Source of the DNA: Eukaryota sp. TZLM1-RC
Lineage: Eukaryota > Protista > Metamonada: BaSk clade
Direction: 5' to 3'
Length of the DNA: 64,000 nt
Assembly: GCA_040285825.1 (NCBI GenBank)
Contig: JAUPSS010000001.1
Span: 744,001 to 808,000, forward strand
The position numbers were made by a program, and so were the translations under genes. The notes under the pieces are model-generated. The model was given only the letters and a program-made list of their open reading frames with translations. It had not been told where the DNA came from and did no database searches. This document shows, one piece after another, positions 1 through 64,000 of the stretch (its first letter is position 1; every line of letters begins with the position of its first letter).

Positions 1-605
1 AATTTAGTCAGAGTGGAATTGCTCTCCAGAGCACGGGCGAGAGCACTAGCACCTTCAGAGGTAATGTTGTTGCCCCCAAGATCCAATTTAGTCAGAGTGG
101 AATTGCTCTCCAGAGCACGGGCGAGAGCACTAGCGCCTTCAGAGGTAATGTTGTTGCCCTCAAGATTCAATTCAGTCAGAGTGGAATTGCTCTCCAGAGC
201 ACGGGCGAGAGCACTAGCGCCTTCAGAGGTAATGTTGTTGAGACGAAGACCCAATCTAGTCAGAGTGGAATTGTTCTCCAAAGCACGGGCGAGAGAACTA
301 GCGCCTTCAGAGGTAATGTTGTTGGACTGAAGATGCAATATAGTCAGAGTGGAATTCCTCTCCAGAGCACGGGCGAGAGCACTAGCGCCTTCAGTGGTAA
401 TGTTGTTGCTCACAAGATACAATTTAGTCAGAGTGGAATTCCTCTCCAGAGCACGGGCGAGAGCACTAACGCCTTCAGAGGTAATTTTGTTGCCCGAAAG
501 ATACAATGTAGTCAGAGTGGAATTGCTCTCCAGAGCACGGGCGAGAGCACTAGCGTCTTCAGAGGTAATTTCGTTGTCCTGAAGATACAATTTAGTGATG
601 GAACC
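1..605 (-). repeat. 84-bp tandem coding repeat (28-aa RI/NLRC3-like LRR)
   Basis: Unit xLxLxxNNITSEGASALARALESNSTLT repeated every 84 nt. Confidence 0.95.
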
Positions 606-2123
606 ATTAACCAAACCCTCAACACCCTTCTTCACCCTATCCCCCAAACCATTCCAATTTACATTCGACTTGATGTCTTCCAAAATTTCTTCCTTTGATG
701 GAGGATGATGATCATCGATATTGTTCAAAGGTTGATTACAATGGCACTTTCTCAACAACGCTTCAAGGTCAGCAATTCTGCTTGCTAAGTCAGAATTAGT
801 TCTACTGAGTAGAGTATTTTGCTTTTCCAATTCATCAATGGTAGATCTAAGGTTGGCAATTTCTGTATCTTTCTCAGCAATACCGGCTTTGCTGGCATTT
901 AAAGCTTCTTCCATGGTGGCAATTCTAGCATCACGTTCTTCCAAAGAGTGACTGAGGTGTTGATTGGAGGCATTGATACCGGCCCTTTCTTCTTCCAACC
1001 GGGCAATTCTGGAATCCCGTTCTGTCAAATCGTTGGTGAGTTGTTGATTGGAAGCCTCCAAATCAGTAACATTCTTTCGTAGAGACTCGATTGTGGAGTT
1101 GGCAGATTGCAGTTGCGTTTGAACATCATTGTTAATATTAATAGGATTTTCATCACCTTCTTCAGCAAAGTCATCCAATTGATCCAAAACTAGAAGAACT
1201 TGAGCAATACTTGGTCTGGCAGCTGGATCTGAAGAGCAACATTGGGCGATTAATTCTTTGAGCACACTGGGAACATGTTCACCCAAAGCAAATGGTGTCT
1301 TAAAATACTTAGCTCCCATTATGGCAAGCTGATCCATATTGACAAATGGCCTATAATTACAAAGTAACTCACAAAGGATTATTCCAATTGCATAGATGTC
1401 TGAGGCAAGAGACAATTTGTTCTCAAACTGTTCCAAGGCTGCATACCGTGCTGTACATGATAGATTGGTAGCCGTGGAAGTCTTGGCAACAGTCCTGGAT
1501 GTTCCAAAATCGGCTAATTTGATTTGCCCATTGACAAAAAGAATGTTTTCGGGCTTGAGATCTCCGTGTGCAAGAAATTTGGAGTGCAGGAAACGGACTG
1601 CCTGGCAGATCTTCTTGGCAAACAAGAGACTTTGTTTACTCAACCTTGACGGCACTGGCAGAGAACCTTCAGCAAGTTCCATAATTATGGCAAGTCTGTC
1701 CATTAAGCTGACCAGACCAAAAACACGGAGGATAAAGGGATGATCAATCTTGGCCATGATACCAATCTCTTTCCTCAGTCGTTTCTTACCTTCTTCTGTG
1801 AGAGCAACAGTCTTGGCGGCGACGTCTGAATCAAACCAAGAAGCAGCAAACACCTGGGCATATCCTCCTTGACCAATCATGTGCAAAAGTTTGACCTGGT
1901 TAGAGGGAATGTGTACACAGAGGTCCTCCTTGCAAGAAGCTTTGGCTATATCGCGCAAACTGAGGTTGACTTCCGGTGACGGCAGGATATCTTCATTGCA
2001 GATCGGACAGGATTCCACAGCATCAGAGCATACACCGCATACACTATGGCGCTGACTGCAAACTACCAGTGGCACACGAGACTCTTCGTTGAAATCCATT
2101 GAACAATGTGGACACGAGTGCAT
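1..2123 (-). CDS. RING finger - protein kinase - coiled coil - LRR protein, copy 1 (3' end runs off the window start)
   Basis: ATG at 2123 (MHSCPHC...). Near-identical to ORF 36080..38461 through RING, kinase (GQGGYA, VAAK, HGDLKPEN, DFG) and stalk. At least 7 full 84-bp LRR units lie in 1-600. Absent from the ORF track, presumably because there is no stop in the window. Confidence 0.9.
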   Translation of the reverse strand, partial: MHSCPHCSMDFNEESRVPLVVCSQRHSVCGVCSDAVESCPICNEDILPSPEVNLSLRDIAKASCKEDLCVHIPSNQVKLLHMIGQGGYAQVFAASWFDSDVAAKTVALTEEGKKRLRKEIGIMAKIDHPFILRVFGLVSLMDRLAIIMELAEGSLPVPSRLSKQSLLFAKKICQAVRFLHSKFLAHGDLKPENILFVNGQIKLADFGTSRTVAKTSTATNLSCTARYAALEQFENKLSLASDIYAIGIILCELLCNYRPFVNMDQLAIMGAKYFKTPFALGEHVPSVLKELIAQCCSSDPAARPSIAQVLLVLDQLDDFAEEGDENPININNDVQTQLQSANSTIESLRKNVTDLEASNQQLTNDLTERDSRIARLEEERAGINASNQHLSHSLEERDARIATMEEALNASKAGIAEKDTEIANLRSTIDELEKQNTLLSRTNSDLASRIADLEALLRKCHCNQPLNNIDDHHPPSKEEILEDIKSNVNWNGLGDRVKKGVEGLVNGSITKLYLQDNEITSEDASALARALESNSTLTTLYLSGNKITSEGVSALARALERNSTLTKLYLVSNNITTEGASALARALERNSTLTILHLQSNNITSEGASSLARALENNSTLTRLGLRLNNITSEGASALARALESNSTLTELNLEGNNITSEGASALARALESNSTLTKLDLGGNNITSEGASALARALESNSTLTK

Positions 2124-3189
2124 TGCGAGAAAACAAGATGATTTCCAAAATTGCCAATGAATAATTTCTATTTCCCTTTGATCATCGTTACTAGGTGCCA
2201 TTTCACACAACATATTTCACATATTTGTTACATTCTATATGTGCCCCATATAGACCACCATTTATTACTCAATTTTGGGTATTTCGTGCTACATGAGAAT
2301 TCCCATAATGAAAATGACACTTTGAGCAAAGACTTCATACACCTGGACCCGTGTATTACAATCCAAGACTTCCCTCCAAGCAAACCTTCGGCCAATCACG
2401 CCTTTCCACAGCTCCTCCCGAATTCATAACATGCCTAAACAGTTCACAATTGAAAGGAATGGATGAAATACGGGATGAAGGAATAGATGTGCGAGATAGC
2501 TGAGAACGGTCCTTGTTGTCTATGTTCTTTCATTCATGAATGTATTGGAACAGAGAAAGGTGAAAAACGTTGAATCTGTCTTTTAACTACATTTTTTATT
2601 GTCAATTTCAAGTGGGCAAATTCCCAATACTGACACGATCAATTTTGTTGTCGATAATTTCAAATACTGTCTACTATTTACTGCTCAAATAATGAGGCCT
2701 TTAATTGCCACTCATTCTGGCTTCAGCAATTACTAACATATCGATTTGTGTTAGCTCATTTCTATAGAGTGAACTATTGAATGGGTTATTTTTGATAAAT
2801 AGTGTTGTCGCCCTAAGGCTTACATAATTTGATTAGAAAATGAATCAACTTTTTCTCATTCATATTATCTCAGACTTTCTTTAGACTTTCGGCAATGATA
2901 TAACTGAAGAAATGGGGAGATAGATCATCTTTGTATTTCGATTTTTGCCGTTAGTTAATTTAAGGTATTGTGTAAAGAAGCTTCAACAAAAACTGACAGT
3001 AATATTTGAAGATTTCGATCATGAAGTACGTTTTGACATGTCCAAACAAAAAATCCCGCTTTTGCAAATTTTTTACTGGATGTTTGTAATAGTTCTGCGT
3101 CTTGTTTAATTAATCATGTACGAACAAATGATAATTTGTTTCTAGAATACCCTTGCTTTTCATTATCTTTGTGTCTTTGATCTTTTATT

Positions 3190-3400
3190 TTGGCCTGATA
3201 ATCTTCCCCATGGTTTAATTTGTAAATGTGGGAAGACTGTCACTCCAACCCATTTATTTATTTGTAATCGTTTTATTACTTTTAGATCAAAAGTGGATGA
3301 TGCAGTCCGTGATCAGCTTTATTGTATGTGTAAACCCTACATGGTTGAATCCTTTTAGAACCATTGCTGCCAAATTTGGCTGACGCATCTGACAGAATTA
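3190..3400 (+). mobile_element. CRE-like non-LTR retrotransposon remnant (zinc finger / RLE start)
   Basis: Translates FWPDNLPHGLICKCGK..HLFICNRFITFRSKVDDAVRDQLYCMCK..FLEPLL, homologous to 26190-26375. Confidence 0.8.
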
Positions 3401-3506
3401 CAATTGACCTAAGGACAGGCTTTGTTATCGCCAGCAGCAGATTATTTGAAACCATGGTGTCATCACTCTCTGTTCTCGAGCACAATTTCAAGGTGTTTAT
3501 TGGGGC

Positions 3507-5913
3507 AACAAGTTTTTTCCGATGTCTCCAATGATGAGAACTAAGAAAGCCTAAACAGGAAGCTCCTAGAATAATAGAAAAAGGATCTCTTATAGATAGA
3601 ATAGATACCCAAGCAAACACTACTGCCACTGTATGCATGAAAGCTGGGCCAAGTAGTTGGAATTGCGATGTAAATAAAGCAATCACAGGCGACGTGATTG
3701 ATGGGGAAGGTGATTTGATGAAGGAGGTAGAAATGATTAATTGAATAACCAAAGGTAATAAAATTAAAGCATGCTCTAGACAAAAAACAGAGTCACAATG
3801 GTTGAGTGAGGGTAATGCAAATATTTTAAATATGGGACTTTTAATAAAATCTTGAGGCAATGCTATTGATAAATAAGTAATTGTTAATCGAGTTATTGTT
3901 AAAATTGAGGTTATTAGATAAAGCAGCTTCCTACTAGTTCCGTTTGTGTGTTTGATTAGAGTTAAATCAAAAATACAAATTATTAACGGTATTAGATTTA
4001 AAATATATGGTTGGAATGTTGAAATTACTAGAATGAAAACGACTAAATTTTTGATAATTGAAGGTCTTGAAAGGGAAATGAAGCGCTGATTAAAGTCAAT
4101 TCCCTTAAGAAAAACAAAAGATAATACTGGAAAAATAAGAAAAACAAATCGATCAAATAAAAGGTCAAAATGATAACGTGATATCACGTCTACATAATGA
4201 GCTGGGAGAAGTGTGGATAAATAATCCATTACTGGGGTGTATTGGATTATAAATAAACTAGCAATGACCATAACCAAACTAGAAAATCCGATAAAGTCAA
4301 TTAAAGAATTTCGAATTCCAACAATTGGGAGTAAAACAATAACCACAAAGATTGCTAATATAACAATTTCCAATAAACAAACTCTAAATAACAAGTATAT
4401 GCTGATAAAGCAAACTCCAATTACTGATTTGAATTTTAAGAATAAAGGAGATTGAAAAGACAAAGAGGTTCTACTTTCACCATCTATTCTTCTTAGTAAA
4501 TAATTTAAATGAGATAAAGAAGAAATTAAAATAAACATAATAACTGAATAATAATAAGATTGGGTCTTACAAAGGCCCAACACAATTGCGAATTGGGAAT
4601 CACAGATTGAGGAAATAAAAGAAGAGAAAGTGGAATAAAATAGTAAAACAAAACCAAAAGAAATAAATAACACCAAATTTGTAATTTTTTTATTTGATGA
4701 TAAAGGATGAAGAATATAATGAACTGATAATAAGAATAGTAAAATAAATGGAACTGTAGGTAAATTTAAGGTGATTAATAAAGATGCAGTAAAAACAATA
4801 ATAGAGTGGTCAATTGTGTAAATAATTCTCAAAAATTTCAAAAAGTACCTATGCTGACGTGGCGAAAACGTCACCAATAGACCAAAAGGGTTCAAAAATA
4901 GAAAGAAAGCTGCTGAAAGTAACGTCACAGCTCTTGGTTGTTTAGAAAAAGAAATAAATGTTAAATTAATTGAAATAATAGAAAATAATAAAACTCTATA
5001 ACCTCGTTTGAAACCACAAGTTCTTAATTTAAAAATAATCAGAATCATTCCATATATCAGCAACGGAATCAGCCAAGGTGAAGGGTAAAAGAAGGTAGCA
5101 ATTAATACTAATCCACATGAGAAAAAAGAAATTACAGATGCTACACTAATAGAAGCAGTTGTGTCAGGAACAAAAGAAAGAGAGATTAGACTAGGTTCAA
5201 CACTATCTGCTTGGGGAATACGGTGATGTGGAGAGAAAAAGTAAGGGGATGAGTGAAGATAAATGGAGAGAATTAGGGTAAGAATGTGTAGTGTGGAGAA
5301 GAAAGACACAGGAAGTGGAAGGAGAGTAGATGGATCATGAAAGTAAGGAAGGGAGAGAGTAGAGGAGAGAAGAATGTAGTAGAGGTGGGAAAATGAACAA
5401 ATGGAGAAGATCTTATGGTAGAGGTTGTGGGAGAGGAGAGGAGAAGTTGGAGATGACAAAACAAGCGATATGAGGGTGAAGAAGACGAAGTAGGTGGGTG
5501 TGGGGACGAAAGAGAAGGAAAGTAGGATGAGAATGGTTTTGAGATAAAACATTGGACAGGAGAGGGACATGTGAGGAGAGCGTGCATGAAGAAGGTTGCA
5601 GTCGAAGATAGATGAATAACAAGAAAACAAGTGAACCATAGTACGCAAATGGTGGTATACATAGTGAATCAGAACAAGTACCTATATATAAAGACTGAAG
5701 AAGGGGGAGGTCAAATGGAATGATTACTGCAGAAGCGACTAAACCAAGAAAGGATAATGCAAAAGAGAGCAGCGGGGGCTATTTCTGATTCGGAAGCTTA
5801 ATAGCAAGAAAAAGCGAAGGAACAAAAGCAAATATGAAATAAGATTGTCTAGATAAAAGACAAACGAACAAGGTAGCAGGTAGTAGAAGTGACGAAAGTA
5901 CGGGCTTAACCAT
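3507..5913 (-). pseudogene. Piezo 5' part, 3'-truncated duplicate
   Basis: Near-identical to 52065-54469. Breaks at about 3507 into unrelated and retroelement sequence. 1-nt frameshift in an A run near 5548. Confidence 0.85.
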
Positions 5914-5989
5914 GGTTCCAAGGTGTAGTTGAGATATGATCTTTCGTCAACACCTGAACCTGAACGAAAAGTGAAAATCGAACATTGAA

Positions 5990-6570
5990 TATATGTATTT
6001 ATTGAATTTGCACACTTAATTTAATTAATTCATTACTAATGGGACGACTATCATTGAACCAAGATTTCCTCTACAAAATCTTGATCTGCTTGCTGTCTAG
6101 CTAAAGCTCCTCTAATTCGATTGAAAAACCGAGGTAATCTTTTAATAATGGCAAATTGAATCTCGTGATCGCCATAAAAAAATATCAAATCTTTCATTGT
6201 TTTTTCTTGCACCATTTTTTGGAAGTCATCCAAAAAAGTTTCTGCTTCAACTGATCATCTTCCATTTATCGAAAATGGGAAAGCAATAAAAACCAGCTGT
6301 GTATTTCTATCGACATTAGCCTCTTTAATATCTTTATCATATTTTCTATGTTTCTCCTTTGCTTTAAAATCCAGAGCAGCCACAGGATTAAGTTTTCTTC
6401 TGTGAACCAAGGTATCATTTGCAACATTACATGAGACAAAGTCAACAGTAGCTTCAGAATTATCAATCCAATCACGGTATACATCACCTCTATCATCAGA
6501 ACCAAAATTATTCAGAGAAAGTGTTTCCTTCAGCAGGGGCTCTTTGATACACGATATTCTTGCAGTTTGT
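5990..6570 (-). mobile_element. 3' fragment of a CRE-like retrotransposon (family C, RLE domain)
   Basis: Reverse complement of about 55300-55890; KEPLL..RGDVY..D..K..KY RLE motifs, then AATAAA and an AT tail. Confidence 0.85.
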
Positions 6571-6849
6571 TTTTATTGTCCAATTTATATTTTTTGGTTG
6601 AATCTTATCCTTTTCAAGTGTCAGCAAGAAGAATAGTTGCTATTGCTACTGACTGCATTTCACTGATGAAAAGATTACTCTTTCCAAAGGCTACAATAAA
6701 AAACTTTCTGCTAAAAAATCTCATCTTTGGGCGATTCATAACGTATAATAAAAGAAGCACCATGGGCGGTGGCTTGAAAGTGTTGCAAGATCAGTATTTC
6801 ATGTTGATTGTTAGTAGGAAAAATAGCCTTTTTTGTTATTAATAAAATT

Positions 6850-7200
6850 TATTTTTTATATAAAAATAAAGAAACAATAAAGCTCTACATGCTCAAAATT
6901 TGTCTCTCCACCATCGAAACAGTTAATTACTCAAGATTCTGAAAATCGACCAAAGGAAGATAGTGAATGAGACATATATTTGACCATTCCCTTCTGAATG
7001 TATAGAATTGTTTAACTTCCACACTTAAATGAACTCATAAATAATTAATTGAAAATTCAATCCTGTTCTGCCAGTAAATATGATTGGAAATATTTCCAGT
7101 TCTTTCCTTTACAAGTACGCAGAAATATTCTAGAAAGGCCTAAACAACCTTAACTAAAGAAACGAGCAAAGAAATAAAGGGACATGGATTTTATTGGACA
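6850..7200 (-). mobile_element. degraded 3' remnant of a CRE-like element
   Basis: Minus strand reads ..ERTGNISNHIYWQNRIEF.., like ERTGRIFNRVYWQNRIVF at about 26730-26785. Confidence 0.6.
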
Positions 7201-7255
7201 TGAGAATTGTTACTAATAGAAGGAATAGGTCAGCGTATTTAACAATTATGTGTTT

Positions 7256-8610
7256 TTGGAAGAGATTAATCATTTGAAAGCCAAAGTAGAATCTGATAAG
7301 GTCAAAATTGCTGACGTTACCAATCAATTAAATGAAATGACGGTCAAAAATCAGGAATTTTCAAAACTTTATGAAGAATTACAACGAAATTTCAACAAAG
7401 TTAGTGAAGAAAAACAAGACTTGGAAGCTCAAAATCAAGACATTTCCGATCAAACTCAAGAGCTTCGGTCAAATTTAACCTTGACTGAGGAACAGTGTTA
7501 AAATTTTAAGTCTCAGTTAGAAGAGATCACTTCGAAATATTCAGAATGTCAGAAAACTTGTCAGCTCAAAACTGACTCGTTGGTTAGATTAGAAACAAAT
7601 TATTACTTGGTTGTGCTAGAAAAAGAAAAATTAGGTAGTGTTATATCCGAAAGAGAACTTGAATTGGATCAAATTAAAGCAAAAATTAGTAGTAACTCGG
7701 AGAGTGAAAAGGAATTAATTCTGGAAAAGGAACAGTTAAACTCAATTACAGTAAAAATAATGAATTATCAAGTGCATTAGATGAGTTGGGTCTGTTGAAT
7801 AGTGAATTAAAAGAAGAAATTAAGAAAAATGAAAAAGATAATGGTGATAAAATTGAATTATTAAAAGAAAAAGATGCTGAAATTAATTCAAAGAATCAAG
7901 AATTATTGATGAAAAGTTCTAAATTTGCAGAATTAAATTCATCAATTGCTGAATTAACTACTCAAATCAAATCTCTAACGTCTGAAAAAGAATCACTGGA
8001 ATCAGAGATTATGTCACTTAAAGCCAGTAATTCGGAATTATCAACCGAGAATCAATCAAATTGTCAATCAATCAAGAATACTCAAGACTTGATTGCTGAA
8101 TTGAATACAGAAATTCAATTTAAGTCTACGTTAATTGTTGAATTGGAGTCAAAAATTACTCAGTTAGAGGAAACCATTCAGTCACAACGTTCAGAATTCA
8201 AAACATTTTCAACTTCTTTCAATGAGCTTTATGATCTTTTTTGTGATCTCTCCGAAAAATCTACCAATTATTCATCAGTTATTAAATCACTTTCTGTTTC
8301 CTTGAACCAATCAGAATCAGCTTTCAAGGATCTTTCTGACTCTCATGAAGAATTAGAAGGGCAATATGGGAAAATTAAAGAAATTAATGAAGAATTTGTT
8401 GCTATCATTGACTCTTTGAAAAATTGTGTAGCCGACCGATCGGAAATCATTGAAAATTTGGAAAAGGAAGTTTTGGGTTTAAAGGGAGAAATTTCAGAAA
8501 TGTCCACTAACAGTGATCAGTTGGCGGTCAATATTAATGAAAAAAACAATCAATTGATTCAAAAATTGAAACAAAAATTAATGGATAAGCAAAAGGAAAC
8601 GGTAGAGCTC
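7256..8610 (+). pseudogene. long coiled-coil protein fragment (stop at 7499, frameshifts, small deletion near 7750)
   Basis: E/K/L/N-rich heptad ORFs 7250..7501, 7580..7780 and 7786..8841. The same sequence occurs inverted in the terminal tandem array. Confidence 0.7.
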
Positions 8611-8755
8611 AAGAGCAGGGGAAGAGATCAAACTTCTAAAATTTTAGCCTTGACGTCGATCACAGTCGTTGTCGAAGATGGATCACCAATTAATCATTCT
8701 GTAATTGACGAAAATTTGGCTCAACTATTACCGAATTCACAGACAATCTATCTAA

Positions 8756-10759
8756 ATGGCCAAATATTGGCTGACATTTCATTGTTCGAATATTTGGTCT
8801 TTTTCAAAAGAAGATCAATCAGAGATCATTCAATCAATTGACACTTCCAACCAAAATTTTAGAATTTCTTTTAATGAATTCTATATATTCGAACTAGTCT
8901 TCATTCCTTGTCCAAATTTCTCAACTCTGAAACACGTCATTGACCAGAGCCTCACTTCCACAAAGCACAAGATCACTTTGTTTGGGGATAGAAGAGTTGT
9001 TCTGGTTAGCACAGAGGATGAATGTGTTCTAAAAAGAGGTACGATTTTTAATTGTAGAATTAAAGGGAAAAATAGAGAAATTACATTAGTTTTGGTTGAG
9101 GAATTCAATCCTGCTCTTGCGTATCCTGTTTGTTTTGCCGAAGAAAAGGCCCATGTTGATTTGGCTCTGCATTACTATGGAAATTTAGTCGAAAATTACA
9201 ATGATCAATTAATCCATTTCCTAATCAATTCCTATGACCTTCCCTCTCTTAGACGAAGATTCAACAATTGTTATAGGCTTGTGTTGTGCATCATATTAGC
9301 TCATGCTTTGAGAGTCGTGAATGCCAATGGTTATGCTCTGAATGGTGAATCCTTTATTAGATTGAATTGTAATTTGCTATGTAATTCTGTCTATTTTTTT
9401 GACGATTTTTTTAATCATGATTTTGATTTTGTTGCAACTAATGAGGTTAAACCGATCGAGTTTTTGGAAAAAGACTGTCTTGAATGTGCGATTGGCCTTG
9501 ATCCTACCACTAACCGTGTTGGTGTCCTCAACATGGCTAATGAGGAACATCCTGGTGGTGGTTATCTCACGGGTGCCAGTGCTCAGGAAGAATCACTTTT
9601 CAGAAGAACAACTCTAGGTGCTGCTTTGGATCCTGAACAGTATGGTGGACAGGTAGTTTCTGGCCAAAGGGTAGCATATCCATGGAAAACAGCTAAAATT
9701 GATGTTGTAGTTACCGAAAATGTGGAAATTTTCAAAACAACGGAAGCTACTGGATGTCAATTGCTTGAAAAACCACAAAGAGTTACCATTATAAGTACTG
9801 CTGCTCCTCAAAATCCACAAAAAAAGGAAGTCGAAAACTTTGGTGAAGACTATGCTCATTTTGATGATTTGCAATTACTATACAAGAGATGGACTTGTGT
9901 CTTTTTAGCTGCCATTAAACACAGAATTACTCATTTAGTGATTTGCCCTCTTGGTTGTGGAGCTTTCAAAAACCCTATTCCTGGTGCAATGACTGTTTTA
10001 TCATTTGTACTTTCCATTTTCCACAAGTTTTTTGATTCAATTATATTTAGTGGATTTGGGGATTGTCTAGCACAATGCCAAGATTTAATTAAATACGATT
10101 TAATTCAAAATTCTCGAAATTTTATGCTTCCATGTCAGGATTTGCTCTTTCCCTGCCAACGTGTTGAAGAAAGAGATCATATTTCAAAATTTCACCATGT
10201 CCCACGTTGCCCCTTTAAAAATTGTAACCAGTTGGCTTCACTATCTCATCGAACATTTTTTCAACATTTTACATCCACAAAATTGTTTCAAAAACCAAGA
10301 TTTTCCTCTATTACTAAAAGTGCTCCTAATATAAACTCTGAACTACCCCAATGTCCTAATCCTTATACCTGCGAGTATTACTATGTGGATCATATGGGAA
10401 AGACCTCCGAGGGAGCCAAGCATTTAAGGGGGTTTAAACATATTTGTCGATATTCAGGATTTTGTAAAGATGTGGAAAACGAGGAACACTGCAGACTATT
10501 TGACCACGTTGAGCTGGAAGTATGTGAACATGGGGTAAGTTGTGAAGGTCTTAAGGATCCTCTTCATCGCTTCACTTTTTCCCATGAACCTATACCAGTG
10601 ATTCCTTATAAGTGCAAGTTTGGCGACAAGTGTGATAGGAAAAACGACCCTTCTTGTTATAGAAAATATGGGCATTGGAATGTCAACCAAGATCCTGAAT
10701 TTGTCAAGAAATCTTTTTTGAAGAAAATTGTCAAAAGTTGTCTCATTCTTGACTTATAA
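8756..10759 (+). CDS. bacterial-type poly(ADP-ribose) glycohydrolase (DUF2263/TIGR02452) with about 6 C-terminal PBZ-like CCHH zinc fingers; true start uncertain (likely frameshift near 8800)
   Basis: VLNMANEEHPGGGYLTGASAQEESLFRRT (GGG-x6-QEE signature), LGCGAFKNP; C-terminal repeats such as CRYSGFCKDVENEEHCRLFDH and CEHGVSCEGLKDPLHRFTFSH. Confidence 0.85.
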   Translation: MAKYWLTFHCSNIWSFSKEDQSEIIQSIDTSNQNFRISFNEFYIFELVFIPCPNFSTLKHVIDQSLTSTKHKITLFGDRRVVLVSTEDECVLKRGTIFNCRIKGKNREITLVLVEEFNPALAYPVCFAEEKAHVDLALHYYGNLVENYNDQLIHFLINSYDLPSLRRRFNNCYRLVLCIILAHALRVVNANGYALNGESFIRLNCNLLCNSVYFFDDFFNHDFDFVATNEVKPIEFLEKDCLECAIGLDPTTNRVGVLNMANEEHPGGGYLTGASAQEESLFRRTTLGAALDPEQYGGQVVSGQRVAYPWKTAKIDVVVTENVEIFKTTEATGCQLLEKPQRVTIISTAAPQNPQKKEVENFGEDYAHFDDLQLLYKRWTCVFLAAIKHRITHLVICPLGCGAFKNPIPGAMTVLSFVLSIFHKFFDSIIFSGFGDCLAQCQDLIKYDLIQNSRNFMLPCQDLLFPCQRVEERDHISKFHHVPRCPFKNCNQLASLSHRTFFQHFTSTKLFQKPRFSSITKSAPNINSELPQCPNPYTCEYYYVDHMGKTSEGAKHLRGFKHICRYSGFCKDVENEEHCRLFDHVELEVCEHGVSCEGLKDPLHRFTFSHEPIPVIPYKCKFGDKCDRKNDPSCYRKYGHWNVNQDPEFVKKSFLKKIVKSCLILDL

Positions 10760-10951
10760 ATAAAGTTTCATTAACGAATTTTTCTCTACTAATGCTAGTG
10801 TCTATTCATCAAGTCTATTGAATTTATGGTGTCAAAATGTTGATTGATTGAATCATCTTGATTGATTGAATCACTTGTAGTTACTTTAACAGCACATCAT
10901 TTTTTACACATACCCAAACAATACTCTTCAGAAAATCAAACCACAAAAACA

Positions 10952-11686
10952 CTATATCTCACAACACCACCCTTTGAATGCCAGACTCGTTCTCTGTTCG
11001 AAATGTTTCTTAGCATCCTCAAGCAACTCGTTAACATTTCCGAAGTGAGGTAAATGTGTAAGTAAAAGATGATTTACTGACGCTTTTTGAGCAATTCTCG
11101 CTGCTTCTGTACTTGTTAAGTGTCCATAAGGCACTGCATCTTGCCAAGGATAGAAGCTCGCCTCGCAAATGAACAAATCTACATCACTAACAAACTCTGC
11201 CAATGTCTCATGATAGGCAGTGTCTCCTGAATAAGCTACTGATTTGGATCCACAAGTAGCCTTAATGGCAAATGATTTAATTGAGTGGATATTTTCATGA
11301 AATTCCAACTCAAATGGACCTATTGTTTTTCGGCTTTGCGGGTCATATGGAACAGTGTCAACAAATGGAGGTTTCTTTAACTTTGACAGTGTATCCTGAT
11401 CATACGATGGGCCATATACTTTGAGTGGAGAATTCACCTTGCCTAGCTGTGTTTCCACTAGCCTAGCGTATTGTAGTGGACCTACGTCAGCAATATGATC
11501 ATGGTGGTAGTGGGAGATGACAACTGCATGCAATTCGGTGTAAGAAACGAAGTGCAACATGTTGGACAATACACCACTACCACAATCAATAAGGACATTG
11601 AAACCATCGTGCTGGAGCAAATAACCAGAGGTAGCGTCATTAGCTTTAGGATATCCTGCCCAGTGGCCTATAACAGTTAGTTTCAT
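10952..11686 (-). CDS. MBL-fold metallo-hydrolase, YhfI / RNase Z-like family (244 aa from ATG 11686)
   Basis: LIDCGSG, SHYHHDHIAD (HxHxDH), YSGDT, DLFICEASF, GHLT, LLLTHLPH; from memory, closely resembles Bacillus YhfI. Confidence 0.9.
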   Translation of the reverse strand: MKLTVIGHWAGYPKANDATSGYLLQHDGFNVLIDCGSGVLSNMLHFVSYTELHAVVISHYHHDHIADVGPLQYARLVETQLGKVNSPLKVYGPSYDQDTLSKLKKPPFVDTVPYDPQSRKTIGPFELEFHENIHSIKSFAIKATCGSKSVAYSGDTAYHETLAEFVSDVDLFICEASFYPWQDAVPYGHLTSTEAARIAQKASVNHLLLTHLPHFGNVNELLEDAKKHFEQRTSLAFKGWCCEI

Positions 11687-12230
11687 GAGGAATTCAATCA
11701 AACCACTGGTATTTATTTTATGAAAAGACTAATTGAATATAACACCCACTCACACTCGCATTAATATATATAGGATAATGGCATAAACCATTGTAATGGG
11801 ATTTGATATTTTGAGGTACACATACTCTAGGAATTGATCAAATCGCCATCATAGAGTTATCTCTGCTGTGTGGATGTTGGTATAACTACTTTGACAGGAA
11901 AAATTGATATTAGACAGTTGTATTTATAATGGTGATCTTGGGTGTAAAGACATAATTCAAGCTCAGTGAAGCATTGTATGATGTTCAATTATAGAAATTC
12001 AATTTATTAATGAAATAAACATTTAAACAAGCCAGATAAATTCAAACTCAAAATGTACTTTTATTCAACATTCGCATAAATGATGTTTTCAACTAGAGTA
12101 CAGTGACTTATTACAGCAGAATTACAAGATAAAAGGGCTAATAAACGAAATTAATTATGAAACAACGGAATCGATAAGTTCAAAATGGAAATAAATAGGA
12201 AGAAACATTTCTTAAAAGAAAACAGAAGGA

Positions 12231-13400
12231 TTATTTATTTTCAGCTACATAGTCACCGAAAATATCAATCAAATCCTTATTCACTGAATACTGAATCCAC
12301 CATGGAAAACAAGATAATTCAACTAAATAATTATTCCTGATTAACTGAACAGATTTAATTAAACCTTGATGAATTAGAGTTGTTGGAGATAGGGGAGAAT
12401 CGAACAAAATTTCCTCAAATTTAGTCAATTGAATGAATTTCATAGAAGGAAAGTTTTGTTCAGTGATAATGGTCGGAATTAAATCATCAATAATCAATTC
12501 CTTCATGTTTGGAGATTTGATTTGATTATTGACAGGAGGTTCTTCTGAAGAAAAAAGCAACTTACAATCTCCGAATAGATTGAGGTACATGAATTTCGCC
12601 TGTTGAAATTCCTTCTGAAATACAATAGCAACTCACCACTAATTCTTTTAATAATGGGAGATAGCTTAAATCATTTACCTCAATGGCATAGTGTTTCAGC
12701 ACTAACCTCACTAGTGAAGTGGGTAATTCTTCTACATCGGATTCAAAATCAAGCTCTAAACATTTAAGACTTGATGAATGTGCCAAATTTATAGCAAACC
12801 TTCACCATATACTGACTCTCCACCAATCTTAACAACCTCAACTACAGGGAAAAATGACAACAATGGTTGATCATAATCAGCTTCCTCATGATCAAAGTCG
12901 TCATAGAAAACATCAAGTTTTTTAATTATAGTATTAATTACGTTGGGACCATGATCATCTTTGGATAATCACAGTCGTAAGTCAGAAATACTTGCACCTA
13001 TATTTAATTCCTGAGGATCTTCTAAAAACAACTTGTTGAGAATTGAATGATCATTGACCAGTTCTTGAGCAAATTGAGCTACTACTTTACTTATTCCACA
13101 TTTGGTGTAAAATTTTGCTTTAACCTGTTGATAATTCTCAAAAAGCTTTTCCAAATAATTTAAATATTCCCAGTAAACAAGCTTGATCAGACCACTGAAC
13201 ATGTTGTACAAGGGGTTTTTTTACTTCAGGAGAGGTGGTGGTCGTTGAAGAACAAGCACGGGGAGCGACCTGACGCCGGCGCTTCTGGGGAGGAGCGAAG
13301 TGGAGTGACCCTAAGAGGATATTGACAAGTGGAAAGAGCAGGGAGACCAAAGAAAATGACTCGATTTGGCTCAAATTGGTAATTAAATACCTGGTGTTAA
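12231..13400 (-). pseudogene. degraded lineage-specific degenerate-LRR protein
   Basis: Broken ORFs with LKCLELD..LPTSLVRLVL..LSYLPLLKELVV. Confidence 0.45.
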
Positions 13401-13989
13401 GCAATCTCTACCTGTATGGATAAACAAGCATTTAAAGCAAATTCAGATAAAATTATTAAGATTATTTTTTTCTGTGGGCACAATTTTATCTGGTTTGTCC
13501 CTTGATGTTATACAGAGGTTGAAGCGCATGAATGTGATTGAAGAAGTAGTGAAGAGTGCTTTGGTGTTGGTGCCTTTAGGCTTTTATAATATGAATGGAA
13601 AATAAATTATCTTTATCTCAACTACTTTTGCAACCTAAGGCAACATTAGTGAGGATAAAAAACAGTAGTTCGTTGACAATCTTATGTTTAAATATCGAGC
13701 AAATATCGTAATGATTTGGCCTGATTTGTGAATGACATGCGTTCAGAATTCAGTATGTGAACTTGTGTGAGGTGGCATTTTTTGATTGAGCTGATTGGAA
13801 ATGCATAAATTCACATTCTGTTATTCCGAAACCTTTGAGGTTGCAGGTGTTTTATATGGGTGATATTAGTTGAGATAAATTTGAAAAATATACAGATGTT
13901 TGATGACCAAACATCTGTGAACGTCTTTAAAACACGTAAGGTAATTAAACCATATACTTTGACTCAGTTTTGCGTTGTCTATGAAAAGG

Positions 13990-14496
13990 TGATGCCGTTA
14001 TGCAGATGAACACACGAATGAGAGAGAACACTAAGTTGATTAATAACTGATTCATAATCGAGTATAACGTGATCAGTCGAAATACAAAGAACCCTACTAA
14101 ATCAATTATAATTCAACAACAACCGACGGTGTAGCCTGGAATGCAGGTTAGCTGTTTTTGAGTAGCGAATGTGATGGTTCCTTCTAGTTTATTGAGACTA
14201 ATAATGTCAATAATATATGTTATGTCATTCTGTTCATCTCGACTTCTCGACTTATACCAACAAATGTACATTTGAACTGTGTGTAATGATGTCAAAAAAA
14301 TTACCGTAAAAATTGGACAACTTCTTTTTCTGCCGTGTTCATGTATTGCTCAATGTCTTCAAAAAAAACGGAAAAAAGTGTTGTTGTTCAGCTTAAATTG
14401 ATTTAGTAGATTTCTTCGTGATATTGGTTTATGAATTAATTTTATAAACTCAGAATTCTCTCTTTGTTTCGTGTGTTCATCTGCCTAACGGCATCA
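13990..14496. mobile_element. MITE-like element with imperfect terminal inverted repeats, copy 1
   Basis: TGATGCCGTTATGCAGATGAACACACGAA at left vs TTCGTGTGTTCATCTGCCTAACGGCATCA at right; inner IR CTACTAAATCAATT / AATTGATTTAGTAG. Confidence 0.7.
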
Positions 14497-14509
14497 AATA
14501 GTTTTCTTC

Positions 14510-14706
14510 TTGAAAGAATATGATATGAATATATGAAGTATCCCCCCTTGATGACTCCGAATTGTACAAACGGAAAAAATATGCAAATCCTTTAAAAGAA
14601 TTGAAACATGTTCGCCATGTAGAATACCAAATTTGCCCATTTGCTATATCCTTGTATGGTCGTCTTGGAAAAACTGCTATGAATTTCATTATTATATATA
14701 TATTAT
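14510..14706 (+). mobile_element. CRE-like RLE 3' fragment ending in an AT tail
   Basis: SPLDDSELYKRKKYANPLKELKHVRHVEYQICPFAISLYGRLGKTAMNFI followed by (TA)n. Confidence 0.75.
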
Positions 14707-14707
14707 T

Positions 14708-14990
14708 ATGATGGGCCATATACTTTGAGTGGAGAATTCACCTTGCCTAGCTGTGTTTCCACTAGCCTAGCGTATTGTAGTGGACCTACGTCAGCAATAT
14801 GATCATGGTGGTAGTGGGAGATGACAACTGCATGCAGTTCGGTGTAAGAAACGAAGTGCAACATGTTGGACAATACACCACTACCACAATCAATAAGAAC
14901 ATTGAAACCATCGTGCTGGAGCAAATAACCAGAGGTAGCGTCATTAGCTTTAGGATATCCTGCCCAGTGGCCTATAACAGTTAGTTTTAT
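14708..14990 (-). pseudogene. truncated MBL hydrolase copy (ATG mutated to ATA)
   Basis: Matches 11405-11686; cut at the retroelement AT tail. Confidence 0.85.
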
Positions 14991-15469
14991 GAGGAATTCA
15001 ATCAAACCACTGTTATTTATTTTATGAAAAGACTAATTCAATATAACACCCACTCACACTCGCATTAATATATATAGGATAATGGCATAAACCATTCTAA
15101 TGGGTTTTGATATTTTGAGGTACACATACTCTAGGAATTGATCAAATCGCCATCATAGAGTTATCTCTGCTGTGTGGATGTTGGTATAACTACTTTGACA
15201 GGAAAAATTGATATTAGACAGTTGTATTTATAATGGTGATCTTGGGTGTAAAGACATAATTCAAGTTCAGTGAAGCATTGTATGATGTTCAATTATAGAA
15301 ATTCAATTTATTAATGAAATAAACACTTATGAATAAGTTTCATCTTCCAAATATGCTCTACCCAATGCTTTTGTTTGTCTCTCAAAAGTTAGGGCAACCA
15401 ATGGGGTAATGTCTTGTTTGTGATATGATGAGCGGGATGCAAAATGGAATTCTCCTTTATGGGTCATTT

Positions 15470-15647
15470 TACGAAGAATTTTCTTCTGTAACCTCGATGG
15501 ATAAATTCTCACCTTTTGTGCTTTTATACCTTCGTCTACCCATTTGTCTGCAATTGAAGATATAAATGATTGAGAGCAAGTCATCTGTGAGTTCTTGTTC
15601 TGTTGATTTTTTACTGTCTTTATCGACAACCAAGATTTTTGTTTCAT
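15470..15647 (-). pseudogene. Fanzor2 / IS607-TnpB-like N-terminal remnant, copy 1
   Basis: SWLSIK..NSQMTCSQSFISS..KAQKVRIYPSRLQKKILRK resembles the OrfB_IS605 HTH motif (K.R.YP...Q...L). Confidence 0.55.
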
Positions 15648-15887
15648 ATAATATAATTCATATTTGAGGTGGCATTTTTTGATTGAGCTGATTGGAAATG
15701 CATAAATTCACATTCTGTTATTCCGAAATCTTTTGAGGTTGCAGGTGTTTTATATGGGTGATATTAGTTGACATAAATTTGAAAAATATACAGATGTTTG
15801 ATGACCAAACATCTGTGAACGTCTTTAAAACACGTAAGGTAATTAAACCATATACTTTGACTCAGTTTTGCGTTGTCTATGAAAAGG

Positions 15888-16393
15888 TGATGCCGTTATG
15901 CAGATGAACACACGAATGAGAGAGAACACTAAGTTGATTAATAACTGATTCATAATCGAGTATAACGTGATCAGTCGAAATACAAAGAACCCTACTAAAT
16001 CAATTATAATTCAACAACAACCGACGGTGTAGCCTGGAATGCAGGTTAGCTGTTTTTGAGTAGCGAATGTGATGGTTCCTTCTAGTTTATTGAGACTAAT
16101 AATGTCAATAATATATGTTATGTCATTCTGTTCATCTCGACTTTTCGACTTATACCAACAAATGTACATTTGAACTGTGTGTAATGATGTCAAAAAATCA
16201 CCGTAAAAATTGGACAGCTTCTTTTTCTGCCGTGTTCATGTATTGCTCAATGTCCTCAAAAAAAACGGAAAAAAGTGTTGTTGTTTAACTTAAATTGATT
16301 TAGTAGATTTCTTCGTGATATTGGTTTATGAATTAATTTTATAAACTCAGAATTCTCTCTTTGTTTCGTGTGTTCATCTGCCTAACGGCATCA
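15888..16393. mobile_element. MITE-like element, copy 2
   Basis: Same TIRs and same flanks as 13990-14496. Confidence 0.7.
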
Positions 16394-16407
16394 AATAGTT
16401 TTCTTCT

Positions 16408-16800
16408 TGCTGGCGAAAAATACAAAATTTTTTAATGCGTGAAACATACTTCTTTTGTTAATGAATATTCACATGCCCAATACATTTTATGTTCATTTGT
16501 TTTTTCCTTGCTTGGGTCTTTGGATAAGGCTGCAATGGTCTCCGTCAAGAATTTTGATGTAGTTGAAAAGGAAAGAACTGGAAGAATTCTCAAGTGTGTT
16601 TACTGGCAAAACCGGATTGTATTATTTATTTTTAAGGGAATGGTGAATTAATTTCTGATTCATTCTGCATTTTTTTGGGAAATATTCTGAATCTTTAGTA
16701 ATTGATTGTTTTGTGGTAGAGGAGGCACACTTTGAGGATATGGAGTTTTAGTTGTGTATTTGATTATTTTATTCTTTATTGGATTAAAAGTTATGCATAA
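16408..16800 (+). mobile_element. 3' fragment of CRE-like family B
   Basis: Homologous to 26570-26935 (GEKYK..ERTG..YWQNRIV). Confidence 0.85.
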
Positions 16801-16813
16801 AAGATGGAAATTT

Positions 16814-17280
16814 TGTGGATTCCTCTCAAGTTGTTGTTGATTTCACTACAGTTGATCCCTTAGCTTTGTTTTATCGCGATGATGTTTTACTTAGTACTAA
16901 TGGCCATTTAAACAAGGCTGAAGATCGTAAGAGAGATAAATATACTGAGATATTAAATGATTTAAATAAGAACCTTTATTCGAAGTTTTCGTTTGTTCCT
17001 TTTGCCTTTTCGATTTTTGGCAACATTGGACAATCCGCCTTGAATTTCATCAATGATTTTGGTAATTTATGTCGTTCAAGTGGTAAAAATTTTGCAGAGA
17101 ATTTATGGAAAAATCGTATCATTTTCGCTTTGTACAGAAGCGTTCCCAAGTACTTGAGTTTAATGATGTCTAAACTTTATAAGGATTCATCAAGAGTTGG
17201 CGTGGAGAATTTAGTTTCTTATGTGTTTAGTTTGTTTTGTTTTTATTTGATTCTTTATAATAAATAAATAAATAAATATA
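16814..17280 (+). mobile_element. 3' fragment of CRE-like family A with (TAAA)n tail
   Basis: Near-identical to 19880-20330. Confidence 0.9.
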
Positions 17281-17286
17281 AATATT

Positions 17287-20200
17287 TTTGTTTCTCCCTC
17301 CATGCTTATCTATGCCTCCGAAGTAGTTACTTCAAAACCTTCTACAGAACGCCCTAAGAATTCTGTGACTACCTGTTCTTTGTGCAAAACTGTTGGTCAC
17401 ACAAAAACAACATGTCCTCGGCGAAAAGTTTTGTCAGATGAAGCTGTATTGGCATCATTATCTTCACCTATTGAGTCTATTGAGCCTCCACATATACTTC
17501 ATTCGTCTTCAGTCAGTAGTAATACAAAATCATGTTTGTTCTGTTGTTCTCCAGTTTCTGGATTCAATGTTTCGGGTCGACCTCTTTTGGTTTGAGATTC
17601 TTGCACACCAATTGATCCTTGTAGACCTCCATTTGCAATCCCTCAATTCGTTTCTCCTGCTCATTCGTCTTCTCTTGCAACAGTTATTCGATCTTTAACC
17701 TTCTCTCTTCGAAAGGGCATTTGGAATCCTTCGATTTTTTTTTGGAAATTTTTTCTTTCTAAGGCTATGTCTTCACACAAAAAATCTAAATATAAGAAGT
17801 CGGTTCCACAATCTAAAAATGTCAAAAAACACTTTGAGTCTTTGATTCTTCGTTCACAATACTCTTCAGCACTTAAATTATTGGCTGGTTTTTCTGCTGC
17901 TGCCTTCAATGATGAAACATTGGATATTTTAAATTCTCTTCATCCACCTGAAGACTTCACCATAAATCACATAGTCTCTGATAATGAACGTGATTTCTTC
18001 ACTGCTAATCCTATCACTTGTGATGAAGTTAGTGTAGCTATTAAAGGACTTCCTGGTCGTTCTGCTGGGCCTTCTGGACTTAGTTATGATCATTTGAAGT
18101 CCGCAGTCAATATGTCCAGAAATCGTGGATGATTTAGTTTTCTTTTTTAATAGTGTCATCATGGGACATTTCAAGTTACCACAAGCGTTAATGGCATCTC
18201 GCTTAGTTGCTTTAAATAAGCCTGGAGGTGGTGTCAGACCTATTGCTGTTGGTGAGTCCATAACGAGATTATTAGCAATTATTTCTTTTAAAAGAGTTAA
18301 GTCATCCGCAATTAATTTTTTTCGTCCTTATCAGTTTGCTATCGGAATTCCTGATGGCACAACATGTGCTGCGTTGTTGTGAACAGATTTACTTTTCAAT
18401 CAAAAAAGCAAAAATTATTTATTGAACATTGATTTTAAAATTGCGTTCAACTCCGTTCTTCGCTCCAGTATTTTGCAAGAACTTGAACTACACTATCCTC
18501 CGCTTTTGCCGTATTTTAAATTGATGTATGGATCACCCTCTAACTTAATTTTTCATTCTGAGAATATTGTTTCGTCAAGAGGCGTCAAACAATGGGATCC
18601 ATTGGGTTCAATTTTCATTTTGCTTAGCACTGCAATCAGTTTTGGTAAAATTCAAGTCGGATTTTCCTGACATTCATATATGTGTTTATGCAGATGATTT
18701 ATCACTTATTGGCCCTTTGTCTCTTTTACAACACGGTTTACAACATTTTGTTTTTCTGGCCAAACAAATAGGGTTAGACATTAAATTGCCCAAGTGTTTC
18801 ATTATTGGTAATCAGCATGCGGAGGTGGCATTTAATGAAACTTTTATCAAATACGTTGATTATGAGGAAGATGCTATTCGGTTTCTTGGATCTTATTTTG
18901 GAATTAGTGAAAAAGTTAAATCGATTTTGTCAGGTATTTTGGAAAAAATCGAAGAGCAACTTTTGGCTATTCAAGATCTAGAAATTGACAAACATTTAGC
19001 GTTTTCGGTCCTAAATGTGTGTTTTGGATCAAAAATTAATCATCTTCTTCGTTCTTTATCTCCCACAATTTTTTCATGATTTTGCACGTCAATTCAATAC
19101 TTTGAGAACAAATTTCTTAGGAAATTTAGTAGAAGTTTGTCCATCTAAAATTCCTTATCATGCATTTTTTAGTCCTAAATTTGGTGGAGTTGGATTTTCA
19201 AAAGCAGAGTATTTATGCAAAAGTGCTTTTATTGGTGGTATGAAAAATTTTCTTTTTGAATGGACACTTCGTTTTGATCATATTCCTTTAAATGAATCAC
19301 ATCCTTTATTAATTTCTCTTGAAAAAATGGTGCAAGAACTACCTGTTGATATTTGGAATCGGAGTTTTCCTTCAAGTTTGCCTGCTGTGCCTTCGAGATC
19401 TTTCACCAACCTTCATCTTGCTGTTGTGAAATTACAGAAGTCTGTTCTTATTGGTTTGAAGACCTGGATTCTTCTAAACGACTTAGTGTGACTAAGATTA
19501 ATAATCCCGTCTTTGCTGCCTTTTTATCAGACATTCAGAACTGTACTAGTTTAATATCTCAGCAACCAAGGCCATCTGGTCTTCACTTAACAAATGAAGC
19601 TTGGAAACAAAACATGCGGTTGAGATTAGGGATGTATCCAAGTGGTCTTTTGGACAATTCTTATTGTATTTGTAACAAAAAACCTACTGCCAATTTTCGT
19701 CATATTGTGAGCTGTAAGAAATTTCTCCAATATAGGTCACTTCTTCATACTGCCGTTCGTGATGTGACATATGAGATGTTCAAGTGTTACAATTTTAGTT
19801 GCAAAGTAGAACCTTTGTTGAAGCATTATAGTGATGATAATCTTTTTAATTCACGTCGAGGTGATTAAATTGCTCCTTTTGTGGGTTCCTCTCAAGTTGT
19901 TGTTGATTTCACTACAGTTGATCCCTTTGCTTTCGTTTATCGCGATGATGTTTTACTTAGTAATAATGGTCATTTAAACAAGGCTGAAGATCGTAAAAGA
20001 GATAAATATACTGAGATATTAAATGATTTAAATAAGAACCTTTATTCGAAGTTTTCGTTTGTTCCTTTTGCCTTTTCGATTTTTGGCAACATTGGACAAT
20101 CCGCCATGAATTTCATCAATGATTTTGGTAATTTATGTCGTTCAAGTGGTAAGAATTTTGCAGAGAATTTATGGAAAAATCGTATCATTTTCGCTTTGTA

Positions 20201-20353
20201 CAGAAGTGTTCCCAAGTACTTGAGTTTAATGATGTCCAAACTTTATAAGGATTCATCAACAGTTGGCGTGGAGAATTTAGTTTCTTATGTGTTTTAGTTT
20301 GTTTTGTTTTTATTTGATTCCTTATATAAATGGTTTATATTATATATATTATT
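17287..20353 (+). mobile_element. full-length but decayed CRE-like non-LTR retrotransposon, family A (Zn knuckle, RT, Zn finger, RLE)
   Basis: CSLCKTVGHTKTTC, RPIAVGE, DFKIAFN, GVKQWDP, YADD, EP..RGD..VVVD..EDRK. Several stops and frameshifts. Possible TSD ATATAAATATT at 17276-17286 and 20354-20364. Confidence 0.9.
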
Positions 20354-21543
20354 ATATAAATATTATTCACTAGTATTTACACAAATTATTATCAACCACG
20401 CACATTCAAAACAGTGAAGGTTCAGCAATAGGTTATTAACCAGAAAATCTGCTTTCTCAAGAGTCCGAACCTGAATTCAAGGGGATAGGTTTCACTCATA
20501 GCAGCGTGAATGTCTTCAGACTTATCATCGTATCACACTACATTAATATGAAATTGGTCAAAATCAATCTCTGCAAGGAAGCCATGTTGACTAACATTAC
20601 AAGTGTCTTCAATTCAGTTTCAATTGGAGTTCATTAAGATCAAAAATCTTCTGCTCATAAGACTTTAGAAGTTCATGTATATCAGCAGTAGGTTAGACTG
20701 GAGTAGATTAAGATTGGAGTGAGTTGATTCGTAGAGAGTGAACAAACGATACCAGAGGTGTAAGGGTGTATATTGATAACTGATGGTAGTACAAGTGAAG
20801 ACAGGAGGAACATCTTCTATGGAAGAAAGATGAGTAGAAAGAGGGTGAAGAGGGCGAAGTAGAGAGACAAGGTAATAATAAGTATTCAGATGTCTAGTTT
20901 CAAGACAAGAAGTGCCGCTGAAAGGGGTGACACAGCAGAAGTTGTTGGCACAGCTTGGGATGGACGATCTGCAGTAGACTCGAGTTTAGACTCAAGAATA
21001 GCCAGCAGTGCCTCTACAGACTGTCTTTTGTTAATCAATTATATATGTTTTATAGTCAATGTGTGAGTGCACTAAACGAAACCTATAATCGCTATAATAG
21101 AAAAGCCAACAGTTCCACAAAGATCCATGGCGAATTCAGATATAGTTGAACGAGGAGCAAAAGGTTCTTCGTCAAAGAAGGAAAGAAATGGGAAGAAAGA
21201 AACGGGTGTTGTGACTTCCCTTGGTAACGTGTTTGTACTGAATACGGGAATTAAATTGTGAAACTTTACGAATTTTTTGAATCTACAAACACCCTTGATT
21301 AAACGAACAACTGCTTTGACTAACAACAATTTCATCAAATTTCACATCAAATTACTATTTTTAGGAAAGAAAATGCTTAAAGCATGTCCAGTATCTATTA
21401 TAAATGTGTCTATTTATCAGTTTGTGCATGTTTCATTGTTTTGTGGATGTAAGGAGTTGAAAATACACCAAATTTTAAAAGTAACTGAAACTGAGAAATC
21501 AATCATTTCTGATTGTCTGCACCTTCCGTTTTCAGTAAGGACT

Positions 21544-23373
21544 ATGCAGTCATGGGCACGTGCCTGCTCCCTTCATCAGTTCTTTGAGCGGCCAGTGTGT
21601 GATTACATTGATGGACAGCTGACCAAGGTGACCACCATGGCTCACCTCGGCAGTTTGCTGGCCAGAGTTTTCGCTGTGCGCTTCCCTGAAGACAGTCATT
21701 TCCTGACTCAGCATCAATTCTGGATCCAGTGTCTTGACTTTGTGGCGGTCTCTAAGCCAAAAGTCAGACATCCATTTAACAGACCTGGCAAAGGCCATGT
21801 GTATGAGAAGCTCGAGCGAATCTCTACATCATGGCCGTTTGCTGTCTTGTTCTTGTCAAGAACAGGTCGTAATCATGCACTACCCACTAGTAGGCATCTA
21901 CAACAACTAGTGGATGCAAAGTGCCGCCAGCTGCAAGGCAACTGCCAGCAGCTTCTTGCTGATGGACTTGTGTCGTGGAAGCTTAACTTCTTCCGCTCGT
22001 AAGCGGTAGGTTATAACTGCCCTGCACCAGCCACTTATGCTGGTTCTGTTCTTCACAACAGCACGAACTTTCATGAACCTCTACTTTCTTGGTTCAACAC
22101 TCACCATACCATGGCTCTTACTCTGTTTAACTTTTTGGTTGGTGATCCTCAAAGGTACAACACTCTTCTTTCTTCTCGAAGAGTGACTCTTAATCAAGAG
22201 AACAGTACCTACATCTTTCGTTGCGGCTTAACAATCCAAAACTACCTGGAGCAAGCCTTTCCATATACCTTTAGACGACATAGACTCACTCCCATCGCTA
22301 GTTTGAAGCCTGCTTTTGTCCCCTTTTCCACATGGGTTCTCAACCATTTTATCTCCAAAAACACATCACAAACAATTTTGAAAAATCCTTATTTATTTTT
22401 TAAAACAAAAGCTAATGACTACACCATGTCTTCTAATGGTGATAGTGTCCGTATAACTTTCAAACCGCACCCCAAAGCAACACGAGTGAGATTGTCTGGA
22501 GCAGCCTTGAGTAATAAGAGATCCAGAGGGGAACTTGACTACTACGAAACCACTCGGAATAGAAAACATACCTTGCAAGCCAAGGTTGAACGGCCAAGAC
22601 CTCGCCAGAAACCAAAAGCTACTGAGTGGCAGGCACCTGATGACCAAACGGAAATGTTGTTCTGGGTCATCGACCCCAACCATTCAAATCTATGTGGTTC
22701 CAGTATTGGAACACGTTCAGGGCCGACCGTATCCAATACCTTCTTGGCACCAAAGCAACGAAAAATCAATCACTCCGCTTCACTGACCCACTCATCAATA
22801 GATGTTTATGACGTGCAGAAATTGAACCATTATCTGCTTGAAATATCAGCTATCGGTGACTATAAGGACTATGAAGGTAATAACGTAAGACGATCATTGC
22901 TAAAGCAGCAATTATATCTGAGTGCTCGAAAAGCATTGAGGAGAAACACATTTGACTTCTTTATAAGAAAACAGAAAAGATTCAGCTCCATTATCAACAA
23001 AGTGAAAAAATTTGCAAACGGTTGAGAAGTAAAGGTGTGGTTTGGCAATGGAGGTGGTGGTACATCACGTCAAAAGGTGAAAACTCCACGTAAGGCATTT
23101 CTCAAGTTGTTACAACGTTCATTTGCTAATGTGAAGATCGGAGATGAATATATGACATCTGCAAAGGTGAACTGCTGCAAGATGCTACACCAAAAGATCT
23201 ATAGAGAAGTTGATGGTGAAGTTAAAGTTCACAACGCCTATTTCAGTTGACCGGAATGTAATCAAGTATGGTCTAGAGACATTTCTGCATCACTAAATCA
23301 GCTAGAAATTGCAATTAGTGAGCACTACTATGGAACAAGACCAGAAGCGTTCCAGAGACCACAAAGAAACTAG
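21544..23373 (+). pseudogene. Fanzor1-like (eukaryotic TnpB) RNA-guided RuvC nuclease, about 609 codons, 3 in-frame stops
   Basis: ORFs 21277, 22111 and 23035 are all in one frame. RuvC-I VIDPN (D 22672), VWFGNG, RuvC-II GDEYMTS (E 23146), CC...*PEC zinc finger, RuvC-III SRDISASLN (D 23278), RPEAFQR terminus. Stops at 22000, 23023 and 23248. Confidence 0.85.
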
Positions 23374-23530
23374 CTTCAAAGCTACGTATTATTCTAGAGG
23401 AGAAATGGGCTCACTGAGATTGGTGGCCAATTATTCAAGGATTCTAGAACGTCTGTGGACGATCTCACCAAGGATGAAAGTTCTTGGAATAAGTTTGAAT
23501 GATGCTTGACGAAAGTATGCATTTCAAATG
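23374..23530 (+). ncRNA. candidate Fanzor omegaRNA scaffold
   Basis: Hairpins CCAAGGAT-GAAA-GTTCTTGG (23468-23487) and TTTGAA..ATGC..AC-GAAA-GT..GCAT-TTCAAA (23494-23528); helix TGAGAT/ATCTCA enclosing CGTC-TGTG-GACG; lies directly after the Fanzor stop. Confidence 0.6.
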
Positions 23531-23542
23531 AAAACCACAGAA

Positions 23543-26500
23543 TTTTTTTTCTCCCTCCCTTAGTCAACCCTCGTATATTTCACTTTCTGTCACGGAGTCA
23601 CAGTCGTACTGTGTCTTTGCCAAAACGATGCCAGTGACTGACAGTGACTCTGATACTGATTGGAACACCCAAGCAAAGATTCTACCCATCAGATCAAGCT
23701 CATCCCCTTCACTTCTCCACTCTCCCCACCCTTCAAGCTATGCTCGAAATTCTTCTCAAAAAAATTTGAAAATTTTTAAAAAAGACTTTTTGCCTTTATG
23801 TGATGCCCCTGATATTACGCCTGAAAAAGTGCAAAAAAGAAGATATACTTGTTCCAAATGTGGCAAGGTTGGTCATAACATTAGAAAATGTCCTGATATT
23901 ATTACCGAAAAAATGAGACTGAAAACCAATATTTCTATTGTTAATAGTTTGCAAACGCCATCCGAACTAAATCTTCCTCCTGTTCCCAATGTTTCTGCTG
24001 ATGATGTTAATTATGATTTAAATATTGATCAAACTCATTTACCAAAAACTGTTGCTCCTGATCCTACAGATAATTTCTTGAAACATAGTTGTCCTTTTTG
24101 CAAAAAGTTCCTCTCTAATTCTTCTAATGGTCGCCCTCTATTGTTTTGTTATGACTGTCAAACAAGTGATTCTCTTCGTACACCTGTTAAAATTCCTGTA
24201 GAGGTGAGTCCTGCCAGTTCTGTTCCTTTGTCAATGGAAATGCGTTCTTTTTCTTCGCAATTGAAATTGAACAAATGGAACATAACAAGATTTTGGAAAT
24301 TCTTTGCCAAAAAGAATAAGAAGAAAATTAATTACAAACCAAAACAGGGAAAAGCTAATTCATCTTTTCAGGCAAGAAAATTGTTTTTGAGAGGTAGATA
24401 TGGAAGCGGATTAAAAAATATTTTTTCGGGAAAACTGGCTGATAACAATCTCGAAACTGTTGAAAAATTAAAATCCCTCCATCCAATTGAAAATTTTTGC
24501 CCCAGTAGGCCTTCTATTTGTCACTATTGGCTCGAAAATCCATTTCAGGCTCAAGAAGTAGTGAATGCCGTTGCTAAATTACCAAAAGGAAAAGCTGCTG
24601 GTCCTTCAGGCATTTCCTTTGATTTGTTGAAAACTGCCTGTAAAAATGCTCCTGAAATTGTTGAGGATCTTGCTTCCTATTTTCAAAATTTAATGTGTTT
24701 AAATTATGTTCCTCCGCATGAATTGACTGCTGCCCGTTTAGTTGCTTTAGTTAAACCTGGTAAAGGTGACAAGCCTGATGGAGTTAGACCAATTGCTATT
24801 GGAGAGTCATTAACCAGATTGCTTTCTTCACTTATTTTCAACAGAATTTCTACTAAAGCAAGGGACTATTTGAAGCCTTTCCAATTTGGTATAAAAACTG
24901 TTGAAGGTGCTTCTGTTGCTTCAATGACTTCAGATGTTTTTTTCAATAGTCAACAACATCAATATATTTTCAATTTGGATTTCAAAAATGCTTTCAATTC
25001 TGTGAAACGTGATTGTATTTTTGATGTGCTTCTTCATGATTTTCCTGAACTTTCTGCATATTTTTATTTATTTTATGGAAAAAATCAGACTTAATTTTTG
25101 ACTCCTTTACCCTTGAATCTTCTTCTGGTGTGAAACAAGGTGATCCTCTTGGCCCTTTGCTGTTTTGTTTGGCTATTCATAATATTATTAAAATGACACA
25201 ACAAGATTTCCCTGATTTGCGTATTGCTGCCTATATGGATGACATTTCTATTATTGGTTCTTTTGAAAGCATTTCTAGGGTTTCTGAAGACATTGCGGCG
25301 AAATACAAAGAAATTGGTTTAGCTTTGAACCCATCTAAATGTCTCTTGATTGGTAGAGAAAAACAATCTTTGATGATTGGTGGAGCTCAGATTCCTTTTA
25401 TCAATTATGACCAACAAGCTTTTAAGTTTCTTGGATGTTGGCTTGGCAATTTGGATGAAATTTATTCCCAGTTAAACAATTTATTGGAGAAGTTTGACAA
25501 GGATCTTAGTTTTATCGCTGAATGTGACATTGAGAAACACATCAAATTTTTTATTTTAAAAATTTGTTATTCTGGAAAATTCACTCATATTTTAAGGTCA
25601 ACTCCCCCTTCGGCATCTCTCAATTTTTGCAGATCTTTTAACAAACTTCGAGTCAAATTTTTTTCTTCTTTATTAGAAGTAAATGAATCTTTAATTCGAA
25701 GTCATGTATTTTGTTCAGCAGATTTGGGTGGAATTGGATTCACCAAATCTTCGATTCTGTGTAAAGCAGCATTTTTGGGAGGTGGTAAAAATTTTGTTTT
25801 TGAATTTTTCCAAAGATTCCCTTTTGATGTTCATCTGATCAATGGTGAATCAAATTTTTACTTGAATCAACTGCAATTTGAATTAGAAAATTTGCCTAGT
25901 GATATCTGGATTCAGTGTTTTCCTCAAAACGTTCAAGAAATTCCCACTCGATCTCTTCCAAATTTACGTTTTTGCTTGAAAAAGCTTCAGCACCATCTGG
26001 TTAAATTATATGAAGGCTTGGATTATGAAGTAAGACTTGGCTTGGCCAAAACTAAAAATCCCGCTTTCGGTAATTTTTTAAAGGATATTCGTGATAGTTC
26101 TGCTGCTGCTTTAGTAACTCAAGTTCCCTCTGTTTATGGACTTTTGCTAAAAGACAATGAATGGCTTTTAAACATGCGTTTTCGTTGTTTTCTGTGGCCA
26201 AACAATTTGCCCAATCATTTAACTTGTAAATGTGGTAAACCTCTTTTGTTTACTCATCTTTTGAACTGTAAACATTTCATTACGTATAGAAGCAAAGTGC
26301 ATAATAACGTCAGGGACCAAATTTATGTAATGTGCAAATCATATCGTGTAGATTCCTTCTTAGAACCGCTGTTATCAAAATTAATTCTTGATGATCCCAA
26401 TATTGATAGTACGCGTTACAACAGAGCTTCTATGGGTTTGACTAGAGGTGATCTAGTTGTTCCCGGTTTAAATGGTAGTTTTACTATTTTGGACGCCATG

Positions 26501-26961
26501 TCTATTGACCCTTGTAATTCCTCTAACGAACATTTCATTAACTCGGATGTAAATAATCCTCTTCTTACAGGCGAAAAATATAAAATTGCTAAATATGCGA
26601 AACCCATTTCCTCGGTTAATGAAAATTCTCATGCCCAATATAATTTATGTCCATTTGTTTTTTCTTTGCTTGGATCTCTAGGTAAGGCTGCTATGGCTTT
26701 CATTGAGGATTTTGTTGTAGTTGTAAAGGAAAGAACTGGAAGAATTTTCAATCGTGTTTACTGGCAAAACAGGATTGTATTTTCTATTTTTAAGGGAATG
26801 GTAACACTAATTTCTGATTCACTATCTTCTTTTGGGAAATTTTCTGAATCTTTAGCGATTAATTGTTTTGATGTAGGGGAGGCAGGTTTTGAGGATGTGG
26901 AGTTTTAATTTTGTATTTCATATTTGTTGTTGAATAAATAAATAAAAATATATATTAAAAA
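23543..26961 (+). mobile_element. near-intact CRE-like non-LTR retrotransposon, family B, with 12-bp TSD
   Basis: TSD AAAACCACAGAA at 23531-23542 and 26962-26973; 3' (AATA)n and A-rich tail. Confidence 0.95.
23628..26908 (+). CDS. retrotransposon polyprotein: CCHC knuckle, C4 finger, reverse transcriptase, zinc finger, RLE endonuclease (one frameshift in an A run near 25080)
   Basis: CSKCGKVGHNIRKC, CPFC..CYDC, RPIAIGE, DFKNAFN, GVKQGDPLGP, YMDD, CKC..HLLNC, RGD..ILD..EKYK. Confidence 0.9.
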
Positions 26962-26985
26962 AAAACCACAGAAAGTTCGCACATA

Positions 26986-27866
26986 ATGTCCCTCCTCTAT
27001 TCTCACACTTCAGATTATTTAACAGTAAACTCACTAGATCTACATACAGAAAGATGGATCCCAGCCAACAAAGCTGTTAGGGATTGTACACTTGTGTTGT
27101 TGAACCACGGTATGTTTGGTAATACATACAATTGGAGGTTCCTTGGTCCCTTTCTTGCTGAAAAGGGTTTCTTTGTGTTAGCCATTGATATGGTTGGCTT
27201 TGGGCTATCCTGTCGATGTACAAATTTTGTTCATGGTCATGATGATAGAGCCAGGTTGTTATGGGGTGTAATACAACATGTAGAGCAAGAGTATAGCATA
27301 TCAGATACCCTGAAATGGGTAATTATTGCTCATTCAATGGGATGTGCTAGTGCAATAATGATGAAAAAGGAGAAAGAACACAAAATGGAACGTTTAATCT
27401 TTATTGCCCCGGCTCTACAACCAGTCATTCCACCTGTACCGAAATTCATATGCAGCTTGAGACCACTGAGACCATTGATTTATCCAATTACCAAAGCAGT
27501 ACTCAAAAGAAGAGTCGCTTTGAAAGGAGTCTAATTAAAGCTTATGGAAGGGTACCTACTGAGGAAGAGATTGAAGGACACTTCACTCCACTACAGATGC
27601 CCGAGACACATAAATGCTTAGTTAAAATGATGGCAACTCAAAGTGAGGATATTGGTGTTGATTTAATAAGGTCAATCGGGGATCTCCCAATACTGATAAT
27701 ATGGGGAGACAAGGACGCAGTGGTTCCGTTAGAAGAAGGAAGGTGGTTGGAAGAGCTACTGAACACTTCAATAGTAGTTATTGAAGGCGAAGGTCATTGT
27801 CCCGCTGAAACAAATCCAGAAGAGACAAACCACATCATTTGGGATTGGCTATCCAAAACTCCGTAG
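26986..27866 (+). CDS. alpha/beta hydrolase fold protein (frameshift near 27520)
   Basis: NHGMFG, DMVGFGLS, AHSMG nucleophile elbow, WGDKDAVVP, GEGHCP. Confidence 0.85.
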
Positions 27867-27984
27867 CATCATGTCTGGAGATTAACATTGTAATACTATG
27901 TCAGCCTATATCTAGGGCACAAGTAAGGTCTATTGTTTGATTGACAAATACATAAACTCAAAAAGATACATTAAAAAACATTCA

Positions 27985-28175
27985 TTTTATTAAATAAGGA
28001 ATAAGAAATCATCAAATACACAACTAAAGCTCCTCAAAACCTGCCTCCCCTGCATTGAAACAGTTTATTACTAATTCACAAAATTTTCCAAAAGAAGAAA
28101 GTCAATCAGAAACTATTTTCTCCATTTTCTTACATAGAAAATACAATCCTGTTTTGCCAGTAAACACGATTGAAT
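27985..28175 (-). mobile_element. 3' end remnant of CRE-like family B, inverted
   Basis: Reverse complement matches 26745-26935 (FNRVYWQNRIVF, GEAGFE). Confidence 0.75.
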
Positions 28176-29289
28176 AAACACAATCGAATCAAATGGTATG
28201 TACATATTGATTGAACTGAAAAGAAGAATCGAAGGGTCTTCACCGTTGTAACCCCTTTCCAAAGCTATTATTACGTGGAGGGGACTTAGTTTCCTATTCT
28301 ACTTGATATCTGTTTATCAGAGTATTACTTCGGGTTATGTGAGAATACAATGTGGGAGAATGAACTTGTTCGAGCTGATGATTATATTGTTGATCAAATC
28401 CGTTAAACTTTTTGGTTGACTTTTATGTTGAATACTATTCACCCAATTTCAGTTTCCCTCCAAACCTCCGTCAAACCATGTGCCGCTGACTTTTCGCATA
28501 CTTTCTGGAGTCAAACCAACTCAACGGCTTCTATAACTTAATTTGCAGTGTTCAGGAGACATCAGACATCTCTTCTGTTTGTAAGAACTCTCACCAACGA
28601 TGGGCCTGGTTTCATGTTGGAAAACCTGTCATCATCAATTTACCAAAGGTTTCCGTGCCACCCTTTCCGTGCCACCCTTTCTGAAGGATATTATTGGATA
28701 AGGACTTGTAATGGACCGCTGCGTAGGCTTAGAGCCAATTCAGGTAGATTTTTTTAGTAGTTATTTAATGAACTTTAATCATTGTAAGAGAAATAATATA
28801 AACAAATGTTTACTAACAAGAAAATACAAAGAGATATTGTTCTCAATCCAATTTGGAAAGACTGATTTATAAATAGATCGAAGGTTTTTGAAACAGTCCC
28901 AGGCTTACCCATCGGTACTAGTTGTTTCTCATTTATTCCATAAAGATTAGAACTTCTTTGTTTTGCGTGGTAGATTACATAAGGCTTCAAAAGTAGCATT
29001 CATTCGTCTAAAAGAGGGTATGATTATGACCCAACCATCATTTTGAACAAAGGAAAAGCACAGAGGTTGTTGGCTTTAAGTGTCATCAGCTTCATTGATG
29101 TCAGAGCTTTTTTACGATGCTCTCAAAAGACTACATTGGGTTTGGGGGATTGATGAAGGGAATCGAAGTTGGGAATTCAGCTTTTGTAAACTCAACAGGA
29201 GATTTCTTTTACAATGGCTGTGGTTATATACAGTATCGTATTTCTAGTACTCATTTTCAGCAGCATCTTCTATCATGTTTTCTTTTATT

Positions 29290-31000
29290 TTGAAACGCAA
29301 ACAATAAAAATAAACAACAAACTAGAACTCAATAATTTCTCAATACACCCATCCACATCATCTAATATCTCAAGTGCACGATCTGTATACTCTAGTGATA
29401 ATTGTAACTGTTTTGGTTATCATTTCTGAAATTGTTTTAAGTATACTAAAAACAACTCTAATGTACCTGAAATTAATGATCAGCTCGATTCCTGCTCTTT
29501 CTTTTAGGAAACATCAGAAACCTTCGACAAATTTTATACCAAATAATCCAAAGTTACCAAAAAGAGAAACAGCAAATGGAACCAACTGATATTTCACATG
29601 CTCAACAAACCCTAGGCGAGATAAAGGCTCTTGATTTTGCTCTTTTCAATGAAGCAGAGTGGAGTTTCATCTTTTTTGGCAAAATCAATTGCTGAATCTT
29701 CACAACCATCAACAACTTTCATCACACCATCAGACGCAGAAGTCATTAAATCAGCACGGCGTTTTCCAAAAGTATTATCATCATTCTCAGGTGGCAATTT
29801 ACGCAGAATTGGTTCAACAAAAGCTTCAATATGGTGACTTTTGCACATGGCTTACAGTTGGTAACTAACAACATCATCAACAACTGATCGTTAGGTAATA
29901 TTAAATTAGCAATAATATAAATGATTCAACATAAGAAGCTGACCACAACGACAAATCAATTCATTTGGCAAACTGCATGGCCACAGAAAATAACCTCATT
30001 TTTAAGGCAGTTGTCCTTTGATGGCGATTTAAGAATAAAACATAAACATCTAGAATTTGGTAAATGAGACAACTTGAGCTACTTTCCTTAAGATCAATAC
30101 AACAGTTGGTAAAAAGGAGATTCTTCTCTTTATGCAAGCTAAGATCAACAATAAAATGCAAGTTTTCAAAAACCCTTAGTATATATTTCTGCAATTTGGT
30201 ATATGCAGATCTTCAAGAAATCAAAGTTCTGGCAGGAATTTCTTCAATATCGGTAGGAAAGCATTTGGAGCAGATGTGAGGAGAGAGGGATTCAATTTCG
30301 TTCTCCAATTTCCTTCACCAAATAATCAATACCACAACATTCTATTAAATGTTTGTTTTCAGGAAAACGTTTCAATAATTCAAAAATTTTGCATCCACCA
30401 ATCGATGCAGTTTTACACAAATATTTAGAATTGTTAAAATCTAAGCCTCCTAATTCTGTGATAAACAAATATGACCACGGAAAACAGAAGAATCAATATT
30501 GAGCATATCATCCAACAATTTTGTTCTTAATTCATTAAAAATTCTGCAAAATTCGAGAGAGATGGTAAGGTTGATCGTAGGATATGACTAAATTCTTCTG
30601 AATAACAAATTCTGAGAAAGAAAAATTTAGGATGTCTTTGAATATCTAAATCTGAAAGAACAGCAATTTCCTGTTCAAAATGTGCAAAAAGGGAGGAAAA
30701 GTGATTTCATATATCCTCAAAATTGGCTAAATAACCACCTAAAAATCGAATCCTGATTCAAAAGAGTTAATGAAAGGAACAATTTGATCATCAATAACCA
30801 GTTCAGCAATCTCTTTACCAATCAACAAGCATTTAGAAATATTTAAGGAAAGACTAATTTGATAATAGTTGTTGAACAATTCTAACAATCTTTCTCAATG
30901 AAGCAATTGGACCAATAATTAAAATTTCATTTATATCAGCAGTAATTTGAATAGCTTGAAATTCTTGTATTAATTCATTCATTAAAGGATGAATAGCAAA
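29290..31000 (-). mobile_element. degraded CRE-like retrotransposon (family D)
   Basis: MCKSHHIEAFVEPILR..RRADL..VVD RLE motif plus decayed RT/thumb remnants. Confidence 0.75.
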
Positions 31001-32799
31001 GCAGAAAAAGATAGGACACAACGGATAATCTTATTGACACCAGATGATATGAAATTACAATCTTTTTTGATAAGCGTTTGCTGTGAGCCATAAAAATTGT
31101 AAAATAATACTTAACATGCTCAACACATTTTAGCTGCGATAAGGGTACGTTGTACTCTTTAATTTTGCTCTTTTCATCAAAGGAGATCGGAATTTTGCAA
31201 ACATTGTGAAATAGTGATGAATTTTGCATAAATTCCTATTTTAACTCGAATTTGACAAAACAAAATTTATAAGTAAAACCAGTCTATAAAGGATTATGAA
31301 GTGGCAATTTTGATAGCTCTTCATAAAGATCGTTCTCTGGTTAACTGAATATTCTTGAAACACTTAGAATAAAATACTAGAACACTAGAACAATAAAATA
31401 CGTTCAATTAAGAGCATGTTATTAAACAATTTGTCTTGTTCACGATCGAAGAACAATACAGGTTTTGCAACAATTCTAAGTGATCAAAAAATCTGATTCG
31501 AATTTTAAACCGGTATAAACTCTGCAACAGTTTCCGTTAGTATTTTCAAGTATTTTTGGAGTTGTAAGACAATACTGTTTTAGTTTTAAGCAAACAAATT
31601 TCTATAACCGTGTGATATCCCATATTCCTTCTTTTAAATTATTAGTAAATTTCCAGAAGCAAATTGAAAAGGAAGATAGAAGATAGAGGAGTTCCCTGTG
31701 CTGTAACACGTATAATATTTTGAACAATCTACAGCCTTGCAAGATTCACAAACAAAGGCCAAGTCAATTACAAAGTTCCTCAAGAGTTTAAAAACATTTC
31801 CACACATGCGTCTGGAAACAATAATTGTTTTAGTCTCGATTCTGATGATCAAGAGATACCTTTGCTTTTATTCATTGTGATGATGTTTTACTTAGTGAAG
31901 ACCGAAAAAGAGGAAAATATACTGCAATATTAAATGATTTAAATAAGAATCTTTACTCAAAGTTTTCGTTTGTTCCTTTTGTCTTTTCGATTTTTGGCAA
32001 CATTGGACAGTTCGCCTTGGATTTTATCAATGATTTTTGGTAATTTGTGTCGTTCAAGTAGTAACAATTTTGCAGGGAATTTATGGAAGAATCGTATCAT
32101 TTTCGCTTTGTACAGAAGTGTTCCCAAATAGTTTTGTTTCTTGTGTGTTTTAGTTTCTTTTGATTTGACTTGATTATTCGCAGAAAATAAATATATATTT
32201 GTTAAAAAATTACAGTAACAATTTCTCACAGAAGGAAATTTTTGCGAAGAACATGCTAACTCAAGATCCACAAATATCGAAAATGCCCAATCTTCAGAAT
32301 CACCCTCATTGATCAAGCACCATGCAGTCAGACCCGGAAAGTGGGAAAGGAAATGCTGGCTCCCACTTTGGGGTCCCCTTTTGCCAGAAGTGCAGCAGAT
32401 CCCCTTTTGCTTACCCATCGGTACTAGTTGTTTCTCATTTATTCCATAAAGATTAGAACTTCTTTGTTTTGCGTGGTAGATTACATAAGGCTTCAAAAGT
32501 AGCATTCATTCGTCTAAAAGAGGGTATGATTATGACCCAACCATCATTTTGAACAAAGGAAAAGCACAGAGGTTGTTGGCTTTAAGTGTCATCAGCTTCA
32601 TTGATGTCAGAGCTTTTTTACGGTGCTCTCAAAAGACTACATTGGGTTTGGAGGATTGATGAAGGGAATCGAAGTTGGGAATTCAGCTTTTGTAAACTCA
32701 ACAGGAGATTTCTTTTACAATGGCTGTGGTTATATACAGTATCGTATTTCTAGTACTCATTTTCAGCAGCATCTTCTATCATGTTTTCTTTTATTTTGA

Positions 32800-34510
32800 A
32801 ACGCAAACAAAACAAATAAACAATTAACTAGAACTCAATAATTTCTCAATACACCCATCCACATCATCTAATATCTCAAGTGCACGATCTGTATACTCTA
32901 GTGATAATTGTAACTGTTTTGGTTATCATTTCTGAAATTGTTTTAAGTATACTAAAAACAACTCTAATGTACCTGAAATTAATGATCAGCTCGTTTCCTG
33001 CTCTTTCTTTTAGGAAACATCAGAATCCTTCGACAAATTTTATACCAAAGATTCCAAAGTTACCAAAAAGAGAAACAGCAAATGGAACCAACTGATATTT
33101 CAAATGCTCAACAAACCCTAGGCGAGATAAAGGCTCTTGATTTTGCTCTTTTCAATGAAGCAGAGTGGAGTTTCATCTTTTTTGGCAAAATCAATTGCTG
33201 AATCTTCACAACCATCAACAACTTTCATCACACCATCAGACGCAGAAGTCATTAAATCAGCACGGCGTTTTCCACAAGTATTATCATCATTCTCAGGTGG
33301 CAATTTACGCAGAAGTGGTTCAACAAAAGCTTCAATATGGTGACTTTTGCACATGGTTTACAGTTGGTAACTAACAACATCATCAACAACTGATCGTTAA
33401 GTAATATTAAATTAGCAATAATATAAATGATTCAACATAAGAAGCTGACCACAACGACAAATCAATTCATTTGGCAAACTGCATGGCCACAGAAAATAAC
33501 CTTATTTTTAAGGCAGTTGTCCTTTGATGGCGATTTAAGAATAAAACATAAACATCTAGAATTTGGTAAATGAGACAACTTGAGCTACTTTCCTTAAGAT
33601 CAATACAACAGTTGGTAAAAACGAAATTCTTCTCTTTATGCAAGCTAAGAACAATCAATAAAATGCAAGTTTTCAAAAACCCTTAGTATTTATTTCTGCA
33701 ATTTGGTGTATGTAGATCTTCAAGAAATCAAAGTTCTGGCGGGAATTTCTTCAATATCGGTAGGAAAGCATGTGGACCAGATGTGAGGAGAGAGGGATTC
33801 AATTTCGTTCTCCAATTTCCTTCCCCAAATAATCAATACCACAACATTCTATTAAATGTTTGTTTTCAGGAAAACGTTTCAATAATTCAAAAATTTTGCA
33901 TCCACCAATCGATGCAGTTTTACACAAATATTTAGAATTGTTAAAATCTAAGCCTCCTAATTCTGTGATAAACAAATATGACCACGGAAAACAGAAGAAT
34001 CAATATTGAGCATATCATCCAACAATTTTGTTCTTGAATCATTAAAAATTCTGCAAAATTCGAGATAGATGGTAAGGTTGATCGTAGGATATGACTAAAT
34101 TCTTCTGAATAACAAATTCTGAGAAAGAAAAATTTAGGATGTCTTTGAATATCTAAATCTGAAAGAACAGCAATTTCCTGTTCAAAATGTGCAAAAAGGG
34201 AGAAAAAGTGATTTCATATATCCTCAAAATTGGCTAAATAACCACCTAAAAATCGAATCCTGATTCAAAAGAGTTAATGAAAGGAACAATTTGATCATCA
34301 ATAACCAGTTCAGCAATCTCTTTACCAATCAACAAGCATTTAGAAATATTTAAGGAAAGACTAATTTGATAATAGTTGTTGAACAATTCTAACAATTTTT
34401 CTCAATGAAGCAATTGGACCAATAATTAAAATTTCATTTATATAAGCAGTAATTTGAATAGCTTGAAATTCTTGTATTAATTCATTCATTAAAGGGTGAA
34501 TAGCAAAGCA
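32800..34510 (-). mobile_element. degraded CRE-like retrotransposon (family D), duplicate
   Basis: Copy of 29290-31000. Confidence 0.75.
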
Positions 34511-35895
34511 GAAAAAGATAGGACACAACGGATAATCTTATTGACACCAGATGATATGAAATTACAATCTTTCTTGATAAGCGTTTGCTGTGAGCCATAA
34601 AAATTGTAAAATAATACTTAACATGCGCAACACATCCTACCTACGATAAGGGTACGTTGTACTCTTTAATTTTACTCTTTTCATCAAAGGGGATCGGAAT
34701 TTTGCAAACATTGTGAAATAGTGATGAATTTTGCATAAATTCCTATTTTAAATCGAATTTGACAAAACAAAATTTATAAGTAAAAGCAGTCTATAAAGGA
34801 TTATGAAGTGGCAATTTTGATAGCTCTTCATAAAGATCGTTCTCTGGTTAACTGAATATTCTTGAAACACTTAGAATAAAATACTAGAACACTAGAACAA
34901 TAAAATACGTTCAATTAAGAGCATGTTATTAAACAATTTGTCTTGTTCACGATCGAAGAACAATACAGGTTTTGCAACAATTCTAAGTGATCAAAAAATC
35001 TGATTCGAATTTTAAACCGGTATAAACTCTGCAACAGTTTCCGTTAGTATTTTCAAGTATTTTTGGAGTTGTAAGACAATACTGTTTTAGCTTTAAGCAA
35101 ACAAATTTCCATGTCCGTGTGATATCCCATATTCCTTCTTTTAAATTATTAGTAAATTTCCAGAAGCAAATTGAAAAGGAAGGTAGAAGATAGAGGAGTT
35201 ACCTGTGCTGTAACACGTATAATATTTTGAACAATCTAAAGCCTTGCAAGATTCACAAACAAAGGCCAAGTCAATTACGAAGTTCCTCAAGAGTTTAAAA
35301 ATTTTCCACACATGCGTCTGGAAACAATAATTGTTTTAGTCTCGATTCTGATGATCAAGAGATACCTTTGCTTTTATTTATTGTGATGATGTTTTACTTA
35401 GTGAAGACCGAAAAAGAGGAAAATACACTGCGATATTAATGATTTAAATAAGAATCTTTACTCAAAGTTTTCGTTTGTTACTTTTGTCTTTTCGATTTTT
35501 GGCAACATTGGACAATCCGCCTTGAATTTTATCAATGATTTTTGGTAATTTGTGTCGTTCAAGTAGTAACAATTTTGCAGGGAATTTATGGAAGAATCGT
35601 ATCATTTTCGCTTTGTACAGAAGTGTTCCCAAATAGTTTTGTTTCTTGTGTGTTTTAGTTTCTTTTGATTTGACTTGATTATTCGCAGAAAATAAATATA
35701 TATTTGTTAAAAAATTACAGTAACAATTTCTCACAAAAGGAAATTTTTGCGAAGAACATGCAAAATCAAGATCCACAAAAACCTAAAATGCCCAATCTTC
35801 AGAATCACCCTCATTGATCAAGCACCATGCAGTCAGACCCGGAAAGTGGGAAAGGAAACGCTGGCTCCCACTTTGGGGTCCCCTTTTGCCAGAAG

Positions 35896-35969
35896 TGCAG
35901 CAGATAGGATTCGAACCCTGTTGCCAAAGCAGAGAACGAAGAGCAAACCCACTGGACTACGATGTTGGC
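35896..35969 (-). ncRNA. tRNA-derived Pol III element (degenerate tRNA / SINE head)
   Basis: A box TAGTCCAGTGG and B box GGTTCGAATCC at tRNA spacing; no canonical cloverleaf; followed by a GC-rich hairpin body. Confidence 0.55.
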
Positions 35970-36079
35970 AAATGAGGTTGTTGATTTTTCTAGTTTATAT
36001 TGGGTTTTGATTTGTATTGGTGTTGGACGATTTTTCAGTTGGTTTTGTATTGATGAAAAAAGTAATTGAAATGTGTTTA

Positions 36080-38461
36080 TTAAACGACAATGCGAAGAGA
36101 AGGACGATTAGATGCTACTTGTCGAAGTTTGGATTCGGTTGGATTGCTAATGTTGTTGCCCCCAAGATACAATGTAGTCAGAGTGGAATTGCTCTCCAGA
36201 GCACGGGCGAGAGCACTAGCGCCTTCAGAGGTAATTTTGTTGAACCCAAGATCCAATTCAGTCATAGTGGAATTGCTCTCCAGAGCACGGGCGAGAGCAC
36301 TAGCGCCTTCATCGGTAATGTTGTTGGACCCAAGATTCAATGTAGTCAGAGAGGAATTGCTCTCCAGAGCACGGGCGAGAGCACTAAAGCCTTCAGAGGT
36401 AATTTTGTTGAACCCAAGATCCAATTCAGTCATAGTGGAATTGCTCTCCAGAGCACGGGCGAGAGCACTAGCGCCTTCATCGGTAATGTTGTTGGACCCA
36501 AGATTCAATGTAGTCAGAGAGGAATTGCTCTCCAGAGCACGGGCGAGAGCACTAAAGCCTTCAGAGGTAATGTTGTTGTAGTTGAGATTCAATTCAGTCA
36601 CAGTGGAATTGCTCTCCAGAGCACGGGCGAGAGCACTAAAGCCTTCAGAGGTAATGTTGTTGTCCTCAAGATACAATTCGGTCAGAGAGGAATTGCTCTC
36701 CAGAGCACGGGCGAGAGCACTAGCGCCTTCAGAGGTAATGTTGTTGTGCCGAAGATACAATATAGTCAGAGTGGAATTGCTCTCCAGAGCACGGGCGAGA
36801 GCACTAAAGCCTTCAGAGGTAATGTTGTTGTCCTCAAGATACAATATAGTCAGAGTGGAATTGCTCTCCAGAGCACGGGCGAGAGCACTAGCGCCTTCAG
36901 AGGTAATGTTGTTGTCCTCAAGATACAATTCAGTGATAGAACCATTAACCAAACCCTCAACACCCTTCTTCACCTCATCTCCCAATCCATTCCAATTTAC
37001 ATTCGACTTGATGTCTTCCAAAATTTCTTCTTTAGATGGAGGATGATGATCATCGATATTGTTCAAAGGTTGATTACAATGGCACTTTCTCAACAATGCT
37101 TCAAGGTCAGCAATTCTGCTTCCTAAATCAGAATTAGTTCTACTGAGTAGAGTATTTTGATTTTCCAATTCATCAATGGTAGATCTAAGGTTGGCAATTT
37201 CTGTATCTTTCTCAGCAATACCGGCCTTGCTGGCATTTAAAGCTTCTTCCATGGTGGCAATTCTAGCATCACGTTCTTCCAAAGAGTGACTGAGGTGTTG
37301 ATTGGAGGCATTGATACCGGCCCTTTCTTCTTCCAACCGCGCAATTCTGGAATCCCGTTCAGTCAAATCGTTGATGAGTTGTTGATTGGAAGCCTCCAAA
37401 TCAGTAACATTCTTTCGTAGAGACTCGATTGTGGAGTTTGCAGATTGCAGTTGCGTTTGAACATCATTGTTAATACTAACAGAATTTTCATCACCTTCTT
37501 CAGCAAAGTCATCCAATTGATCCAAAACTAGAAGAACTTGAGCAATACTTGGTCTGGCAGCTGGATCTGAAGAGCAACACTGGGCGATTAATTCTTTGAG
37601 CACACTGGGAACGTGTTCACCCAAAGCAAATGGTGTCTTAAAATACTTAGCTCCCATTATGGCAAGCTGATCCATATTGACAAATGGCCTATAATTACAA
37701 AGTAACTCACAAAGGATGATTCCAATTGCATAGATGTCTGAGGCAAGAGACAATTTGTTCTCAAACTGTTCCAAGGCTGCATACCGAGCTGTACATGATA
37801 GATTGGTGGCCGTGGAAGTCTTGGCAACAGTCCTGGATGTTCCAAAATCGGCCAATTTGATTTGCCCATTGACAAAAAGAATGTTTTCGGGCTTGAGATC
37901 TCCATGTGCAAGTGATTTGGAGTGCAGGAAACGGACTGCCTGGCAGATCTTCTTGGCAAACAAGAGACTTTGTTTAGTCAATCTTGACGGCACTGACAGA
38001 GAACCTTCAGCAAGTTCCATAATTATGGCGAGTCTGTCCATTAAGCTGACCAGACCAAAAACGCGGAGGATAAAGGGATGATCAATCTTGGCCATAATAC
38101 CAATCTCTTTCCTCAGTCGTTTCTTACCTTCTTCTGTGAGAGCAACAGTCTTGGCGGCGACGTCTGAATTAAACCAAGAAGCGGCAAACACCTGTGCATA
38201 TCCTCCTTGTCCAATCATGTGCAAAAGTTTGACCTGGTTAGAGGGAATGTGTACACAGAGGTCCTCCTTGCAAGAAGCTTTGGCTATATCGCGCAAACTG
38301 ATGTTGACTTCCGGTGACGGCAGGATATCTTCATTGCAGATCGGACAGGATTCCACAGCATCAGAGCATACACCGCATACACTATGGCGCTGACTGCAAA
38401 CAACCAGTGGCACACGAGACTCTTCGTTGAAATCCATTGAACAATGTGGACACGAGAGCAT
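36080..38461 (-). CDS. RING finger - non-RD protein kinase - coiled coil - 10x LRR protein, copy 2 (intact, 793 aa)
   Basis: C3HC4-like CPHC..C..H..CGVC..CPIC; kinase GQGGYA / VAAK / HGDLKPEN / DFG / DIYAIG; 84-bp LRRs in about 36140-36940. Confidence 0.92.
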   Translation of the reverse strand: MLSCPHCSMDFNEESRVPLVVCSQRHSVCGVCSDAVESCPICNEDILPSPEVNISLRDIAKASCKEDLCVHIPSNQVKLLHMIGQGGYAQVFAASWFNSDVAAKTVALTEEGKKRLRKEIGIMAKIDHPFILRVFGLVSLMDRLAIIMELAEGSLSVPSRLTKQSLLFAKKICQAVRFLHSKSLAHGDLKPENILFVNGQIKLADFGTSRTVAKTSTATNLSCTARYAALEQFENKLSLASDIYAIGIILCELLCNYRPFVNMDQLAIMGAKYFKTPFALGEHVPSVLKELIAQCCSSDPAARPSIAQVLLVLDQLDDFAEEGDENSVSINNDVQTQLQSANSTIESLRKNVTDLEASNQQLINDLTERDSRIARLEEERAGINASNQHLSHSLEERDARIATMEEALNASKAGIAEKDTEIANLRSTIDELENQNTLLSRTNSDLGSRIADLEALLRKCHCNQPLNNIDDHHPPSKEEILEDIKSNVNWNGLGDEVKKGVEGLVNGSITELYLEDNNITSEGASALARALESNSTLTILYLEDNNITSEGFSALARALESNSTLTILYLRHNNITSEGASALARALESNSSLTELYLEDNNITSEGFSALARALESNSTVTELNLNYNNITSEGFSALARALESNSSLTTLNLGSNNITDEGASALARALESNSTMTELDLGFNKITSEGFSALARALESNSSLTTLNLGSNNITDEGASALARALESNSTMTELDLGFNKITSEGASALARALESNSTLTTLYLGGNNISNPTESKLRQVASNRPSLRIVV

Positions 38462-39394
38462 TGTGAGAAAACAAGATAATTACCAAAATTGCCAATGAAC
38501 ATTCCTTCATGCTAATTTCTATTTCCCATTGGTCATAGGTGCCATTTCACACAACATATTTCATATATTTGTCACATTCTAGTTTTGTTTGTATGGCCGG
38601 AACACTGATCAATAAGAATTTTATGTCCATTTTTATAACTTGGCTGCTTGCACAACATCTTTTTAGTCTTCGCAGTTCAATTGTCCAATTTTTTGGGAAT
38701 TGCAACTTCAAAATTTCCTCAGTCAATTTCAGTCACAAAGAGTCCAAATTTGTATCCAGGAAGTTCAAACTTTATTTTTCATGATTCATTCCGTTGTGTT
38801 TTGACAACCTTTCATACACATCATCAAGAACTAAACATCATCCATAGACAGTAAATGCAAAATCGAGAAATTAAATCACTGCTGATTTAAATGTTTGTTG
38901 AATCCAAAAAAATAGGGAAAAAACACTGTGTGCCTTTTTTCTCAATTTTCGAAGAGTTGTTAGGTAGTTTGTGCAATAAAAATGTCCCTTAAAATTGGTG
39001 AGAGTTTACTTGTTATTATTCTGATTTTTGAGCTGAATACCAATAAATATGCTGTATCATCAATAGAAGTTTCATGTGTTTTTGGTAGCCATTTTTTCTT
39101 CTATCATCTGGAAATTCACAACATTGTAGTATTTGACATTACTTCACATCACGTCTTGTATCGGATGCTACCATTCCAAATACAGTAGGAAAAAGCTTTG
39201 TTTAACGCTCAAAAGTCGCTCAATTAAAGAGCATCCATCCCATGAAAAGCTTGTTTTAAAACCATTTTGTTGAAATTGATTATTGGAGTTAACGTAGGGG
39301 ATAACGAGACAGTAGCTCAAAAAGATACTGCTTTATTTATTCAAAAAGATATAGCACGAAAACACTATTTAAATTAACTACCTATCACCAATAA

Positions 39395-40664
39395 CTATTT
39401 AACTGGTGGTGTGGTTAATTCAATCAAAGTATCTGGATCTCTATATATCTGAATGATTTCCTTGTAAATTGATTCTTCAATGACCAAATCTGAGATACTC
39501 CTGGCCAGGAACAAATCCTCACAGATTTCAAGTAATTTATCCACATTTGGGAGAGCCGAAACAAAAATTTGGGATTTGCTGTCCGAAAATGAAAGTCGAA
39601 CAAACCTACCAACACCAATCACAATTGATAGATACAATCCAATCAAACCCCCCCTGGCATAAGCACCAAGTGCAGCGATCGATTCTAAACTATAAGTATA
39701 CATATAGAATGGTTCTCTTGAATCAGCATCCTTGATCAACCAATAAGTCTGTCCGTCACGTTCTCTGCGCTGAATGAGAGTATCCTCACGTTGATCAGAA
39801 AAGATTGGTGATTCGGCCAGAGGAATTAATGCAGCTCTTGGAAGTAAAGGTATTGTTACTTCTTCTAAATCACCAGAAAATAACTTGGCCAACTCTAAAC
39901 AATGTTCATGATCTAAATTGAACGAGTACCATCCCTTTGCTGTCCTCCTATCGCTTGGATAGTGTCTGTTAAACATGAAAGCTTATGCATGAAAGCTGGG
40001 CCAAGTAGTTGGAATTGCGATGTAAATAAAGAAATCACAGGTGACGTGATTGATGGGGAAGGTGATTTGATGAAGGAGGTAGAAATGATTAATTGAATAA
40101 TCAAAGGTAATAAAATTAAAGCATGCTCTAGACAAAAAACAGAGTCACAATGGTTGAGTGAGGGTAATGCAAATATTTTAAATTTGGGACTTTTAATAAA
40201 ATCTTGAGGCAATGCTATTGATAAATAAGTAATTGTTAATCGAGTTATTGTTAAAATTGAGGTTATTAGATAAAGCAGCTTCCTACTAGTTCTGTTTGTG
40301 TGTTTGATTAGAGTTAAATCAAAAATACAAATTATTAACGGAATTAGATTTAAAATATATGGTTGGAATGTTGAAATTACTAGGATGAAAACGACTAAAT
40401 TTTTGATAATTGAAGGTCTTGAAAGGGAAATGAAGCGCTAATTAAAGTCAATTCCCTTAAGAAAAACAAAAGATAATACTGGAAAAATAAGAAAAACAAA
40501 TCGATCAAATAAAAGGTCAAAATGATAACGTGATATCACGTCAACATAATGAGCTGGGAAAAGTGTGGATAAATAATCCATTACTGGGGTGTATTGGATT
40601 ATAAATAAACTAGCAATGACCAAAACCAAACTAGAAAATCCGATAAAGTCAATTAAAGAATTTC
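39395..40664 (-). pseudogene. Piezo fragment with internal ~2.85-kb deletion
   Basis: 39395-39974 matches 48762-49341; 39984-40664 matches about 52189-52870. Confidence 0.85.
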
Positions 40665-42479
40665 CAGAGCCTCACTTCCACAAAGCACAAGATCACTTTG
40701 TTTGGGGATAGAAGAGTTGTTCTGGTCAGCACAGAGGATGAATGTGTTCTAAAAAGAGGTACGATTTTTAATTGTAGAATTAAAGGGAAAAATAGAGAAA
40801 TTACATTAGTTTTGGTTGAGGAATTCAATCCTGCTCTTGCGTATCCTGTTTGTTTTGCCGAAGAAAAGGCCCATGTTGATTTGGCTCTGCATTACTATGG
40901 AAATTTAGTCGAAAATTACAATGATCAATTAATCCATTTCCTAATCAATTCCTATGACCTTCCCTCTCTTAGACGAAGATTCAACAATTGTTATAGGCTT
41001 GTGTTGTGCATCATATTAGCTCATGCTTTGAGAGTCGTGAATGCCAATGGTTATGCTCTGAATGGTGAATCCTTTACTAGATTGAATTTTAATTTGCTAT
41101 GTAATTCTGTCTATTTTTTTGACGATTTTTTTAATCATGATTTTGATTTTTTTGCAACTAATGATGTTAAACCGATCGAGTTTTTGGAAAAAGACTGTCT
41201 TGAATGTGCGATTGGCCTTGATCCTACCACTAACCGTGTTGGTGTCCTAAATATGGCTAATGAGGAACATCCTGGTGGTGGTTATCTCACGGGTGCCAGT
41301 GCTCAAGAAGAATCACTTTTCAGAAGAACTACTCTGGGTGCTGCTTTGGATCCTGAACAGTATGGTGGACAGGTAGTTTCTGGCCAAAGGGTAGCATATC
41401 CATGGAACACAGCTAAAATTGATGTTGTAGTTACCGAAAATGTGGAAATTTTCAAAACAACTGAAACTACTGGATGTCAATTGCTTGAAAAACCACAAAG
41501 AGTTACCATTATAAGTACTGCTGCTCCTCAAAATCCACAAAAAAAGGAAGTTGAAAACTTTGGTGAAGACTATGCTCATTTTGATGATTTACAATTACTA
41601 TACAAGAGATGGACCTCTGTCTTTTCAGCTGCCATTAAACACGGAATTACTCATTTAGTGATTTGCCCTCTTGGTTGTGGAGCTTTCAGAAACCCTATTC
41701 CTGGTGCAATGACTGTTTTATCATTTGTACTTTCCATTTTCCACAGGTTTTTTGATTCAATTATATTTAGTGGATTTGGGGATTGTCTAGCACAATGCCA
41801 AGATTTAATTAAATACGATTTAATTCAAAATTCTCGAAATTTTATGCTTCCATGTCAAGATTTGCTCTTTCCCTGCAAACGTGTTGATGAAAGAGATCAT
41901 ATTTCAAAATTTCACCATGTTCCACGTTGTCCCTTTAAAAATTGTAACCAGTTGGCTTCACTATCCCATCGAACATTTTTTCAACATTTTACATCCACAA
42001 AATCGTTTCAAAAACCAAGATCTTCCTCTATTACTAAAAGAGCTCCTAAAATAAACTCTGAACTACCTCAATGTCCTAATCCTTATACCTGCGAGTATTA
42101 CTATGTGGATCATATGGGAAAGACCTCCGAGGGAGCCAAGCATTTAAGGGGGTTTAAACATATTTGTCGATATTCAGGATTTTGTAAAGATGTGGAAAAT
42201 GAGGAACACTGCAGACTATTTGACCACGTTGAGCTGGAAGTATGTGAACATGGGGTAAGTTGTGAAGGTCTTAAGGATCCTCTCCATCGCTTCACTTTTT
42301 CCCATGAACCTATACCAGTGATTCCTTATAAGTGCAAGTTTGGCGACAAGTGTGATAGGAAAAACGACTCTTCTTGTTATAGAAAATATGGGCATTGGAA
42401 TGTCAACCAAGATCCTGAATTTGTCAAGAAAACTATTTTGAAGAAAATTGTCAAAAGTTGTCTCAAACTTGACTTATAA
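40665..42479 (+). pseudogene. 5'-truncated copy of PARG-PBZ (catalytic domain and fingers still in an open frame)
   Basis: Near-identical to 8945-10759; joined directly to the Piezo fragment. Confidence 0.8.
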
Positions 42480-42681
42480 ATAAAGTTCATTAACGAATTT
42501 TTCTCTACTAATGCTAGTGTCTAGTCATCAAGTCTATTGAATTTATGGTGTCAAAATGTTGATTGATTGAATCATCTTGATTGATTGAATCACTTGTAGT
42601 TACTTTAACAGCACACCATTTTCTTTACACTTCCACATTCCAATGGAATCAAACCACAATGGAATCAAACCACAAAAACAA

Positions 42682-43417
42682 CTATATCTCACAACACCAC
42701 CCTTTGAATGCCAGACTCGTTCTCTGTTCGAAATGTTTCTTAGCATCCTCAAGCAACTCGTTTACATTTCCGAAGTGAGGTAAATGTGTAAGTAAAAGAT
42801 GATTTACTGACGCTTTTTGAGCAATTCTCGCTGCTTCTGTACTTGTTAAGTGTCCATAAGGCACTGCATCTTGCCAAGGATAGAAGCTCGCCTCGCAAAT
42901 GAACAAATCTACATCACTCACAAACTCTGCCAATGTCTCATGATAGGCAGTGTCTCCTAAATAAGCTACTGATTTGGATCCACAAGTAGCCTTAATGGCA
43001 AATGATTTAATTGAGTGGACATTTTCATGAAATTCCAACTCAAACGGACCTATTGTTTTTTCGGCTTTGCGGGTCATATGGAACAGTGTCAACAAATGGA
43101 GGTTTCTTTAACTTTGACAGTGTATCCTGATCATACGATGGGCCATATACTTTGAGTGGAGAATTCACCTTGCCTAGCTGTCTTTCCACTAGGCTAGCGT
43201 ATTGTAGTGGACCTACGTCAGCAATATGATCATGGTGGTAGTGGGAGATGACAACTGCATGCAGTTCGGTGTTAGAAACGAAGTGCAACATGTTGGACAA
43301 TACACCACTACCACAATCAATAAGAACATTGAAACCATCGTGCTGGAGCAAATAACCAGAGGTAGCGTCATTAGCTTTAGGATATCCTGCCCAGTGGCCT
43401 ATAACAGTTAGTTTCAT
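42682..43417 (-). CDS. MBL-fold hydrolase copy (frameshift in a T run near 43058; possible sequencing error)
   Basis: Near-identical to 10952-11686. Confidence 0.8.
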
Positions 43418-43896
43418 GAGGAATTCAATCAAACCACTGTTATTTATTTTATGAAAAGACTAATTGAATATAACACCCACTCACACTCGCATTAATATAT
43501 ATAGGATAATGGCATGAACCATTCTAATGGTTTTTGATATTTTGAGGTACACATACTCTAGGAATTGATCTAATCGCCATCATAGAGTTATCTCTGCTGT
43601 GTGGATGTTGGTATAACTACTTTGACAGGAAAAATTGATATTAGACAGTTGTATTTATAATGGTGATCTTGTGTGTAAAGACATAATTCAAGTTCAGTGA
43701 AGCATTGTATGATATTCAATTATAGAAATTCAATTTATTAATGAAATAAACATTTATGAATAAGTTTCATCTTCCAAATATGCTCTACCCAATGCCTTTG
43801 TTTGTCTCTCAAAAGTTAGGGCAACCAATGGGGTAATGTCTTGTTTGTGATATGATGAGCGGGATGCAAAATGGAATTCTCCTTTATGGGTAATTT

Positions 43897-44074
43897 TACG
43901 AAGAATTTTCTTCTGTAACCTCGATGGATAAATTCTCACCTTTTGTGCTTTTATACCTTCGTCTACCCATTTGTCTGCAATTGAAGATATAAATGATTGA
44001 GAGCAAGTCATCTGTGAGTTCTTGTTCTGTTGATTTTTCACTGTCTTTATCGACAACCAAGATTTTTGTTTCAT
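43897..44074 (-). pseudogene. Fanzor2 / TnpB-like N-terminal remnant, copy 2
   Basis: Duplicate of 15470-15647. Confidence 0.55.
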
Positions 44075-44314
44075 ATAATATGTTTCATATTTGAGGTGGC
44101 ATTTTTTGATTGAGCTGATTGGAAATGCATAAATTCACATTCTGTTATTCCGAAACCTTTGAGGTTGCAGGTGTTTTTTTATGGGTGGTATTAGTTGAGA
44201 TAAATTTGAAAAATATACAGATGTTTGATGACCAAACATCTGTGAACGTCTTTAAAACACGTAAGATAATTAAACCATATACTTTGACTCAGTTTTGCGT
44301 TGTCTATGAAAAGG

Positions 44315-44819
44315 TGATGCCGTTATGCAGATGAACACACGAAGGAGAGAGAACACTAAGTTTATTAATAACTGATTCATAATCGAGTATAACGTGATCA
44401 GTCGAAATACAAAGAACCCTACTAAATCAATTTTAATTCAACAACAACCGAAGGTGTAGCCTGGAATGCAGGTTAGCTGTTCTTGAGTAGCGAATGTGAT
44501 GGTTCCTTCTAGTTTATTGAGACTAATAATGTCAATAATATATGTTATGTCATTCTGTTCATCTCGACTTCTCGACTTATACCAACAAATGTACATTTGA
44601 ACTGTGTGTAATGATGTCAAAAAAATTACCGTAAAAATTGGACAACTTCTTTTTCTGCCGTGTTCATGTATTGCTCAATGTCTTCAAAAAAACGGAAAAA
44701 ATGTTGTTGTTTAACTTAAATTGATTTAGTAGATTTCTTCGTGATATTAGTTTATGAATTAATTTTATAAACTCAGAATTCTCTCTTTGTTTCGTGTGTT
44801 CATCTGCCTAACGGCATCA
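44315..44819. mobile_element. MITE-like element, copy 3
   Basis: Same TIRs as copies 1 and 2. Confidence 0.7.
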
Positions 44820-44834
44820 AATAGTTTTCTTCTT

Positions 44835-45578
44835 GCTGGCGAAAAATACAAAATTTTTTAATTCGTGAAACATACTTCTTTTGTCAATGAATATTCACAT
44901 GCCCAATACATTTTATGTTCATTTGTTTTTTCCTTGCTTGGGTCTTTGGATAAGGCTGCAATGATCTCCGTCAAGAATTTTGATGTAGTTGAAAAGGAAA
45001 GAACTGGAAGAGTTTTCAAATGTGTTTACTGGCAAAACCGGATTGTATTATTTATTTTTAAGGGAATGGTGAATTAATTTCTGATTCATTCTGCATTTTT
45101 TTGGGAAATATTCTGAATCTTTAGTAATTGATTGTTTTGTGGTAGAGGAGGCACACTTTGAGGATATGGAGCTTTAGTTGTGTATTTGATTATTTTATTC
45201 TTTATTGGATTAAAAGTTATGCATAAAAGATGGAAATTTTGTGGATTCCTCTCAAGTTGTTGTTGATTTCACTACAGTTGATCCCTTTGCTTTGTTTTAT
45301 CGCGATGATGTTTTACTTAGTACTAATGGCCATTTAAACAAGTCTGAAGATCGTAAGAGAGATAAATATACTGAGATATTAAATGATTTAAATAAGAACC
45401 TTTATTGGAAGTTTTCGTTTGTTCCTTTTGCCTTTTCGATTTTTGGCAACTTTGGACAGTTCGCCTTGAATTTCATGAATGATTTTGATAATTTATGTCG
45501 TTCAAAGTGGTAACAATTTTGCAGGGAATTTATGAAAGAATCGTATCATTTTCGCTTTGTACAGAAGTGTTTCCAAAT
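44835..45578 (+). mobile_element. stacked 3' fragments of CRE-like families B and A
   Basis: Duplicate of 16408-17150. Confidence 0.8.
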
Positions 45579-45830
45579 AATTTTGTTTCTTGTGTGTTTT
45601 AGTTTCTTTTGATTTGATTCTGCGTAGAAAACGAATATTTTTGTTAAAATTACAGTAACAATTTCTCACAAAAGGAAATTTTTGCGAATAACATGCTAAA
45701 TCAAGATCCACAAAAACCTAAAATGCCCAATCTTCAGAATCACCCTCATTGATCAAGCACCATGCAGTCAGACCCGGAAAGTGGGAAAGGAAATGCTGGC
45801 TCCCACTTTGGGGTCCCCTTTTGCCAAAAG

Positions 45831-45904
45831 TGCAGCAGATAGGATTCGAACCCTGTTGCCAAAGCAGAGAACGAAGAGCAAACCCACTGGACTACGATGT
45901 TGGC
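45831..45904 (-). ncRNA. tRNA-derived Pol III element, copy 2
   Basis: Identical 74 nt to 35896-35969. Confidence 0.55.
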
Positions 45905-46014
45905 AGTTGTTTATGTTGTTTTTTCTAATTTGTATTAGGTTTTGATTTGTATTGATGTTGGACGATTTTATAGTTGGTTTTGTATTCATGGAAAAAGTAA
46001 TTGAAATGTGTTTA

Positions 46015-47170
46015 TTAAACGAAAAGTCGGAGAGAAGGACGATTAGATGCTACTTGTCGAAGTTTGGATTTGGTTGGATTGCTAATGTTGTTGTACTGAA
46101 GATGCAATATAGTCAGAGTGGAATTGCTCTCCAGAGCACGGGCGAGAGCACTAGCGCCTTCAGAGGTAATGTTGTTGTACCGAAGATGCAATGTAGTCAG
46201 AGTGGAATTGCTCTCCAGAGCACGGGCGAGAGCACTAGCGCCTTCAGAGGTAATGTTGTTGGACCAAAGATGCAATTCAGTCAGAGTGGAATTGTTCTCC
46301 AGAGCAAGGGCGAGAGCACTAGCGCCTTCATCGGTAATGTTGTTGCCCCCAAGATGCAATCCAGTCAGAGTGGAATTGCTCTCCAGAGCACGGGCGAGAG
46401 CACTAGCGCCTTCAGAGGTAATGTTGTTTTGCCGAAGATTCAATTCAGTGATGGAACCATCAACCAAACCCTCAACACCCTTCTTCACCTTATCCCCCAA
46501 TCCATTCCAATTTACATTCGACATAATATCTTCCAAAATTTCTTCTTTAGATGGAGGATGATCATCATCGATATTGTTCAAAGGTTGATTACAATGGCAC
46601 TTTCTCAACAACGCTTCAAGGTCAGCAATTCTGCTTCCTAAATCAGAATTAGTTCTACTGAGTAGAGTATTTTGATTTTCCAATTCATCAATGGTAAATC
46701 TAAGGTTGGCAATTTCGGCATTTTTCTGCGCAATAGTGGCATTGTAGGCTTGCTCCACAGCATTCTTTTCCTTTTCCAACCTGGCAATTCCAGCATCACG
46801 TTCCTCCAAAATTCTGTTGAGTTGTTGATTTATGGATTCAAGGTCGGTTATTTGTTTCTGAAGGGATTCAATTGAAGAGTTGGCTGGCTGCAGTTGGTAT
46901 CTATCCAATTCTTCAATGTTTAATCTTGCATTTCGCACACCTTGAAGAACACTTTCAATTTTGGGACGGTTCTCAGCCTTAGGACTAACCATGCTTGCAA
47001 TTAATGGCCTCCATAATGTCGGTAGCTTATCCAAATTAATCAGTGCAGCACCATGGGAAGAAATTCGACTAACCTGTAGTTGAGCAGGATTCGTAACTAC
47101 TTTTGAAGGATCCGTATTGGCTAAAATTCCCCAAAAGAGCACACCCAAAGAAAAGATGTCTACTTCAGAA
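46015..47170 (-). pseudogene. 5'-truncated kinase - coiled coil - 5x LRR gene, copy 3, with a different kinase C-lobe
   Basis: Begins at kinase subdomain IX (SEVDIFSLGVLFW..RPKIESVL). Stalk (from EIANLR) and cap are shared with copies 1 and 2. Confidence 0.8.
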
Positions 47171-47369
47171 TAGGTGCCATTTCACACAACATATTTCATA
47201 TATTTGTTACATTCTATACGTGCCCCATCTAGACCACCATTTATTACTCAATTTTGGGCATATCGTGCTACATGAGAATCCCCATAATGAAAATGACACT
47301 TTAGGCAAATCACAGTGAAAAAATGTGTTCCTATGGCGAATCATAGGAAATCTTTCAGTTACTTTCTCT

Positions 47370-47543
47370 ATGTGTGACTATGCCACCACTAGAAGTGAGT
47401 ATGCTGCCCATTACAGACAGTGTCCGTCACGAGTTAAACGATGTAATTTGTGTGATGCTTTTGTCCCAATCACTGAGTCTGAATTAATTCAGCATGCAGT
47501 GGAAAATCATTCTAAGGATGTAGTTAATAAATTTTTTTCGTAG
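47370..47543 (+). other. small Cys/His-rich zinc-finger-like ORF fragment
   Basis: MCDY..HYRQCPSRVKRCNLC..HAVENH (TRAF/C2H2-like spacing). Confidence 0.3.
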
Positions 47544-48761
47544 ATGTTTCCTTATAGTTCAATGCAATTATGTTTTGCACCCAATAAACTTTGGCGAATG
47601 CGATTTGTTGTGGAAGTATTTCAGAAGCTACACTAGAACTATAAAATGAAGAATTTAACTTTACTACGATAATTTTTGAACAGTTGCCGGTTTTTAAAGC
47701 AGTTTGAAATTAAGTTTGTTAGTAAAATGATATTAAGCAACATTCCTGGTTGTCTGTCTGTGTACCGACATCTAATCTACTGAAAATGTGAAAAAATATT
47801 TTGAGAATTCAAGGTAGTAGCGTCTTCTCACCATATTTTTGCAGTTCAAAAATACTGACAATGGTGTTGAACTTGAGCAAAAGAACGTTCAATTCTATTC
47901 AACCCCAAAAACAACCACATTCGAAAGAGAATTTTGTGTTTACAAATGGACAAAAGATGATCTAAAACTCTAGTTTTGTTTGAATGGCACGAACACTGAT
48001 CAATAAGAATTTTATGTCCATTTTTATAACTTGGCTGCTTGCACAACATCTTTTTAGTCTTCGCAGTTCAATTGTCCAATTTTTTGGGAATTGCAACTTC
48101 AAAATTTCCTCAGTCAATTTCAGTCACAAAGAGTCCAAATTTGTATCCAGGAAGTTCAAACTTTATTTTTCATGATTCATTCCGTTGTGTTTTGACAACC
48201 TTACATACACATAGACAGTAAATGCAAAATCGAGAAATTAAATCACTGCTGATTTCAATGTTTGTTGAATCCAAAAAAATAGGGAAAAAACACTGTGTGC
48301 CTTTTTTCTCAATTTTCGAAGAGTTGTTAGGTAGTTTGTGCAATAACAATGTCCCTTAAAATTGGTGAGAGTTTACTTGTTATTATTCTGATTTTTGAGC
48401 TGAATACCAATAAATATGCTGTATCATCAATAGAAGTTTCATGTGTTTTTGGTAGCCATTTTTTCTTCTATCATCTGGAAATTTACAACATTGTAGTATT
48501 TGACATTACTTCACATCACGTCTTGTATCGGATGCTACCATTCCAAATACAGTAGGAAAAAGCTTTGTTTAACGCTCAAAAGTCGCTCAATTAAAGAGCA
48601 TCCATCCCATGAAAAGCTTGTTTTAAAACCATTTTGTTGAAATTGATTATTGGAGTTAACGTAACGGATAACGAGACAGTAGCTCAAAAAAGATACTGCT
48701 TTATTTATTCAAAAGATATAGCACGAAAACACTATTTAAATTAACTACCTATCACCAATAA

Positions 48762-51700
48762 CTATTTAACTGGTGGTGTGGTTAATTCAATCAAAGTATC
48801 TGGATCTCTATATATCTGAATGATTTCCTTGTAAATTGATTCTTCAAGGACCAAATCTGAGATACTCCTGGCCAGGAACAAATCCTCACAGATTTCAAGC
48901 AATTTATCCACATTTGGGAGAGCCGAAACAAAAATTTGGGATTTGCTGTCCGAAAATGAAAGTCGAACAAACCTACCAACACCAATCACAATTGATAGAT
49001 ACAATCCAATCAAACCCCCGCTGGCATAAGCACCAAGTGCAGCGGTCGATTCTAAACTATAAGTATACATATAGAATGGTTCTCTTGAATCAGCATCCTT
49101 GATCAACCAATAAGTCTGTCCGTCACGTTCTCTGCGCTGAATGAGAGTATCCTCACGTTGATCAGAAAAGATTGGTGATTCGGCCAGAGGAATTAATGCA
49201 GCTCTTGGAAGTAAAGGTATTGTTACTTCTTCTAAATCACCAGAAAATAACTTGGCCAACTCTAAACAATGTTCATGATCTAAATTGAACGAGTACCATC
49301 CCTTTGCTGTCCTCCTATCGCTTGGATAGTGTCTGTTAAACGACAAAGTAACAGACACTATTCCCCTTCCATCCTCCAAAGCTTCTACTAGCCCGTTCAT
49401 GGCAGGAGGAGCAATGGTCCACACAGAATCAGATGAAGTGAAAAAGGTAATCTTTCTTACATCTGCACGGTTAGAATCGCGGAGCAAGGAGTGATGGCTA
49501 ACAATTGCATTGTATTGTGTAGCCGGGATAACATCGACTTTGTGCACTTCATGCTGAGAGAAAATGGGGAAGTAGTTATTGAAACTTACATCAATACTGG
49601 CCTGTTGGATAGGGTTTGGTTTGGAGACTGGGTTAGCAGAACTAAATAAAATTAAGGGCAAACATAATAAAAGCGTAAGACCGAAAAACAAAAGAAATCC
49701 TTGCGAAAATTTGTCAAATTTTGGTTGTGGGTCGCCAAAATTTCGACCCCTTTTCGCTGTAGATAACCTTCTGCATTTGATTAAGAATAACGATGAATAA
49801 ATATCTTCTATTCGCATCCAGTAATTAAATTCCAAAGCAGTAGTAGTCAAAGACCAATCCAACAAACATTTCATTTCATAAAGAAAAGGAATGACTCTAA
49901 AGGCTTGGTATCCATAATTATTAAAAGAACCGTAAGACTTCATCAAAAAGGCTTTGGAGGAAGGTGGCGGAAAACCAAAACGAAGTTGTAGAGAGCTCAA
50001 CACGGCAGCCACAAACCGCAGAAAGGCCGCGACTAGGAGAAAAGGTGCATTAATTGGTAATTCGTGATTACTACGGGGGAAAATTAAACAAAAAACAATT
50101 AACACAGTGAAATTTGAAATAAAATGAACCAGAGCTTTGAGTCTTGCGAATCTCAAATAGAAAAGAGTTCTATCAATAATGATTAACAGAAACTGAACAA
50201 TCAACCAAATTGCAAGGAAACCAGGTAAATAACTGAGCTGGACTGATTGGATTACCGACTGGGAAGCTGTTGAGCTACTAAAAAAAGGCAAATGGAAGCG
50301 CAATTAACTGAAGTATATCAATAAAAAAACATAAATGGGTAGAGGTCTACTCCAATAGCGTCGAAACGCTTCTCCATTAGAGTCTTGAAGAAGACCACGA
50401 CCCTACCCCAAACTTGACGAACCCCAACTCTCTCCTCTACATCAATTCCCCACCTGCCCATTCTAAACGAGATAGAACGATGAAGAACGATACCCAATGC
50501 AGCAATCAGCAAGGGAGGGTAGGAGAAGAGGAAGCTGCCTATAGGAGCAATACCAACAAGGTAAATGAGTTGCGAACTTAGGGCTGAGGGGTGACTGGAT
50601 GGATCGATAAGCTCCCTTGGAACAGGACACTTGGTGGGATCTAGACATGACTTACCAAGGGAAATGGTAATTGAATCTGATGGCGAAACGCAAAAACAAA
50701 AGAAAGGAAAGGTGAAAATGTAATGGATTAATAATAAAGATAGATAAATTCCCAAAATAAACTGCCAAAACCTAGCTTTGCCTCCATATTTGGACATTAA
50801 ACCAAAAGTGATCGTGGTGAAAGCAATCATCACGGTGGGAATTGAAGGAAACCACAAGGCAGCGAGATAGCACAGCAAGCAAGACAATACAGAAGAGTAT
50901 CTATAAATATTGTGCTTTAACCAACGTAATGGTGACGATTGATGACGTGGTGGTAGGTCAGAAATGTTGATATTGAAGAAGTTCAAAATGATTGACTGAA
51001 GTTTGGTTGCCATTCGAAGTAAAAATGATGGTTGAGGCTCAGACGTGTCATCTTGATCTGGTGTGACCTCTTCATCAAGTTTCTGATCAGTAGATACGTC
51101 AACGTCACTTGACTTCTCTTGACCTGACAGGTCATCATGATCCTTTTTGATCTTTTCTGCACTACTTGACAAGTCACTTAAAACGTCCTGATGTGCTTTG
51201 ATCTCTTCTTCAAATATTTGACGAGCTGATGTATCTCTTTTACCAAGTCTTTTGGACTTTAACATTTCCAATCTGCTTTCAGTAGCTTCCTTCTCTGTTA
51301 ACTGTTGCTTTAAAATTCTTTCCCGCCTAAGCTTACTTAACTTTTCATCATCCAAGACTCGTTGGATGGCCAAATCTCTGCTGGTTTTAACTGAAGAAAG
51401 ATATCTTTTAAAGGAAGCAGAGTAAACCAATACATCCAAAGAAGAAGAGATGCCGTGGACAATGAAATCCAAAAGTGAAGCTGATAATTTGAGCGCCGAG
51501 TAGTAAGAATGATATTGATCTAGACCTAGAATAGAAGAGATCGAGAAGAGATCAGAAGATTCACTGAAAAAGCTCAACTGAAATATTGATTGTGAAATCA
51601 AAACAGAGCAGTTTAAAACATACAAACAAAACGTGAAAGTTTTTGCCCTTTTCAGCTCAGTAAAAACAGAGTCCGAATACACCAACCAAAGTGCTACAAT

Positions 51701-54469
51701 TACGTAAAGCAAAGCAGGAACAGATGCACGTTGAACACCGATAAAGAACAATAAAATAATTAGACAAGGTCTTAAAAGCGGTAACAAAAACTTTTCAATT
51801 TTAAAAGCGATGGGAGAAACTTCATCTTCAGTTTCGGGGCAATATAAACTCAAGTCAAGGGGATTGGACATGGATCTATAGAGGCAAAATATGGCTAAAA
51901 TGGGGAAAATGAAGTGAAAAAGGAAAGAGTTGGATGTGCAAGACACTCCGAAAAATTCGTAAAATTTTGGCCATGACGAATGGAGATCAGGATAGAGATC
52001 ACATAAAGAAGACAACAAAATTTTGGAAACAACCCCAAACACTAACCCCAACAGAACCAACCAAACAAGTTTTTTCCGATGTCTCCAATGATGAGAACTA
52101 AGAAAGCCTAAACAGGAAGCTCCTAGAATAATAGAAAAAGGATCTCTTATAGATAGAATAGATACCCAAGCAAACACTACTGCCACTGTATGCATGAAAG
52201 CTGGGCCAAGTAGTTGGAATTGAGATGTAAATAAAGCAATCACAGGCGACGTGATTGATGGGGAAGGTGATTTGATGAAGGAGGTAGAAATGATTAATTG
52301 AATAACCAAAGGTAATAAAATTAAAGCATGCTCTAGACAAAAAAACAGAGTCACAATGGTTGAGTGAGGGTAATGCAAATATTTTAAATATGGGACTTTT
52401 AATAAAATCTTGAGGCAATGCTATTGATAAATAAGTAATTGTTAATCGAGTTATTGTTAAAATTGAGGTTATTAGATAAAGCAGCTTCCTACTAGTTCCG
52501 TTTGTGTGTTTGATTAGAGTTAAATCAAAAATACAAATTATTAACGGTATTAGATTTAAAATATATGGTTGGAATGTTGAAATTACTAGAATGAAAACGA
52601 CTAAATTTTTGATAATTGAAGGTCTTGAAAGGGAAATGAAGCGCTGATTAAAGTCAATTCCCTTAAGAAAAACAAAAGATAATACTGGAAAAATAAGAAA
52701 AACAAATCGATCAAATAAAAGGTCAAAATGATAACGTGATATCACGTCTACATAATGAGCTGGGAGAAGTGTGGATAAATAATCCATTACTGGGGTGTAT
52801 TGGATTATAAATAAACTAGCAATGACCAAAACCAAACTAGAAAATCCTATAAAGTCAATTAAAGAATTTCGAATTCCAACAATTGGGAGTAAAACAATAA
52901 CCACAAAGATTGCTAATATAACAATTTCCAATAAACAAACTCTAAATAACAAGTATATGCTAATAAAGCAAACTCCAATTACTGATTTGAATTTTTAAGA
53001 ATAAAGGAGATTGAAAAGACAAAGAGGTTCTACTTTCACCATCTATTCTTCTTAGTAAATAATTTAAATGAGATAAAGAAGAAATTAAAATAAAGATAAT
53101 AACTGAATAATAATAAGATTGGGTCTTACAAAGGCCCAACACAATTGCGAATTGAGAATCACAGATTGAGGAAATAAAGGAAGAGAAAGTGGAATAAAAT
53201 AGTAAAACAAAACCAAAAGAAATAAATAACACCAAATTTGTAATTTTTTATTTGATGATAAAGGATGAAGAATATAATGAACTGATAATAAGAATAGTAA
53301 AATAAATGGAACTGTAGGTAAATTTAAGGTGATTAATAAAGATGCAGTAAAAACAATAATAGAGTGGTCAATTGTGTAAATAATTCTCAAAAATTTCAAA
53401 AAGTACCTATGCTGACGTGGCGAAAACGTCACCAATAGACCAAAAGGGTTCAAAAATAGAAAGAAAGCTGCTGAAAGTAACGTCACAGCTCTTGGTTGTT
53501 TAGAAAAGAAATAAATGTTAAATTAATTGAAATAATAGAAAATAATAAAACTCTATAACCTCGTTTAAAACCACAAGTTCTTAATTTAAAAATAATCAGA
53601 ATCATTCCATATATCAGCAACGGAATCAGCCAAGGTGAAAGGTAAAAGAAGGTAGCAATTAATACTAATCCACATGAGAAAAAAGAAATTACAGATGCTA
53701 CACTAATAGAAGCAGTTGTGTCAGGAACAAAAGAAAGAGAGATTAGACTAGGTTCAACACTATCTGCTTGGGGAATACGGTGATGTGGAGAGAAAAAGTA
53801 AGGGGATGAGTGAAGATAAATGGAGAGAATTAGGGTAAGAATGTGTAGTGTGGAGAAGAAAGACACAGGAAGTGGAAGAAGAGTAGATGGATCATGAAAG
53901 TAAGGAAGGGAGAGAGTAGAGGAGAGAAGAATGTAGTAGAGGTGGGAAAATGAACAAATGGAGAAGATCTTATGGTAGAGGTTGTGGGAGAGGAGAGGAG
54001 AAGTTGGAGATGATAAAACAAGCGATATGAGGGTGAAGAAGACGAAGTAGGTGGGTGTGGGGACGAAAGAGAAGGAAAGTAGGATGAGAATGGTTTTGAG
54101 ATAAACATTGGACAGGAGAGGGACATGTGAGGAGAGCGTGGATGAAGAAGGTTGCAGTCGAAGATAGATGAATAACACGAAAACAAGTGAACCATAGTAC
54201 GCAAATGGTGGTATACATAGTGAATCAGAACAAGTACCTATATATAAAGACTGAAGAAGGGGGAGGTCAAATGGAATGGTTACTGCAGAAGCGACTAAAC
54301 CAAAAAAGGATAATGCAAAAGAGAGCAGCGGGGGCCATTTCTGATTCGGAAGCTTAATAGCAAGAAAAAGCGAAGGAACAAAAGCAAATAAGAAATAAGA
54401 TTGTCTAGATAAAAGACAAACGAACAAGGTAGTAGGTAGTAGAAGTGACGAAAGTACGGGCTTAACCAT
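48762..54469 (-). CDS. PIEZO: Piezo mechanosensitive ion channel (about 1900 aa; about 5 frameshifts, mostly at homopolymers)
   Basis: PFLYEMKCLLDWSLTTTALEFNYWMRIEDIY (PFEW motif), GLIGLYLSIVIGVGRFVR inner helix, LPNVDKLLEICEDLFLAR..LEESIY..IYRDP C-terminal domain; many TM segments upstream. Confidence 0.92.
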
Positions 54470-54574
54470 GGTTCCAGGGTGTAGTTGAGATATGATCTTT
54501 CGTCAACACCTGAACCTGAACAAAAAGTGAAAATCGAAGATTGAATATATGTATTTATTGAATTTGCACACATT

Positions 54575-55898
54575 AAAAGTTTAATGAGTTACGTGCAAAA
54601 GTTGTGTCTCAATTACTGGGATGTAAAATGTTTCAAATTCCAGATCATGCTTACCTTAGTCCACAATATGGTGGTTTAGGGTGGACGAAGGCTTCTATTC
54701 TTACCTCGTGTGCTTTTGTTGGTGGATGCAGAAATGCAATCTTTGAGTTCTCCGAAAGATTTGCAGATTGGGAAGATTTATTGATGACAACGCAAAGTTC
54801 CACTGTTTTTGCATTAAATGAAGAAATTTCAAGAATTGATGTAGAAAAATGGGGTCGATGTTTTCCCCAATCATTCAATGGCAATATTCCAGAAAAAAAT
54901 GTTTTAAATTTGAAGTACACTCTTCGAACATTACAGAAAAGATTGACTGGAATGTATGAAAAAGATCTTTATAATAATATTTGCAGCTCGGCTGTTTTTA
55001 AATCAAGATCTTCACTCATTGTTATTGGAAAAGGGTGTTTGTGAAAACAAGGTGTCAGATTCTTCACTTTTTTGTAACCATTGTACCACGAAGATTTGGA
55101 TTGTGTGCTACTAATGAAGCATTTGTAACAAAAATGAGATTATATTTGAACATCCCCATTAACCAATTATTATCAAAAGAAAAATGTATTTGTTCGAATT
55201 CACCTCAACTCACTTTGCGCCATGCTCTAAATTGCTCTAAATTGATAACTTATCGTTCTTCATTACATGATGCTGTTAGAGACACTGTTTTCAATATGGC
55301 ACAAACTGCAAGGATATCGTGTATCAAAGAGCCTCTGCTGAAAGAAACACTTTCTCTGAATAATTTTGGTTCTGATGATAGAGGTGATGTATACTGTGAT
55401 TGGATTGATAATTCTGAAGCTATTGTTGACTTTGTCTCATGTAATGTTGCAAACGATACTTTGGTTCACAGAAGAAAAACTTAATCCTGTGGCTGCTCTG
55501 GATTTTAAAGCAAAAGAAAAACATAGAAAATATGATAAAGAAATTGAAAATGCAAATATCGATAGAAATACACAGCTGGTTTTTATTGCTTTTTCCATTT
55601 TTCGATAAATGGAAGATTATCAGTTGAAGCAGAAACTTTTTTTGGATGACTTCCAAAAAAATGGTGAAAAGAAAAAAACAATGAAAAGATTTGATATTTT
55701 TTTATGGCGTTCACGGATTCAATTTGCCATTATTAATAGATTACCGCGGTTTTTTTCAATCGAATTAGAGAAGCTTTAGCTAGACAGCAAAGCAAATCAA
55801 GATTTTTGTAGAGGAAATCTTGGTTTTAATGATAGTCGTCCCATTAGTTATGATTTAATTTAATCAAGTGTGCAAAATTCAATAAAAATATATATATA
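54575..55898 (+). mobile_element. 5'-truncated CRE-like retrotransposon, family C
   Basis: GGLGWT, CICSN..HALNC, R..LHDAVRD, EP..RGDVY..VD RLE motifs; AATAAA and (TA)n tail. Confidence 0.85.
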
Positions 55899-58800
55899 TT
55901 TTTATCACCATTATCTTTTTTCATTTTTTTCTTAATTTCTTCTTTTAATTCACTATTCAACAGACCCAACTCATCTAATGCACTTGATAATTAATTATTT
56001 TTACTGTTAATTAAGGTGATTTCATCTTTTTAACTCAGTAATGATTGAGTTTAACTGTTCCTTTTTCCAGAATTAATTCCTTTTCACTCTCCGAGTTACT
56101 ACTAATTTTTTGCTTTTAATTTGATCCAATTCAAGTTCTCTTTCGGATATAACACTACCTAATTTTTTTCTTTTTTTCTAGCACAACCAAGTTATAATTT
56201 GTTTCTAATCTAACCAACGAGTCAGTTTTGAGCTGACAAGTTTTCTGACATTCTGAATATTTCGAAGTGATCTCTTCTAACTGAGACTTAAAATTTTCAC
56301 ACTGTTCCTCAGTCAAAGGTTAAATTTGACCGAAGCTCTTGAATTTGATCGGAAATGTCTTGATTTTGAGCTTCCAAGTCTTGTTTTTTTCTTCACTAAC
56401 TTTGTTGAAATTTCGTTGTAATTTTTTTCATAAAGTTTTTGATAATTCCTGATTTTTTTGACCGTCATGTCATTTAATTGATTGGTAACGTCAGCAATTT
56501 TGACCTTATCAGATTCTACTTTGGCTTTCAAATGATTAATCTCTTCCTTTAAAAAAATCCAACTTGTCGTTGATTGAGCTCCTTTGATTCAAGCGCAAAG
56601 TTTTTAAAATTTTGTTCCAAAATTTCGTAATCTGACTTGACTCTGCAAGACTTTGGGTTAATTCTTCACATTTCTGTTCGAATTCAGCAGACTTCCGTTG
56701 AAAACCTTTCAACTTGTCAATTTGAGACAAACATAGAAAATATGATAAACTTATTGAAGAGGCTAATGTCGATAGAAATACACAGCTGGTTTTTATTGCT
56801 TTCCCATTTTCGATAAATGGAAGATGATCAGTTGAAGCAGAAACTTTTTTGGATGACTTCCAAAAAATGGTGCAAGAAAGAACAATGAAAGATTTGATAT
56901 TTTTTTATGGCGATCACGAGATTCAATTTGCCATTATTAAAAGATTACCTCGGTTTTTCAATCGAATTAGAGGAGCTTTAGCTAGACAGCAAGCAAATCA
57001 AGATTTTGTAGAGGAAATCTTGGTTTAATGATAGTCGTCCCATTAGTTATGATTTAATTTAATCAAGTGTGCAAATTCAATAAATATATATATATTTTAT
57101 CACCATTATCTTTTTCATTTTTCTTAATTTCTTCTTTTAATTCACTATTCAACAGACCCAACTCATCTAATGCACTTGATAATTCATTATTTTTACTGTT
57201 AATTAAGGTGATTTCATCTTTTAACTCAGTAATGATTGAGTTTAACTGTTCCTTTTCCAGAATTAATTCCTTTTCACTCTCCGAGTTACTACTAATTTTT
57301 GCTTTAATTTGATCCAATTCAAGTTCTCTTTCGGATATAACACTACCTAATTTTTCTTTTTCTAGCACAACCAAGTAATAATTTGTTTCTAATCTAACCA
57401 ACGAGTCAGTTTTGAGCTGACAAGTTTTCTGACATTCTGAATATTTCGAAGTGATCTCTTCTAACTGAGACTTAAAATTTTAACACTGTTTCTCAGTCAA
57501 GGTTAAATTTGACCGAAGCTCTTGAATTTGATCGGAAATGTCTTGATTTTTGAGCTTCCAAGTCTTGTTTTTTTCTTCACTAACTTTGTTGAAATTTCGT
57601 TGTAATTTTTTTCATAAAGTTTTGATAATTCCTGATTTTTTGACCGTCATGTCATTTTAATTGATTGGTAACGTCAGCAATTTTGACCTTATCAGATTCT
57701 ACTTTGGCTTTCAAATGATTAATCTCTTCCTTTAAAAAAATCCAACTTGTCGTTGATTGAGCTCCTTTGATTCAAGCGCAAAGTTTTTTTAAAATTTTGT
57801 TCCAAAAATTTCGTAATCTGACTTTGACTCTGCAAGACTTTGGGTTAATTCTTCACATTTCTGTTCGAATTCAGCAGACTTCCGTTGAAAACCTTTCAAC
57901 TTGTCAATTTGAGACAAACATAGAAAATATGATAAACTTATTGAAGAGGCTAATGTCGATAGAAATACACAGCTGGTTTTTATTGCTTTCCCATTTTTCG
58001 ATAAATGGAAGATGATCAGTTGAAGCAGAAACTTTTTTTGGATGACTTCCAAAAAAATGGTGCAAGAAAAGACAATGAAAGATTTGATATTTTTTTATGG
58101 CGATCACGAGATTCAATTTGCCATTATTAAAAGATTACCTCGGTTTTTTTCAATCGAATTAGAGGAGCTTTTAGCTAGACAGCAAGCAGATCAGGATTTT
58201 TGTAGAGAAATCTTGGTTCAATGATAGTCGTCCCATTAGTAATGAATTAATTAAATTAAGTGTGCAAATTCAATAAATATATATATATTTTATCACCATT
58301 ATCTTTTTTTCATTTTTTTCTTAATTTCTTCTTTTTAATTCACTATTCAACAGACCCAACTCATCTAATGCACTTGATAATTCATTATTTTTTACTGTTA
58401 ATTAAGGTGATTTCATCTTTTTAACTCAGTAATGATTGAGTTTAACTGTTCCTTTTCCAGAATTAATTCCTTTTCACTCTCCGAGTTACTACTAATTTTT
58501 TTGCTTTAATTTGATCCAATTCAAGTTCTCTTTCGGATATAACACTACCTAATTTTTTTCTTTTTTTCTAGCACAACCAAGTTATAATTTGTTTCTAATC
58601 TAACCAACGAGTCAGTTTTTGAGCTGACAAGTTTTTCTGACATTCTGAATATTTCGAAGTGATCTCTTCTAACTGAGACTTAAAATTTTCACACTGTTCC
58701 TCAGTCAAGGTTAAATTTGACCGAAGCTCTTGAATTTGATCGGAAATGTCTTGATTTTTGAGCTTCCAAGTCTTGTTTTTCTTCACTAACTTTGTTGAAA

Positions 58801-61800
58801 TTTCGTTGTAATTTTTTTCATAAAGTTTTGATAATTCCTGATTTTTTTGACCGTCATGTCATTTAATTGATTGGTAACGTCAGCAATTTTGACCTTATCA
58901 GATTCTACTTTGGCTTTCAAATGATTAATCTCTTCCTTTAAAAAAATCCAACTTGTCGTTGATTGAGCTCCTTTGATTCAAGCGCAAAGTTTTTTTAAAA
59001 TTTTTGTTCCAAAAATTTCGTAATCTGACTTGACTCTGCAAGACTTTTGGGTTAATTCTTCACATTTCTGTTCGAATTCAGCAGACTTCCGTTGAAAACC
59101 TTTCAACTTGTCAATTTGAGACAAACATAGAAAAATATGATAAACTTATTGAAGAGGCTAATGTCGATAGAAATACACAGCTGGTTTTTATTGCTTTCCC
59201 ATTTTTCGATAAATGGAAGATGATCAGTTGAAGCAGAAACTTTTTGGATGACTTCCAAAAAAATGGTGCAAGAAAAGAACAATGAAAGATTTGATATTTT
59301 TTTATGGCGATCACGAGATTCAATTTGCCATTATTAAAAAGATTACCTCGGTTTTTTCAATCGAATTAGAGGAGCTTTAGCTAGACAGCAAACAGATCAA
59401 GATTTTTGTAGAGAAATCTTGGTTTCAATGATAGTCGTCCCATTAGTTATGAATTTAATTTAAATTAAGTGTGCAAATTCAATAAATATATATATATTTT
59501 ATCACCATTATCTTTTTCATTTTTTTCTTAATTTCTTCTTTTTAATTCACTATTCAACAGACCCAACTCATCTAATGCACTTGATAATTCATTATTTTTT
59601 TACTGTTAATTAAGGTGATTTCATCTTTTTAACTCAGTAATGATTGAGTTTAACTGTTCCTTTTCAGAATTAATTCCTTTTCACTCTCCGAGTTACTACT
59701 AATTTTTTTGCTTTAATTTGATCCAATTCAAGTTCTCTTTCGGATATAACACTACCTAATTTTTTTCTTTTTCTAGCACAACCAAGTAATAATTTGTTTC
59801 TAATCTAACCAACGAGTCAGTTTTGAGCTGACAAGTTTTTCTGACATTCTGAATATTTCGAAGTGATCTCTTCTAACTGAGACTTAAAAATTTTAACACT
59901 GTTTCTCAGTCAAGGTTAAATTTGACCGAAGCTCTTGAATTTGATCGGAAATGTCTTGATTTTTGAGCTTCCAAGTCTTGTTTTTCTTCACTAACTTTGT
60001 TGAAATTTCGTTTGTAATTTTTTTCATAAAGTTTTGATAATTCCTGATTTTTTTGACCGTCATGTCATTTAATTGATTGGTAACGTCAGCAATTTTGACC
60101 TTATCAGATTCTACTTTGGCTTTCAAATGATTAATCTCTTCCTTTAAAAATCCAACTTGTCGTTGATTGAGCTCCTTTGATTCAAGCGCAAAGTTTTTTT
60201 AAAAATTTTTGTTCCAAAAATTTCGTAATCTGACTTGACTCTGCAAGACTTTGGGTTAATTCTTCACATTTCTGTTCGAATTCAGCAGACTTCCGTTGAA
60301 AACCTTTCAACTTGTCAATTTGAGACAAACATAGAAAAATATGATAAACTTATTGAAGAGGCTAATGTCGATAGAAATACACAGCTGGTTTTTATTGCTT
60401 TCCCATTTTCGATAAATGGAAGATGATCAGTTGAAGCAGAAACTTTTTTGGATGACTTCCAAAAAATGGTGCAAGAAAAAGACAATGAAAGATTTGATAT
60501 TTTTTTATGGCGATCACGAGATTCAATTTGCCATTATTAAAAGATTACCTCGGTTTTTCAATCGAATTAGAGGAGCTTTAGCTAGACAGCAAGCAGATCA
60601 GGATTTTTGTAGGAAATCTTGGTTTCAATGATAGTCGTCCCATTAGTTATGATTTAATTTAAATCAAGTGTGCAAATTCAATAAATATATATATATTTTA
60701 TCACCATTATCTTTTTCATTTTTCTTAATTTCTTCTTTTAATTCACTATTCAACAGACCCAACTCATCTAATGCACTTGATAATTCATTATTTTTTTACT
60801 GTTAATTAAGGTGATTTCATCTTTTTAACTCAGTAATGATTGAGTTTAACTGTTCCTTTTCCAGAATTAATTCCTTTTCACTCTCCGAGTTACTACTAAT
60901 TTTTGCTTTAATTTGATCCAATTCAAGTTCTCTTTCGGATATAACACTACCTAATTTTTTTCTTTTTTTCTAGCACAACCAAGTTATAATTTGTTTCTAA
61001 TCTAACCAACGAGTCAGTTTTTGAGCTGACAAGTTTTTCTGACATTCTGAATATTTCGAAGTGATCTCTTCTAACTGAGACTTAAAATTTTAACACTGTT
61101 CCTCAGTCAAGGTTAAATTTGACCGAAGCTCTTGAATTTGATCGGAAATGTCTTGATTTTGAGCTTCCAAGTCTTGTTTTTTTCTTCACTAACTTTGTTG
61201 AAATTTCGTTGTAATTTTTTTCATAAAGTTTTGATAATTCCTGATTTTTTTGACCGTCATGTCATTTAATTGATTGGTAACGTCAGCAATTTTGACCTTA
61301 TCAGATTCTACTTTGGCTTTCAAATGATTAATCTCTTCCTTTAAAAATCCAACTTGTCGTTGATTGAGCTCCTTTGATTCAAGCGCAAAGTTTTTAAAAT
61401 TTTGTTCCAAAATTTCGTAATCTGACTTGACTCTGCAAGACTTTGGGTTAATTCTTCACATTTCTGTTCGAATTCAGCAGACTTCCGTTGAAAACCTTTC
61501 AACTTGTCAATTTGAGACAAACATAGAAAATATGATAAACTTATTGAAGAGGCTAATGTCGATAGAAATACACAGCTGGTTTTTATTGCTTTCCCATTTT
61601 CGATAAATGGAAGATGATCAGTTGAAGCAGAAACTTTTTTGGATGACTTCCAAAAAATGGTGCAAGAAAAGACAATGAAAAGATTTGATATTTTTATGGC
61701 GATCACGAGATTCAATTTGCCATTATTAAAAAGATTACCTCGGTTTTTCAATCGAATTAGAGGAGCTTTAGCTAGACAGCAAGCAAATCAAGATTTTGTA

Positions 61801-64000
61801 GAGGAAATCTTGGTTTAATGATAGTCGTCCCATTAGTTATGATTTAATTTAATCAAGTGTGCAAATTCAATAAATATATATATATTTTATCACCATTATC
61901 TTTTTTTCATTTTTTTCTTAATTTCTTCTTTTTAATTCACTATTCAACAGACCCAACTCATCTAATGCACTTGATAATTCATTATTTTTTTACTGTTAAT
62001 TAAGGTGATTTCATCTTTTTAACTCAGTAATGATTGAGTTTAACTGTTCCTTTTCCAGAATTAATTCCTTTTCACTCTCCGAGTTACTACTAATTTTTTT
62101 GCTTTAATTTGATCCAATTCAAGTTCTCTTTCGGATATAACACTACCTAATTTTTTTCTTTTTTCTAGCACAACCAAGTAATAATTTGTTTCTAATCTAA
62201 CCAACGAGTCAGTTTTGAGCTGACAAGTTTTCTGACATTCTGAATATTTCGAAGTGATCTCTTCTAACTGAGACTTAAAATTTTAACACTGTTTCTCAGT
62301 CAAGGTTAAATTTGACCGAAGCTCTTGAATTTGATCGGAAATGTCTTGATTTTGAGCTTCCAAGTCTTGTTTTTCTTCACTAACTTTGTTGAAATTTCGT
62401 TGTAATTTTTCATAAAGTTTTGATAATTCCTGATTTTTGACCGTCATGTCATTTAATTGATTGGTAACGTCAGCAATTTTGACCTTATCAGATTCTACTT
62501 TGGCTTTCAAATGATTAATCTCTTCCTTTAAAAAAATCCAACTTGTCGTTGATTGAGCTCCTTTGATTCAAGCGCAAAGTTTTTAAAATTTTGTTCCAAA
62601 ATTTCGTAATCTGACTTTGACTCTGCAAGACTTTGGGTTAATTCTTCACATTTCTGTTCGAATTCAGCAGACTTCCGTTGAAAACCTTTCAACTTGTCAA
62701 TTTGAGACAAACATAGAAAATATGATAAACTTATTGAAGAGGCTAATGTCGATAGAAATACACAGCTGGTTTTTATTGCTTTCCCATTTTCGATAAATGG
62801 AAGATGATCAGTTGAAGCAGAAACTTTTTTGGATGACTTCCAAAAAATGGTGCAAGAAAAGACAATGAAAGATTTGATATTTTTTTTATGGCGATCACGA
62901 GATTCAATTTGCCATTATTAAAAGATTACCTCGGTTTTTCAATCGAATTAGAGGAGCTTTAGCTAGACAGCAAGCAGATCAGGATTTTGTAGAGGAAATC
63001 TTGGTTCAATGATAGTCGTCCCATTAGTAATGAATTAATTAAATTAAGTGTGCAAATTCAATAAATATATATATATATATATTATCACCATTATCTTTTT
63101 CATTTTTCTTAATTTCTTCTTTTAATTCACTATTCAACAGACCCAACTCATCTAATGCACTTGATAATTCATTATTTTTACTGTTAATTAAGGTGATTTC
63201 ATCTTTTAACTCAGTAATGATTGAGTTTAACTGTTCCTTTTCCAGAATTAATTCCTTTTCACTCTCCGAGTTACTACTAATTTTTGCTTTAATTTGATCC
63301 AATTCAAGTTCTCTTTCGGATATAACACTACCTAATTTTTTTCTTTTTCTAGCACAACCAAGTTATAATTTGTTTCTAATCTAACCAACGAGTCAGTTTT
63401 TGAGCTGACAAGTTTTTCTGACATTCTGAATATTTCGAAGTGATCTCTTCTAACTGAGACTTAAAATTTTTAACACTGTTCCTCAGTCAAGGTTAAATTT
63501 GACCGAAGCTCTTGAATTTGATCGGAAATGTCTTGATTTTGAGCTTCCAAGTCTTGTTTTTCTTCACTAACTTTGTTGAAATTTCGTTGTAATTTTTCAT
63601 AAAGTTTTGATAATTCCTGATTTTTGACCGTCATGTCATTTAATTGATTGGTAACGTCAGCAATTTTGACCTTATCAGATTCTACTTTGGCTTTCAAATG
63701 ATTAATCTCTTCCTTTAAAAAAATCCAACTTGTCGTTGATTGAGCTCCTTTGATTCAAGCGCAAAGTTTTTAAAATTTTGTTCCAAAATTTCGTAATCTG
63801 ACTTGACTCTGCAAGACTTTGGGTTAATTCTTCACATTTCTGTTCGAATTCAGCAGACTTCCGTTGAAAACCTTTCAACTTGTCAATTTGAGACAAACAT
63901 AGAAAATATGATAAACTTATTGAAGAGGCTAATGTCGATAGAAATACACAGCTGGTTTTTATTGCTTTCCCATTTTCGATAAATGGAAGATGATCAGTTG
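55519..64000. repeat. tandem array of a ~1.19-1.21-kb chimeric unit (CRE family C 3' end on + joined to an inverted coiled-coil gene fragment), at least 7 units, continuing past the window end
   Basis: AAACATAGAAAA unit start at about 55519, 56729, 57916, 59123, 60327, 61519, 62709 and 63894. Confidence 0.95.

What the first reader, a model, noticed from the sequence alone, without database searches (positions are those of the whole stretch)
1..47170. Kinase-LRR receptor family (RING + non-RD kinase in full copies) with hypervariable, reshuffled 84-bp LRR cassettes: candidate diversified immune or recognition system in a protist
Seen: copies 1 and 2 are nearly identical over RING, kinase and stalk, yet no LRR strand motif is shared between any copies. 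Copy 1: KLYLQDN, TLYLSGN, KLYLVSN, ILHLQSN, RLGLRLN, ELNLEGN, KLDLGGN. Copy 2: ELYLEDN, ILYLEDN, ILYLRHN, ELYLEDN, ELNLNYN, (TLNLGSN, ELDLGFN)x2, TLYLGGN. Copy 3: ELNLRQN, GLHLGGN, ELHLWSN, TLHLRYN, ILHLQYN. Repeat numbers differ (at least 8, 10 and 5). The remaining framework is almost nucleotide-invariant, including silent sites, and variation concentrates in four codons of xLxLxxN. Known: those positions line the ligand-binding concave face of RI-class LRRs; the same pattern (homogenised repeats with hypervariable surface codons) defines Podospora HNWD and Ectocarpus LRR-ROCO receptors; non-RD kinases (here HGD) are enriched among innate-immune receptors. Inference: a cytosolic sensor-kinase-E3 ligase whose specificity is reprogrammed by repeat shuffling or conversion.
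Basis: partly seen in the sequence, partly recalled or inferred. Interest (0 to 1): 0.85.

Follow-up and report, generated by a model that had tools for sequence, protein, structure and literature searches.

The report
Rapidly diversifying protist sensor-like gene family
A free-living, bacteria-eating protist carries a family of kinase genes whose repeat units are kept almost identical except at four surface positions that selection drives to differ, the pattern seen in fungal and algal non-self sensors; what they bind, and whether they are expressed, is untested.

Summary
The window is Skoliomonas litria (metamonad), contig JAUPSS010000001.1. Across 115 LRR units from 13 genes, codons 3, 5, 7 and 8 of the 84-bp unit are hypervariable, and this repeats in 81 units outside the window. 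pN/pS there is 6 (bootstrap 4.7-9.1); the kinase gives 0.17. Third-position changes at those codons are mostly amino-acid-changing (14:4, p=0.001), which points to selection and against a mutator or DGR. Units are homogenised across three architectures (two unrelated RING-kinases and an RCC1 protein on another contig), with one clear inter-contig conversion tract. Three corrections: strand motifs ARE shared family-wide (5 of 19 window motifs); copy 3 is a truncated member of an RD-kinase type; and the four codons are almost unlinked, so exchange works below the 84-bp unit, not only by whole cassettes. A conserved tRNA-like Pol III element follows every complete array. Best reading: a cytosolic recognition kinase/E3 family that evolves like Podospora HNWD but is no NLR. 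Immune function is inferred; no reads could be checked. The scan noted this pattern before on other DNA of this genome.

The parts
1..2123 (-). Copy 1, type-A RING-kinase-coiled coil-LRR gene; open frame runs off the window start
1998..2114 (-). Copy 1 C3HC4 RING-spaced zinc finger
   Evidence: same as copy 2
1194..1889 (-). Copy 1 protein kinase domain, HGD catalytic loop at 1560-1568
1..599 (-). Copy 1 LRR array, 7 whole 84-bp units plus 11 bases of an 8th; units 2-4 match units 5-7 of paralogue P9112_013270
36080..38461 (-). Copy 2, complete single-exon 793-aa type-A gene; exact NCBI protein of Eukaryota sp. TZLM1-RC
38336..38452 (-). Copy 2 RING-spaced finger (residues 4-42, C3HC4 pattern; no Pfam call)
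37532..38227 (-). Copy 2 kinase (Pkinase E 7e-45), HGD at 37898-37906, under purifying selection (pN/pS 0.17)
37088..37504 (-). Copy 2 coiled-coil stalk; its distal part is shared with type-B genes
36938..37051 (-). Copy 2 N-cap before the array
36083..36937 (-). Copy 2 LRR array, 10 units, ribonuclease-inhibitor-class fold; units 6-7 and 8-9 are a recent 168-bp duplication
35785..35969 (-). Conserved tRNA-like element after copy 2: A box 35949-35959, B box 35907-35917, T4 run ending 35785
46015..47170 (-). Copy 3: 5'-deleted type-B gene (kinase C-lobe end, stalk, 5 LRR units); lacks RING and catalytic loop; deletion junction at 47170/47171
46018..46452 (-). Copy 3 LRR array, 5 units, frame intact
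45720..45904 (-). Conserved tRNA-like element after copy 3
32280..32400 (-). Headless partial copy of the element at the junction of a 3.5-kb tandem duplication

Best explanation
A young, lineage-specific family of soluble cytoplasmic recognition proteins in an arms race with an outside partner (most likely viruses or bacteria that get into the cell). Shown: (1) each gene ends in a ribonuclease-inhibitor-class LRR solenoid of 5-17 identical-scaffold units; (2) recombination and conversion homogenise the scaffold within genes, between paralogues and between unrelated architectures; (3) selection keeps amino-acid variants at four strand/loop codons (about 11 bits per unit) and more weakly at codons 10 and 13; (4) those variants occur in nearly all combinations inside the unit. 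Inferred: all units form one gene pool in which point mutations at the binding face are kept, mixed by short conversion tracts, and dealt into arrays by unequal crossing-over; the concave face binds a foreign protein or surface; binding clusters coiled-coil-linked subunits, which switches on the kinase and lets the RING tag the target or a partner with ubiquitin, as LRSAM1 does.
For: Entropy and hold-out test. pN 0.51 vs pS 0.08 at the four codons, gene-bootstrap ratio 6.2 (4.7-9.1); framework 0.5; kinase 0.17. Fixed-site codon model omega 17, 2dlnL 327, inflated by recombination; a floor that allows free recombination is about 4. Third positions 14 non-synonymous to 4 synonymous against 39:61 expected, p=0.001. 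Silent divergence among units (0.058-0.067) is below that of the kinase part of the same genes (0.096). Nearest unit lies in another gene for 56 of 103 units. P9112_013270 cap and 3' spacer differ by 3/184 bases from an RCC1-LRR gene on another contig and by 23-31 from its own paralogues. Model pLDDT 86, strand covers unit positions 3-7; NOD2, NLRP3 and RNase inhibitor match at TM 0.78-0.89. No N-terminal signal or membrane helix by hydropathy. A related MLKL_N-like/kinase/LRR subfamily exists in the genome (below the Pfam cut-off). Precedents: PMC1805685, PMC3341825, PMC4986451, PMC8567218.
Against: One assembly from one culture. The RING of type A is supported by spacing only. Type-B kinases are HRD and lack the glycine-rich loop; RCC1-LRR genes lack a kinase, so there is no single output. 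The same pattern arises in PRDM9 from self-inflicted target loss (PMC3890296). Tree-based omega is unreliable for concerted repeats (same paper). No pathogen of Skoliomonas was identified here.
Confidence: 0.6

Rival explanations
1. Same diversification mechanism, internal opponent: the LRRs recognise products of the genome's own mobile elements or selfish loci and send them for ubiquitin-dependent removal, a conflict system in the manner of PRDM9 or KRAB zinc fingers.
For: The loci are crowded with non-LTR retrotransposon RT fragments of several families. PRDM9 shows the same signature with 84-bp units and no pathogen (PMC3890296). All selection tests fit this equally well.
Against: No direct link to any element was found. 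RI-class LRR faces rich in Tyr, Asn, Asp, Gly, Ser, Trp fit protein binding in general and do not point to transposons.
Confidence: 0.14
2. Kin or self/non-self recognition between cells of the species (allorecognition, mating or cannibalism control), as with Podospora het-d/het-e, where the repeats read a polymorphic self protein.
For: The closest evolutionary precedent, HNWD, was defined by allorecognition (PMC1805685, PMC12222747). Four selected codons per repeat in both.
Against: The proteins are cytosolic and no cell fusion is known to me for this flagellate; at least 12 paralogues on one contig look more like a repertoire than an allelic series; no polymorphic partner identified.
Confidence: 0.1
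3. A dedicated, programmed diversifier acts on these arrays (very short templated exchange started at the downstream Pol III element, or a DGR-like mutator), giving variation within a clone.
For: Linkage between codons only 4-6 bases apart is close to zero; all four combinations of two-step alleles occur in 2 or more genes for every site pair tested; the element follows all 12 complete arrays, is five times less diverse than the spacer, and partial copies mark duplication junctions.
Against: DGR-type adenine mutagenesis fails: the silent A in codon 3 is invariant in 115/115 units and no template-like unit was found. Synonymous change is not clearly raised at the four codons. All alleles connect by single-base steps. 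The cap and spacer between element and array are more diverged (0.11) than the units, so there is no conversion gradient from the element. No orphan donor cassettes in about 270 kb read. The older P9112_000490 LRR gene has variable strand codons without the element.
Confidence: 0.1
4. Assembly or polishing artefact, or neutral decay of a repeat-rich region.
For: R9.4 Nanopore assembly with Illumina polishing can mix near-identical repeats; reads could not be checked; the region is full of broken duplicates, and most arrays were found through annotated proteins.
Against: Variation is codon-position specific and amino-acid biased; 0 stop codons where 8.6 are expected if bases combined freely (partly ascertained); 101 of 102 unit junctions are exactly 84 bp apart; kinases are under purifying selection. 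Artefact could still affect the low-linkage result more than the selection result.
Confidence: 0.04

Closest known systems
Podospora anserina HNWD/NWD family (het-d, het-e) and fungal NLRs with high internal conservation (PMC1805685, PMC4986451, PMC12222747)
   Same: Near-identical repeats under concerted evolution within and between loci and across different N-terminal domains; variable repeat number; four positively selected codons per repeat on the binding face; intact repeats at broken loci.
   Different: LRR instead of WD40/ANK/TPR (no LRRs were found in fungal NLRs); no NACHT or NB-ARC domain; RING plus kinase output; unicellular metamonad; function unproven.
Ectocarpus LRR-ROCO and LRR-kinase genes (PMC3341825)
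   Same: LRR domain is a recombination hot spot between otherwise near-identical paralogues; intra- and intergenic exchange; diversifying selection on the LRR.
   Different: There each LRR is a 72-nt exon shuffled through introns; here arrays are single-exon 84-bp tandem units of the RI class, with no ROC-COR domain.
Tetrahymena 90-bp-exon LRR genes (PMC6564038)
   Same: Species-specific protist LRR expansion, some fused to kinases, ectopic recombination, LINE-rich surroundings, suggested recognition role.
   Different: Exon-per-repeat structure and thousands of genes there; intronless arrays with frozen scaffold and four hypervariable codons here.
LRSAM1 (PMC8567218)
   Same: Soluble LRR + coiled coil + RING protein; LRR binds the target, RING ubiquitinates; a model for how the output could work.
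   Different: Conserved single gene, reverse domain order, SAM domain, no kinase, no hypervariable array.
PRDM9 zinc-finger minisatellite (PMC3890296)
   Same: 84-bp coding units, concerted evolution, positive selection at a few contact codons, copy-number variation.
   Different: Binds DNA, single locus, driven by hotspot erosion; unrelated fold.
Lamprey VLR assembly and diversity-generating retroelements (own knowledge)
   Same: Combinatorial LRR binding faces (VLR); variation at codon positions 1-2 in a fixed frame (DGR).
   Different: Genes here are complete in the genome with no donor cassette library seen; the silent adenine test rejects DGR mutagenesis.

Membership tests
HNWD-like concerted-repeat receptors (works like) | High internal conservation of repeats (>85% identity over 100 aa or more) | tested here: met
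   89-91% DNA match within arrays; framework pN 0.03, pS 0.06
HNWD-like concerted-repeat receptors (works like) | Concerted evolution within and between loci | tested here: met
   Unit pS below kinase pS; units mixed across genes and architectures; inter-contig tract
HNWD-like concerted-repeat receptors (works like) | Positive selection at a few codons per repeat on the interaction face | tested here: met
   strand positions from model; concave orientation from known LRR geometry, not measured
HNWD-like concerted-repeat receptors (works like) | Repeat-number polymorphism between individuals | not testable with these tools
   One assembly; number varies between paralogues, 5-17
NLR / STAND receptors (membership) | Central NACHT or NB-ARC domain | tested here: not met
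   Pfam finds kinase, coiled coil and LRR only
ROCO proteins (membership) | ROC-COR tandem | tested here: not met
Ectocarpus/Tetrahymena exon-shuffled LRR genes (membership) | One LRR per exon | tested here: not met
   Continuous open frames; gene length equals protein length x3
Non-RD receptor kinases of innate immunity | No Arg before the catalytic Asp | tested here: inconclusive
   Met for type A (HGD), not met for type B (HRD) carrying the same LRR module
Non-RD receptor kinases of innate immunity | Signal peptide, membrane helix, extracellular LRR | tested here: not met
   Highest hydropathy window lies inside the kinase fold; LRR is C-terminal
RING E3 ligases | C3HC4 cross-brace ligand spacing | tested here: met
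   Pattern match in type A; Pfam RING hits in type B, E 5e-8; none for type A
RING E3 ligases | Ubiquitin ligase activity | not testable with these tools
   needs assay
RI-class LRR | 28-residue repeat, strand-helix solenoid | tested here: met
Diversity-generating retroelement | Template repeat and adenine-specific mutagenesis | tested here: not met
   Silent A invariant in 115/115; no template-like unit; nearby RTs are non-LTR type
VLR-type somatic assembly | Incomplete germline gene plus donor LRR cassettes | tested here: not met
   All arrays in about 270 kb are attached to genes or gene fragments; whole genome not scanned

The most novel reading that the evidence does not exclude
Skoliomonas runs an active repertoire generator: very short templated exchanges between 84-bp units recombine four contact codons almost independently within a clone, and the Pol III element behind every array controls either the exchange or which receptor is expressed (as RUF6 does for Plasmodium var genes). 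This would be an anticipatory, adaptive-like recognition system in a single-celled free-living eukaryote.
Probability: 0.1. Interest if true: 0.9.

Novelty: new variant of a known kind. Interest (0 to 1): 0.6.

Why it matters
How free-living protists detect intruders is largely open. This family gives concrete, quantified candidates in a deep-branching, culturable metamonad and extends the homogenised-repeat/hypervariable-codon strategy, known from fungi and brown algae, to RI-class LRRs with a kinase/RING output and no NOD or ROC domain. One repeat pool serves three unrelated effector architectures. The near-free mixing of codons only 4-6 bases apart makes a question testable with existing reads: how fine-grained and how fast is repeat exchange? 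The frozen scaffold with four free positions is also a natural binder library.

Tried and rejected
Afterwards I aimed searches and the fold at the LRR part beside that stretch; for openness, two whole-window scans (ARAGORN, Rfam) did include it, and four paralogous proteins were looked up by id. Completing copy 1 beyond the window start failed: five neighbouring ORFs are not in the collection. DGR-type mutagenesis rejected. A mutator limited to codon positions 1-2 rejected. Raised silent mutation at the four codons not supported. Excess of shared two-unit blocks between genes not significant overall (2 observed, 1.1 expected, p=0.29), so whole-cassette exchange rests on single clear cases. The 3' element has no Rfam or ARAGORN match and is not unusually structured (z -0.44). 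No close relative outside S. litria in two protein searches, including the two other Skoliomonas genomes, within the length and candidate limits of that tool. The genome paper has no mention of leucine-rich repeats or kinases.
Full report
Source. The 793-aa protein of copy 2 is an exact NCBI protein of Eukaryota sp. TZLM1-RC, i.e. Skoliomonas litria (name link from own knowledge and the genome paper 10.1101/2023.05.03.539051), and places the window at 744001-808000 of JAUPSS010000001.1. The best hits are ten paralogues on the same 4-Mb contig, then RCC1-LRR proteins and four-helix-bundle/kinase/LRR proteins on other contigs; everything outside this genome is generic NLRC3-like LRR similarity. 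The assembly is R9.4 Nanopore with Illumina polishing. The paper's main text has no hit for leucine or kinase.

Observation. Copies 1 and 2 are 97.3% identical before the array. Architecture of type A: C3HC4-spaced finger (residues 4-42), kinase with HGD (79-310), coiled coil (320-458), N-cap, LRRs, C-cap. Copy 3 belongs to a second type: from 47170 downward it is 96-98% identical to type-B genes, starting at about base 768 of their coding sequence, so it has lost RING and catalytic loop. Full type-B genes have a Pfam-recognised RING and an HRD kinase only distantly related to type A, joined to the same distal stalk, cap and array. The non-RD argument therefore covers only part of the family.

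Data set. I fetched 11 loci and extracted every unit without regard to annotation: 115 units in 13 arrays of 5-17 units, 12 on contig 1 (653-1277 kb) and one RCC1-LRR gene on another contig. No orphan cassette and no unit with a stop was found; 101 of 102 junctions are exactly 84 bp.

Hypervariability and selection. Amino-acid entropy is 2.06, 2.39, 3.22 and 3.38 bits at codons 3, 5, 7 and 8; next come codons 13 (1.42) and 10 (1.31); structural Leu and Asn are fixed. The 81 internal units outside the window repeat this, so it is not a post-hoc choice. pN is 0.51 and pS 0.08 at the four codons; the framework has pN 0.03 and pS 0.06. The gene-bootstrap ratio is 6.2 (4.7-9.1). A fixed-site codon model on the unit tree gives omega 17 (12, 13, 24, 22 per codon; 2dlnL 327); recombination inflates this, and PMC3890296 warns against tree methods for such repeats. 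A floor that lets codons recombine freely is 4.7 changes per non-synonymous site against 1.1 per silent site, about 4. The kinase of nine type-A copies has pN/pS 0.17.

Selection or mutator. Third bases of the four codons look frozen, which could suggest a position-specific mutator. The exceptions decide it: 14 of 18 distinct third-base variants change the amino acid, where 39% are expected (p=0.001). All four T-A starts at codon 7 end in C and avoid the stop; 8.6 stops are expected if bases combined freely and none occurs (partly ascertained by protein search). All alleles connect through single-base steps. The silent A of codon 3 is invariant in 115 of 115 units and no template-like unit exists in the loci, which rejects DGR mutagenesis.

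Homogenisation and exchange. Silent divergence between units is 0.067 within genes and 0.058 between genes, below the 0.096 of the pre-LRR part of the same genes; it is 0.095 between kinase genes and the RCC1 gene, whose N-terminal parts are unrelated. The nearest unit is in another gene for 56 of 103 units; gene labels change 60 times on the unit tree (12 if arrays were private, 72 if shuffled), so there is only mild within-gene clustering, from recent tandem duplications such as copy 2 units 6-7/8-9. Clear transfers: copy 1 units 2-4 equal units 5-7 of P9112_013270 within 2-4 bases each; and the last units, cap and 3' spacer of P9112_013270 come from the RCC1-LRR family (3/184 differences against 23-31 to its paralogues). 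Five of 19 window motifs recur in other genes; no sharing among three copies is what chance gives (0.6 expected).

Below the cassette. The 115 units carry 91 different four-codon combinations. Association between codons is weak (z 0.8-1.9 for most pairs, 4.4 for adjacent 7-8) and fades within a few bases. For every pair of sites tested, all four combinations of alleles that differ by two bases occur in two or more genes. Codon 3 uses only six codons and leaves 12 of 14 one-step neighbours unused, which argues for reuse of standing alleles by short-tract exchange over repeated fresh mutation; on a single tree the four codons need 154 changes against a minimum of 43. Heavy parallel selection or polishing errors are not excluded.

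Structure. The copy 2 array folds without an alignment at pLDDT 86; each strand covers unit positions 3-7 with position 8 directly after. Matches are NOD2, NLRP3, RNase inhibitor and axonemal LRR proteins (TM 0.78-0.89 for the best). That positions 3, 5, 7, 8 face the concave ligand surface follows from known LRR geometry; it was not measured. Diversity is about 11 bits per unit. Hydropathy shows no signal or membrane segment.

The 3' element. About 110 bases after the stop of all 12 complete arrays, including the RCC1 gene, lies a 185-base, 50% GC element with Pol III A and B boxes and a T4 run; diversity is 0.020 against 0.11 in cap and spacer. It is neither a tRNA nor an Rfam family and is not unusually structured. 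Headless copies sit at tandem-duplication junctions. It is absent behind the older LRR gene P9112_000490. RUF6 beside Plasmodium var genes is a precedent for a regulatory role; a SINE or LINE head is as plausible. Earlier scan notes had pointed to it.

Mechanism and comparison. The evolutionary mechanism matches Podospora HNWD point by point: concerted evolution within and between loci, four selected codons, intact repeats at broken loci. It is no NLR or ROCO, and unlike Ectocarpus and Tetrahymena its repeats are not exons. For output, LRSAM1 shows that a soluble LRR-coiled coil-RING protein can bind intruding bacteria and ubiquitinate them; non-RD kinases are mostly tied to innate immunity, but that holds for type A only. 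I put defence against outside intruders at 0.6, conflict with mobile elements at 0.14, kin recognition at 0.1, a programmed diversifier at 0.1, artefact or decay at 0.04.

Limits. Copy 1 could not be completed. The scan had noted this pattern in other windows of this genome, with one follow-up on the RCC1-LRR genes; those notes were used as leads only.

Verdict. Real, strongly selected and well explained by a known evolutionary strategy in a new protein architecture and lineage: new variant of a known kind, interest 0.6.

Noticed in passing
window 35785-35969 (-), 45720-45904 (-), 32280-32400 (-); L002-L011: tRNA-like Pol III element after every complete array, five times less diverse than the spacer; headless copies at duplication junctions; no Rfam match.
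   Followed up: partly
window 8756-11701, 39395-43432, 48762-54469; L002, L005-L008: The kinase-LRR gene is amplified in a block with a Piezo 3' part, a metallo-beta-lactamase-fold gene (Apyc1-like Pfam hit) and a microbial-type PARG; many copies are broken. A nucleotide-signal hydrolase and an ADP-ribose eraser beside candidate sensors may be chance or a defence cluster.
   Followed up: no
P0118, P0013 (L012:10001-13060): Older subfamily with an MLKL_N-like four-helix bundle (E 2.6e-5, below cut-off), kinase and related LRR units (about 60% DNA identity) that also vary most at codons 7, 8 and 13; no Pol III element.
   Followed up: partly
window 28903-32400 and 32409-35905: 3.5-kb tandem duplication (98%) that starts inside the element and holds a decayed non-LTR reverse transcriptase on the minus strand.
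   Followed up: partly
window 23628-26908 (+): Non-LTR retrotransposon RT split over two ORFs; young copies (90-98%) in L004, L008, L009, L010.
   Followed up: no
window 55515-64000: About seven tandem copies of a 1.2-kb unit at 96-97% identity, missed by TRF because of the period; pieces recur inverted at 5989-7853.
   Followed up: no
L007 and L003, coding bases 673-856: P9112_013185 and P9112_013428 share a diverged 200-base block in the kinase C-lobe around the substrate-binding region, a conversion tract from an unseen donor.
   Followed up: no
window 47171-47309 (-), 2192-2330 (-): A 139-base sequence lies upstream of both type-A and type-B genes and ends at the deletion junction of copy 3; different sequences follow its end in different copies.
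   Followed up: no
P0008, P0010, P0016: Type-B kinases lack the glycine-rich loop and have DFD for DFG; possibly weak or pseudo-kinases.
   Followed up: no
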